64,000 nucleotides of DNA, taken from NCBI GenBank assembly GCA_964016885.1, contig OZ024741.1, positions 294,810,001 through 294,874,000 of the forward strand, given 5' to 3'. The position numbers were made by a program, and so were the translations under genes. Below, one piece after another: positions 1-64,000 of the stretch. This stretch comes from Eledone cirrhosa. Its lineage: Eukaryota. Numbering within the stretch: position 1 is the first letter of the stretch; each line of letters begins with the position of its first letter. Below the pieces are notes generated by a model, which saw nothing but the letters and a program-made list of their open reading frames with translations, ran no database searches and was not told the DNA's origin.

Positions 1-2500
1 CATTATTTTGACAATTAATTGGGCCAGGGGAGAGGTCTGCTGTTGAGACTGTACTAGATCTTCCATTTTGATATCTGACAACCGCGAAATTAGCATTCAC
101 CATCTGTTCGATAATAACTTTATTCACTAATGGGTCGTTCTTTGTACGAATAAAGTTTCTAATATAGGCGTCGTTTCCAACTCTAAGCCAATCTGGTAGG
201 GAAAATCCTAAGGAACCCTTTCGATCAAATCTAAATATGCGGTTATGGGGTGTCTCATTAGTCGCTGTACAGAGAAGTGATCGTTGCGAGGCAAGAACTT
301 CTGGTATGATATCTTCCCACTTAGTTTCTTTAAGTTTGCGCGAGTTAATTATGCATTGAATTCCTTTCCAGAGGACTCCGTTGTAGCGCTCGTTTTGGCC
401 ATTTCCTTGTGGATGGTACGGCGAAGTGCGCGTGTGGGATATACCATTGGACAAGCAGAAATGATCGAATTCTTTGGAGAGAAACTGAGTTCCTCGATCG
501 AAGTGTATGAATGAGGGAGCTCCGAATATTGAAAAGATTTGTTTGAGACAGTTAATGACAGTGTTTGAGGTGATGTCACGCATACCGAAAGCAAAAAGGA
601 ATCTGCTGAATTCGTCTACTGCAGTCAATAAGTATATGTTTCCTGCTTTTGAAGATTTTGGTTTTGGTCCAACGATATCGATTGACAGACGTTCGAACGG
701 GTTGTTGACTTAATGAGTTTAGCAGATGGAGGCTTGAAGAATTTCGTCTACGGAAAAGGGCAGGTTATGGCGTCGGATATAATCGTAAAATCTAGTTACT
801 CCTAGGTGTGCTAGTTGGTCGTGGAGTACTTTTAAATCACAGGGTGGCGATATAGCTGCAGCGATTCTTGAAAGACAATCGGCTTGGGTGTTGAGGTAGC
901 CGGGTTTGTAGTCAATGTCAAATTGATGCTCTGATAGTTCTAAACGCCAGCGAGATATTTTATAATTTTTGATTCGTGATTTTTTACTCGAGAAAATGAA
1001 GGCTACTGGTTTTTGGTCAGTCCGTATAATCGTATGAAAACACTTCACGTATTGCGACCATCTCCGTACAGCTTCAATAATAGCCATAGCTTCTCGCTCC
1101 ACAGTTGATTGTCTTTTCTCGGACGGTGTAAGTGTTCTCGACAGGAAGGCCACGGGCCGTTCGTTTTGAGAAAGTATAGCTCCGATTGCATCGCCAGACG
1201 CATCCGTTTCTATTACCAATGCGTGGTCAGTTTTAAGAGGAATGCTAAGAGCGGCATTAGAGATATCTGCTTTCATGGCTTGTATTACATCTGTAGCTAC
1301 TTTATTCAGCGGGAACGAGTCAGCTTGTAATAGTGGTTGGATTTTCTTCGAGTAATCGGCAATCTACCTAGCATTATAGGCTAGGAATCCAAGGAATCGT
1401 TTCAGTTGTTGTTTGTTTGTTGGAATCGGGTTTCTTTACTCCGTTCTGAATGTTATAACCTAGTATAGATATACTCGTTTGGCAGATTTTACTCTTATCC
1501 GAGTTAAGAGTTAGGTTTTCTGTCTTCACGGCGTTTAATAATGCTTCCACATTTCTATCATGTTCAGCTTTGGTATATCCCGTGACTATGACGTTGTCAA
1601 TATAGGCATAGGTTTTGAGTAAGTTATATTTCTCTATAACTTGATCCATAATTCTCTGAAAAACAGGTACAGCGTTAGTCACGCCAAAGGGTAAGCAGCA
1701 GAATTGGTAGAGTTTGTGATTAGCCTGAAATGCCGTTAGAGGTTTGTCGATTTTTCTTAAAGGTGATACGCTGATTTGAGGTCGAATTCTGAAAAATATT
1801 TATCCTGTGCCACTTTGTTAACAACATCCTCAATGTCGGGGGATGGATAGGCATCCAATTGTGTATACTTATTAATTGTCTGGGAGTAGTCTACCACGAG
1901 TCGAGGTTTCTTTCCGTGTACTATGAAGCACTGAGCTCACCAAGTTGAAATTGATTCCTCAATGATACCGGCTTCTAGGAGGCGAGTTATTTTGGACTTA
2001 ATAAAATTGTCGTCTCTCTTGTTAATGAAACGTCCCTTAGTGGCAATCGGCTTGATATTTGTCTCGGCTAGATCGTGGAAGACAAGAGGCGGATTAACTT
2101 CTATTGTCGGAAAGGTACAGCATAGTTGATTTGAAAATTTCATGGGAGGCCGGGCACCGCCAAGGTGGAGAATAATAGAGCTATGCTGGGTGAGGACATC
2201 CATTCCGATAATGATGTCTGCGACAAGACTTTTTGCAGTGATTAGGTTCACAGAGTATTCCACGCTGTAGATACATATTGGTATGGATGTAGTACCAGTC
2301 GTCATTAATATTTTATTGTCGGCTAGTGTGATTGCCCGTTTTTCTTGTTTTACGCTCAAGTTTAATTCAGTTGCTATGCTATGACGTATAAACAAATCTG
2401 TGGAACCAGGATCGATTAAGGCCTTTAGTGTGGTGTCTTTTATAGTTATCGGGCAGAGAATAGCTTTAGACTGTTTGCCGATATTTAATGAACATATAAG
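1..2500 (-). pseudogene. pol: Pol (protease, RT, RNase H, integrase), frameshifted
   Basis: ORFs 1937..2671, 1374..1682 and 719..1276, plus manual translation of the integrase core and C-terminus (TPHNRIF...LPDWL...DPLV...TVSTADLSP) in 1-715. Confidence 0.9.
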
Positions 2501-3294
2501 TGAGGCTGCTTGCTTACTGCTTTGGCAGTCAGATGTACAGACTGATTGCCAGTGGCCGATCTTCCCACAAGAATAGCATATGTCTTTTCTAGCTGGGCAT
2601 TTATTTCTAGGATGCCTATAAAGTCCACAAAAAAAGCATTTAAATTCACTTTGGGAATTAGCATTTTTCAAGTATTTCAGAAGAGGTTGTTTTGATTTTG
2701 TAGCTGCTACGGTAGGTTCTTGAGAGGATGTAGTTGACAGTGTTGATGAATTCAGAGAGACGTCTAGGTTGAATGATTTAGTAAAATCACTGGATAGTTC
2801 TATTGCATTTGCTATTGCTATGCAGTCTTTTAGGTTTGCTTGAGTATCGTCTAGCTCTAGGAGACGTGCTCATATAGCGTCTGATTGGACTCCTGCTACT
2901 AGTGAATCCAGGATCAACATATCTCTGTGGTCTTTAGCTGTGATGGCTTTACAGTTACATTTTTCCACTAAAAGGTTGCGTCTTTTAATAAACTCTCGGA
3001 CGGTTTCTTCTTGCTTTTGGCGGCATGTTAGGAGTTGATGTCTGGCATAGAGTATACGACTGGGGCTAAGAATTGAGTATCCAGGGTGATTAGTGCTTCG
3101 TTGAAGTTTTCTGCAGATTCGAGTAAACTAAGTAGGTCGGCCCCAGCTTGTGAACGAAGGTAGGTCAATTTATGGTTGTCCTCTACTATGCCATTTATGA
3201 GTAGGAAATCCACAAAACACTTCCGCCACCATCGCCATTGCTCGGATGTGGGGTCATTTGGGAATGTTGGATGTGGAATTTTTAATTGAGCCAT
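2500..3294 (-). pseudogene. gag: Gag (frameshifted) with CCHC zinc knuckles
   Basis: MAQLKIPHPTFPNDPTSEQWRWWRKCF... in ORF 3028..3387, broken near 3030-3060; the knuckles are in ORF 1937..2671. Confidence 0.85.
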
Positions 3295-3406
3295 TGGTAT
3301 TGAGAATGTAGCAAGCTTTGAAGGTAGAGTAAGGGTGGAAACGAATACCACAAAACGTCTAGTCTCGGAACGAAACAGTTGTAACAAATATCATATTGAA
3401 TAAAAT

Positions 3407-3577
3407 TGTTGTGCGTTCTAATATTGCAAAACTAAAGCTCCAATTCCAAGCTTTTATTCAATATCTAGAATATAAAAACAGTAATTAGTCTTGAAGAAAT
3501 ATAACAATAATATTTGTAAGAAAAGAAAGATATGCAATAAAACAAAGTTATATTGAGGATAGATGAACTTCATAACA
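3407..3577 (-). repeat. Putative 5' LTR (~171 bp) of the Gypsy element
   Basis: Bounded by TGTT...AACA termini, has AATAAA on the minus strand and lies just upstream of gag. The second LTR is outside the window, so no direct confirmation. Confidence 0.7.
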
Positions 3578-4199
3578 ATGATAATGATGATGATTAGTGT
3601 CTGGAAGGGCACCCAAGCCGTAGAATTCTGTCTTAAAAGTTTTTTCCAATGCCTGCCACCACAGAAAAGTGTATGTAAAAAATGATAATGATGATGCTTA
3701 TAAAAAAAAATGTTTGTGCAAGTTCGTTTGATTGTTTAGATTTATTTTTATCATAATATATATCAGTGACGAAAGCACTAATGTTATGGTTATCTAGTTC
3801 AGATGAATGCTCTGAGTAGATTGGTTTAAATGCTTAACAATAATAGATCTAAGCTAAGGAAACCCTGAAGTAACCTGCCAAGAAAGATGAGTAATGCTCA
3901 AGCATATTGTCAGAAAATCATGCTGAAGCAGCTGTTTGGACTAAAGAATATAAACAAAACAGATCATATGTCAGACAAATTCAATTTCCTATTGAATATG
4001 TAAGTAATAAGGTTATTATTTTTATTAATTAGTATGTTTTGTGCCATTCAATAACAGTTACTTGAATTATAAACTACTGCATGTAACATTTTAACAGTGT
4101 TCATAATCATTAGATTTCATAATGCTTGCATATATAGTGCCATGTCAAATGGTGCAAAATATAGCCATTGAAAACAGGTGGAACGAAAGGAAGTGAGCA

Positions 4200-4495
4200 T
4201 GCTTTGCTGGATGTATAATATTAATGTATATGAATGATGGAACACAGATAAGTTGAGAGAGAAGATTGGCTGGTGTAATGTGTAATGGATGTGCATTATA
4301 GCAGTTGGATAAAAAGGTGATAGGATTTCCAAGTGGAAGGAAAGTATGGAAGAGGGTATCCAAGGAAGATGTGAACAGAAGTAGTGAAAGTTGATCTTTG
4401 GATGCTTGAATTCACAAGGGAGATGACAAAGGAAATCAAGTTGTAAGATACTGTGAGATATGCAAGCATGGAAAAACAGATGTAAAAATGATATT
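4200..4495 (+). mobile_element. Degenerate RTE LINE 3' fragment
   Basis: Resembles the C-terminal coding part and 3' terminus (GCAAGCATGGAAAA...GATG) of the RTE at 15021-17490. Confidence 0.65.
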
Positions 4496-5349
4496 CTGCA
4501 TTTATTTTCTCATGCTCATGTTACACTAATCTTTATGGTTGATTCTCTCTTTTTGTATCTAATCAATTATAATATTTTAATAGAAAAAATTAATTCCAAA
4601 AAGTCACAATATATTCCAGAAATTCTGTACCTCATAATTTAATTTGAATGTGAACCTTTATATTTTCATTGTTAGTTTTAGTTAAATTCCAGTTTAATTA
4701 TCTCCAGTTTTAAACATGAAAGACATGATGATAATCTATTCTCACCAGCCCATTTTATATAAACATTGTACAGGCTCATGCTTCAAGCTTAATCAATACC
4801 TAATGCATTGTGCTTTGTTACAGCCTTCTTTATTTATACTCTTTCCATTGTTTAATACATCTGGATTGTGTAATACATCTTTTATTAGAAAATGTTACAC
4901 TTCAGCATAGAGTTTGAGAACATTTCAAAGCTCAATGCATTTTCTTACTTGCACATATGTGTTTGTATGTGTATACACACACACACACACACAAACTCAT
5001 ATATATATATTTATATATATGTATATATACATATTTATACAAGAAGGTTATTCCAGTAACTTCTTAGATTCTTTACAAAAGGCTGTTGTTAATAGCTTCA
5101 TGGTGCTTCCACTATTAGAGATAGTTTAAGATTAATCATCAATCGTCTATAAGAAACTTCTCAAATGACCTCTGAAATGAACTTGAGAAGCAGTGCAACT
5201 CTTCTTATTGAGAGATCTATTGAGAAAAACACACACAAGACAATGGGATGTAGCTATATAACTACATGATACAAGATGCCATCTTACTGCACAGCACCTT
5301 CCAATCTACTTGGTTGTAAAGAAGTTCAAGTAGTATGATGTATAGTATG

Positions 5350-5635
5350 TGGTGGCATGTTGCCTAGTGGTAAGGGTGTTGGACTTATGATCATACTGTC
5401 ATGGGTTCGATTCCTGGAATGGGCCATGTGTTGTGTTCTTGAACAAAATGCTTCATTTCATGTTGCTCCAGTATATTCAGTTGAAAGTGAGTACCAGCAA
5501 TAGCTAAGGGTTTAACCCTCTGATGGACTGGCATGCTGTTCAGGGGGAGTCTTATACTCTCAGTTGCTTTATGTCACAGTAACTGGGATAAGCACTAGCC
5601 TGATGAACCTCCAAGCTCGAGGGAGACTTTAGACA
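5350..5635 (+). mobile_element. tRNA-derived SINE, family A
   Basis: A-box-like TTGCCTAGTGG and B-box GGTTCGATTCC, followed by a body with TGATGGACTGGCAT...CAGGG. An antisense copy lies at ~30760-31030 and a head fragment at ~12340-12428. Confidence 0.8.
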
Positions 5636-6544
5636 GACTTTAAACTTAATGTGTGGCATGCAGCTTTATTTTGAATGTCTATAAAAAATGTTTGAAAAAA
5701 TGAATATTTCAGTGATTTTACAAACAACTACAGCAATAATTGTTATTAATCAGATTAAAGAATAGTAGAATCCATATAACTGCCTCCTAAAATGTCTCAA
5801 AATTTCTTGAATGCACTTTGTATACAGATATATTATTGTTATTTGTATTTTATAGTCTTTTATGAAATCAACATTTTTTATTGAGTAATTCGACACAATG
5901 TTGAATGACCATAATATATTTATGTTCTTCAAAATTGACAAATAGTAATATTCTGGTAAATGTTTCCAGCAGATTAATAGTAGCTAAGGGGTAAACAGAT
6001 TGGGATGAAGTTCTAGTGATAGCCTCAACACTCTCTTCTGTTCTGTTAGATGTTGAAGATAGACACCAGATTATTGAAGCTGTATTCACAGCAATAAATT
6101 ATCATCATTTTATCTATGAAGTCATGCAGGATATAAAATATCGGGATGGGCAAATTTCATGGGATGGTGAACACACCTATTAATTTCTACTGAAGAAGAT
6201 ATACATACAATCATTAAATTTATGCTGTCATCACTAATTTCTGTTTTGTTTCTAATTGATTTTATGTACTCATAATTTCATTATATTGTCAGACATAAAA
6301 ACATTACTTGCATGTACTGTAACATATTTCTATAGAGATGACAAATTCAATTTAAAGAAATGGTATTTGTTGAATCCTTTTTTTTTTTAATTTGTAATAA
6401 TTATACAAAATATTGACACTAAATCATTTGAAACAATATTCTTTGAGTGAATGTTTATAACAATTAAACCATGCTCATGCTATTATTTATAAGAATGCTG
6501 AAAGGGATTGTCTTGTAAATTTATAATATTAATGAGTAAGTTTA

Positions 6545-6890
6545 TCATCATCATCATCGATTTAACATCCACTTCCTTTGCAAGCAAGGGTTAGATGGAT
6601 CTACATAGACCAAATCCGTACTGAAGTGGAGCCAGGCAGGTCAGAGATCTGTGTCTCGCTTTATGTATAGTCAACATTCCATCAAGTACACAGGAGAGAT
6701 TGGCATGTTTTTGACACAACTGAGGATCCTCCCAACCCTTTTGTTAGGCAAAGTTTTTATGGCTGGATGCACCCCACCCCACCTATCTCCAACCACATTA
6801 CAGCATGTATTGGGTGCGTTTATCATGTAGACCATCAGCACTAGGAATGCTGTCATGCCCTTGACATGGCTGAAGGATCATCTTGACTGT
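6545..6890 (-). mobile_element. RTE-related 3' end with (GAT)n tail
   Basis: (CAT)n followed by TTTAACATCCACTTCC...GCAAGGGTTAGATGG and GGCTGGATGC, motifs shared with other RTE 3' ends here. Confidence 0.65.
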
Positions 6891-8229
6891 TACATATATA
6901 AAAATAAAGTAATAATTCAGTTAATAATCTCAACTAAAAAATGGTTACTTTTAAATTACTTGAATATATATGAAAGATAAAATATATTCTTTCAGTCACC
7001 TTTAGACTGATTTGAATCTAAAAATTGAGATCTGAAAGTAAACATATCTGTCATATCTCATTGGTTCATCTATAATTGTCACTCTCTTAATGGTGTATAA
7101 TTTCATAAATATGAATAATCTCTCTTTCTCTCTACATCTGGCTGTAACTTTGTATATCAAATAACTGATTCATCATCAATAATTAACATTTCTAGAACCC
7201 ATTGCTATGGCATAATTTAAATAGATTGTTGCTTTATATTTATGTGTGACTGTATGTAGATGAAAGATAGAGAGAAGAGAAAATAAACAGAGGGAGGGCG
7301 AGCTTAGGTGTGTGTGTTTGCATTTTCATTCAGATGTTTCCAGTCTTGTTAAGAGATTAAGAGATCCTAATATAAGAACAAATGTGTTTATATTTAATTT
7401 CAGCATTCATAACTCACATTATTTTGTTGTAAATTATGAAAATAGATGTTTTCATCAAAATTACTAAATTTATGTCAACAAATTTTTATTCAAATATCTC
7501 CTGAATTGTATACATTAATAATCTATGTATCCATCTATAAAGTTGTGTCATCAACATGATCAATTTAAATAAAAATATTTTTAAGTTCTTAAATAAGCTA
7601 GCTAATTTTACTGTTAACATATTTACTACAATACTAATTACATTTTGATGCCTATCAGAGCATTAGGATGATATACCAAGCATTAATAACTCTAGTCAAA
7701 AAATATAATGTAAATAAAACTTGATAAATTATTTCAGTAATATTAAGTGCTAAAACTGTGAAAATACTTAATTCTTATCAGCCACAAAATACCTTACATT
7801 TGATCTGTTCACACCATTTAAATTACGTTCATATTTTTGCAGATATAACTAATTACAAAATCTTAACTTGAAACCATTGAAAATTCTTTTTTCTCCCAAT
7901 TTTTACACATTTCTAATACATTAATGTGGTTTAATAGTATCAGAGATCTTTTGTAGATGGTTATGAGAGAATTTGATCTCACTACTTCATTAATCACCTT
8001 TCCTCTCTCTCTCACATTCTTCATGTTTCATTCTATTCTTAACTGCTCTACTGCTAAAAGTTTTTATATTACAAAGAGTTTAGTGCCTATAATGTTATAG
8101 AAACTCCAAAGTTTATATATAACATCATATCCACATGCCCCTCTTCAGTATGGGACATAATGTTATGATATTACAGGAACAGATATATTTGAACTTTACA
8201 CACACACATATATATATATATATATTATT

Positions 8230-8360
8230 GAAATGACTTCTACAGGACTAAAATAGTTTCATTCATAAGAAATCACCAGGAACGTCTTTACTCCTGTAGA
8301 ATTCATTTCTACTATAAAATGAAAATGCCTATACTCTTCTAACATATTGAGTACCTTTTT
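8230..8360. mobile_element. Small hammerhead-like repeat (family H1), inverted partial copy plus forward end
   Basis: Similar to 11916-11982, 12773-12880 and 60001-60100. The minus strand reads GACGTTC-CTGGTGA-T-TTCTTATGAA-T-GAAA...TA-GAAGTC. Flanked by (TA)n. Confidence 0.6.
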
Positions 8361-8403
8361 TAACTGTGATCATTTTCCAATATACATGGGAATCCACCTA
8401 TTT

Positions 8404-8446
<43 letters not shown>

Positions 8447-9139
8447 AACAAACTATTACATGGCTAGTACTGGTATTATTGTGTAGAGATCTATAAATGG
8501 GTATTATGTATGTATAGATTGAAGGACTGAAAGATTTATAACTGAATGCATATCAAATGGTATTAACCAGCTAGATCTGGTATCTTGTTTCAGGAGGTGA
8601 AGGAAAGTTCTGACCAACAACTAAAAATTAAAATAACAACAAAAAATACTACAGCCTAGTTTGAATCCTGATCTAATTTGCTATAGCCCCCACACCTTTA
8701 ACCAGTCATCCGGTGAATCCTAAATCTAATGAAATCTATTTTGGTCATTATGTCTTCAGCTATGTTTTGAATTTTCATTATAATTCTTTGTATGATTTCC
8801 AGTCGTTGTATTATGAACAATGTATTTTAATTTTGTCTGTTTGCTACAGAAGAGTAAAAGGCATTCTGATACTAAATACAACCACTTGGTATTAAAATGG
8901 ATGACTAAACTTTGTGTGTGTATGTGTGTACATCCATCAAACATGATTCTTTTCATCCTTTCACATAACTTGCTTCTTGATTAATCAAATATTTGCTCAG
9001 CAAGAATCATTTAGCTTAGTTTTTTAATAGATCACATTAATTAGTTTTGTTCATTGTAAAATTGTGCAGATTTAGCTATTCCATTAATGATTAGACAGAA
9101 ATTTGCCCAAGATAATGACTACAATTGCTCAAAGACAGT

Positions 9140-9360
9140 TATTGCTAGAAAAGTAAGCAGGAAGTTATACACAAGCTACTATTATACGAACCAACTCATG
9201 GGAGATGCAGTGAAGGAAGACCTGCTTTAATCTTTATCAACCAACTCTCAGGCAATACAAACCTCAGTAGGGAGCAGTTATCAGAAGTAATGGAAAATCA
9301 TGAATTGAGGAAAGACTTTGTCAGGAATGTTTAACTCTGGTTGCAATGATGGTGATGATG
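9140..9360 (+). mobile_element. RTE-like LINE C-terminal remnant (different subfamily)
   Basis: Translates as KLLLYEPTHGRCSEGRPALIFINQLSGNT...VMENHELRK, matching the RTE C-terminal GRP motif; short GATGGTGATGATG tail. Confidence 0.6.
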
Positions 9361-10992
9361 CTTAGACTTCAGTTACTACATTATGATATACATGGTTGTT
9401 AGTTGTTGAGATCTCTAAAATCTGGCAAGTGTATTTTAGTTGCACTGCCTAGTGGGTAATGAAAAAGAATTTTGCAGTTCAAGAATTTAGTTTTATATAA
9501 CCAGTAAAGTAATGAATTGACAATAGAGATGTGGTATTTCACAGACTGTTCATTAGTTAGCAAATGAGTAAGAATGTGAGGACACCTTAGTTTTGCAAAG
9601 AATATAACAATCTCTTTTGTACTCATGCCACTATCAAATGCCATAGAATCCATGTCAAAAATGGAATGTGTGAGTGAGAGATGGTTCTCTAACTTGTCCA
9701 AGATGATATATGATGATATATGATGATGGTGGTCTGGTGGTATGATGATAATGATACAATGATATTGATATCAAGGTGATAATAATGATGATGATGATAC
9801 TAAATTATTGAACTGTGTTACATTTTAAGTATTACATGAAGTAATGTAAATCAGCACCCCTTTAATTTCTGGTTAGAAATAGGGAAAAATAAATCATTAG
9901 ACATGAGAGAGAGAAATTATCTTATTTTTGGCTTTGTGGCAACTAATGATTACAGACCAGTGTGCTGAAACCTGATGGCCTATTTTATTGGAATATTGTT
10001 ATGAGGTTTACCGATTCAGGTTATATATATATATATATATATATATTGATACTGGGTATATCTGCTTTTAACTCTTATTCAGTTAACCAAATATAAATAC
10101 ACCTCTAGTATTATAGAATGTCAATAGCCTTATTATTCAGCCATGCTTACATAATGTATATTTAGATGTTTGTTGCAATAAATGCACACTCACTTTCATT
10201 TGCAAGTTGTTCTACTATTGTAAGTGTAATGAAGATCACAGTATATAACTCAAACAAAAACTGCAATGCTTTTTCAAATTGTAGACAATTTACATTGACA
10301 ATACATATACATATATTAGACATTTTTACATTGACAATGTGATATACATATACATATATTAGTAAAAGTAGATGATTGACCACAAGCTTGGCAGTTTTGA
10401 AGCCAAAACTGTTTAGCTCATTGTTAATCCTTTACTTTTATTAATACATCCACCCTGAATCTTAGCCTGTATCGAGCGCTTCCCTGATTTTGTAAAAAGA
10501 ATTTTATATCCAAAGTTGGCAAAGCACTTAGTCTAAGGAACGAGTTGTATTATACAAAATTTGGTCAAATTTACAACATTCTCATCTGTCAAATGCATGC
10601 ATTTCCCTGGGGAAATTATTTCCACAGCCCATCAGTTCTGGGAAGAAATAAGTGGAATTGGACAAAGATTTAGCCATGAGCATGTGAGGATAAAAGCCAA
10701 AGAGCTGCAGGCATTGGATGTATTTGGTTTAGAGTGATTATACTTTTAAACTGGTAAGTTAATTTGATTGTTCAGAAGAGCAGATATCAGTATGGTATCA
10801 GTAGAAAAGACATACAATCCCAACCACCACCACCATTCAACTAAGGTAATTACACCTCTTCCTTGAGATGTACTTGAACTTCTACTAACTTGCAAAAACA
10901 CATAATTTTTACACCAGCAAGGATTATCATTATAATTAAATAATTAATGTTATATTTAAATTATATATATATGATTTTATATATATATAAAA

Positions 10993-11312
10993 TCATCACC
11001 ATCATCATCATGTCCGCTTTCCTTGCTTGCAAGGGTGGGACGGGTCTTATTAAGCACGATATCTCTCTATTCGTCATGGGATTGTAATATCTAGTTACTG
11101 TAGGTTCACCAGGATGAGCACTCGATGCATAGATTCCAGTAGGTATCTGTTGTACTAGGCAGAGTGTAATAAAAAGGATGAAGTGTTAGATCTTCATTAC
11201 GTTTATTGAGGTGTGACGTGCATTTCGCGATTGATCTGCTCATGGTTTGATCTGTATCGATCTGGCCTGATGCTGGAATCAAGAGCACATCGGACTTCTG
11301 TCATTACCATAA
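10993..11312 (-). mobile_element. RTE-related 3' UTR fragment with (GAT)n tail inserted in (TA)n
   Basis: (CAT)n followed by GTCCGCTTTCCTTGCTTGCAAGGGTGGGACGGG, similar to the RTE terminus at 15040-15085. Confidence 0.6.
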
Positions 11313-11878
11313 CAGTATATATATATGTATATTTACTTATATATATATACACATGTATTTTAATTTTCAGAAACTTTAAATGATCAGGGGAAATAACTTG
11401 ATATATTTATTCCATCTGTTTGTGTTCTGAGTTCAAATCCTACTGAATTCGACTTAGCTTTTCATCCTTCTAGAGTTAAGAAATAAACAGTTTAGGGTGA
11501 TGGAATACTGTTATTTTGCACACTAATTTAACTTAGGCTGTTTCATTGATCAAACAACCGAAATTCTCATCATTGAAATCAACTTACGTTCAATTCATTA
11601 TCACTAAGATAAAACAGTTCTTTACTTTAGGAATCTTAAAATCTGTTGTTTTAACCCTTTTAGCATTTAAACCAGCTGTTTAAATATTAGTTTTCTGTCT
11701 CCTGAATAGATTGCAATCAGAATGAAAAAGATGTAAAAAAAATATGGAAACCGAAGAAATAATTTTCAAGTAACTAATCCAATTTTTCAAACTGTAATTT
11801 AGCAATATTAAGATAGAATGGTCATGAATGATACAATAAAATTATAGGTAAGTGGGAATTGGCAAACTCGTTAGATAT

Positions 11879-11914
<36 letters not shown>

Positions 11915-12001
11915 CATCAGGAAAGCCCTTATTATTTCCTTCGAATGAAACAATTCTAGTCCTGTAGAAGCCATTCCTATATTAGATATATATATATATG
12001 A

Positions 12002-12762
12002 CCTGGTCATTAAACATTTTGACAACATGTGGGGCAGAGATTTTAAACAAACTTTTTGCACTCGACAAAAGGTATTTTGTACAATGTAGGACATATATTA
12101 AGACACTTCCACTGATGAATAGATCATGTCTTTTGGTGCCTTACCCAAATCGTTAGTATATTATATATATATATATATATATAGTATTTATTCCATTGAA
12201 TCTGAATATAATGAATCAACACAATTTTGTCATTTCCTCTAATTTGTCAGAGTATCTTTAAACAGAAAAAGCAAGGTAACTTAACTGAATAACTCATCTT
12301 TCTAACCAAATCCAATTTTTTACAGGCTTCATCTGCATTGTGGAGGTACATGGTTTGTGGTTAAAGTTTTGAACACACAATCATAAAGACCTGGGTTTGA
12401 TTCCCAGACTGGGTAAAGCAATGTGTCTTTGGATTCGGTTAGAAAGATGAGTTATTCAGTTAAGTTACCTTGCTTTTTCTGTTTAAAGATACTCTGACAA
12501 ATTACAGGAAATGACAAAATTGTGTTGATTCATTATATTCAGATTCAGTGGAATAAATACTATATATATATATATGCATATATATATATATATATATATA
12601 TAATATACTAACGATTTGGGTAAGGCACCAAAAGACATGATCTATTCATCAGTGGAAGTGTCTTAATATATGTCCCACATTATACAAAATACCTTTTGTC
12701 GGGTGCAAAAAGTTTGTTTAAAATCTCTGCCCCTCATGTTGTCAAAATGTTCAATGACCAGG
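12002..12762. repeat. Long inverted duplication (arms 12002-12315 and 12429-12762, spacer ~113 bp)
   Basis: The arms are reverse complements with only scattered substitutions and a different internal (TA)n length. Confidence 0.95.
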
Positions 12763-12772
12763 GCATATATAT

Positions 12773-12834
12773 ATCAGGAAAGCCCTGATGATTTCCTTCG
12801 AATGAAACAGTTCTAGTCCTGTAGAAGCCATTTC
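12773..12834 (+). ncRNA. Hammerhead-ribozyme-like motif, family H1 (core intact, helix I 5' strand degenerate)
   Basis: CTGATGA(12785-91)-T-TTC/CTTC/GAA-T-GAAA-CAG/TTCTAGTC/CTG-TA-GAAGCC. A direct-repeat copy with a mutated core lies at 11916-11982. Confidence 0.55.
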
Positions 12835-12913
12835 TATATTAAATATTCATACTCTGCTATGTAATGAGTACCTTACTTACTGTGGTTACCCCCAATTGAA
12901 CACAGACACACAT

Positions 12914-12954
<41 letters not shown>

Positions 12955-13517
12955 TCCTTTCACTGTGTTTTAGAGTTCAATTTACTTAAGTATCCATATG
13001 TAGTAATACTATGTCTGAAAGGGTTAAAATATTTAATTTGTTACATTGATATAATTGAATAAAATGTCTAAACTCCATTGGGAAAATTAGTTGTTTTGTT
13101 TCAAAAATTGTGTTTAATAGGATTTGTGAACAATTTCAGGTATGCAAGCAACACATCATGCTAATTTTTTCAAAATGAATTCTGTTTTGTACTAGTTGAT
13201 ATTTTGAAGAGATTTACTTGATGAAGTAGACAAAAGTCATTTATCAATTATTACTGAAAATATACAGATGCATCTAACAAAGAGCTATTTACTTCGTGTT
13301 CCTTTGAATTGGCAAATGCTTAGTGGTTAATGAGGACTTTGGAAGGATTGTATTGCTTGCTATAAATAAAATCTTTGAAATATGTTCTGTACACAAGACT
13401 GCAACTACATTTATGCAATTGATGCTTTAATGGTACAAGCAACATGCATGGGAAAAAAGTATAGTGACCAAGTATTTAGATGTACTTCAATTGAAGTTTT
13501 AAGCAACACACTGTCAA

Positions 13518-13709
13518 CAGGACCTAATTAGACCTATAGGGGCCCGGGGCAGTTCAGATATGGAGGGCCTCCTATATAACAACACACACACATTTTATTT
13601 ATAGCAAGCAATACACACACACACATATAAACAGAGGGAGAGGGGTCTCTGTTTGATGAGGGAGGCCCAAAGCATTCACCTCCATCTATCCCCAATAAAT
13701 CTGGCCCTG
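13518..13709. mobile_element. hAT-type MITE
   Basis: Imperfect TIRs CAGGACCTAATT / AATCTGGCCCTG and a perfect 8-bp TSD ACTGTCAA (13510-13517 and 13710-13717). Confidence 0.85.
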
Positions 13710-14289
13710 ACTGTCAAGCACATTCTTTAAGACTTAATAGGTAGTTAACTTCAATGGAATGTAAAATATTATCTAGTGTGATGATTAAAAGTTTGTAGAT
13801 TACAATACTGATCAAGTATTTACCAAAATGGAAGACTTTACTTGCTAAGTTGAAAAAACAAATAGCATAGAAAGTTTTGAAAGAACAGTGATGCCTGGTA
13901 GTATCTTCACATGTATTTTGAGGTCATAATCACTTCTATTGAGCAGTGTTTTCATCAAGTGGTAAGAAATGCTCAGCATAGCTGGACAGCAGAAAGTCTT
14001 GAGAAAAGAAAACCCCACAACTGAGTGTTTTTGGCCCTTAACTTCTTACACTTTAAGGGAGCTGAGCCACATCCAGGTCATGATTCCTGGATGCCCTTCT
14101 GCTGACATTTAACCATTCAGATATCAGAGATTTGCTGTGTAGTTAAACCATATGGATTAAATTTGAAGTTGTATTTAAGCCAGGAGACATTGCCTTTAAA
14201 GACAATCAACAAAGAAAGAAGCTAATTAGGAAAGTTATGCCAATAGCATTGGAATGAAATCTTTGATAGCTAAAATGCTAACATTTGAC

Positions 14290-14420
14290 AGAAGTTGTGA
14301 CCTGTAGATAGTATCAGCACTGGAAAGACCAATGGAAACATTGTTTCGTTGGTCAGATTTGATGAGTTCCACCCTACTTGGTAAGCGAGTAAGGTCTGGG
14401 ATCTTGTCGATCAATCCCAA
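14290..14420 (+). repeat. Unclassified dispersed repeat
   Basis: ACCAATGGAAACATTGTTTC...ATTTGATGAGTTC...AGGTCTGG recurs at ~47585-47720 (+) and partly at ~48975-49040 (-). Confidence 0.7.
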
Positions 14421-15020
14421 AAATATATATAAAAAATACATATATTTTCAGTTTGGTTAACATTGTAGATAATTTGAGGTGGAGAATATCTTATGGAAAG
14501 CACCTAATGTAAGAGATTTGTACAGTTTTTCAACATTTACTGGCAAATCCTGCAACACCTGCTATGGCTGAACAACCATTTTCTCTAACAAAATGATTAA
14601 TAAGATATCTTCGGTCAAGAATAACATAAGAGATATTTAATTTCTCTGGCTCTCCTTTCGTAGCACACAAAAAACAACAAAATAATAAAATCAAACAAAT
14701 ACAGACACATAGAGAAAATAAATCTGATTGTAACTGCTGCAGGATTTGCTTCCCAAAATGAAAATAAGCATAAATATTTTGGCAAAGTCTGACTGGTTTT
14801 ATGCTAAATTCAGTTTAGTAATCAAGTTTTATACTTACAACTGTTTGTGTCTCTTAGAATAGCATACTGTGGTGGATAATTTATAATACATACATTAAAA
14901 ATTCTTATCAATGCTATCCAGTCTTCCCAGTTATGGAATAACTCAGTCAATAGTCACACAGAATTCATGTATTATTTTGTGCTTGCATTTACAGTTATCT
15001 TTGAACATTCATTTGTATAT

Positions 15021-17490
15021 CATCATCATCATCATCATCAACGTTTAACGTCCGTGTTCCACGCTTGCATGGGTTTGGACGGGGGTAGTCCCACTTGAGG
15101 CAAGAGTGATTGTCTTGCTCGCATAGGACTGTCTGGCAGGTTTTCTACAGTTGGATGCCCTTCCTAACACCAACCACATTTACAGTGTGGGTCTGGGAGG
15201 TTTTTACCGTGTTGCCTACACGGCCACATTACAGCGTGGACTGTGTGTTTTTTTGTCGTGACACCTACACGATCGCATTTGTTTCGGCCTGGATGGCGCG
15301 GCACCAACATAACTTTACATAGAACGGGGTGGTGTGGATGGGGTGGGGGTGGTGGGACGGGGTGTATTTTGTTAGAGATGCCTACTGGCTGGAGTAGGTT
15401 TTACTATATATTTAGGTAAGGCGGGTCTTCTCTGTTACTGAGTACCGCCAAAGGTCTCGGTCCAGTGACATTGTCTTGGAGAGGTGTAAGTGTGTGATGT
15501 CGGAGTTTATCAGCTCGTCCCAGGTTTTTCTAGGTCTGCCTATTCCGTGACTACCGTCTATCTTTATTGCCCTGCACTTTGTTATACAGCTATCGACTTT
15601 CATGCGTATCACGTGTCCATACCAACGTAGCCTTCTCTCGAGTAAACAACATCTGATCCCTCTTATCTCTAATTTTTTCCTTAGTTCGTTTATGCTTTGC
15701 CGTTCACGTATATTACTGTTACACATCCAGCGGAGCATGCAAGCTTCGTTCCTCTCTAGTCTGCGTATATCCTCTGCACACATTGCCCAGGTCTCACTGC
15801 CATGCAACATTGCTGTTCGTATGCAGGCATCGTACAACCTGCCTTTCATTTTTAGGGAGAACCCTTTAGCAGCTAATAGTGGTATAAGCTCTCTGAACTT
15901 TTTCCAACCAGTTCTGACTCTAGCTACAGTACTTTCAGAGCACCCTCCCCCACTGCTGATTTTATCGCCCAGGTAACGGAAGCTGTCCACTATTTCTATA
16001 GAACCCTCTGCGCAATTGAAAGAGCTAGTATTTTGTGGGCACTTGCTGCTACTTATTGCACCAGAACACCGGCCACATGTAAAATCTATGTTCTTAGTTA
16101 GCTTACCTGTGATCCCACTACATCTTTTATGCACCCATACTTTGCATTTAGGACATAAAATGGAGTTTCTACCTACGCCTTTCCTACACACCGAGCACGA
16201 CCATTTCCCAGAAGGGACCGCCACCTTGTCTTCTTTCCTACAAACTAGAACTTTGGTCTTAGCCAGGTTAATTTTAAGTCCTTTTGACTCTAGGCCGTGC
16301 TTCCATGTTTGGAATTTCTTCTCTAGCTCGGCCATTGATTCCGCTATGAGTGTCAGGTCGTCTGCGTATAGGAGTTCCCATGGGTAGCCTGTCTTGAACT
16401 CCTCTGTTATAGCCTGAAGGGCAATAATAAATAGTAGGGGGCTGAGAACAGAGCCCTGATGGACGCCAACTTTTACGCTAAACTCTTCACTATATTCGTT
16501 GTTAATTCTAACCTTGCTGACTGTTTCTTTATACATGGCTTGTATAGCCCTCACAAGCCATTCGTCAACGCCTAGTTTTCTAAGAGCCCACCAGATAATG
16601 GAGCGGGGGACTCTGTCGAAGGCTTTCTCCAAGTCGACAAAAGCTAAGTAGAGGGGTTTACCTTTAGCTAGGTACTTCTCCTGTAGTTGTCGTACTATGA
16701 AAAGAGTGTCTGTGGTACTTTTGCCTGACACAAACCCGAACTGCATTTCATCTAGGTCAATTCTCTCTCTGATTAGTTGCGCTATTACTTTTTCCGTGAC
16801 CTTCATGCCCTGGTCGATTAATTTAATGCCTCTATAGTTACTCCTATCTAGGGCGTCTCCTTTACCCTTATAACAGTTAACGATGATGCTGCTATGCCAG
16901 TCCTTCGGAACAACCCCATTCTGTACGACTTGGTTAACTATGCGGGTGACCATGGTGTGTCCCACCGTGCCAGATGCCTTCAGCATCTCAGCAACTATTT
17001 CCGAAGGCCCAGCCGCCTTACCCGTCTTCATATCCTTGATTGCCTTACTTATTATACTCCCCTCGACTAACACTGCTGGTCCCTCTATTGGGTCGATATG
17101 GGGGAGACTGTCTTTCTCCCATTTATTCTCCTCATTTAGTAGCCTTTCATAGTGACACTTCCAAGCTACCTTCTTATCAGTGTCGGTGATGGCAAGTATG
17201 CCATCATCGTTAAGTACACACTTCTCCCCGACAATATCATGGTTTTCCTTGACGCATTGCCTAGCAATCCTGAACACCTCACGTTTTTGGTCATCGCGTT
17301 GTAGAACATGCTTGAACTTTCTTTCCTCAGCTTCCCTTCTTGCTAAGTACACTTCTCTCCTAGCTTCCCTCCTGGCCACTTGATACTCTACTTCCCCCAT
17401 CCTGCCATACTTTCCAAGCCTGCTTTTTGGCCTTAATTGACCCCTCCACCTTACTGTTCCACCACCATGTTACTCTCCTCCTGCCTACAG
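15021..17490 (-). mobile_element. RTE-clade LINE, 5'-truncated, with 3' UTR and (GAT)n tail
   Basis: RT ORF, a 3' UTR with ~50-bp internal repeats, and (CAT)n at 15021-15040. The 5' end abuts (TA)n and no APE endonuclease domain is present. Confidence 0.95.
15412..17400 (-). CDS. RTE reverse transcriptase (N-terminally truncated ORF, 662 aa) with an internal PHD-like Cys/His finger
   Basis: NYRGIKL, QFGF, FVDLEKAFDRV, GVHQGSVLSPLLF, LLYADD, FRYLG, RLRWYGHV and GRPRKTW motifs. The upstream VTWWWN motif lies in another frame, so the annotated Met is not the real start. Confidence 0.93.
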   Translation of the reverse strand: MGEVEYQVARREARREVYLARREAEERKFKHVLQRDDQKREVFRIARQCVKENHDIVGEKCVLNDDGILAITDTDKKVAWKCHYERLLNEENKWEKDSLPHIDPIEGPAVLVEGSIISKAIKDMKTGKAAGPSEIVAEMLKASGTVGHTMVTRIVNQVVQNGVVPKDWHSSIIVNCYKGKGDALDRSNYRGIKLIDQGMKVTEKVIAQLIRERIDLDEMQFGFVSGKSTTDTLFIVRQLQEKYLAKGKPLYLAFVDLEKAFDRVPRSIIWWALRKLGVDEWLVRAIQAMYKETVSKVRINNEYSEEFSVKVGVHQGSVLSPLLFIIALQAITEEFKTGYPWELLYADDLTLIAESMAELEKKFQTWKHGLESKGLKINLAKTKVLVCRKEDKVAVPSGKWSCSVCRKGVGRNSILCPKCKVWVHKRCSGITGKLTKNIDFTCGRCSGAISSSKCPQNTSSFNCAEGSIEIVDSFRYLGDKISSGGGCSESTVARVRTGWKKFRELIPLLAAKGFSLKMKGRLYDACIRTAMLHGSETWAMCAEDIRRLERNEACMLRWMCNSNIRERQSINELRKKLEIRGIRCCLLERRLRWYGHVIRMKVDSCITKCRAIKIDGSHGIGRPRKTWDELINSDITHLHLSKTMSLDRDLWRYSVTEKTRLT

Positions 17491-17549
17491 GCCTATGTAT
17501 ATATATATAAATAAATATACACGGGTGCGTATGATTGTGTATATAAGAT

Positions 17550-17928
17550 TATATTAATAAAAGGAATTCCAACTTTGTCTGATTTACTCGTTTTATTTAC
17601 ATTCCTTTAAAATTATAATGATACTATAACGAAATAGTATGGTAGAATGTTAAGTGTTAATTGAACAAGTACTTTCATGCTTTCGCAATCTTCAAATTCA
17701 TATTGTGTGGTGACAGTCAAGTTTGCAATTTTCAACTGTTGAAAATTACAAACTTGACTGTCACCACAGAATATGAACCTGAAGATTGCGAAAGCATGAA
17801 AGTACTTGTTCAATTAACACTTAACATTTAATATTCTACCATACTATTTCGTTATAATATTATAATTTTAAAGGATTGTAAATAAAAAGAGTAAATCAGA
17901 CAAATTTGGAATTCCTTTTATTAATATA
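17550..17928. repeat. ~380-bp near-perfect palindrome (centre 17737), repeat family H2
   Basis: Arms are reverse complements around TTTTCAAC-T-GTTGAAAA; flanked by (TA)n. Confidence 0.95.
17774..17812 (+). ncRNA. Minimal type I hammerhead ribozyme candidate (family H2)
   Basis: Helix I TGAAC/GTTCA; core CTGAAGA; T-TGC-GAAA-GCA-T helix II; GAAA; palindromic GTAC in place of helix III; UU cleavage dinucleotide. The mirror copy at 17662-17700 (-) has C3>U. Confidence 0.7.
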
Positions 17929-17984
17929 TATATATATATATCATCATCATGTTCAATACTTGAGATAGTGGAGTATGATTATAT

Positions 17985-18099
17985 TAGAATGAATCGGGAC
18001 CCAAAGACTGAGCTCCTGCCATTTTGACAGCTAATTCCAGGCTGGAATTAGCTGTCAAAACTGCAAGAACTCAGCCATCAGTCCCCAACTCATTCTAAT
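17985..18099. repeat. Imperfect palindrome, centre ~18040
   Basis: TTTTGACAGCTAATTCCAG-G-CTGGAATTAGCTGTCAAAA core with degenerate outer arms (ATTAGAATGA / TCATTCTAAT). Confidence 0.8.
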
Positions 18100-18874
18100 C
18101 ATCATCATGACCGTTTTACATCAGTTCTTCCATGCTAGCATGGGTTAGACGGGTTGTCCTGTTGTGGGCAGTGTCTGGTCAGCTGACCATGCCTTGCTCA
18201 TAGAGGAACTGATTTTGGCTTGATTTCTACAGCTGGATGCCCTTCCTAACACCAACCTCATTTACAGTGAGTGCTGGGTGTTTTATTCCGTGGCGCCTAC
18301 ACGTCCACTTTACAGTGTGGGCTGGGTGCTTTTTTGCCGTAACACCTCCACGACCACTTTGCAGTGGGAGGGTGTGGGGGCATATTGTCTATATGCTTCA
18401 GCTTGTACCCATGGCAGGTCGGTACTCTGTATTACTGCATGACGCCAGAGGTCACGGTCGTGTGTCATCTCCTTTGAGAGGTGTAATTGGGTAAGGTCGG
18501 CTTTTATCACCTATCCCAGGTCTTCTTGGGTCTCCCCACTCTGCGGTTTCCATCGACTTCTAGTGCTCTGCACCTTTTTATGCAGCTGTCATCCTTCATA
18601 CACATAGCATGTCCATACCAACGCAACCGCCTCTCCTGCACACAGCATTGATTCCTCTTATGCTCAGTCTCTCTCTCAATTCATTTATGCTTTGCCGTTC
18701 GCGTATATTACTATTACACATCCATCGGAGCATGCAGGCTTTGTTTCTCTCTAATTTACGTAAGTCTTCCACCTTCAGCGCCCAGGTCTCACTACCATGT
18801 AACACTGCTGTTCGGATACATGCATCATACAGCAATGTTACATGGTAGTGAGACCTGGACGCTGAAGGTAGAAG

Positions 18875-18875
<1 letters not shown>
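18098..18875 (-). mobile_element. RTE LINE 3' fragment (second subfamily) with an inverted 5' tip
   Basis: Codes YDACIRTAVLHGSETWALKVEDLRKLERN...; 18829-18874 is the reverse complement of ~18766-18810, followed by (TA)n. Confidence 0.9.
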
Positions 18876-18908
<33 letters not shown>

Positions 18909-19759
18909 TGTTATATTTGAAGATGGTCATGTTGCCAATATTGCCAATAAAAGGAAACACATGCACCATATAATTTTCACTTTATCTTTATTGTTCATTA
19001 TTCATTTATTTTTCAAAGTTCTTTTGTCACACATTCTATAACCTCCTGAATGATTGTTTTGTGCCACCTCTTTTTCCTGGTATTAAACTTCTACTCCATC
19101 TTGTATTTGTTTGTTTTTTGGTGCGTTTTTTGTGTTTCATGTCCATGCATATATTTGCACCTGTGTCTCTGTGAGTGTGTATGTATATAAGAGAGAGATT
19201 AAAGGAACATTGGCAAGAACTTAAGGATAAGAAAAGCTCATCAGTGCTATGCCAAACTAAGACACCAAGGCACAATAGATAACATAGAAATAAAGATCCA
19301 ATCCACACATCCCCAAATATAACCATATTGGTTCAACACACAATTTCACATCAAGGATCTTGCAGAACAAATACATAATAGCATATATATATATTTGAAA
19401 GGATAGATGTTAACAAATGTTCTGACCATCTTCAACACATGCTAACATTAATTCACACACAAAATACACACGCGCACACGCCCACCCCTTAGAAATAACT
19501 CTGTAGTGCTTGAAGATAACTTTATTCTGAACAAAACTGAAGTGTAAAGTTTTGTATTGAATAGGACCTTACAAACTGAAAGTTAAACATGAATAAGTAT
19601 TTTTTAAACTTTCTCTTCCCTCACAGTACAGCTTCCCTTTGTAAATTAAAGCATATCTTGCTATTTATGTCATAAAACTGATTATTGTTGTTATTACTCA
19701 GAAGAAGCCAGTTTTAGATATTAATTATCTAGTTATCTATTACAGTAATAAATTTTCTC

Positions 19760-20130
19760 ATCATCATCATCATCTTTATCACCATTTAATATCTATTTTT
19801 CCATGCTACCATGGGTTAGACGAGTTGTCCTATTGTGTGACAAGGCAGATCAGATGACCATGTCTTGCTCATACACAACTGATTTTGGCTTGGTTTCTAC
19901 AGCCCTTCCTAACACCATCCAAATTTACAGTGTGTGCTGGGTGCTTTTTGTCATGACACCTACATGACCACTTTACAGTGTTGCCTAGGCTTGTTTTGTC
20001 ATGGTACCAAAGCAATGATTTCATAGTGTGGATTGGGGGGTGCATGGGGGTAGAAGAGGTAGATATATGGATGGGGAACTTAGATGAGGGTGAGGTAGGG
20101 ACTTATGTGAATGGCGGGGAAGGTAGGGGA
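19760..20130 (-). mobile_element. RTE 3' UTR fragment
   Basis: (CAT)n tail plus CCATGCTACCATGGGTTAGACG and TTTACAGTGTG repeats shared with 18098-18400. Confidence 0.8.
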
Positions 20131-22047
20131 AAGTGATTCATACTGAATGTATGATTCAACCTATTTATCTAAATTATCTCTATATCAGTAATAAATGTTT
20201 ACATGTCATAGTTAATTTAATTGTAATCTTTGAGTATCTTTGAATAGATACATTCAGTTATTTCATGTTTCCTCTTTTATGGATTTATAATGATTCTAAA
20301 GGCAAATTGTATACATACTTCAATGCAGTTTAACTTAGGAACACACCTTTAAGTACAGCATTGTAAATTATGTGTGTATTCTATTCATATATGTCTATTA
20401 TTAAAGTTCTTCCATATTTCTGAGACAATCGAATCTTGGTATTATTATATTAAACCATGATATGTTTAAACTTCATAGAAGCACATTCATATTTTCTTTC
20501 TTTATACAAGAAACATTGATAATAAAGTTTAAAAGATATACAACTGGCAATTAAGTTTAAGTAAAATGTATGGTATCTAACATTCTGAATATCACAGTAT
20601 AGAAAGCAGAATCTACTAAATGGATATTCAGAGGTATTTAAACGTTGCCCTTCCATCTGACATTGTAAGTTTTACTACTGTAACACAAACTTGTCAGATA
20701 GATAGAAAACCTCTATTCAAAGGTATCTAATATTCTTTAAAATACAGCTTTCAAAGATTTCTATCAAGATTAATTGTATTTACTTATTTCTTTTTTTAAT
20801 CTGAAATATAAGCGATTAAAATTGGAATCTTCAGAACTCTTCATAGAAAAACATTTTCTTTATATATACTGAGACTAAAGAATAAGATTTACAAAATAAC
20901 GCAATAGAATTATTAAGTTCTCAAAACTTAAAAGCGATTCTTGTCTTCTTTGAAATATCCTTGTTTGTCAGCAGGTTTGGATATTATTGTTCTGTTTAAT
21001 CACAATTTGACATTCTTTTGGCATAATGGATATCAGTAAAACAATAGAAATTATTTATACTTACTTCATCAAAAACAATACCTTGTTCAGAAGAATGAAA
21101 TTTCCCTTAGAAACCAAACTTCAATAACGTTAACATTTTCTTTTCAATTAGGAAAGCTATATCAAAACTTACATGGAAAATATAATTCATAGAAAGTCTT
21201 ATTCTTAAGAGTCTTGATATGTAAAACTACATACATATTTCTTATTGATTAAAGAATCATGCTGTAGGTTATCCTGCTAATTGCAGTCTTAACTTTAAAT
21301 ACAGAGGACATAAAAAGTTAATCCTTTCATTATCTAGATGAATAAAGTTTCGTGAAAATGTTTACATTTTAGTTCAAATATTTGAAAGCCTGTAGCATAA
21401 CAAACTGGAAATAAATTGTGGTCATGATTTTAATTGGCAAACATTAAAAAGAGAGATTTTTTCTAAGCTTTATATAAAGAATGTAGATGTATTCTTTTAT
21501 GATATTTAGTTAAAAACCACGATTGGAAGAATCACAGTGAAATTATAGAATATTATCACTACTACTTGTACTTGTGGCAATGTTCATCCAAGGTGGGTTG
21601 AGCCAACTCCATCGAAGGAATTGACAGTGTAAGATCATTTCAATGGAGTTTCACAAGTGGTGCCCAGCCACAAGTATATGCACTTTAGGATAGTGCAATT
21701 AAAGCATTGCATAGGTTATAGCTCTGAGCTCTCACTTTCACACCCAACCCAATTTGGTTGAGCTAGTGCCATGAGAGGGAATTTGACTGGAAGAGGTGAT
21801 AAACACAATTTATTTGAGCCATTTTGTAGGCTAGCAGGTGTTCAGTCCACTGCCCAGCTCAGACACCAACCCTCAAACCTATCACAAGATAGTGGAATGA
21901 CAATTTACAATTGACAGGTCATTGATTGAGACAACTTGAAGAAATATGAATATTGATGGCAGATTCAAACATATCAAATGCATGTGACATTGGTTTGATT
22001 GGAATATCAGCTGAGAGCAAATAATTATTATAGTTTAGTTGGGAGCT

Positions 22048-22470
22048 AGGCATGGTGGATTGGTAGAATTGTTAGAGCACTACAACATGCTTTGTGTTAT
22101 TTATTATGGTTCTTTATGTTCTGAGTTCAAACCTGCTGAAGTCAACTTTCCCTTTCATCCTTTTGGAGATCAAAAATAAAATAGTACCACTCAAGTACTG
22201 AGGCTGTTTTAAACGATTTTCTTTTCCCCAAATTAGTGGCTTTCTTCTTTTTTGCCCTCTTATTTCTGGGAGGGTTGTGGGGGCAGAGTACACCTCTTCC
22301 AGCACGTCCTGTCAGATCCAGCTGGATTCCCAAGTGAGACCAGCGATTTTCATGGATGTTAGCTAACAATCTTGCTTGTGCCTAAATTAGAAATCATTAT
22401 TTAGTTAAGAGTTTAAAATAAAGTACCAGTAATTGCTGGCCTTGTGCCTAACGTAGAAACAATTATTTTG
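22048..22470 (+). mobile_element. tRNA-derived SINE, family B, interrupted or duplicated at its 3' end
   Basis: GGTGGATTGG...GAGTTCAAA...CTTTCATCCTT...AAAATAGTACC...GGCCTTGTGCCTAA...GAAACAATTATT family signature. Confidence 0.75.
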
Positions 22471-22753
22471 TTAAGAGTTTGAATCTGAAATAAAAAGTGC
22501 AATATGATGTACAAAAAAAACATTTCATTACTTTTTTTTAACAGAACATATTTGGAAACAAGTTGATACAACTGAAGCTGCTGTAAACTAATGAGAAGGC
22601 TTTAATATTTACAACAGAAAAAAAGACAGAATTACAAAACTACACAATTATCATTCTCCTGCATCTAAATATGAATTTTATATGGCCTTGTGCTTATGTT
22701 AGAAATAATTTATCATCATCATCAGGACCACCATCATCACATTCACCACCCTC

Positions 22754-22800
<47 letters not shown>

Positions 22801-22994
22801 TCTTATATTCTTTTACTGGTTTCAGTCATCAGACTTCTATCATGCAGATGTACTACTTCTATAAGATTTTAGTTGGTCATTTCAAGCTCAGTACTTATGA
22901 CATATGCTTATTTTATATTTTATCAATCTTTTTTTTTTTTATTGAAGTTGCATAATATAAATAAGCAATAAATATAAATATGGACACTCAGACA

Positions 22995-23142
22995 CACAAC
23001 AGGTTTCCACACAGTTTCACTCACAAGGCATTGGTCAACCAAAGGCTTTATCAGAAGATACTTGTACAAGGCACCACACAGTGGGTTTGAACCCCAAAGC
23101 TCATAGTTGTAAAGGAACTTTTTAATTACACAGCTATGTCTA
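22995..23142 (-). mobile_element. tRNA-derived SINE, family C (CORE-like body)
   Basis: Minus strand has B-box GGTTCAAACCC then CCTTGTACAAGTATCTTC...GACCAATGCCTTGTGAG. Relatives at ~31050-31205 (-) and ~43760-43900 (+). Confidence 0.7.
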
Positions 23143-23429
23143 CGTATTATTAATATAGTTTTTGTTTTTATTTATATTATTTGTATTTATATTTTTGTAT
23201 CATCCTTTGATATATTTTGACGAAAATTTTGAAGCTAAGATAATAAGTAACATAAATCCAGAAACCTTCAAAGGAATTATTTCTTTTTGAAATATTTTAA
23301 TTAAATTTTCTTCACATCAAAAATTTGAATCATAATATAGAAATACATTTTAATGAATTTTGGATAAATATGGCTTAAATAAATAGAAGCAATTAATTTC
23401 TGTGTTTTGTATTTGGCAGAAAGATGTAG

Positions 23430-23870
23430 TGGATTTGGTAGAATAGTCAGGTCATTAGACAAAATATAATAGGATATTTGACTTAAGTTCAAATCCCACT
23501 GAGATTAACTTTGCCTTTCATCCTTCTGAAGTTGATGAAGAAAGAATGCCGGTCAAGTAATGGTATTGATATAATCAAATTTTCCTTCCCATCAGATTTG
23601 CTGATCTTGCATCTAAACTAGAAAACATCATTATTATTGCTGGTGGATTAGCAGTATTGGTAAAGCATTTGACAATATGCTTTGTGGCATAGAATTGCAG
23701 CCCTTTATGTTCAGAGTTCAAATCCCACTAAGGTTAGCTTTGACTTTCATCCTAACAGGGGTCAATAAAATAAAGTACCAGTAATGCACTGGGATTGATT
23801 TAATCAACTTGCCCCTCTCCCCAAAATTGTTAGCCTTGTGCCTAAATCAGAAACTATTATTAGTATTATT
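23430..23870 (+). mobile_element. Two tandem family-B SINEs
   Basis: Two consecutive copies of the family-B signature separated by ATTATTATT. Confidence 0.8.
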
Positions 23871-24883
23871 ATAATATGCATACACACGTGTGTGTACATC
23901 TTCTAACTGAATTTGTATTGACTGAATGGACATGTGTAAACAAAAGCTTATTATTATTGCTGAAATATGCAAATAAACAACATTTCTTATAGAAACACTC
24001 TATAAAATGGATGTATCTTTTTGGAGTGTTCTGAAGAATTGTCTGAAGATGCCTTTGATGAGGATGTTATCTGTGAAAAGATGCCTTATAACTGTTCATT
24101 TGTTTATGGTAACTTACTGGCATAGCCATGTGCACATTTGTAAAGCTACACAATGTCCTGTAAAATGATCGTCTTCTTCACATATAAGACTCACTGATGT
24201 ATAAAATTCAGTCTAATATTCTCTGAAAATATTTTTCTTCAAAATTAATTAGATAGTAAAATAAACTAAAATATGTATGTCTGTTTATATATACAGTTAT
24301 ATTAATACATGTATACAATTATATTATGTATAGTATACTTATATAAACCATATATATATATACATATATAAACCAAGAAATATGTGTCAAAAGATTTGTT
24401 GGTAAAAGTAAGGTTGGATTATATTTTGCTTATTTTCACCAACTTCAAATACTACATAAATGAGATGCTTTGGAGGGACATATTACACCAGTGAAATTTG
24501 AGGTGAAATTTGTGGCCTTCAAAATGGTTGAAAATTGATTTTAAAAAATAATTATATAATGGAATTGTGAAACAAAAGCTATACACTAAATGATACTTAA
24601 AACATTTTAAATATCAAAATATTAAAACTTCATAATTATATTCTGCCCTCATGAGAATTTCACAACCATGCCATGTAAACATAATGCGTTGATTAACTAC
24701 CTCAGCTTATACATGGGATTTGGATTTTTGCCCATTTCTCAAGCATATAATAGTGGCCATATTCAAATCAGTTTATATTAGATTATTTACGGTAAGTTTT
24801 ATTCTAACACCTTGTCATCATCATTAAACTTCCATGTATATCATGCAGATATTTCGACATCACTCTAATATACATTTCAAAAA

Positions 24884-24954
<71 letters not shown>

Positions 24955-25051
24955 ATGTGTGTGTGTGTATATATATGTGTGTGTGTATATATGTGTGTGT
25001 GTGTATATATATATATGTGTGTATATGTGTGTATATATATATGTTTATATA

Positions 25052-25312
25052 AAGTGGTCGTGGAGGTGCCACAGCAAAAAAGCACCCAGCCCACACTGTA
25101 AAGTGGACGTGTAGGCGCCACGGAAAAAAGCACCCAGCACTCACTGTAAATGAGGTTGGTGTTAGGAAGGGCATCCAGCTGTAATCAAGCCAAAATCAGT
25201 TCCTGTATGAGCAAGGCATGGTCAGCCGACCAGACACTGCCCACAACAGGACAACCTGTCTAACCCATGCTAGCATGGAAGAACGAACGATAATGATGAT
25301 GATGATGATGAT
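25052..25312 (+). mobile_element. RTE 3' UTR fragment with (GAT)n tail inside a TA/TG microsatellite
   Basis: Near-identical reverse complement of 18110-18360; microsatellite on both sides. Confidence 0.9.
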
Positions 25313-25689
25313 GTATATATATATATATATATATGTATGTATATATATATGTATGTATATATGTATGTATATATATATGTATGTATATATATATATGTAT
25401 GTATGTATATATATATATCATCATCATCATCTATATATGCATTTTAGCTTTTCCTTCACACAAAACACTAATTAGGTCAGATGTAACCAAATACATTTAC
25501 TACTTCCAACCAATCGATGGTCTTCATATCTTTGCCTGTTGATACAAATGTGTTTGTGCTCTTAGATTTCTAACTCTCTATTTACCTGAAAAACTACTAA
25601 TTTTTTCTCTGTTTTTTAAACCATGAATTGCACTGGCTACAAAATACTCAATTTGAACTTTGCTCATTCTTTCAATATGAGTTATCATT

Positions 25690-26560
25690 ATGATCCTTTT
25701 ACATCTGTTTTCCATATTTGCAGTGGTTGGATACATCTTTCCCAACACAGCTTCCCTCCACTCATTATGTTCCATTGTCATCTCCTCTGTGAAGTTCAGT
25801 GATTTGAGATTAGCCCATGTGTTTCTTTGTCCTCTACTGCAGCTTTCTTCCACTGGGATCTCTTGGTAATTCTTCATACAATGGTCATCAACCATATGCA
25901 TCTCAGGTCCATACTAGTACAGTCTTTTCTCTTGCACACTACATCTGATTCCTCTTATACCTAATTTTTGTTTTCTGCTCATCCATGCTTCATTGTTCAT
26001 GTACATTAATATCACTTCATTCATCTTCAGCCTTCACATATCTTTTGTATTCTCTGTTTATGTCTTGCTACTATTCAGCATCACATTTTGCATGCAAGCA
26101 TCATTCAACTGGCCTTGTATTTGCAGAGAAAGCTTTTGTAGTCAAAATGTGTAGTAGCCCTCTGACATTTATATTCATGGCAGTATTGAGTCAGCAATGT
26201 TTAACACTCTTTGCTTACCTAGTTAAGATTATCTTCTCATTCAGGATTCAAACAGCTACTTTGATAATGAGTCTCTATAAACATTGTGAATTATTTTGCA
26301 AAGATGGATCAGGTGAGAGCTGAACATTATAACACAAGATTTAATCTATCAGTGAACATACCACTTATCTTGATCTCATATTAACCCTCTCATATAGTAC
26401 ACCTTTCAAGAATCACTCAAGTACACTTCTCTATCTCATAGCATTCAGCATTTTATTACAGCACATTTGATTTTGTTGAAGCCTTTTCTATTTCAGAAAG
26501 TGCATGAGAAGTTCTAGGCTAAGTACTTCTTAAATAATTGTCATATTAAGAATCTCCATT
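25690..26560 (-). mobile_element. Old degenerate RTE copy
   Basis: The minus-strand ORF SRGQRNTW...MTMEHNEWREAV resembles the RTE C-terminus; upstream sequence retains EKAS/D and KYL-like remnants. Confidence 0.65.
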
Positions 26561-27330
26561 TAACTTTCAAATGTTTTTATTATTACATTGTATTACCAGA
26601 ACCTTACTACTAACCATTAATGATGCCACTCAACCTCTAGAATATATAACAGTTTCCTCCATGAAATTGTTAGCAGAGCAAGCGAGAATTATTCTTACCT
26701 ACATACATCAATTTCAGCTTTATTGTAATTCATAAAGTATCCCACAGAGTGCCTTCACTTCCTTCCCTTAATACCTACAAACATTCATAACAATATAAAC
26801 TTCACTATTAATAATTTCACATCATATTCATCTATTCCTTTCAATTACTGTTGTTTACCAAATGTTGTTGTTGGTTTTTTTTGTCATATTTTTTTTTTTT
26901 TGTCAATTGGAACTAGAACTTCACTATAACCGTAAATACTTGTATATAAGTAGAAAAATTGTTTTTCATAAAAGAAAAAATAACAGACTCCAAACCAGCA
27001 TACCTTGTATGTGAGTCAAGTGTTGAACCAAGAATGTTATATATAAAATGAAGATGCAAATTATACACAAGTATATATGGTATGTGTATGACTCTTATAT
27101 GCAAAAGCTTTCTCCATCTAAAATATTTGAAAACAAGTATCTGCACATATTTGTAATCTAATCTGCTGGCATTAATAAATTCTAATGGATTGGAATTTAT
27201 TAATAAATTACTTCATTCTTCTTTGTATTGTAGTCATATTAAAATATTAATTCACAATATTATTTGTGTGAACATATTTCCACTTCTGTCTCTGTATACG
27301 TCTATGAAACTATATGAGAAATATATATAA

Positions 27331-27376
<46 letters not shown>

Positions 27377-28791
27377 GCTAATTTATGACTTGACTCATAA
27401 GTAATGTAATTACCTTCTGATCTCAAGCACCAGAGGAAAAATACATTAAAAGCTTCTGAAGCAATGAAGCAATGCACCTGATAACATTTCTTTTAGTTTG
27501 AAACAAAACTGTTTTCTATTGTAGTTTAACAAATACATTCATTATATACAATAAATGATTATATAGAATGTGTATGCTAGTGAAATGTAAAAATGAATAA
27601 AAGCTAACATATGACAATATAATTTGACTTACTGGGAGACCAGGCCACCTAGCTTAATTAAATATCTGTGGCTTTTTTTCTCTTTTGGTGGAATTCCAAT
27701 TTATTAATATTTGTCATATCATTCAATTAGATTATAAGGTGTACTCTTGTATAAGTTGCAACCTTTTTTAAAGAAAATAAGTTTATGAAAAAAAGTAATA
27801 GGAGGATTTAAAAGATTTTTATTGAATCTAATTCAACCTGATATTAGAAAATATATATAGTTCTGAGAGTTATTTTCTGCTTTTGTGCTGCATTGAACAG
27901 CAATTACCATATATTTGCAATAAATGCTTTCACCAATATCTATTACCTATGATAAAATTAATTAGGTTCTTTTTTTTTTTTTTTTTTTTTGCAGTGAAGG
28001 GAGGTGGGGGGGTTATGAATTAGGGAAATATGTAAATAGCTCTGCATTTTAGAAGAAAATATCAATGTTGGTATTAATTAGGTATATAAACTAAATTATG
28101 CACACCTATTTAAATATTTAGTTATACCTGTTTTGTGTATATCATCATCCCCATCATCATTTCTTTGGTTTATAGGACTCATGCAGATTTTGACATTGAA
28201 TTTTGGGGTAAAGAAAGTATGTCTTATACACTGGAAAATATAGGATCCTTATTTTTATAATTGATGAGGGGGCAAGTACTGTTTCATTGCAGCCTTTCTT
28301 CACCAAAGAAATCCTGAAAATGCTTATTTATAGATAATTCATGACTAGGTAATGTCAGCATGACATATTTAACATAGCAGGCACATTCTATTGATTAATT
28401 AAACCCCCTATGAATTTCTAGTATTCTCTAGAAATGTGTAGCATTAAGGAACATATGCAGTTGAATAACTAGCGATCTAGATCTTAACTTATAACTTGGA
28501 ATAATGAACATGGGCAGAGGTAGTAATAATGGCTATAGCTTCCTAAAAATACCATTGCAAAACTTCCTAAAAATAAAGATAATCTGGATTATTTTATCAA
28601 TCAATAATACACGAATGCATACTTCATTCTCGTCACTGAAATGGATTGCTTACATAAGATTGATTTCATAACTATTATTTAAAAATGAATAAATGTCATT
28701 TGTTCAAAGTATAACAATGATGTTATGAAAATTAACATTTAAGAAATATAAATTAAAGAGTACATGTATGATTTAAATGGAAAAAAAAATG

Positions 28792-28830
<39 letters not shown>

Positions 28831-28834
<4 letters not shown>

Positions 28835-29020
28835 ATCAGCTGAAAAGTTCATAGGCTTACTATGAAGGAGTGATACTAGAGCTGTGAAATCTTGCATGCA
28901 TTAATTTAATTTCAACTCTTCTTCTGCATTCTTTCTTTCTAGGGACTATGTTGAAAAATGAACCTCATTTGGTCATTTCATAAGAGTATCTTGGTCTACC
29001 TATGAACTTTTAAGCCAACC

Positions 29021-29023
<3 letters not shown>
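28831..29023. mobile_element. Tc1/mariner-type MITE in (TA)n
   Basis: TIRs AAGGATCAGCTGAAAAGTTCATAGG / CCTATGAACTTTTAAGCCAACCCTT; TA repeats on both sides. Confidence 0.8.
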
Positions 29024-29071
<48 letters not shown>

Positions 29072-29208
29072 ATTTATTGTAGCTAAATAGTAAGTCTTGT
29101 TATGTTACTCTGAAGTTTCTCCTGCTTGCTCACTGGGTCATTAGGCAATGAATATTCCAACTCTACTTTGGTATTGAATACTCTTTCTCTCATCCAGCAA
29201 CTACATAT

Positions 29209-29246
<38 letters not shown>

Positions 29247-29282
29247 AGTAAGAATATTTTCGAAACAGCGAGCGAGTTTGAA

Positions 29283-29500
29283 ATTAGAAATATAAGCTAT
29301 CGCCATATTTTGACTAAAGAAATTACTTAGCCTGATAGTGGGGTTAAGAACCCTCGGAGAAATGGAAAAAGATGAGTATTGTAAATGATGAGTATGTACG
29401 TCAATACTCATCTTTTTCCATTTCTCCGAGGGTTCTTAACCCCACTATCAGGCTAAGTAATTTCTTTAGTCAAAATACTGCGATAGCTTATATTTCTAAT
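29283..29500. repeat. Inverted repeat (arms 29283-29381 and 29402-29500, 20-nt spacer)
   Basis: ~99-bp arms differing at about two positions; within (TA)n. Confidence 0.95.
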
Positions 29501-30483
29501 ATATATATATATATTTCTAATCGATGCAAGCATGGAAAAGTAGATGTGATATGATGATATTTATTAGGTATACACCTGGCTTATTTTAGATTTGTGATGC
29601 AATTATTTGACCTGATTCCAGTATATTTCTGGCACTCCTTGTTGACAATGAAGGATTAAACTTTTTTATCCCCACCCCCTACCATGTATGCAGTCTGCAT
29701 GCCTGGACTTCGACATGAAAATCACCAAAAAAGGGTATTTGCTATTTAAACCTGAAAAAAGATAAGGCTGAAACAAGGATATTTAACTGATTCTTATGGA
29801 AAGTGGTGTGAATAACAGCAGTTTAGAGTAATGCAATGCAAAAAATGTAATAGAAGCAGGGTAGAATATAGTCAAATATGTGGAGGATCGGAATATCTGG
29901 TTGGTGGGTTTGAAGCATTAAAAACATGCTCAATTTCAGCAGAATTTGGACACTAGATCTGAAGCTCTATATGTGAGATTGTAAATATTTTATTGTTGTT
30001 GTATTCTATCTCAATGTTGTTACAACTATTTTACCCTTATGAATCTTTTACTCATGAATCTCATTGTTGCTATATTGTTGTTACTGTGTTTTCGTTTGTT
30101 TTCTTTTCTAGTTACTGTCACATCCTCAGGCTAACTAAGATTTTGTTTTCTTTCTCTAAAAAGAATCCCCCTAGAATGTAAATAAAAGTATTCTTTTGTG
30201 ACATCCTGCCAAGCAGCTTTCTACTATGTTGCTAATGACTCCCTTCTTCTTCTTTGCATGGTTTATACACTGAAAGTTTAATACATTTCTGGATGATTAA
30301 TCATCTATTCACTCGTATTTAATGTCGATCTATAATTCACAAATGTTACAACATTGTTTGTCTTGTTTCCTGCCACTTGTTTTCTCTGTGCTAAGAAATT
30401 CTTACTACAACAACTGTCTTTCCATGTAATAAGCAATCACAATGTTTGATTTATACTATTTTCATTTGTTAAGATCCTTATAT

Positions 30484-30690
30484 TTCTTCTTCTTCTCCTC
30501 CTTCTTCTTCTTCTTCAGTTTTACATCTCTTTTTTCCATGCTAGAATGGATTAGATGATTTTTTTTTTGTGGGGGTAGAATTATATGGCAAGATGCCCTT
30601 TCTGATTCCAACTTTCACTTATTTTTTAAAATAAGTTACACATTTTGGCATTTCCAACTGCTGAGCAAGTGGGACCTTTGTATATGTAGA
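30484..30690 (-). mobile_element. RTE-related 3' end with (GAA)n tail
   Basis: (CTT)n followed by TTTTTCCATGCT...GATGCCCT...AAGTGGGACCT; same family at 40643-41145. Confidence 0.7.
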
Positions 30691-30759
30691 GCATAAATAA
30701 TTATCACTACTTGTGATGTCGAATGTGAAGAAAAGAGATAAATGGGCATACATGATCAC

Positions 30760-31030
30760 ACTATTCTAAGCTGAATGCCCATCAGGCTGGTGCTTATCCC
30801 CAGTTTCCTTGGCACTAAGCATCTTAGAATACAAGATTCTCCCTGGACAGAATGCCATTATATTGCAGATTTAACTCCCCAGCTATTGCTGGTACTCATC
30901 TGAGCAGAGTGTACTGGAACAATGAGAAAACATTTTTTGCTCAAGAATACAATGCAGCAGCCTGTCCAGGAATTGAACCAACAACATGATCATACGTCAA
31001 GCGTCCTACACATTAGGCCATGCACCTTTA
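30760..31030 (-). mobile_element. tRNA-derived SINE, family A
   Basis: Reverse-complement similarity to 5350-5635. Confidence 0.7.
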
Positions 31031-33239
31031 CACATATATATATATAGAATGAACTTTCTTCTAGTTTCCATGTACCAAATTCAATCACAAGACATTGGTC
31101 AGTTTTAGAGTATACTAGATGACACTTGCCCAAGGTATCCCACAATGGTATAGAACATAAGCTCTTATTGTTGCAAAGTAAACTTCTTAACTATATGACA
31201 TGCCTTTCACTTCTGTTTTTTATTGGAATTATTTTATATTTGATTTTTTTTTTTTTCGATAAATTTAAATCCTGAGATGAAACATCTGAATAAACTGATT
31301 ATTTAATTTCAAATTTATTTTTATGGAGTCATATTACCTGTAAGGGTATAATGTTGGTCAGCTATCTGTGAAAGCATTTAAATCATGATAGAAGCAATTT
31401 ATCTTGCTTCCTTAAGTATACTTAACTAAAATAAGTCTAATTCCTACTTTAAGATTCTGAGATTAATATACTCCCATAATTTAAATGTAAGCACATTTAC
31501 TTATCTATCTAAAGATCTCAGCATTAAAACAGGATTTAAAACAATAAATTATTGAATTTCTTGGTTTTTGCCTCTTCTTATTAAGATCACCAAATATTAT
31601 CGTAGATATTATCATCTCAATTTTAGCATCTATTTTTCCTACAGGACAAAATATTAGCTTGCAGTAGACTCCCATCCATTCATGTACTCTCAATTGCCTA
31701 ATACCCAGGAAACCAGGATGAAATCTGACCTATTGAGACTCATTATTTTTGAGAAAGATTTTCACAATACATTGCCATATCTGTTAATTCTGTCTCATCA
31801 TATCTGTAAGTGTTAAATACATTACAATGTCTTATGTCTTTTTCTGTAGTGTTTCTAAGATATATTCAAGGGAGCTGAAAGATTTTAAGTCAATGGGTGG
31901 ATGGGTGAGTCATATTCACAGGGATCCCTATTAGTTCAAAACACTGACTGGTGTATTGACTGGGCACCTCTCATACAGGCCTTTTCTGTTGTGGATACCA
32001 TTTACCACCAGCTCATAGTAGCTTTTAATCTTGCATGTCTTATACTTTTCTCCTTTAATGTCTCATATTAACTCCTTTCTTCACAGTCTCCTCAAATTTA
32101 TCTTTAACATACAATACCTATTGCATGTCTTGTAATACTACTATATCACATTCCTTCACATGTTTCATCTGAGAAACATGAATGTTAGTTAATGATTGTG
32201 ATATAGCTAAAGTGTAACTGGAGTAGTAACCAGGCTTTCAGTGAAATTCAACTTATTTTGAATTCAATCTGCCTTTCTTCAAACTTTTATGACATTTGAA
32301 TTTACTTAATATAGGTCTTATATAAAATAAAACAAAAATATTGTTTAAAGTTCGAAGTTAAAACATCTAGGATGAATTAGTGGGTTTATTTCCACAGCCA
32401 GTAGTTGTCTCTTTTTAGTCATGTTATCCATTAAAATCTAATATTGCCCTTTCTACTTCATTTCCTTAGCTTTTACTTTAATACATTGCTAAATTTAGAG
32501 AATTCTTTTTTGTATTGTTATTAAGTGCACTAGTAATTTTTTTTTAGTCAATAAGTTTTCCTTTTAGTATAAGTACTCAGAAACCGGGGCAACAACGAAA
32601 ACATTTAATTTTCTGAAACTTTTTAAGCTTAAAACAAAAATTAATATGTAAAAAAAAATGACATTAAATTGTTAGAATACAATTTTTTCAGTTTTTAAAA
32701 GATTTTTTACGGTAGTCATATAGTTGAATCATTTCTACTTAAGCTTTGCACTTAATCACAGCTCTTCTTAATTTAAAATTGTGGCTTATACTCACAGGAA
32801 AAAATCATTGTTTAGCACATTTATTTAACAGTTGTTCATGTTTTATTTTCAACTTTGTAGACTAAATATATTTTTCCTGTTAAACTATATTCCTATTAAA
32901 CAGAACTAAGTTGGCCTGGTCACCTTCAAAGTGCTTGCGTGATCTAAATGAGTGTTTCTGAACTAGATAATCGTTTTATTCTCATGTCAGCCAAATTATG
33001 TGTATATGTTAAGAGCTATGGGAATATGAATTGATGAATTATTTTTAAATATTTAACATCTTAATAAATACTGAGTAATATTATATATCAGAGAGAGCAA
33101 TGGATTAACAATTTCTGGAAATTGTCTGTAGTCCTCCAGTACAGTCTAGTTAGTGTCTGGTTTCTTCAAGAAGGTCGTTGATCTTGCTGACCACTAGCTC
33201 TCTGACAACTTTCATGATGCCAGGCACTCAGACTTAGTT

Positions 33240-34040
33240 TTTGTCAACCCAAGATTCCAGTTCAGTCAAAACTGAACAATACACCTGACAAAGGGTGACC
33301 ACATCTGTTCACCATTTAGGAACATTTGCACTTGCCATAGCCTCAGTACATATATGCGCATCAATAGCCACTGTATGCTGAACCAGCTAAGCAAAGGATG
33401 TTCCCAGCAGATAGATCACCTAACCAATGGAATGCATCCCTTCCACAAGAAGTGATAGAGCAGATGCTCCAATTTTGTGAGATGATAACTAGGCCAAGGG
33501 ACAATGATGAAGAGGTAATATATAATGGTAATGTATGCTTTTGTCATCTCTGCCATATCTTTCATGGATAGCTTTCTCTTAGCACATTTCTTGGAGAGGG
33601 CAACTACTCTACTCATTACCTCATCCCAGTTCCTATCCACTTGGATGTCTGGACCAAATTAGAACCTGAGGAAATTAACCAGTCTGACCATCAAGCAACC
33701 CATAATGTTGTTAAACAGTATGGGTTTGCCTCTACAGGTACTATGCTGCAACTCTACCAACTAGTCTAGATTAATATTTGTTCCTGTCAATGTTTCATAC
33801 TCATTTAAGAAATCACCAACTGTTTTGATTTCCTAGATGCTCGACACCATCATGGTTGTGTTGTCTACATATACCAATACAGCCCTTCCTCGTGCCAGTT
33901 CAAACAGGACACTCCTCAACAACCCCAGCTTGAGAGTCAGCAAATACAGAAGTGGAGAGGAGAGAGTACACCTTTGATGAACACAGTTTGTGATTTGAAA
34001 TGGTTCTGCTAGATGTCCATTTACTCTGATCCCTAAGTAG
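33240..34040 (-). mobile_element. Tx1/L1-clade LINE RT remnant
   Basis: RVNGHLAEPF..VHQRCTLSSPLLY, degenerate YVDN, RNWDEVM...RKLSMKD and FLWKG motifs, with stops and frameshifts. Confidence 0.8.
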
Positions 34041-34952
34041 ATTAAATTTGTTTTCTCACCTTGTTTTTTCAATAAAAATTTGGGGGTATATTCATGAATT
34101 GCATGCAACATTTTCCCTTAAAGTTGAAGATAGAGTAAGATCCCAGTCAGTTTAGCAATAAAACAAGACAATTCCCACAAAAAATGTTTTAAAGACACAT
34201 AAATAAATGACAGTCACGAGCAAATGTAAATGAGGCATTCCATTAAGTGACTATTAATAACATCAATAATAATAATATAGGCTGAATATGTGATTTAGGA
34301 AACAGTTGTATAAATAGTATTTCCAATAGTGTTTATTAAAAAATAAAAACCTTACTATGAACCATACACTGATCAGAGTTTCATTAAAGCAGGATGTAAC
34401 ACGTTAAGGAAATGATGTTATAAATCAAAGTGTAAATATATATATATAAAACAATAGTCAAAGTTGAAGAGTATAGGATTTATTTATAGAATATAGGTAG
34501 CCAGCTAAGTAGGTTTTAAACCTAACTTGGAGAAGAAACATAAAGGGGAATTGTGAAAAACATTTAAGATACTGTATCAGAATATAATATCAATATTTAC
34601 TCCAATTAACTAATCAAATTAATTAGAAAGCTGTTGCTCTTGACAACTAAAGTTAGCACATTTGTTAACTTCTACTAAATTGACAAATCAATTCAGAGAA
34701 ATCTGTAGCATTTAACATCGCCATATCCAACACCACCATCATCATTACTATCAGCAACGCCACCATCAACACCACCATCAACACCACCACCATCATTAAC
34801 ACCACCACCCATTCTACTGATCTTCAAGAAGCAGTGATTGGTAGGATATAAACAAATGGCACAAACTATCCCAACAGCTCCAATATGAAGACAGACTTGC
34901 CATTGTGCACATGCCCACACACATACAGATATGTATGTTTGTGTATCCATCG

Positions 34953-35505
34953 ATCATCATCATCGATTAACGTCTATCTTCCACGCTAGCATGGGTTAGA
35001 TGGGTTTGTCCCAATTAAAGGCAAGTTGGGTTGGGTGACCGTTTCTCACTCATATAGGAGAGTTTCTGGCTGGTTTACTATGGCTGGATGCCCTTCCTAA
35101 CGCCAACCACATTGACAGTGTGTGCTGGGTGCTTTTTGCTATGTCATTTACATGTCCACTTTATAGTGTGGGCTGGGTGTTTTGGGGCTGGTTTTCTACA
35201 GCTGGATGCCCTTCCTAATGGCAACCACATTGACAGTGTATGCTGGGTACTTTTTATCATGACACCTACACGATCACTTTACAGTGTGGACAGGGCACCT
35301 TTGTTGTGTCACTGACACAACACAGTGGGAACTGGGGAGGGTGGAGGGGCTTGGGGGGAGATCTGGTGAGGATAGTAGGGGAGGTATGGTTACCGCTAGG
35401 GGAGGTGGATGAGAAGAGATGGCAAGTTGAGGGAGGTGTTGCCTACTCGGTATAAGCCTCATCCCGAGAACAACATAGGGTGGGTCTTCCGTAAAACTGT
35501 GCATC
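34953..35505 (-). mobile_element. RTE 3' UTR fragment with an internal duplication
   Basis: (CAT)n tail; the GGCTGGATGCCCTTCCTAA block occurs twice (~35082 and ~35201). Confidence 0.8.
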
Positions 35506-35609
35506 TGTGTGTGTGTTAATATATAAATATATATAAAAAACTAAAAAATAGTTTTATATCTCTACATGGCTGAATACAAGCAATGTAAATCTGGGTTTTT
35601 CGAAAATAT

Positions 35610-36212
35610 TAATAATAATTGTTTCTACTTTTGGCACAAGGCCAGTAATTACCCAGTACATTACTGGTACTTTATTTTAACGACCCCGTAAGGATGAAAG
35701 GCAAAGTTAACCTCGGCGGGATTTATACTCAGAATGGAAAGGGCCATAATTCTATACGTCAAAGCATGGTGTCCCACCCTCTACCGACACTGCCAATCCA
35801 CCGCCCTAATATTAATAATAATTGTTTCTACTTTTGGCACAAGGCCAGCAATTACCCAGTGTATTACTGGTACTTTATTTTATCGACCCCGTAAGGATGA
35901 AAGGCAAAGTTAACCTCGGCGAGATTTGAACTCAGAATGGCAAGGGCCATAACTCATTGCGTCAAAGCATGGCATCCGACCCTCTGCCGGTACTGCCAAT
36001 CCACCGCCCTCTAATATTAATAATAATTGTTTCTACTTTAGGCACAAGGCCAGCAATTACCCAGTACATTACTGGTATTTTATTTTATCTACCCCGTAAG
36101 GATGAAAGGCAAAGTTAACCTCGGCGGGATTTGAACTCAGACTGTAAAGGGACGTAACTATGCTAGAAAGCATGGCGTCCAACCCTCTACCGATACTGCC
36201 AATTCACCGCCC
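35610..36212 (-). mobile_element. Three head-to-tail family-B SINE copies (~203-bp period)
   Basis: Units ~35610-35806, 35812-36009 and 36018-36212, highly similar and joined by TAATATTAATAATAA. Confidence 0.92.
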
Positions 36213-36339
36213 TCTAATATTAATAATAATAATATTCAATTTGTTTGCAATTATGCAAGCAGCCTCTTTAAGCCATGTGGTTAGAATGAACCCATCATTA
36301 TTGCTCTTGAGTTGGCATATATATATATATGTGTGTGTT

Positions 36340-36374
<35 letters not shown>

Positions 36375-36638
36375 GGAAAAAATGAAACAAAATTTCATTT
36401 CCCACTCTTAGTACGGCTGTTACTTAAATATAAATATGTATACGTACATACATATATGTATACAGACGTACAGTAGTATGTATATATATATACATACATG
36501 CACACATATATATATATGTACGTATGGATTCACCGAACATTTATTATAACGCTCGCTGTGTTTGTAAACAAACATCCCGTATTAAGCCGTAGTGTCTAGC
36601 AACCATCATTGCTCTTTTGTTCAACACTGACAAAGGAA

Positions 36639-36679
36639 CGCTGTACTAGTTTCAAGCTTATTAGCTATCGTCAGCAACG
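36639..36679 (-). ncRNA. Second intact H3 hammerhead candidate
   Basis: The minus strand reads CGTTG-CTGACGA-T-AGC-TAATAA-GCT-T-GAAA-CTAG-TA-CAGCG; only the helix II loop differs from the plus copy. Confidence 0.8.
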
Positions 36680-36989
36680 TATACCTTCCTGCCAGATAGT
36701 TGGACGTCCCAATCCATACGTACATATATATATGTGTGCATGTATGTGTATATATATACATACTACTGTACGTCTGTATACATATATGTATGTACGTATA
36801 CATTCTTATATTTAAGTAACAGCCGTACTAAGAGTGGGAAATGAAATTTTGTTTCATTTTTTCCGTTTATCATTTTCGGTGCACCCGGCCAATTAACCCA
36901 CTCGATATGCAAATTGGGCTACTCAGCCATTAATATGCATAAGGAAAGTATATACTTTCGGACGTTCAACTATCTGGCAGGAAGGTATA

Positions 36990-37030
36990 CGTTGCTGACG
37001 ATAGCTAACAAGCTTGAAACTAGTACAGCG
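36990..37030 (+). ncRNA. Minimal type I hammerhead ribozyme candidate (family H3)
   Basis: Helix I CGTTG/CAGCG; CTGACGA; T-AGC-TAACAA-GCT-T; GAAA; palindromic CTAG; cleavage triplet GUA. Confidence 0.8.
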
Positions 37031-37237
37031 TTGAACAAACGAGCAACGGTGGTTGCTAGACACTACGGCTTAATACGGGATGTTTGTTTACAAACACACT
37101 GAGCATTATAATAAATGTTTGGTGAATCTATACGTACATATATATATGTGTGCATGTATGTATATATATATACATACTACTGTACGTCTGTATACATATA
37201 TGTATGTACGTATACATACTTATATATATATATATAC

Positions 37238-37339
37238 AGAACTGTCGCTGGTTTGGTTTCTACAGCTGGATGCTCTTCCTAATGCCAACCTCATTTACAG
37301 TGTGGACTGGGTGCTTTTTATCATGGCACCAACATGACC

Positions 37340-37399
<60 letters not shown>

Positions 37400-37436
37400 G
37401 GTCATGTTGCTAAAAAGCACCCAGTCCACACTGTAA

Positions 37437-37467
<31 letters not shown>

Positions 37468-37670
37468 GGTCATGTTGGTGCCATGATAAAAAGTACCCAG
37501 TCCACACTGTAAATGAGGTTGGCATTAGGAAGAGCATCCAACTGTAGAAACCAAACCAGCGACAGTTCTGTATAAGTAAAATATGGTCATCGCAGTACAT
37601 TGTCTCACAGTACAACTCATCTAATCTTTGCTAGTGGGAAAAAATGGATCATTAAATGATCATGATGATG
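37238..37670. mobile_element. RTE 3' UTR fragment with a fold-back inverted duplication through (TA)n
   Basis: 37238-37343 is the reverse complement of ~37462-37570; a short third piece at 37395-37436 lies between two TA tracts; GAT tail at ~37660. Confidence 0.88.
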
Positions 37671-37839
37671 ATTGATATATAAATATATATATATACATGT
37701 GCACAAACTACACATAAGGAACATATGATTTGATTATCCATTTAATAGCAACTAAATTTATATCTTGATAAGTCTTATGAAAGAAGAAAGTGCTATATTT
37801 AAATTATAAAGGTTTTACTATTATATTTTTGTTCAAGTA

Positions 37840-38035
37840 TCAGCCACTCTCTGATAGGTTTGTTGTAGGGCCTGTACCTGTGGAGACTTACAGCATTCTT
37901 GGCTCCTGGACCACATCCCTACACACTGCTATCAGAATGGAATGCAAGTGCAAGCCACACGAGTTGGAGTGGCTGTTCTAGCACATCTCCCTTGCCATCC
38001 TCATGGGAAATATATTCTTCCATCCTGTCGGCTGG
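37840..38035 (+). mobile_element. CRE-like (RLE-type) non-LTR element C-terminal remnant
   Basis: Translates PVPVETYSILG...ELEWLF*HISLAILMGN, resembling the PxAVETxG...WLxQRISLAIxRGN end of CRE-type ORFs (recalled family pattern, not searched). Confidence 0.55.
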
Positions 38036-38160
38036 GACCACATGGTGGAGGGTAAATTTGCTGGAGATGGAGGATACTCATTTGGGGCAGCCTTTTTGAC
38101 TTGAGAAACAGTTTAATTACTTCTTCTAACAATCATACTTTATATTTATATATGTATGTA

Positions 38161-38757
38161 TCATCATCATCATCATCACCGTTTTACGTCCGTTCTTCCA
38201 CGCTAGCATGGGTTAGACGGGTTGTCCTGTTGTGGGCAGTGTCTGGTCGGCTGACCATGCCTTGCTCATACAGGAACTGATCTGGCTTGATTTCTACAGC
38301 TGGATGCCCTTCCTAACACCAACCTCATTTACAGTGAGTGCTGGGTGCTTTTTCGTGGCGCCTACACGTCCACTTTACAGTGTGGGCTGGGTGCTTTTTT
38401 GCCGTGGCACCTCCACGACCACCTTGCGGTGGGGGGGGGGGGGCATATTGTTTATATGCTTCAGCATGTACCCATGGGAGGTCGGGTACCCTGTATTACT
38501 GCGTGACGCCAGAAGTCACGGTCGTGTGTCATTGACTTTGAGAGGTGTAGTTGGGTAAGGTCGGCTCTTATCACCTCATCCCAAGTCATCTTGGGTCTCC
38601 CCACTCCGCGGTTTCCATCAACTTCTAGTGCTCTGCACCTTTTTATGCAGCTGTCATCCTTCATACGCATCACATGTCCATACCAGCGTAACCGCCTCTC
38701 CTGCACGCAGCATTTGATTCCTCTTATGCTCAGTCTCTCTCTCAATTCATTTATGCT
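38161..38757 (-). mobile_element. RTE LINE 3' fragment (second subfamily)
   Basis: ERRLRWYGHVMRM...GRPKMTWDEV; (CAT)n tail; 5' end at (TA)n; very similar to 18098-18690. Confidence 0.92.
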
Positions 38758-40642
38758 TTATATATATATATATATATATATATATTAACACTTTTTCAGT
38801 CACTTTGTATGGCACACATACATGTAGTGCACTTATTCTAAGCTAGACATGTATGATAGAATAAAAAGCAGAAACTTGTCAGCAGCCCTCAGGATTTTTT
38901 CCTGCTTTAGCAGAAGAAAAATGACCTTAAAATGCTTGTTGTTTTTGTTTAGTTGCCCTAGGAATTAAAATTTTAGTAATACTAGAAAAAATCTAAAATT
39001 CATTACAGCTGTATTGTAATAATCCATAGAACACTACTTACTGGTGTTTCCATCTCTTTCATTGTCCATAAACAGATCCCTTTTTTTGTTGGAATTTTGT
39101 TCCCTAGAAACTCCTCAAGATCTTGTTTACCTTTTGACCATACAATTTTTGAAATCAGTAGCTTCTTATCTGATGTTTTTCTATGAGAATTCATTTTTTA
39201 TTGATTTAATGCTGGCTTCATTTTACAACAGATGTCACTTATATTAAGACAATAATTTTAATTAATATCACCATGTATTTTAATAAATGATTTCAAATGC
39301 ATTAACTAACATTGGCCTCAGTAATTTATAAGTACAAAATGTTTGTAAAATGTATGCAACTGCTACAATATCTAATATTACAAATCAAATAGTCTACTGC
39401 TGGTTAATCAATACATCTTTCTATTTTTATCATACTCCAAAATAATCGATTGGCAAAAAATGTCATGAGAATAGCACCATGTTTATGGAACTTTGGTAAA
39501 TGTGTGGCTATTTGAAAATATGCAGATTCATTGATATATTAAATGTTGTCTCTGGAAAATTTATTTTTATTTTTAAAATCCAGAATGCATATAAATGAAG
39601 ATGTGTGTGAATTTATATTTGGTTATTAATCAGACCGGTTGCCATTGTATCAGCATATTGGATTACTTGCTTTTTTTTTCCTTGACTTAGCTACAAAAAT
39701 AGTCAGCTTAATATAACAAAATATTTATGTAAAATTGTCTTGGTGGAATTAGTTAAATGGTGGCTTGACTGGATAAATATGGATGTTTGTAAAATTATGT
39801 TGCTAATAGTTTCAATCTACAGATAACACTAGATTTGTCAGTTTTTTTTTTCTGTAAATCTAGAACTGACTATTGTGTGTCTGGTACTAACTGGAAAGTC
39901 CTATTGGATAACAACTACAAAGTCTAAATGACAATAAAATGGTTCTTCCAGCATTTATATATATTTATTACAAGCAAACGTTTTCTGTTGATTACATTGG
40001 GGAAATGTTCTTGTCATGTTCTTATGACAGTGGCATCTCCTTTTCTTCTCATTTGTGGCATTTATAGACCTTTCCTTTACTTAATTATACAGTCAGATCT
40101 GCCTTCTTTATCCCTTCACCCTTTTTTTCATTATCTATATAATTATGAAAACTTAATAAATTATTTACAAAAGAAAAAAAAATTAAACATAAAGTTACGA
40201 TTAATTATATTAGTCGGAGTTCAGCTCTTTCACGTTCGGACCATATCCTCTATCTTCATGAAATAGGAAGAACATATCAGATAATGTAGTCCTAGGTAGA
40301 CTGTGACAGTAAATAAAACAGAGGAGGTCAAGGAAATTTGGGAATTCAAGTGCCTAAAGTTGATGAATGGATTAAATTTTATGAGGATGATGAAAAATGC
40401 ATTATATACTAAAGAAGGAAATATGACTTTGATGGGGGAGACTAGTCACATTGGTAGAATGATACATCTCCAATGCAACCTCATGTCAGTAGGTTCATAT
40501 GCAATTGATGTGACAAAAAAAGTGTTGTAGTTTAATTGAAACATCATGGAATATTTAGAAAACAGTTTTCTCTTGAGGCTACAACAATTCAGATCAAACT
40601 TTAAATATATAAATAACAATAACAGCGATATTCAAACATTAA

Positions 40643-41145
40643 TTCTTCTTCTTCTTCTTCTTCTTCTTCTTCTTCTTCTTCTTCTTCTTCTTCTTCTTCT
40701 TCTTTTTCTTTTTCTTTTTCTTCTTTTCTTTTTTCTTTTTCTTTTTCCTTTTCTTTTTTTTTTCTTTCTTTTTCTTGTTTTTCATATTTTTCTTGTTTTT
40801 CATTTTTTCTTTATCTTCTTTTTCTATTTTTTTTTCATGTTTTTTTTTCTTTTTTCTTTTTCTTTTTTATTTTCCTTTTTATCTTTTTCTTTTTTTGTCT
40901 TTTTTTTCCTTTTTCTGTCTTTTTTCTTCTTTTCTTCTTTTTTTCTTTTTTCCTCTTTTCTTTTTTCCTTCTTCAGTAGTTTTATGTCTCTTTTTCCATG
41001 CTGGTATGGATTGAATGATATTTTTGTGGGGCATAATTCTGTGGCTGGATGCCCTAACTGATGCCAACCCTGACTAATTTTTTCAAATAAATTGCAGGTT
41101 TTGGCACTTCTAACTGCTGAGTAAGTGGGACCTCTGTATATGCTC
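40643..41145 (-). mobile_element. RTE-related 3' end with a ~330-bp expanded (GAA)n/A-rich tail
   Basis: Nearly pure C/T tract 40643-40975, then a body matching 30515-30690. Confidence 0.7.
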
Positions 41146-41330
41146 ATGATCTACCTTTGAGTCTGCTGCTAGTTGGTTTTGTCTGTAACATCTGTCTAGC
41201 AATTCTCATCATATGTACTCAAAACTCAATTATCAAAATGATCTTTTACTCTTCAGTACTTTATTTAAAATCATTTTGGTATCCACTTATTTTCGATATT
41301 TATTGCCAATATCTTTTTTTCTTATTTGTA

Positions 41331-41393
<63 letters not shown>

Positions 41394-44087
41394 GTATATA
41401 TATACATATATATATTGTCTTTTATAGAAATATAATTTATCTAGATAAGTATTATATTGATATTTTAATTTTGTAATCATACAGAAAAATTCTATCCCTT
41501 TGGTTCCTCTCTTTTACCAACAACCAGCATGTAACTTTCATTGTTTCTCTCTTTCCTCTACCATCGTATCATCTTTCTCCTTTACATTCATATTCTACTC
41601 TCTTCTCTTTTAACCTCTTCACCTATAAAATTAAACACTTTTTGAACTTTTGCCTTGAGAAAATAATCAATGTAGCAAGGAAACATCTGTGGTGGGGCCA
41701 CAATAAAATGAACTCTGTAAAGTGGCCAACAATCAAATAGAGACTGCATAGGTTATAGAGAGCTTATTTGTTTTATTGAAGATATGACACCTTCTCTAAT
41801 TGTGCCATGATAAAATGTACTCTGTTCACTCTAAAACTGAAGAAGAACTGACTTGGACTATCAATATGTCTAGCCATGCCAGTTTGAAAAATGAACATAA
41901 AAGGATGATGATGATGATGATACAAATTAAAATCCACATTATAATTTCTTTTACATTCAACACTACCTTACTGCCCAATTTATCACAACTGCTAAAACAT
42001 TTTAATGAGATTGTATTAACAGATATAGTTTTTAGGTAAAGGAAATTCTTTGTGAGTAAGTATTACTTAAAAGCTTTGCGCTATTGTTATCTCATATTCT
42101 CCTGTTCATTGCTATTTCTCATCTTTTTAACATGTTTTAGGGATTATGAGAGAAAGTGTGTGAGAGAGAGAGAGAGAATGAGAGAGATTTATAAGACATA
42201 CTGAAAGCTACTTTAAAATGAATGATCACGGTTTGTTCAGAAAAATTAGTCCACTGTAAAGAATCCTTCTTTATGATATTAATCCCAAATTTTGACTATT
42301 GTCTTTTTTTTGTTTTTGTTCTGTTTTGTTAATTGGAAATTTGTAAGAACTATTTTCTATTGCCATGGAAACTGTTTACCACTTGAATGCATAGTAAAGT
42401 ATCTCTTAAAAATGCTTTGATTTTTAATATCTTTTAGTTCTTTTTAAATCATAATCTTAGTCTTTGATTTTTCTTTTCTGCTTTCTTGTTTACATTGAGA
42501 TATATTGAAAATATTTCATGGATCAAACACTGCCTACCAAGCAAAATAATATTTTTCAAGTAATTGATTATGTATGCAAAATAAATCACAAGGGATTCTA
42601 CTCTAAACAACAGATGGTTGTTTTCTCTGATTATTATTGGGTCGGGCTTAGATTTGGCATTGTTTCATATAGAAATTTCTGTGGAAAATAGATGTTTATT
42701 GTTTATTATTTATTTAGTTTTACTCATTTAATTTTACTGCAAGAAGAAGCAAATGTTCTCTTTTGTTTGTTTTTGTTTTTTTTCTATAGATTTAGTCTGT
42801 GTGCTTGTTGATGTGTCTGTATCTGGTTTAGAATATCTCTGCATGCCATAAGAGGCATCTAAAAGGTAAACAACCTTAAAATATTACCTCCAAAAGGACC
42901 GCATGATGTAGATGAAACCTGTCTTGGGGTCAACAAGGTTAATTCTTGTTTTACCAAAGGAAATGGCCTTAAATACTTGTTGTTGTGTTATTGTATTTTT
43001 CATGAAGATAAAGTGATATTGTTTTGTACAGAATATTGAATACCTATCTTATTAAACACTCTTAGAGTTCAATTTACTGTTCAATTGTGACTTATATACT
43101 TGTGTATAGTTTCCATCTTTTCCCACAAAACTGTGCCAGGGAACAAAATCTCAATTCTAAATATATGGTACATTCTAACTGTTGCATGAAAAATGGAAAT
43201 GCAATGTATTTACCAGTGCATATTACACATGAGTATGTACAGTATATATGGTTGTCATTGAGGTTATCTTTCTGTAGATGTCAGCAAGGTGTTAAAGGCT
43301 ATGCTTAAAAGTTCCAATTCATGGCAGTTTTTGTAGCAACAATCTTCTTTAGACATAATTATCACCAGTGGAAATATATCATGCAGAATTCTACTCCAGT
43401 TTGTCCCATAGTTCTTACTTTCTTTTTATCTAATAACATCTTTAACATACACCGTGTTTTATTGGAACTACTCCTTACAAGATAATAGGATAGGTGTTAT
43501 TATTCAGAACCAATTGTATAAGGTATTGATCTTAGTTGAAATGCCTCTGGATGTCGTCTTGAAAATCATTTTTATGTAGTATTAAGAATTAGAATAATTT
43601 AAGAATAATTTTATTTACTACCATAGTGCTTCAGAAAATCATTAAAAGGTGAGCTATAATAAAGGCATAACCTGAATGCTTATCCTGTGTTGAAGCTCAC
43701 CTTTCTTTTCATTATTTTAGTGTTTTAGTAAGTGCTAGAGATTTGGACATAAATATCATCCACTGGTTAAGAAATTTGCTTCACAAAATAAAATCACAGA
43801 TTTTTTATGCCATCGTGTGGTGTCTTTTACCATTGCCTCGGTGTTGATACAAGCTTTGTAAATGAAATTGGGTAGATGGAAACTCTATGGAAACCCATTA
43901 GATGCATCTTATCTGTAAGTTGCAGCTTTATAACACCCTCTTACTATGATTCTACCTGGGGATTACATTAATTGTACTAGTGTCCCTGAAATATTCTGCC
44001 ACATTATAATTCAATAAGTAGGGAGCATCATTGATTAAATACTGAAACATTCCTTGTTGAAATTGATGCCATTTTACTCTTTGCTAC

Positions 44088-44124
<37 letters not shown>

Positions 44125-46494
44125 GACACAGACACACACACATACATACATACATACATACATACATACATACATACATACATACATAGTGAAAGAGTGA
44201 AGAATAGCATGGTCAACAGTACAAGAAGGGTTTTATTTACAATCCACAATATGGAGTATTCACAACCTCTAACTGGATTACCTATAACGGTAACTTGTTA
44301 TCCCTTATACATAAATACATACATACATACATACATGTGTGTGTGTGTGTGTGTGTGTAAAAACCTGACCATGGCACCAAGCAGTTTCAGCTTGTGTGCT
44401 TGGGATTTTACACATCTCTATACCCATTCTACATCTCCCCATGTATCGAGTACTCTTATGATTAGTGGTCTCCTCAGTCTCAACACTGCAGACTCTCTCT
44501 CTCTCTGTATATATATATATAATAATGTTTAACATCTATTATATATATATATATATATAATAGATGTTAAACAATGATTACATATATAGAGAGGTGTCTT
44601 TGTCCACTCTTTCCATCTCCAGGGGTACTTTACCTGATATATTCAATACATTCAATTATTAGTCATAGTTATCAACTATCAATATAGTTAGTAGTTTTGT
44701 GGCAACAGTATTTTGAAATGTATGTATGTATACATTTATCAATTCCACTTCAATGAACTGTGCCTCCCATTTAGGGAGTTAATGTCATGTCTAAAAGAAA
44801 ACTCAGTTATTATGTTCTTTTTTTGCAGTTGTTTTCTAGTTTTTGTTAAACTAGAAAAATTGTGAATATTTTTCCTCCATTTTTCACTTTACTCAGCAGC
44901 AGCCTACACCCTCCTTTATTTATCTAACCCACTACTAAGAAACTCATATAATCTCTATACCACTCATTAATACAGTTTAAATGTCTGTCAGCTAATATTC
45001 CTAATTTTGGAATATATCTTTGAAACATTCAATATGTTTTAATTTTATCTATATTGTTTCTAAATATACGTTTATATTCTGTACAAATATTGTTTTGTTT
45101 CTTTGTAGAAATTTTCCAGTGTATTATTATATTTAGTTTCACTTAGCTTGATCTCATTTCCATATTGCCTTTTAGAACTGAAATAGTTACAGAACCATCC
45201 ACATTTTTTATTCACTATTGTAATTGCATCTTCTATGAAGCCTAGTATTAATTGTATTGAACAACTATTCTGCCCCCCCCCCCTTGCCACTCCTTTGATA
45301 TATTTATCTTTTCTAAAGTATCTTCTTAGATTGCCAGTCCCCACCTCTCTTCTAGAAGGTAGTATAACTACATACATAATGTTTTTTACAACAATTTTCT
45401 TGTATTCTTTCTTTATTCTGATGTCATATACATAGATTTCACTTCTATCTCAAATATTATATTTCAATCACTTTCTTTATTTTGATGTCATACACATAGG
45501 TTTCACTTCTATTTTAAATATTATAATTCAATCTACATCAACATATGTTTCATAAAACAGCTTTAATTTTGTATGTGATTGCCAAAATTGTGTCACTTCT
45601 TTTTCATCAAATTTTGTACATTTAGTTCAATTTTGGTTTTTATTCAGTTGCTATACCCATATAAATTTGGGTTATGATAATGCTAACTTGTTTTAAACAA
45701 AATAAAAATAGAATAGAATATTGGATAATGAGGTAGAAAGCAAAAAGTGGGAAAAGAAGGAAATAAAAGAAAAGAATGACTGAAAGTTACATAAGCAATT
45801 TATAAGTCCAAACATTTTAGGATTTACCAATCAAGGAAGGTCTGTAGGGTAGGGGGAGGATTAAGAGAACTCAGAGATTTTCTTCCAGGTAGCTATTTAT
45901 TTTTTATTAAGTGTTAGAAATAAGTCAAGGAAAATATACCTCTGTATTTTGGAGGAATGTACTTTATTATTATATTCATATAAATTCTAGAGATTAAATA
46001 CCTAGTAACCAACCTCTAGAAAATATATAAAATATGTTTACATCATTGTTTTTATCTATATTTTGTAACTCTTAAACTTTGAAATAATATTTTGAAACTA
46101 GGTTAGATTTTGTGTATGTATGTTTTCTTTTACTGTAAGCTCACCCACTTCAAATGATAATTTGCATTGATGCTATTATAGCGAAGGTGTGTTGGAATAA
46201 GCTTTTTTCCATTACCTTGTTCACATATCTATGAAACTTTAGATTTTTTGGCAAGGCTAGAATGCAGTGAAATAAATAAATAAATAAATATAGTGAAATA
46301 ACTTCAACTACACACTGAAATTGAACTTACAATTTTTTAACACTAAATTTACAGTCTCCCAAAATCCTGTTTGAAGAGGTAAATTTGGACATTTTGTACC
46401 AGCAACCAAATGGTAATTATATATTGGGGTTCTTATTTTATGACATGACTACATACTGCTTGGATATGCTGAGAATATTTATCATATGGTGAGA

Positions 46495-46683
46495 AGGGTG
46501 GTAAACAGTAGAGCATGCTTTGCGACATAGTTATGTTTTGAGTTAAAATTCCGATGAGGTTAGCTTTACCTTCCATCCTTATGGGGTCAATACAATAAGA
46601 TACCAGTAATGCACTGGGGTCGATTTAATCGACTTTTCCCTCTCCTAAAATTGCTGGCCTTGTGCCAAAATCAGGAACAATTT
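46495..46683 (+). mobile_element. Family-B SINE
   Basis: CTTCCATCCTTATGGGGTCAATA...TACCAGTAATGCACTGGG...GGCCTTGTGCC. Confidence 0.8.
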
Positions 46684-47244
46684 TATGCTGAGAATTGAAC
46701 CTGTTATGATTTACTTGCTTGACCAGAGAGCTTGAGTTGGTAATAAAAACAATTAATGTTTTAATAGAACTATAACAATATCTATTGTGGTAATGGTGAT
46801 TGTGGCAGCATCAGTAATGCACTAAGATGGTCATAATAACAGTAAAACATTGTTTTCCATAAACATATCAATAATCTTTGAGAGTGTTGATGAAAGCAAT
46901 TATAATTAGTTCATAGTAAGTATTAAAGACACTAAAAATAAAAGTTGTTAAAGCAAGCATTTTATAACTTGTTATATATATAGCAACAAACAATCCATTA
47001 TCAACTTGATGTAGGTTTTTTCTTCCTAGCAACATACTTAAAGACAAAAAGTAATAAATACAACAGTGTTATATACTTCACCTTGTAACATTAGTCCAAC
47101 ACACGCACACACACATATATATTTACTATTCAAGTAATCTTAGATTTTCTAAGATAGGAAACAAAATATCAGCTTTACAAGGGAAGAAAAATAAGAAGAT
47201 ACAACATTTATTCTTCCAATATATATATATATATGTATAAGAGA

Positions 47245-47325
<81 letters not shown>

Positions 47326-47515
47326 CATACATACATACATACTCACTATGTACACATATACATACATATATATGTATATATATCAATCCAGATTTGTTGA
47401 CATTGATTCCCAGAAGCTTAGCTCTGCACCATGCCAGTCACTCATGTTACAATGATGAGCTTGCATTTATGTAGTTGTTTTCTTTTGACTTTCAAGGTAG
47501 TAATGATATCTTTCT

Positions 47516-47889
47516 TAACCCTTTTGATACCAACCTGCCAGAAATCACCAGAGTTCTACAAAAATAAAACTGTTATTTATCTGGCCGGAGTTGCAACCTA
47601 GATAGTATCAACAATGAAAATACCAATGGAAACATTGTTTCCTCAGTTCAATTTGATGAGTTCTCCTCCACTGGCTTAATCGAGTGAGGTCTGGTATCTT
47701 GTTGATCATTAAAAACAAAATCTATCTAAAAACCATCCATGATATGTTTATGCAAGGACCTTGAGTTATGCTCCAAACATCAGCTTTATAATTAGAAATT
47801 TATTTATTTCACTAAATCCCTCCAAATTGTTGATTATTATGAGTTATTTGAAAATCATTTCTTTAGAAATATAGCAACAAAAGTGTTAA
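47516..47889. mobile_element. Possible TTAA-flanked (piggyBac-like) MITE
   Basis: TTAA-CCCTTTTGATAC ... GCAACAAAAGTG-TTAA imperfect short TIRs. Confidence 0.4.
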
Positions 47890-48039
47890 CAAACTACATC
47901 GTCTTCAAATTAAAGCATGTTTTTAGACTTTAGGGGTAAACTCCTTAAAATATAAATTTGCTGTTTACGGCTCAAACATTTCATTCTATACTTATCACTC
48001 CATTATAGTTATTTGATCTCCATTATCAGTGTTGCATTG

Positions 48040-48260
48040 CTTATCACTGTTGTCTTGGTTACCACTGTTTTATAGATATTTAGTGTTACCACTGTAGTAT
48101 AAATATGCTCTGTTGGTCAGCTGTATAGTGTTAGTTACCTCTATAGAGTTTGTTGCCACCTTTATAGTGTTGGTATGTTGACTTGGTTATCACTGTTGTG
48201 TAGGTCTGTTTTGTTGTTTAACAGTCGTAGTTCTGTTCAATAACTACCACTGTATTATTT
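48040..48260. repeat. Degenerate minisatellite with a TTACCACTGT core
   Basis: The core recurs at irregular ~20-60 bp spacing; the same unit is at 49945-50145. Confidence 0.65.
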
Positions 48261-49239
48261 TTTGAAACCTTAACATTACACCAGACAAGGCCCATAGTTC
48301 ACTTCTAGACAACTGATTATAGGAAAGATGAGTGGTGGCATTAATGCCACAAAAACTACATATGATCATCGTCAACATAGCTTTTACATTTCATTTTCAT
48401 GCTGGCATGGGTGAGGTAGAACATTCTAATGCAACTATATATTCTTCCTGATGCCAACCCTGTTTGTCATCTCATGACATGCAGGGATATGGTGTGTCTA
48501 TTATAAAATGAAAAACTGTGGCATTGATGTTTATCAACACTTAAGATAGACAATAAAGGGTAATCATAAAATAATTGTTAAAAGACATAAATGAAATACA
48601 ATGAGATGGTGATAAAAGAATCGGTGACAATAGAATATTGTTAATGAAAGGACAATAAAGGAGATGAAATGTGATGATGATAGTAGAACTGATGAAAACA
48701 TTAAAATGATAGAAATTGGTAACATTAACCTTGAATTTAAAGAGATCAAAGTCATGTTATACAGGAAAACAATGAGTAAAGAATTTATTCCATAATTTAG
48801 CTGTTTAGGGTTTAAAACCTTTGTGTATGGAACTTGCAGCATGTATGTAAGCTATTCAGGGAGTACAGATGCAATTCACTCCATTTGACAAACTATATTC
48901 TAATTGTAAAATTCTTGGACTGGTGGGGGCTGAGGAATGAAGCTTATTTGAACACCTTAGGAGGAGGAGGAGGAGGAGTTGATCATCAGGTCAGACCAAA
49001 GTAACAATGTTTCCATATATCTTTCTATTGCTAATGATAGCTGCCACCTGCAACTCTTGACAGAAAGAGATGGCATTTGAACTCACAAAAAACAGCACCA
49101 AATGAGATACTGCAATGTATACAATTAAACCTTTTTTAAAATTCCACTCCCCCCACCTCCTGAACTTCTTGTTGGCAACAAATATAATGCATGTAGAAGT
49201 CTCACCTCAAATCAGGTGCAAATTTAAGACCTAAGAGGC

Positions 49240-49945
49240 TATCTATACAAAGGAATTTCTTTCCTCAGCAATTTCATGATGATGGTGAAAAGATACTGAA
49301 TTAGTCTTGGAAACATTAAATGTAATATGCCATTTGCTTTCCCATTGCATGATTTCAATTAGATCACATTGCATGATCTCAGTTATGTCACAGAAAATGT
49401 CTGCTGCTAGTTCAAAGTAGTGCATTTCAGAGCAACAGCACATTCTAGAGCAAACCAATGTTGAGATGATAGGCTTTTGATGGTATATATGTGGTAGATA
49501 ATTATCAATCCCAATCAGGACACATTCAGCAATCAAATATGTAACTCTGATGCTCTAGATGTGAAAAACTATTCAAGTGAGTCATCAGCCAGGAAAGGAC
49601 AGAATAATTTGCTATCTGTTTCAGAGTACACTGATGGAATGGCATAAAATATTTTTACTCAGTACACCAACAGGCAACTATGAGCAAATAGTTCTGATCC
49701 ACTAAGTAGAAATACCACAGCTGCAGCCAAAGATTAGGACATGTAGTCAGGAAGAGATGTAGCAGATTAGGATTTTGATTACCGACATCTGGAACATGAG
49801 TTAGAGAATCAATAATTTTAGTTAGTTTGTATTGATATGCCATGGAGAAATCATAACAGTATCTGCCATCAATGCCTGTTTTATTGCATATAATCAGTCT
49901 TTACAGTGGACGTTGAAGTTTCCACTGATAATGGATATCAGCAGT
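49240..49945 (-). mobile_element. CR1/L2-group LINE remnant, internally deleted
   Basis: APE-like ISGNFNVH..., LTKIIDSLTHVP...LLHLFLT and RT-thumb-like QWESKWHITFNVSKT only ~600 bp apart. Confidence 0.65.
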
Positions 49946-50145
49946 TGGTTACCACTGTATTCTAAGTATGTTATGTTGGTTACCACTGTGGTTGTAGGTA
50001 TGTTGTCTGAGTGACCACTGTTTGTAGGTCTGTTGCCTTGGTTACCACTGTATTTTATGTATGTTATGTTGGGTACCACTGTATTTGATGTATGTTATGT
50101 TGGTTACCACTATTGTAGACCTATTCAATTTGTTACCACAGTATA
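49945..50145. repeat. Minisatellite (~30-bp GGTTACCACTGTATT...GTATGTTATGTT units)
   Basis: About seven degenerate units visible. Confidence 0.8.
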
Positions 50146-52133
50146 TATAAATCTATCCTTTTGGATAACTACTGCATTATCCCCTATCATTATTATATTT
50201 TTAATGCTCAAATCCCGCCAAGGTTAACTTTACCTTTCATCCTTACGGGGTCGATAAAATAAAGTACCAGTAATGTACTAGGTAATTGCTGGCCTTGTGC
50301 CAAAATGTAGAAACAATTATTATATTTTTAATGGAAGACATTGCCTATCATTTTCATATAATTTTGAAAATAATGAAGAATGTGGATAAATTTAATACCA
50401 CTTATTTTCTCATTTTTAAACTGATGTTGGAGGATAACTTCACAAAGGCACTTACATGGAATTATGATGGAAAGGTTTTAGATAAATATTAACATTTTAC
50501 ATCAAACAGATTTGAACTGTAGAACCAGAAGCAGTTTCCAATGACTTGGTATCTAAAAAGTGATAGGTCTGTTCAAGTAGTGTTTACTAATATTATTCAG
50601 CAGCAACTTATAAAATTGATTATGTTTTCAAAACCAACTACCAACTTGTCAGTATTGAAACAATACTTTTTTTTATAACAAATTTATATGTGAAATAAAT
50701 CTTTTTAATTAGTTTTTAATATGTGGATCAGTTATTGATGTTTTCTATTGAGTGAAATTTTGGTTTAGAGTTGCTTAATATTTGAAGAAGTCATTAGAAT
50801 GTCAGATAGAATGCTTTGCAGTATTTATTCTGGTTCTCTGTTCTCTAAGTTCAAATCCTGCCAAGGTCAACTTTGCCTTTTATCAATTCGGGGTCAATAA
50901 AAATAGTACCAGTCTAGTACTGAGGTCAATTCTTCGTCTATATCTCTGTATCACTTCCTCTCTTTCACTTTCTATCTTTCCCTGGGAGAAATCTACTGTA
51001 CTCAGACCTTGAGAGAAGATGGGCTCCACCAGATTTCAATAAGGCACTCCTACAATTCCACTAGGAGTTTTGTTTTCTTTACTTATTAATTAATGTATAA
51101 TTATTTATCTTGCTCGAATCACACATTTCTTCATTAAAACCATAATCCATATATCTGTGTGTATATATATCATTTGTCTTTAAATATACTCATGCTATAT
51201 TTACATTTAGCTGAAAATATTTTACTATTTTATATCAATCTTTTTTATATTACCATAGATAAATTTGATCACTAGTATATTCCAATTGAATTTGTTTTGT
51301 TATTATAGCTCATATTTACATATGTTTAGCTGACCTTCTGTGAGGGTGAATCTCATTAGATGTTGTTTTAGGGTTTCAGTGATAAGTAATAGTCATATCA
51401 TGTCATCATTTTTCTGATAAGAGAAGATAAGATTTGAACTCAAAACACATACAGTTAGAACAGATGCTGCAAGGCATCCATCCTATAATTCTGCTAATAC
51501 ACTGCCCTAGACTAGCATTTTATTTATTATCTTTGAAAGGACAAAAGGCTTAACTGACTTCAGATGGATTTGAACTCAAAATAGTTAGTTTAATACCATT
51601 AAAACTCTACTAATTTTCCAGCTTTCAACAGAATTTGAACCAATAATAAATTAGCAAACTAAATACAGCAGTGTATAAAATATATATTCGTGTATAAGAT
51701 GCACCATTTCCCATAATGTGATAAACAAGTATGGGATGTATTTACCAGAGCTGCAAAATTTCAATTCAAAATATTTGGTACATTGTAAATGCTGTTTATA
51801 AAATGGGGGTGTGGCTTACCTACTGGTGTGACTTAAATAAAGTACATGGTACTTTGACATTTTAGTGTCTTAACCATGACCATCTCCCCACCCTTCAAAT
51901 GGAATATAAGGAACAATATGATTACTAATATAATTTGTAGAAGTAATTTCGAAATGTCAAGTCTGATAAACAGGAAAGGCCCAGCAAATAGAAAATATCT
52001 TGTAAACATCTTGAAGAAGCTGATCATAAGGATGACATAGAAATACAACAAAATTCAACTTCAAAGAATTTTTTTTTCCTTTGAGATGTCTTCCACAAAA
52101 TGTTCATTTAATTAAAAATAACGATGTTCTAGA

Positions 52134-52260
52134 ATAAAAGAAAAAAAAAGAAAAAAGAAAAAAGAAAAAAGAAAAAAGAAAAAAGAAAAAAGAAAAAAGA
52201 AAAAAGAAAAAAGAAAAAAGAAAAAAGAAAAAAGAAAAAAGAAAAAATAAAAAAGAAAAA
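52134..52260. repeat. (GAAAAAA)n heptamer microsatellite
   Basis: Direct reading. Confidence 0.95.
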
Positions 52261-52516
52261 TTGAATACAAATTTTACAGAAAGATAAAAAAAAAAAGATA
52301 CTATAATCACATGTATACAAATATTTTAGCTACAAGAATTGATGCATATTATGTCATCAGAATCCATATGTTGATCCTGGGCAATGTACCTTTCAATAGC
52401 ACTCTCTCTCTCTCTTTCTATCTTCTATTATCTTTACATGTCCCATATGTTTGCAGTTTCGTTCTGGACTTAACACTACTCTCTATAATTATGCACACAT
52501 ATGCTATAGATGAAGG

Positions 52517-52552
<36 letters not shown>

Positions 52553-54048
52553 GTCATGTGCTTATAGACCATGACCATGGAGCATTCTTGCACAAATGGA
52601 TTTATATAAATATATATTCATGTCATATATGCACAAATGCAGGGGTTCAAATAAGCAAGCATATGCATCTTCCTGTGAATGTATGCCAAAAAATGTATAT
52701 TATGCATATATATAGATATGCAAATTAAAATATTTCCATGCTTGCATATACATGCTCTAGATAATTGATTTGGATATTACACACACACACACAAGTATAA
52801 ATAATCTGCACAGAAAAATACACCCACCCACACATGCATCACAATTTTATCTTCCTCCACATCTCTCTCTCTCTCAACACACACAGACATATACAAATAT
52901 ATGCACATATTGTAGAGGTGCATGGTGAAAATTTCTCTTCTATTTATTAAACCGTATCACCTGTCAGTTACCATTTGTTTCTCCTCTTTCTATCCCTGAT
53001 TTCTCTGTAAGACTAACTGACTGGTTATTCTCTTAGTTTGCTTTCTACCCATTGTTCCTGCATTCACTCACATCAACTATCCCTTTTCCTCACTTTCATT
53101 TGTGTTGTGATAGCACCAAACACTTGTTATAATTTCTCCACTATGCTAACCTTGTTCGAAGCTATTCCGGACACTTAAATTCATATAACTAGCATATACA
53201 AACAAAGACATACATAGCCATACACATACATACAAACATATATAAATACATACATACATACATTCATGCATGCATACATATATACATACATAAACACATA
53301 TACCTGTATGCATACATACAAAGCTATACACATACATACATACATATATAAATACATACATACATGCATATATATATATATATACAGGCATACATATATA
53401 CGGGCTTGTATATATATATATACATACATACATTGACAAAAGCAGAAACAGATAGAGTTCTTCCTTCTTCTAAATGATGCTACTATCAAAAGCATCAGCA
53501 CTACCAATTTTTATATGAAAGGCTACTTTTACTGAAGCCACTTGATGCTTCTCTTCTCCTTCTTTCTTTCATTCTCATTCTATACTTTCATTATGTGTTT
53601 TGTGTAGTCTCTCATCTCATCGCTCTCTTTCACACAGACATGCATACATACATTCCATACACATACATACATACACATATATACACACACATACATAGTC
53701 TTCCCATCAGTCCTTTTCTTTCCCTCTTCATTACACATTGTATACACTTTCTTTCCATCTTTCATACAGTCTCTTTCTCTGACTTTAACTCCCCCCCCCA
53801 CACTTTAATATCTTTCTTTCGATATTCTGGCAACATTCTTTCATTTGTTTTCTGTCTCTTCTCTTTCCTTTGCTATTACATTCTCTCTAAGTGTGAGCGT
53901 AAACTAATCTCTTCAAAGTAGAGTCCACTGCAAATCTTTATGTAATATAAGCAACTCAGCGATTCCCTCCTCTCATTATACATGTGCATCCACACCGATT
54001 GTGTCATGAAAGCTAACACACATACTGAGGAAAGACTGTTATAACTGT

Positions 54049-54093
<45 letters not shown>

Positions 54094-54205
54094 ACAAAAT
54101 TATAGAATATATATTTACATAACAAAATTATAGATACATATATATATATATATATATACACACACATAAGTATAAACATATATATTTGCTCTTCCCACTT
54201 AGAAT

Positions 54206-54237
<32 letters not shown>

Positions 54238-55648
54238 CATACATACATACAATAAAAGCCAGAAGAACATACATACATACATACATATTATGTAAAACAG
54301 TACTGACTCGTAAAATCAAAGTGTTTCACACATACATAGCTTTTTCTTTGTTGGAATCACAACTCTAGTTTGTCATAGAAGCCAGCCAGCTTGTTAACCA
54401 GCTAACTAACCAACCAACTGACCACAAATAAGCAGCTTCAACTCTAGTAGTAATAAAAGACAGAAAGATTGTAAGAAAGTAACAGGTATCTCTGATTGAA
54501 GCAAGCAAGAAGCTTCTTTCTCTCACTGTTAAGGTGATACAAGTGGGCTGAGTTTTATGTTTAACCACCTGGTCAACATCTTTCTCTGACTGTTGCTATT
54601 GCTGTTGCTGCTACTGCTACCGTTGCTGCTGCTGCTGTTGCTGCTTCTATTACTGCTGCCAGTGACACTGCTACTGCTGCTGCTGCTGCTGCTGTCATAG
54701 TAGTTGTTGCCACAGCTGTTCCTTCTGCTTCCACTGCTACTACTACTACTACTACTACTACTACTGCTTCTCATCTTTGCTTATTATCAGTGTGGTTGCC
54801 ACTACCACTAATTCTGTAACAGTAGCTGTCACCCACTATTTCCAATAACATACTCTTGTTGTGTCTCCAGCGGAAAAAAAAAAAAAAAAAAAAAAAATCA
54901 AAAACAAAAAGGAAAACAAATATCAAAAACAAAAAATAGCTAAAAAAAAAAACAACAACAACAACAAATCCCCATCAACAACAGCAATAGCAGCAACACC
55001 CTGCCTAGGCATCATCATCATTGCTACTGACATAAGATAACAAGCAACACCCCTTATTCTCCTTTTCCTTATCACTATCATCATCATCATTATCAGCATC
55101 ACCTTTCTGTCATCTTCATTGCTTCATCAGTAACATCACAGTCAGTCAGTCACCCACCCACTTCAACTGCCATTGTTGCTGTTACTTTGTTGTTATTACT
55201 TCAGTGTTGGTGTTAGTTAATCACACTAAAAAGAAGACACTGTGGTCCTTATCGTTGTTGTTAGGGGTGAGGCACCTCTGCTCCCTTCTATTTCTCAGCT
55301 TTCTTGCCTATGTGTGTTACGCACATGAGCAGGTTTTGCCACCATCGTCGATCTGGTTGCTGTACCTTGTCCAGATATCCTTCCAAGACCGGCCGTATGT
55401 TTCGAATGATATTATACCAGCTTTTTCCACCACTGAGAAAACATTTACTTTTCGCAAGAGAAAAACGTAAGTAACAGAAAGAATACAACAACAACAAATC
55501 TATAACAATAACAAACAAAAAAAAAATGAAACGATTAATTTTTTTAAAGAAAGGCAATAAAAAAAAAGCAACACTACTTCAACATTCTCTGAAATGCATG
55601 CATATGTATATATATATATATATATGTGTGTATATATATATGTGTGTG

Positions 55649-55679
<31 letters not shown>

Positions 55680-55680
55680 A

Positions 55681-55752
55681 CAGTGTCCCCCAAAAATCTA
55701 TACACATTTATAAAACGCTGTTAAAGTTTGTATACATTTTTGGGACACCCTG
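55681..55752. mobile_element. Tiny Tc1/mariner-type MITE
   Basis: CAGTGTCCCCCAAAAATCTATACA / TGTATACATTTTTGGGACACCCTG TIRs, inside a TA/CA microsatellite. Confidence 0.7.
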
Positions 55753-55846
55753 TGTATATATATATACACACACACACATATACATTATATATATTTTATA
55801 TACATACATATATATATATAATGTGTGGCTGTATATGTGTGTATAA

Positions 55847-55886
<40 letters not shown>

Positions 55887-56549
55887 GTTTGTATGTATGT
55901 ATATACATATATATATATATATATATATAGGTAAATAGATCTTGTGACAAATATGTGACATCATTTGACAGTCCTGTTAGTTTCTGGAAAAATTTCATTT
56001 CGACATTTCAATACAGTGTTGTTGAAATATTCAACATACATGTATGCACATGTATTTATGAGTGTGTGTGTGAAGAGTGTGTATACAAATACTTGTGCAT
56101 GCATCTATGTACATATGTTTGCATATATGAATAAACACATTCATGCAGGCTTGTGTGTGTGTGTATATATATATGTGTGTGTGTGTGTGTGTGCATGCAT
56201 GTATGTGTGTGTGATGTCAGTAGATAAGCTGTGCGAATGTCTGTGTACAGCTCATTGTTTATTTGACAACATACCAAAAACAATAATAATAATAATAATA
56301 GTTTAAACGAACACCCACTCCCAAATCAAAACAAAGCTAAAGAAAAATGCAAGTGATCCATATAAATGTGTGCAATACATATGCATGCATCATTTTTTTA
56401 ATGTGCATCAAAATAAATGAATAAACAAACACTGGAAGAATCCCATTTAGATGTAAATATATCACTCTTCAATGACGCCATCACCACCAAAATCAACCCT
56501 GAAAACATCTATAAAGGATTTATCCATTCTAAATACAACCCACCTATTA

Positions 56550-57395
56550 TTATTATTATTATTTTGACCCCCATAAGGATGAATGACAGAGGTTACCGTT
56601 CATCCTTACAGGGTCAATAAAATAATATACCAGTCATGTACTGAGGTCAATTTAATTGACTTTCTCCCCCCCTAAATTGTCGGCCTTGTCTTTAAATCAG
56701 AAATCATTATTATTATCATTATTATTATCATTATTATGGATTGGCAGAAATGGTAGAGTATCAAACACCATGTTTTGAGTCATAGAGTTACGGCCCTTTG
56801 CGTTCTGAGTTCAAATCCCACCAAGGTTAGCTATACCTTTCGTAAATTAAAGTACCAGTAATGTACAGAGGTTGATTTAATCGACTTTCTCCATCCCCCA
56901 AAATTGTTGGTCTTTGGCCTAAATCAGAAACTGGGATAAAGAAATCATTATTATTACTATAACAACAACAAGGGCAGTGGATTGGCAGTATCGGTAGAGC
57001 ATCGGATACCCTGCTTTGCAACATAGTGTTATGGCCCTTTACGTTCTGAGTTCAAATCCCACTGAGGTTACCTTTGCCTTTCATCCTTATAGGGTAGATA
57101 AAATAAAATACCAGTAATGCAATGGGGTCGATTAAATTGACTTTCCCTTTCCCTTGAAATTGTTGGCCTTGTGCTTAAATCAGAAATCATTATTATCATT
57201 AATGATGGATTGGCAGTATCGGTAGAGGGTCGGACGCCATGCTTTCCAGCATAGTTACGTCCCTTTACGATCTGAGTTCAAATCCCGTCGAGGTTGACTT
57301 TGCCTTTCATCCTTACGGGGTCGATAAAATAAAGTACCAGTAATGCACTGAGTTATTGCTGGCCTTGTGCCTAAAGTAGAAACAATTATTACATT
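56550..57395 (+). mobile_element. Cluster of four tandem family-B SINE copies, the first truncated with an inverted 5' tip
   Basis: Copies ~56595-56710, 56737-56950, 56972-57195 and 57205-57395; a further fragment at 57845-57970. Confidence 0.88.
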
Positions 57396-58492
57396 ATAAC
57401 AACAACAGCAAAAGAAGTTTCTTTTATATGTTTAATATCATTTAAATTTTTTTTTTTTTTTTTATTAATATTCCCTGTTTGCAATTAACATTCCCTTCCT
57501 CCTCCTCTATCTTCCCCTCACTTGATTTCTTGTTTTGGTTTAATGTTCACAGTTTTCTCATTTTTGAAATTAATTTTTAGCATCTAATCAACTTGTCTTC
57601 CCCCTATCTCTCTATTTCCCTCTCTTTATATCTCCCTCTTTATATCATTCTCTTTTTCCTTCCAATTCTTTTTCATTTATTTATTTTCTGTTTTGTTATG
57701 GCCTTTTGTTTTGCTTTTATTTGTTTGTTTGTTTGTATCCTGTTCATCTCTCTAGCTTGCTCTTTCTCTCGCATCTTTCATTGTTAATATGTTGTTTCCA
57801 ATTTATTCAATCTATTTTGAAATATTATTATTATTAAATCCTCCTAAGGTTTGCCTTTCGTCTTTCCAGGGTCAATAAAATAAAGTACCAGTAACACACT
57901 GGGTTCAATTTAATTAAACCTCCCCCAAAAAATTGTTGACCTTGTACCTAAATCAGAAACCATTATTATTTTTTCTTGGAGGGGTGGGGGGTGGGGCATT
58001 TAAAAAATATTTTAGCCATAAAATAAATTCACTTCGTTATCATCATCATCATCAAAACATTCACCATCCCTGTTAACATCGTCATCATTATCATCATCAT
58101 TATCACCATTATTGTCATCATCATTACCATTGTTATCACCATTGTCACCATCAATGTCATCAATATCATTACTGTTATCATCATTACCATCATCATTATT
58201 GGTAGAATACATTATCACACAGTTTACCTGCAATATTGATAGAGTTGTTTGTGTTGTTGTTGTCTGTTGTTATTCTTACTCTTGCATCGCTGCTACTGCA
58301 TGATAATAACAATAATAATAATAATGAGTTTCACTGAACAGTTGCAAACATTTTACTACTCACACATTGAAAATTAAAAATCAGTTAATTAAATAAAAAA
58401 ACAATTTAAATCTACTAATTGCCTCTCTCTCCCTCCTCCCTCTCTCTCTCTCTTTCCTCCCTCTCTCTCTCCTTCCTCCCTCTCTCTCTCTA

Positions 58493-58536
<44 letters not shown>

Positions 58537-58549
58537 TACATACACACAC

Positions 58550-58586
<37 letters not shown>

Positions 58587-59239
58587 CACACACACATATA
58601 TATATATACACACACACACATACACGTGTTCATGTGTGTGTTTATATATATGTACATAATACTATATATCTATATTTACATGTATTTATACATGCTTATA
58701 ACATCTTTATGTTCATGGGTATATAAAAATGGTATATGTATGTGTATGAATGTATGTATGGGGGTATATATAGAGAGAGAGATAGACATTTTTGTGTTAT
58801 ACTATTATGTACATACATATCTTATATGTATATTTACATGTTTATATACACATATATACATTTAGCATTGTTAGATTCATATGTACACAAGATGCTACAT
58901 GTACACAAATGTGTGCATGTCTTCAGAAATGTATATGCATCATAGTACACATAAATTGCATTCCACACTTCATACACACACACTCACACATTCACATATA
59001 CATCTATATATTAATTTCAAAAATGTCATTATTCCGTGTGTCATAATTCTTGATTGTCATTGGTTCATAGGTTTCAAACGACTCCGCCCACCTCAACAAC
59101 GCCAAACTTAAATTAATATGCATAATGCCAATGAGGGAGTGAGAGGGGAGAGTAAGAAATAGAGAGGCAAAGTAAACGCTGTAACTATTACCATGTGTGC
59201 GTGTGTATGTACATGCGCGTATGTTTATGTGTCTGTGCG

Positions 59240-59482
59240 TGCATGCAGTGTTCCACAGAAAGTAAAAGCAATTCGACTTTATCAAACAGTGAACTACAGC
59301 GGCGATGGTGTGCAGCCAGGAATGAAGAAAAACGGGCCGAACAGCGCCATCGGAACGCCGAACTTCAGAGGCAAAGACGTGCCACCATGAATGAAGAGGA
59401 GCTGGCTGAACAACGCCAACGAAACACTGGAGCCAAGCAGCGACGGCGTGCTGCGATAGTTGAAGACGAACTGGCTGAGCAT
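59240..59482 (+). mobile_element. Probable Helitron RepHel N-terminal repeat-coding fragment
   Basis: RR..AARNEEKRAEQRHRN / RRATMNEEELAEQRQRN charged repeats; CpG-rich; adjacent to a clear Helitron. Confidence 0.55.
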
Positions 59483-59500
59483 CATCTTTTATATTAATTA

Positions 59501-59860
59501 TCTATATCTATATCTACATATAATATAAAAGATTGGAACTTCCATCATCCTTTTGAGAAACATGGAACAACCACGCCTATGCAATGATACACGTTTTACA
59601 GTCAGGCAGAAGATGAACCATCTCCTAGAGGTCACTATTCTAGGTGGGAGCACCTAGAATTGTTCATATACTATGCACAAACGGTACAACGAAGAATCTG
59701 GTATATCTGGAAGATTTTTTTTTACTGTTTTTTGTATCACACAGACACACGGACTCACCTCATACTGTAACCAGACAAACATCCAATACAGTCATTTTCT
59801 CTTTTACCTGTCTTCTCTTATCATCTTTTTTACCCGGGCGAAGCTGGGTACGTCAGCTAG
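59501..59860 (+). mobile_element. Non-autonomous mini-Helitron
   Basis: A|TCTAT...ATAAAA 5' end; Pif1-like helicase fragments KIGTSIILLRNMEQPRLCNDTR...EVTILG and TKNLVYLE; 3' hairpin TACCCGG/CTGGGTA then CTAG|T. Confidence 0.9.
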
Positions 59861-60000
59861 TATACATAATTTGTTTATTGTTCACAAACTCTTGATCCAT
59901 CTAAACAAGATATGCATAGTGCACATCGTTATTTATACTAGCTATATGCCTGCGTATATATATGTAAGTGGTCAATGTAAATCGGGAGGCAACGACTTTT

Positions 60001-60100
60001 AAAAAGGTATTCAATACATTAGTCGAGTATAGTTATTATAGAAATGACTTCTACGCAACTAGAACTGTTTCATTCAAAAGATAACACCAAGAAAGTCAAC
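60001..60100 (-). repeat. Degenerate family H1 copy
   Basis: GAAATGACTTCTAC..ACTAGAACTGTTTCATTC matches 8230-8265 and the reverse complement of 12800-12834. Confidence 0.7.
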
Positions 60101-60229
60101 GTATATAGATATATATTTATATATGAGTATATATGTATGTATATATGTTCTCTCTTTCTCTTAATTTTGAGTTTATTTTTAACTGGCCTCCTTCCCAGTG
60201 GCAAGGTTGTAAAGGAAAGAAAATTGTCT

Positions 60230-61340
60230 TTGTCTTGTGTAAGCGTTCATCCTTTGAATCATATGGATGTTTTACAAATTTTAAAGGTTCCAGATATGAC
60301 AGTTATTTGTAGCTTCTGAATTAAGGATCTATGTTCTTTCTCTTCAAATCCAAGTTCAGTTATACTTTGGTGTAAGGGGTTTGGTGTATAATCTGCTGCT
60401 CCAATAATGATAGTAATGAAGCTGAATGTCTCATCTTAGATGCTGGATCTGAAAATTCCTCATCATTGATCTATAGGTATCCACCTTCTCTTGCATTTTT
60501 CTTACCATATTGACATCAAGTGGGCAGCTGACTTCTATGACAGTGAATGTTTTTAATTCCTACCTATTTGATTTGATTTTTAACTTCTGTAATGCATTTC
60601 AGATTGCCTTAGCTATCACATCATGGAGAGGTATTAACTACACCAGTGCTTCTCAAACTATCTGATGTGGCGGACGGGCATTTTTTTTTTCAATGTGACA
60701 CGTACCGCTAATATTTCGTAGTAATATTAATTTATACCGGAAACAATATATATAATGAATATAATAATAGTTGAGCATTTTTTTATCTTCTATTTATTTT
60801 GTAAACAAATAATACAATATCAAAACATATAAAAAAGTAACAAAAAAAATTCCTCAAATGATTCCTTAGCATGGCCTGGACACTGGCCACGTACTGGTAG
60901 CTGATGGCTCGTGTACCAGCACAGGTCCGCGGACCACCACTTTGAGTAGCACTGAACTAGACAACATTCTTTCACAGTTGGCAACAATGTGGCTAACATT
61001 GTCAATCTTTGTTTTGCACAGCCTACATTTATTGTCAACTGATGACCTTCTTCTTTTGTGCTGTAGTTACTTGGTGGAGAAATTTTCATTCTTCACAGTA
61101 TGGGGTTATCCTTCATCTTGGGATGTTATGAACTTGTCAGTATGGTTTATCTCCTCTGTGGTTTGTGTTTTGCATCTCTAGTACCCATTTACATTCTATT
61201 CAGTGAATTGTTTTATTTTAAAATTTTGTCTGAGTATTTATTATTATCCTGAGGTATTCATTCAGGGTTCTCTCCTTATAAATGGGATATTCTCATCCTG
61301 TCCAAGATACCTATTCTTATCACCTGACTGTAGAAGTTAT
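60230..61340 (-). mobile_element. R4/NeSL-type (RLE) non-LTR retrotransposon 3' remnant
   Basis: CCHC knuckle KCRLCKTKIDNVSHIVANC, then LHDVIAK, then IEVSCPLDVN...EKVDTY endonuclease motif; split by a hAT MITE. Confidence 0.75.
60644..60954. mobile_element. hAT (Charlie-like) MITE nested in the RLE LINE
   Basis: TIRs CAGTGCTTCTCAAA / TTTGAGTAGCACTG; 8-bp TSD AACTACAC / AACTAGAC (7/8 match). Confidence 0.88.
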
Positions 61341-61559
61341 ATCAGCAGGTTATTCATTACGTATGTATCTATGTATATATATATATGTATGTGCATATGT
61401 ATGTTTGTGTGTGTATGTATGTCTATATATATATATTTAACCATTGTTTAACGTCCATTTTCCACGCTAGCTTGGGTTAAATGGGTTGACCCATGAGAGG
61501 CAAGTTGGGACAGGTGACCATGTCTTGCTCATACAGAACAGTTTCTGACTAGGTTTCTA

Positions 61560-61603
61560 CATATATGTATATATGTATATACATATATGTATATATATAT
61601 ATC

Positions 61604-61654
<51 letters not shown>

Positions 61655-62009
61655 GTATATATATAGATATATATGTATATATATAGATATGTATATATAT
61701 AGATATGTATATGTATAAATATATATGTATATATATATATGTATATGTATAAATATATATGTATATATATATATGTATATGTATAAATATATATGTATAT
61801 ATATATATGTATATGTATAAATATATATGTATATATATATATGTATATGTATAAATATATATGTATATATGTATATGTATAAATATATATGTATATATGT
61901 ATATGTATATATATATATATACATATATATACATATTTCAGAGCGTGAAATTAATAAACATTTGTTGTACTGCCTCTCTGTTTTGTTCCTGTTCAACTTT
62001 TTCCATTAT

Positions 62010-62063
<54 letters not shown>

Positions 62064-62067
62064 GTAT

Positions 62068-62117
<50 letters not shown>

Positions 62118-62360
62118 GTATAAATATATATATGTATATGTATAAATATATATATGTATATGTATAAATATATATATGTATATGTATAAATATATATATG
62201 TATATGTATATGTATAAATATATATATGTATATATATATGTATATGTATAAATATATATATATATATATATATGTATATGTATAAATATATATGTATATA
62301 TATATATGTATATGTATAAATATATATGTATATATATATATGTATATGTATATATATATA
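61560..62360. repeat. Large compound (TA)n/(TATG)n satellite with higher-order ~20-30 bp units
   Basis: Direct reading; interrupted by a ~70-bp unique island at 61937-62008. Confidence 0.95.
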
Positions 62361-62543
62361 TTGTTATACTTTGGGAAAACACACGCACCAGTTGCTTTCA
62401 CTTCAATTTATTATATATTTATAAATTTACAAATCTACAAACTTATTGTTTCTTATTGGCAACATGACCCTCCCAAAGTATAACAATATCGGTTTCAACA
62501 CACGATTTCAGATAAAGAATCTTGCTAAACAAATTCAGAAACG

Positions 62544-62570
<27 letters not shown>

Positions 62571-62574
<4 letters not shown>

Positions 62575-64000
62575 CTTGCCATCACCGACACTGATACATA
62601 CTTGCCATCACCGACACTGATAAGAAGGTAGCTTGGAAGTGTCACTATGAAAGACTACTAAATGAGGAGAATAAATGGGAGAAAGACAGTCTCCCCCATA
62701 TCGACCCGATAGAGGGACCAGCAGTGTTAGTCGAGGGGAGTATAATAAGTAAGGCAATCAAGGATATGAAGACGGGTAAGGCGGCTGGGCCTTCGGAAAT
62801 AGTTGCTGAGATGCTGAAGGCATCTGGCACGGTGGGACACACCATGGTCACCCGCATAGTTAACCAAGTCGTACAGAATGGGGTTGTTCCGAAGGACTGG
62901 CATAGCAGCATCATCGTTAACTGTTATAAGGGTAAAGGAGACGCCCTAGATAGGAGTAACTATAGAGGCATTAAATTAATCGACCAGGTCATGAAGGTCA
63001 CGGAAAAAGTAATAGCGCAACTAATCAGAGAGAGAATTGACCTAGATGAAATGCAGTTCGGGTTTGTGTCAGGCAAAAGCACCACAGACGCTCTTTTCAT
63101 AGTACGACAACTACAGGAGAAGTACCTAGCTAAAGGTAAACCCCTCTACTTAGCTTTTGTCGACCTGGAGAAAGCCTTCGACAGAGTCCCCCGCTCCATT
63201 ATCTGGTGGGCTCTTAGAAAACTAGGCGTTGACGAATGGCTTGTGAGGGCTATACAAGCCATGTATAAAGAAACAGTCAGCAAGGTTAGAATTAACAACG
63301 AATATAGTGAAGAGTTTAGCGTAAAAGTTGGCGTCCATCAGGGCTCTGTTCTCAGCCCCCTACTATTTATTATTGCCCTTCAGGCTATAACAGAGGAGTT
63401 CAAGACAGGCTGCCCATGGGAACTCCTATACGCAGACGACCTGATACTCATAGCGGAATCAATGGCCGAGCTAGAGAAGAAATTCCAAACATGAAAGCAC
63501 GGCCTAGAGTCAAAAGGACTTAAAATTAACCTGGCTAAGACCAAAGTTCTAGTTTGTAGGAAAGAAAACAAGGCGGCGGTCCCTTCTGGGAAATGGTCGT
63601 GCTCGGTATGTAGGAAAGGCGTAGGTAGAAACTCCATTTTATGTCCTAAATGCAAAGTATGGGTGCATAAAAGATGTAGTGGGATCACAGGTAAGCTAAC
63701 TAAGAACATAGACTTTACATGTGGCCGGTGTTCTGGTGCAATAAGTAGCAGCAAGTGCCCACAAAATACTAGCTCTTTCAATTGCGCAGAGGGTTCTATA
63801 GAAATAGTGGACAGCTTCCGTTACCTGGGCGATAAAATCAGCAGTGGGGGAGGGTGCTCTGAAAGTACTGTAGCTAGAGTCAGAACTGGTTGGAAAAAGT
63901 TCAGAGAGCTTATACCACTATTAGCCGCTAAAGGGTTCTCCCTAAAAATGAAAGGCAGGTTGTACGATGCCTGCATACGAACAGCAATGTTGCATGGTAG
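62571..64000 (+). mobile_element. RTE LINE, 5'-truncated, RT interrupted by a TGA at 63492-63494; runs off the window end
   Basis: Near-identical to the reverse complement of ~15796-17200; 26-bp tandem duplication at the 5' junction. Confidence 0.95.

What the first reader, a model, noticed from the sequence alone, without database searches (positions are those of the whole stretch)
8230..60100. Three unrelated small repeat families share one non-canonical hammerhead architecture (U-U at the base of helix II)
Seen: H1 (12785), H2 (17779) and H3 (36995, and 36674 on minus) all read CUGANGA-U-[3-bp stem]-U-GAAA-...-UH. Their helix II stems differ (TTC/GAA, TGC/GCA, AGC/GCT), as do their helix I sequences, yet pairing is kept (H1 helix I only in the consensus), which is covariation-like support. 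Known: type I hammerheads, including minimal forms with a palindromic helix III that cleave as dimers, occur in Penelope-like elements and retrozymes; the canonical 10.1-11.1 pair is usually G-C. Inference: this may be a lineage-wide hammerhead variant marking a set of non-autonomous ribozyme retroelements that target (TA)n, which strict motif searches would miss. No Penelope RT/GIY-YIG ORF is in the window.
Basis: partly seen in the sequence, partly recalled or inferred. Interest (0 to 1): 0.85.

Follow-up and report, generated by a model that had tools for sequence, protein, structure and literature searches.

The report
U·U hammerheads in Penelope-derived repeats
Three repeat families here carry a real-looking self-cutting hammerhead RNA motif with a U·U mismatch, but that variant and its link to Penelope-type jumping genes are already published, so these are new examples of a known kind.

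Summary
Four sites read CUGANGA-U-stem-U-GAAA, against a mean of 0.006 in 1000 shuffles. H2 and H3 are complete type I hammerheads with a palindromic helix III. No H1 copy has both an intact core and helix I. The U10.1·U11.1 variant is not new: it is named in Perreault 2011, cleaves in an axolotl retrozyme (Cervera 2020), and occurs in 14 of 25 Hydra-clade Penelope-like (PLE) families, which nearly all insert in (TA)n (Craig 2021). It is not lineage-specific: I found it downstream of intact Hydra-type ORFs in metagenomes and in DNA-virus contigs. Reads show H3 is a very abundant head-to-tail unit of about 0.43 kb, with its 3' end on (TA)n and pairing-preserving helix I changes. That makes it a non-LTR retrozyme-like, probably PLE-mobilised element. 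H1 and H2 may be such elements or truncated PLE 3' ends. Rfam misses the motifs. Cleavage and expression are untested. The scan noted PLE-type hammerhead families in other genomes before. Verdict: new members of a known kind.

The parts
8226..8286 (-). H1a: decayed H1 hammerhead copy (core at 8279 with A6G), followed by (TA)n
8287..8372 (+). inverted, 5'-truncated copy of the H1 3' end, head-to-head with H1a (right limit approximate, read by eye)
   Evidence: sequence; fold-back helix
11916..11975 (+). H1b: decayed core (11928), helix I 5' strand locally inverted, between (TA)n runs
12773..12874 (+). H1c: intact core at 12785, U·U, 3-bp helix II, 4-bp helix III, predicted cut after A12823; helix I 5' strand inverted, so it cannot close locally
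60004..60097 (-). H1d: decayed core (60090); helix I strands as in the consensus
17774..17812 (+). H2 type I hammerhead: 5-bp helix I, U17786·U17797, 3-bp helix II with GAAA loop, 6-nt palindromic helix III, predicted cut after U17807
17510..17925 (.). H2 fold-back insertion centred near 17738: two head-to-head copies with TA runs outside; the left-arm hammerhead (17695-) carries C3U
36989..37031 (+). H3 type I hammerhead: 6-bp helix I, U37002·U37015, 4-bp helix II, 6-nt palindromic helix III, predicted cut after A37025
36638..36680 (-). second H3 hammerhead, in the inverted copy
36372..37229 (.). whole H3 insertion between (TA)n runs: inverted 5'-truncated copy 36372-36712(-), tail 36709-36870(+), then head-hammerhead-tail 36871-37229(+). 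Period 414 bp here, about 428 with the 14 nt that this copy lacks

Best explanation
H1, H2 and H3 are hammerhead-bearing 3' modules of Penelope-like retroelements of the Hydra-clade type, present as dead or truncated insertions in (TA)n. H3 has become a high-copy, non-coding head-to-tail unit of about 0.43 kb (a non-LTR retrozyme). Likely working. (1) Tandem or read-through RNA places two hammerheads near each other. The 6-nt palindromic helix III cannot close in one copy but pairs between two, and the double hammerhead cuts after UH (structure shown by folding; cleavage inferred from published homologous designs). (2) The monomer is ligated to a circle or stays multimeric (inferred). (3) An autonomous PLE reverse transcriptase with GIY-YIG endonuclease, encoded elsewhere, primes at a (TA)n target from a fixed point about 270 nt past the cut site. 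It copies through the hammerhead, sometimes more than one unit, and often adds an inverted 5'-truncated copy (anatomy shown; the enzyme is inferred). U·U at 10.1/11.1 is a tolerated substitute for G-C, not a new chemistry.
For: Motif far above chance. H2 monomer MFE already has helices I and II, and its dimer MFE pairs the helix III palindromes. 14 of 25 Hydra-clade families have U·U with a palindromic helix III, mostly 90-200 nt from the 3' end, and 26 of 27 listed Hydra-clade families have a (TA)n preference. In metagenomes, 40 of 124 U·U motifs lie less than 600 nt downstream of a same-strand PLE protein match, and two intact ORFs (L145, L179) carry the Hydra-clade RWK, DKT and CxCX5C motifs. 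38 of 107 such motifs have (TA)4 within 200 nt downstream, against 1 of 39 control stretches. All 8 window copies do too, against 23% of random positions (about 6 independent events, and H3's nearest runs are internal to the element). A covariance model of 30 metagenome motifs ranks the four H2/H3 sites first (E 7e-7 to 5e-4). H3 reads: 45,843 of 12,467,656 reads of X21 and 8,717 of 17,142,217 contigs of X1 lie on 351 bp. 36 X1 contigs go from 36870 into a TA run. Divergent contigs bridge tail to head at 36870/36871. 102 reads from 19 starts go back from 37140 to 36790. Helix I position 36992 (U to A or G) and its partner 37028 (G to U) change at matching rates (94/93%, 50/47%, 45/56%, 86/99.6%). 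None of the 40 listed variants hits the conserved core or either U. A U·U hammerhead cleaves in an axolotl retrozyme.
Against: No cleavage or RNA evidence for these copies. No partner PLE was found, since no genome is held. The published octopus family Hydra-1_oBim has a different hammerhead without U·U, so clade assignment rests on motif style and target only. The H3 + copy's MFE is an alternative fold (-13.9 kcal/mol against -1.8 for the hammerhead; helix I pair probabilities 0.03 or less), and the H3 double hammerhead (-20.4) is far above the dimer MFE (-37). No H1 copy is intact, and H1 scores only E 0.2-0.3 (2 of 4 copies listed) with the model. That model was seeded with a pattern taken partly from H2. 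25 of 65 variant rows were hidden, and the helix I changes are not phased. One X9 contig has 255 other bases before 36869. Unrelated repeats in the window also form fold-backs, so the inverted copies are not PLE-diagnostic. U·U also occurs in axolotl retrozymes and DNA viruses, so it does not identify the clade.
Confidence: 0.75

Rival explanations
1. All three families, H3 included, are just 5'-truncated 3' ends (pseudo-LTRs) of autonomous Hydra-clade PLEs; there is no separate non-autonomous element.
For: H1 copies start within about 15 nt of the core and H2 about 40 nt upstream of it, as short 5'-truncated copies would. Many metagenome U·U motifs are such truncated ends. The head of H3 (124 nt) is as long as the ORF-to-hammerhead distance in those loci (about 100-300 nt). 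One X9 contig continues 255 nt upstream of 36869.
Against: For H3, depth does not fall upstream of the hammerhead. The tail-to-head junction sits at the same place in divergent contigs and go-back joints exist. This fits a fixed monomer, not random truncation.
Confidence: 0.15
2. The units are retrozyme- or satellite-like repeats moved by another machine (e.g. the RTE-type LINE seen in the window) or spread by DNA-level recombination; the hammerhead is a relic and mostly inactive.
For: A recent LINE is present twice at 99% identity (RVT_1 E 2e-31). Fold-backs and TA flanks are common for many repeats here. H1 copies are decayed and the H3 folds compete with the hammerhead.
Against: Pairing-preserving subfamily changes in H3 helix I and changes confined to tolerated positions. 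An A-U to G-C exchange between H1 subfamilies. Close match to Hydra-clade hammerheads and their target. No LINE-like 3' tail was seen on these units.
Confidence: 0.08
3. Chance resemblance in AT-rich, palindrome-rich DNA.
For: The genome is rich in fold-backs; Rfam gives no hammerhead hit.
Against: 0 of 1000 shuffles reach 2 U·U sites. Rfam also misses the motifs in loci from both collection scans (0 hammerhead hits in 20 loci).
Confidence: 0.02

Closest known systems
Hammerheads of Hydra-clade Penelope-like elements (Craig et al. 2021, PMC8557442, File S2; Hydra magnipapillata row also in Cervera & de la Peña 2014, PMC4209133, Fig. S3)
   Same: Type I, CUGANGA-U-stem-U-GAAA in 14 of 25 families, short palindromic helix III, position near the 3' end, (TA)n target; H2's helix II is nearly that of Penelope-3_HM.
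   Different: No ORF in the window. H2/H3 palindromes are 6 nt, shorter than the 9-nt ones typical there. The listed octopus family lacks U·U, and none of 5 short window motifs occurs in that supplement.
Metazoan non-LTR retrozymes, esp. axolotl Rtz_353 with HHR_Amex2 (Cervera & de la Peña 2020, PMC7229834); PLE origin argued by Li, Clavereau & Pollet 2026 (bioRxiv 10.64898/2026.07.22.740005)
   Same: Non-coding tandem unit of a few hundred bases, low GC (37% for H3), one type I hammerhead per unit, U·U at the base of helix II, more active as a dimer.
   Different: H3 shows PLE-style insertion anatomy (fixed 3' end on (TA)n, inverted truncated copy). Circular RNA and cleavage are not shown here. 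The 2026 preprint has no octopus or mollusc mention.
Natural U10.1-U11.1 hammerhead core variant (Perreault et al. 2011, PMC3088659, citing Ruffner et al. 1990)
   Same: Same mismatch; reported as the best-tolerated mispair at this position.
   Different: There a rare variant in a mixed collection; here shared by three families of one animal genome.
Drosophila willistoni PLE hammerhead family 2 (Cervera 2014, Figs S3, S5A)
   Same: PLE-associated hammerhead with palindromic helix III, also found in 450-bp tandem repeats. It reads as U·U in the extracted text.
   Different: The PDF extraction dropped the GAAA column, so U·U for this row is my inference from token order.

Membership tests
Type I hammerhead ribozyme | Core CUGANGA...GAAA with A15.1-U16.1 and H17 | tested here: met
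   H2+, H3+, H3-, H1c; broken in H1a, H1b, H1d, H2-
Type I hammerhead ribozyme | Helices I, II, III can pair | tested here: met
   H2, H3: helices I and II in the monomer, III only across two copies; H1 helix I only in the consensus
Type I hammerhead ribozyme | G10.1-C11.1 (most common, not obligatory) | tested here: not met
   U·U in all; a published tolerated variant
Type I hammerhead ribozyme | Match to an Rfam hammerhead model | tested here: not met
   0 matches for H2 and H3 stretches at E<=10; none in the 150 of 202 rows shown for the window
Type I hammerhead ribozyme | Self-cleavage | not testable with these tools
   needs in vitro assay
Hydra-clade PLE | ORF with RT (RWK, DKT), CxCX5C linker and C-terminal GIY-YIG | tested here: not met
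   no remnant in the window; met in metagenome loci L145 and L179 that carry U·U hammerheads
Hydra-clade PLE | Hammerhead near the 3' end and insertion in (TA)n | tested here: met
   8 of 8 copies with (TA)4 within 200 nt; H3 3' end onto a TA run in 36 contigs
Hydra-clade PLE | Partial tandem and inverted 5'-truncated copies | tested here: met
   H3 both; H2 and H1a inverted; fold-backs also occur for unrelated repeats
Hydra-clade PLE | 3' end shared with an autonomous element of this genome | not testable with these tools
   no genome held
Non-LTR retrozyme | Non-coding tandem unit of about 150-450 bp with a type I hammerhead | tested here: met
   H3 only: period 414 (about 428), bridged junction, go-back joints
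Non-LTR retrozyme | Same unit structure for H1 and H2 | not tested
Non-LTR retrozyme | Expressed as linear and circular monomer RNA | not testable with these tools
   needs northern blot or RT-PCR across the junction

The most novel reading that the evidence does not exclude
H3 is a hugely amplified retrozyme, in an animal group where I found none described, whose insertions record the mechanism directly. It has a fixed 3' end on (TA)n about 270 nt away from the ribozyme cut, copies that read through the cut site and exceed one unit, and inverted truncated partners. This would be the footprint of a Hydra-clade PLE enzyme reverse-transcribing a ribozyme-made RNA circle in trans, the first retrozyme tied to that clade by target site rather than by co-occurrence.
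Probability: 0.35. Interest if true: 0.45.

Novelty: new member of a known kind. Interest (0 to 1): 0.22.

Why it matters
The motif itself adds little. The practical points are two. Rfam and G-C-bound descriptors miss U·U hammerheads, so ribozyme counts in such genomes are too low. And H3 is a very abundant test case for the still mostly inferential model that PLE enzymes mobilise ribozyme-made RNA circles, because its target and 3' end can be matched to a specific autonomous family.

Tried and rejected
Whole-genome search: no genome held. Rfam: no hammerhead match for the window, H2 or H3 or 20 loci from the collection scans. RNA evidence: no RNA holder listed, which says nothing either way. 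Runs with small shares were not used, except X9 and X4, which were laid. The repeat finder was swamped by TA repeats, so I used self-BLAST. Pfam gave no informative family for the two Hydra-type ORFs; they were classed by the motifs of Craig section 11. Rejected reading 'extra U after A9, then a normal closing pair': it destroys helix II in H2 and leaves 2 bp in H3 (by inspection). Rejected two other H1 cut sites (after GUU or GUC), which give no helix I. Read piles ending at 36845-36848 and 36912-36915 in X21 sit on AATT and have mixed continuations; treated as RAD library artefacts. The 37029 C>T variant is treated as an alignment effect of a 14-nt duplication. Lünse et al. 2017 on dimer-cleaving PLE hammerheads is recalled only; it is not held. 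Own-findings look-ups by place and by sequence were empty. The host being an octopus is my recall of its SINE-like repeats, not tested by any search.
Full report
Observation. A scan of both strands for CUGANGA, a stem and GAAA finds four sites with a Watson-Crick helix II of at least 3 bp: 12785+, 17779+, 36995+ and 36674-. All four close with U·U. In 1000 block-wise dinucleotide shuffles the mean was 0.057 such sites with any closing pair, 0.006 with U·U (max 1) and 0.001 complete type I motifs, against 4, 4 and 3 observed. H2 has a 5-bp helix I and H3 a 6-bp one. Both have a 6-nt palindrome as helix III, which cannot close in one molecule but pairs between two. H3's helix II is 4 bp. For H1, the register that works is a 4-bp helix III around an 8-nt loop, with the cut after GUA. 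The A15.1-U16.1 and 15.2-16.2 pairs and that triplet are kept in 4 of 4 copies. Three copies have damaged cores, and the one intact core (12785) has its helix I 5' strand inverted. So no H1 copy here should be active.

Anatomy. Self-BLAST shows four H1 copies, one H2 fold-back (17510-17925) and one H3 insertion (36372-37229). H3 reads: TA run, inverted truncated copy, a tail segment, then head-hammerhead-tail, TA run. H2 and H1a are also head-to-head pairs with their 3' ends pointing out to TA runs. All 8 motif copies have (TA)4 within 200 nt downstream, against 23% of random positions. These are about six independent events, and the nearest runs for H3 lie inside the element. Unrelated repeats in the window also form fold-backs, so inversion alone is weak evidence. 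No PLE ORF or remnant is present. No genome is held. The repeats look like those of an octopus, but that is recall, not a call result.

Reads on H3 (36790-37140, 4 of the 23 runs listed). 45,843 of 12,467,656 RAD reads (X21) and 8,717 of 17,142,217 contigs (X1) lie on the stretch, so the family is very abundant; the tool gives no copy number. 36 X1 contigs leave the stretch at 36870 into a TA run, which marks the 3' end. Contigs with many other letters bridge 36870/36871, depth does not fall on the head side, and 102 reads from 19 starts go back from 37140 to 36790. This fits a fixed head-to-tail unit of 414 bp, about 428 with 14 nt missing from this copy. One X9 contig has 255 other bases before 36869, and 499 loose-end rows were hidden. 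Of 65 variant rows, 40 were shown. Six fall in the ribozyme: N7, loop II, two changes at helix I position 36992, one at its partner 37028, and one I treat as an alignment artefact. None hits the conserved core or either U. Positions 36992 and 37028 change at matching rates in four read sets (94/93, 50/47, 45/56 and 86/99.6%), turning U·G into A-U or G·U. The changes are not phased.

Relatives elsewhere. 119 have a helix II of at least 3 bp and 93 a helix I of at least 4 bp. 40 of 124 lie less than 600 nt downstream of a same-strand match to a PLE protein (27 of the 60 with at least 500 nt upstream). Two loci hold intact ORFs with RWK, DKT and CxCX5C, the marks of the Hydra clade. Most of these motifs belong to one group of related families. 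A covariance model from 30 of them, chosen for pairing and diversity, ranks the four H2/H3 sites first among 23 matches at E<=10; H1c and H1a score only E 0.2-0.3. This test is partly circular. An IMG/VR scan gave 98 distinct U·U motifs, 68 of them type III, so U·U is not a marker of one animal lineage.

Literature, and what I saw of it. [quoted passage not shown] Cervera 2020 (PMC7229834; section 15 and passages) describes axolotl HHR_Amex2 with a U·U mismatch at the base of helix II: 22% cleavage in 1 h as a monomer, much more as a dimer, in a 350-bp retrozyme that makes circles. Craig 2021 (PMC8557442; section 11, passages, supplement part 2 of 59 and searches) tabulates Hydra-clade hammerheads. 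By my count 14 of 25 families (26 rows) have U·U, 26 of the 27 families listed have a (TA)n preference, and the octopus family Hydra-1_oBim lacks U·U. Cervera 2014 (PMC4209133; main text parts 1-2 of 4, supplement parts 1-2 of 3) calls G10.1-C11.1 highly conserved in minimal PLE hammerheads but lists a Hydra row with U·U, and probably a D. willistoni one. Li et al. 2026 (bioRxiv; parts 1-2 of 5 and passages; supplements not seen) argues that retrozymes derive from PLE pseudo-LTRs, mainly in vertebrates. Two reviews were seen as passages only. I found no description of these three families (searches; 0 of 5 motifs in Craig's supplement). Subscription papers and Repbase entries were not seen and may hold them.

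Mechanism. Shown: the motif, its pairing potential, the insertion anatomy, and for H3 the tandem unit, the 3' end and the variation pattern. Inferred from related published systems: dimer-dependent cleavage, circularisation, and reverse transcription primed at (TA)n by a Hydra-type PLE enzyme in trans. Against: the H3 folds compete strongly with the hammerhead, no partner PLE was seen, and nothing shows RNA. H1 and H2 could equally be truncated ends of autonomous PLEs.

Verdict. These are new members of a known kind; interest 0.22. The most novel reading left is H3 as a direct footprint of PLE-driven copying of a ribozyme-made circle (probability 0.35, interest 0.45). The scan has noted PLE-type hammerhead families in other genomes before; those notes were not checked here and did not change my reading.

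Noticed in passing
L001-L126 (IMG/VR contigs), e.g. L019/L052/L053, L020, L038, L047, L066: A widespread DNA-virus family of U·U hammerheads. Of 98 distinct motifs, 68 fold as type III (shuffled flanks: mean 0.8, max 4) and 18 as type I. 62 of the 68 lie just upstream of a ribosome-binding site and ATG, often 2-3 per contig. 11 of 31 downstream proteins matched PHROGs (ATPases, an HNH endonuclease, unknowns). Rfam found none in the 14 such loci scanned. One literature search listed no paper devoted to it. It may trim the 5' ends of phage mRNAs and deserves its own follow-up.
   Followed up: partly
L145:2704-4869(-), L179:24-2225(+): Intact 721- and 733-codon Hydra-clade PLE ORFs (RWK, DKT, CxCX5C) ending 249 and 307 nt upstream of U·U hammerheads in metagenome contigs; Pfam does not recognise them.
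   Followed up: partly
window 15412-17469(-) and 62595-64000(+): Two copies of a LINE (RT plus PHD-like finger; RTE-type by recall), 99% identical over 1404 nt, so recently active.
   Followed up: no
window 2-3390(-): Broken LTR-retrotransposon-like gag-protease-RT-RNase H-integrase remnant, read from ORF translations.
   Followed up: no
window 29283-29500, 17975-18108, 18765-18875, 37238-37569, 11990-12774: Several near-perfect fold-backs of unrelated repeats; fold-back formation seems general in this genome and would make long double-stranded RNA.
   Followed up: no
window 11916-11927 and 12773-12784: In H1b and H1c the 7-nt helix I 5' strand is inverted between short inverted repeats, giving a hairpin that sequesters the core. 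Read backwards it complements the G-C variant of the 3' strand, a compensatory change relative to H1a and H1d.
   Followed up: partly
window 6261-6299(-): Weak hammerhead-like hit (E 0.04) with a 7-bp outer helix but G8 changed and no helix II; probably chance.
   Followed up: no
window 36790-37140, run X4 (organism B): One 389-nt contig spans 36814-37127, so H3 or a close relative is also filed under a second species label, at low depth.
   Followed up: no
window 35605-36230: Three tandem 203-bp copies of a dispersed SINE-like repeat.
   Followed up: no

Follow-up and report, generated by a model that had tools for sequence, protein, structure and literature searches.

A short hammerhead repeat with Penelope-type ends in Eledone cirrhosa: probable solo copy of a retrozyme-like family

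The insertion at 36369–37228 of the window (the whole 64-kb stretch of Eledone cirrhosa DNA that was analyzed) is best read as an element of a known kind, namely a solo copy from a non-autonomous, retrozyme-like family of Penelope type. It belongs to a large dispersed family with a unit of 414–428 nt. We consider it rather probable, with modest confidence, that an autonomous Penelope-like element supplied the reverse transcriptase and endonuclease which put this non-coding hammerhead repeat into TA sequence, working in trans from an uncleaved RNA longer than one unit. Mobilization in trans, proposed in the first-pass annotation, is itself probable. That animal retrozymes ride on Penelope enzymes has been argued from co-occurrence and terminal-repeat phylogeny in the main text of a preprint (bioRxiv 10.64898/2026.07.22.740005). 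The insertion signature itself is seen here on a short unit without an ORF, and in many copies.

Layout and sequence of the insertion

The element is composed of an inverted leading copy followed by one direct unit and a partial second one, with a TA tract on the left and on the right:

36343–36368, no strand: left (TA)n tract, the likely insertion target (from the sequence)
36369–36712, minus: inverted, 5'-truncated copy made of X (including 14 extra nt), Y and the tail (blastn, pairwise alignment)
36369–36424, minus: tail of the inverted copy, corresponding to 36815–36870 (56/56 identical) and missing at the right end of the insertion
36632–36688, minus: complete type I hammerhead with a UAU/U internal loop and a 5-bp distal stem; C3 at 36674, H17 at 36644
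36711–36814, plus: Y1, the upstream repeat, 5'-truncated and TA/CA-rich, with a predicted hairpin of -38.8 kcal/mol (alignment, folding)
36815–36870, plus: tail bounded by the two 3' ends observed, one at about 36811–14 and one at 36870; a small hairpin is predicted within it
36871–36956, plus: Z, a spacer joined head-to-tail to the tail by a junction shared by reads and contigs
36957–37124, plus: X, the part of the direct unit that bears the hammerhead (alignment)
36989–37031, plus: the direct copy's type I hammerhead; C3 at 36995, H17 at A37025 (descriptor, alignment)
37125–37228, plus: Y2, the terminal direct repeat without the tail, blending into TA at about 37225 (alignment)
37221–37236, no strand: right (TA)n tract, overlapping the end of the element (from the sequence)

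By blastn and pairwise alignment, the direct unit occupies 36711–37124 (414 nt), and 37125–37228 repeats 36711–36814 with 96% likeness, giving a terminal repeat of 101–104 nt in which true agreement stops at about 37225. The reverse complement of 36369–36712 reads as X (36957–37124) followed by 36711–36870; the inverted copy spans the unit junction and extends 56–59 nt past the point at which the right-hand repeat stops. It overlaps the direct part by 2 nt (36711–36712). The inverted and direct X arms differ by 10 substitutions in 168 positions and a 14-nt indel, and the inverted copy differs from 36711–36870 by 3 substitutions in 160. The arrangement proposed from the letters, a reverse-complemented XY followed by Y-Z-X-Y between TA tracts, is thus borne out by alignment with a 414-nt unit. 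Both outer ends blend into the TA tracts, so that a target duplication is not readable.

The composition of the element sets it apart from its surroundings, as had been noticed: the observed/expected ratio of CpG reaches 1.31, whereas the two 2-kb flanks have 0.47 and 0.39 and the 64-kb window has 0.38. The GC content of the unit is 35–42%, and its unique part has no second copy elsewhere in the window. The earlier view that there is no credible ORF also stands, since the longest ATG-started frame, read after tripling the unit, is 55 aa and none of the four open frames tested against Pfam gave a match near the cut-off. The ORF with reverse transcriptase (RT) and GIY-YIG domains of the autonomous Penelope-like type is absent from the element, and none of the long ORFs of the window, read by eye, looks Penelope-like.

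An octamer-like ATGCAAAT is found in Z at 36907–36914, where about 0.03 occurrences would be expected per unit by chance. It is a candidate promoter motif only, and a lead; the promoter of newt satellite 2 offers a parallel. A CCAAT at 36889 was also considered as a promoter sign and dropped, since 36891 is a G in about 99% of the depth of run X1 (see below). The TA/CA-rich segment at 36716–36812 has a predicted long hairpin directly before the first 3' end, and its length appears to vary among copies (8 letters between alignment ends in two reads of run X12).

The type I hammerhead

The core of a type I hammerhead (CUGANGA and GAAA, a UH cut site, stems II and III closed and stem I open) is intact in both copies, each with a stem I of 6 bp, a stem II of 4 bp with a U-U at its base, and the palindromic stem III that the first reading had picked out. 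In the direct copy, the predicted cut falls after A37025, in the GUA triplet at 37023–37025. The claim of two intact hammerheads on opposite strands holds for the cores but not for the whole of the direct copy, in which the distal part of stem I has been lost through a 14-nt deletion at 37025–37032 (5/6 distal pairs in the inverted hammerhead, 0/6 in the plus copy). The deletion sits between two 7-nt near-repeats. Since the second hammerhead belongs to an inverted copy, the inversion rules out an ambisense, viroid-like reading of the two strands.

How good is the case for the ribozyme? With a strict descriptor (minimum of 6 bp in stem I and 4 bp in stem II, short stem III), the real 64 kb gave 2 matches and 100 dinucleotide shuffles gave 0; a looser descriptor also matched at 17779 in the window. 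An Rfam search of the window found no hammerhead, and the hammerhead folded alone is no better than shuffles (z of -0.46 and 0.79), so that the case rests on conservation. (The many microRNA matches from Rfam lie on TA-rich hairpins, all below the gathering score, and were rejected.)

Conservation can be followed in two ways. In sequencing reads, none of the 26 positions in the core and stem II varies among the variants listed, compared with 38 of 336 positions overall (p of about 0.04), the 38 being taken from 40 of the 60 variant rows; the other rows could include core variants. The listed variants within the hammerhead fall instead at N7, in loop II, loop I and the distal stem, and at 36992/37028, a pair that could still form with the letters listed, which are unphased. 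Outside the species, the comparison uses a single sequence, a metagenome contig (L001) found by a search pattern in which the core was fixed and stem I free, which makes covariation in stem I the independent part of the result. This contig has 29 of 31 core letters as in the element and is otherwise without homology to the unit. Both sides are changed in every one of the 6 pairs of stem I and in 1 of the 4 distal pairs, and the UAU/U internal loop and distal stem are kept. Only 1 of 500 shuffles scored as high, and slid controls gave 1–2 pairs, in a comparison of three sequences. The hammerhead structure, as compared across these sequences, is conserved through sequence change and is of a canonical-like type I.

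An exact 33-mer pattern gave no match in the metagenomes; looser patterns returned L001 and two further contigs (L002 and L003), which were judged to be chance matches, with 2/6 and 4/6 stem I pairs and broken pairs next to the core. No relative of the element linked to an ORF was found by these pattern scans. Within L001 (1–1153), a 78-nt terminal repeat (92%) recurs with a period of 1075 nt; TAACCC repeats lie downstream and no frame exceeds 95 aa. It is a candidate 1.07-kb retrozyme-like unit of another organism.

Canonical and minimal Penelope hammerheads have been distinguished (PMC4209133). The element resembles the canonical retrozyme form described there in its helix I of 6 bp, helix II of 4 bp and helix III of 1–2 bp with a small palindromic loop, and differs from it in having U-U in place of the 10.1–11.1 pair. 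This U-U at the base of stem II is shared by HHR_Amex2 of the axolotl (PMC7229834). The minimal form does not fit: it has a G10.1-C11.1 pair, a long helix II and a short helix I where the element has U-U, 4 bp and 6 bp.

A dispersed family in sequencing reads

The segment 36800–37135 was aligned to 4 of the 14 listed runs (X1, X4, X5 and X12); no RNA run is among the 14, which speaks neither for nor against expression. Run X1 may be the window's own sample, as possibly also X2 and X3. Run X12 is a restriction-site library that comes from another study and carries the same species label. Run X1 contains 8,079 matching contigs (1048, 3021, 3181 and 829 at 99+, 95–99, 90–95 and <90% likeness, respectively), with a summed contig depth of 0.4–2.2 million that is not a copy number. 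In run X12, 43,564 of 12,467,656 reads match, a count that favors few loci because of the nature of the library. The element is therefore multi-copy, and not the single-copy sequence that would have argued against the first reading. The form with the 14 extra nt dominates (12,484 + 4,957 loose ends, 1,886 gapped reads), so that the usual family unit is about 428 nt. At 37009, 37049, 37100 and 37120, and at the indel, the inverted copy has the majority state of run X1; it is thus the direct copy that looks decayed. As there is one hammerhead per strand and the plus copy is damaged, the locus is probably not a source copy.

The junction of tail and Z at 36870/36871 is bridged by record 1 of run X1 and records 9 and 10 of run X4. 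Across it, depth in run X12 does not fall (2028/1552 before, 2114/1593 after), and in run X1 it falls from 975k to 686k. The tail is thus joined to Z in many copies, which makes the unit short and non-coding. On the other side of the same boundary, 36 contigs of run X1 leave the element at 36870 and enter (TA)n. The first-pass annotation had expected ends that are permuted around a circle and RNA ends at the predicted cut; the 3' ends look fixed instead, with 36870 recurring against TA, and this locus stops at 36811–14 and 36870 rather than at 37025/37026. End piles in run X12 at 36845 and 36912–15 coincide with AATT sites and were set aside as restriction ends, not ends of the element or its RNA.

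Among the joints listed (15 of 36), nine switch strand, at differing positions, four are skips and two run backward; strand switches were counted without their direction. The backward joints, from 37135 to 36800–07, are carried by 29 + 10 reads of run X12, and no listed piece spans two hammerheads. Because no listed contig covers the full stretch, arrays of at least two units are no more than suggested, by these 39 reads only. The proposal that the ends are of the inverted-plus-tandem type found in Penelope insertions gains from these data, since strand switches recur in other copies beside the partial tandem and inverted copy of this locus.

Low-depth copies of 36814–37127 also occur in run X4 (5 contigs) and run X5 (10 contigs), which carry two other organism labels. 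These may be relatives, prey or contamination.

Relatives, enzyme and template

Among known systems, the metazoan non-LTR retrozymes (defined by Cervera and de la Pena 2020, PMC7229834) are alike in their type I hammerhead, GC content below 50%, lack of an ORF, high copy number and predicted self-pairing, and their units, described as 150–450 nt, include the 414–428 nt seen here. The locus differs in being a solo copy of 1.25 units with an inverted leading copy and no tandem array. Retrozymes have since been tied to Penelope terminal repeats, with solo monomers counted beside arrays (Li, Clavereau and Pollet 2026, bioRxiv 10.64898/2026.07.22.740005). Having one hammerhead per strand, the locus lacks the two consecutive complete hammerheads by which these authors recognize an active retrozyme, and fits their monomer or solo class. 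Plant LTR retrozymes are also non-coding, hammerhead-bearing and terminally repeated, but their hammerheads are of type III, their LTRs are accompanied by PBS and PPT, and they duplicate 4 bp of the target. Sm-alpha of Schistosoma and newt satellite 2 are short hammerhead repeats transcribed as multimers, those of newt satellite 2 apparently being polymerase II products (PMC6765202); they differ from the element, in which a tRNA-like head was looked for within the unit and none was found.

The ends point to Penelope. Insertions of these elements are described as having a partial tandem, an adjacent inverted 5'-truncated copy, a tail of 30–40 bp that is often present at one end only, and a bias towards microsatellites (PMC8557442). 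In the Penelope of the anole, the tail lies between two internal start sites of reverse transcription, and AT-rich DNA is cut (PMC11167929). The element agrees with Penelope/Poseidon and Neptune in its partial tandem, inverted 5'-truncated copy and hammerhead in the repeat (PMC8557442, PMC11167929), as well as in the optional tail between two 3' ends and the microsatellite target. It differs in that it has no RT/GIY-YIG ORF, its hammerhead is canonical-like rather than minimal, and its tail is longer (56–59 nt). MRC1 of Chlamys is a comparable non-autonomous Penelope derivative with terminal repeats and head-to-tail copies, but elements of the MRC1 type are green-algal, mostly without hammerheads, and have (CA)n or (C)n targets (PMC8557442).

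How might such an insertion have formed? Tandem copies would be transcribed, and a Penelope protein would nick a (TA)n target. Reverse transcription would begin at either of two internal sites, 56–59 nt apart, and pass through an intact hammerhead site to give 1.25 units; a second priming event would then add the copy that is inverted and carries the tail. With their palindromic stem III, tandem transcripts could be cut as dimers. As for the source of the enzyme, cephalopod Naiads are described as remnants without canonical hammerheads (PMC8557442), which suggests that the partner more likely came from another clade. In Octopus vulgaris, 31 recently active Penelope-like families have been reported, in a paper whose main text does not contain the word "ribozyme" (PMC13282606).

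What was the template? Since the insertion exceeds one unit and crosses an intact cut site, it would have been copied from an uncleaved multimer or a ligated circle; a cut linear monomer could not have given it. The circle, a ligated monomer from hammerhead-cut tandem transcripts used by the same Penelope enzymes, as in the standard retrozyme cycle, is a possible alternative to which we attach rather low confidence. In its favor, folding predicts that 64% of the circular unit is paired (z of -6.4 against 40 shuffles), to which the TA-rich hairpin contributes. Circles are also formed by retrozymes of like size in coral, mussel and axolotl, and the axolotl hammerhead that has U-U at the base of its stem II is cut efficiently in dimers (PMC7229834). 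The same layout would, however, be expected from an uncleaved multimer. The Penelope enzyme of the anole initiates internally on uncleaved RNA in vitro, and hammerhead cleavage is dispensable for its insertion (PMC11167929), so that terminal redundancy can arise without a circle; in that anole element, no RNA ends mapped at the cut. Dimers of Xenopus retrozymes cut in vitro in only 1 of 9 cases (bioRxiv 10.64898/2026.07.22.740005), and position 37009, which is polymorphic in the family, is not the same in the inverted and direct copies of this locus, a weak hint of a template that was not uniform. The multimer is preferred on account of the in vitro precedent and because there is no sign of a circle here, but sequence alone does not separate the two templates. 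Mapping the ends of the family would bear on this choice and on the role of the hammerhead in transposition. A more far-reaching claim is put forward only tentatively: that an abundant and probably cephalopod retrozyme family makes a hammerhead-cut circular RNA, driven by an octamer-type promoter of its own, and that its genomic copies bear every mark of Penelope integration (two fixed start sites, an optional tail, an inverted leading copy and a TA target). If true, this would provide direct sequence evidence that retrozymes are moved in trans by Penelope enzymes, together with a 430-nt non-coding substrate for studying how inverted Penelope ends form. Literature searches found no paper on a cephalopod retrozyme, and Repbase, Dfam or supplements may contain this family.

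It is improbable that the locus is terminal-repeat debris of an ordinary autonomous Penelope, left by several 5'-truncated pieces. Every feature of the ends is also typical of autonomous insertions, and truncated Penelopes with opposite-strand hammerheads 100–700 bp apart have been reported (PMC4209133). On the other hand, the tail-Z junction is common to many copies and shows no loss of depth in run X12, which makes the short unit a trait of the family, and the hammerhead is without the traits of the minimal Penelope form. Among the loose-end rows listed (17 of 467), none is a recurrent foreign sequence at the tail-Z junction, while a junction with an ORF could lie among the other rows.

Least probable, and very unlikely in our estimate, is a satellite-like unit whose inverted and direct parts were put together in the DNA itself, through fold-back or through template switching at self-complementary TA tracts, or a mis-assembly: a second inverted arrangement (141-nt arms, 98% alike, around TA tracts) adjoins the element and runs X1–X3 may be the window's own sample, but the inversion joint at 36711/36712 is not a fold-back and lies outside any TA tract, the 10 substitutions and 14-nt indel between the X arms are unlike a read artefact, and strand switches and TA-joined ends recur in other copies.

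That neighboring arrangement, at 37233–37574, consists of copies of a common interspersed repeat that flank two TA tracts; between the arms lies a third copy, partial and deleted. The arrangement starts at the 3' end of the element. Its mirrored flank ends with the same 8 letters as 37217–37224, so that it may have formed together with the insertion. Directly to the left of the element (35605–36215) lie three tandem, SINE-like copies of 203–205 nt, 89–91% alike, with many dispersed copies in the window. Further away, broken frames resembling gag, protease, RT and RNase H of an LTR retrotransposon were read by eye at 719–3390 (minus strand). Two ORFs for LINE-type (RTE-like) reverse transcriptases, nearly identical to each other, lie at 15412–17469 (minus) and 62595–63494 (plus), with PF00078 relatives at about 60% identity in a protein search; their near-identity suggests a recently active family.
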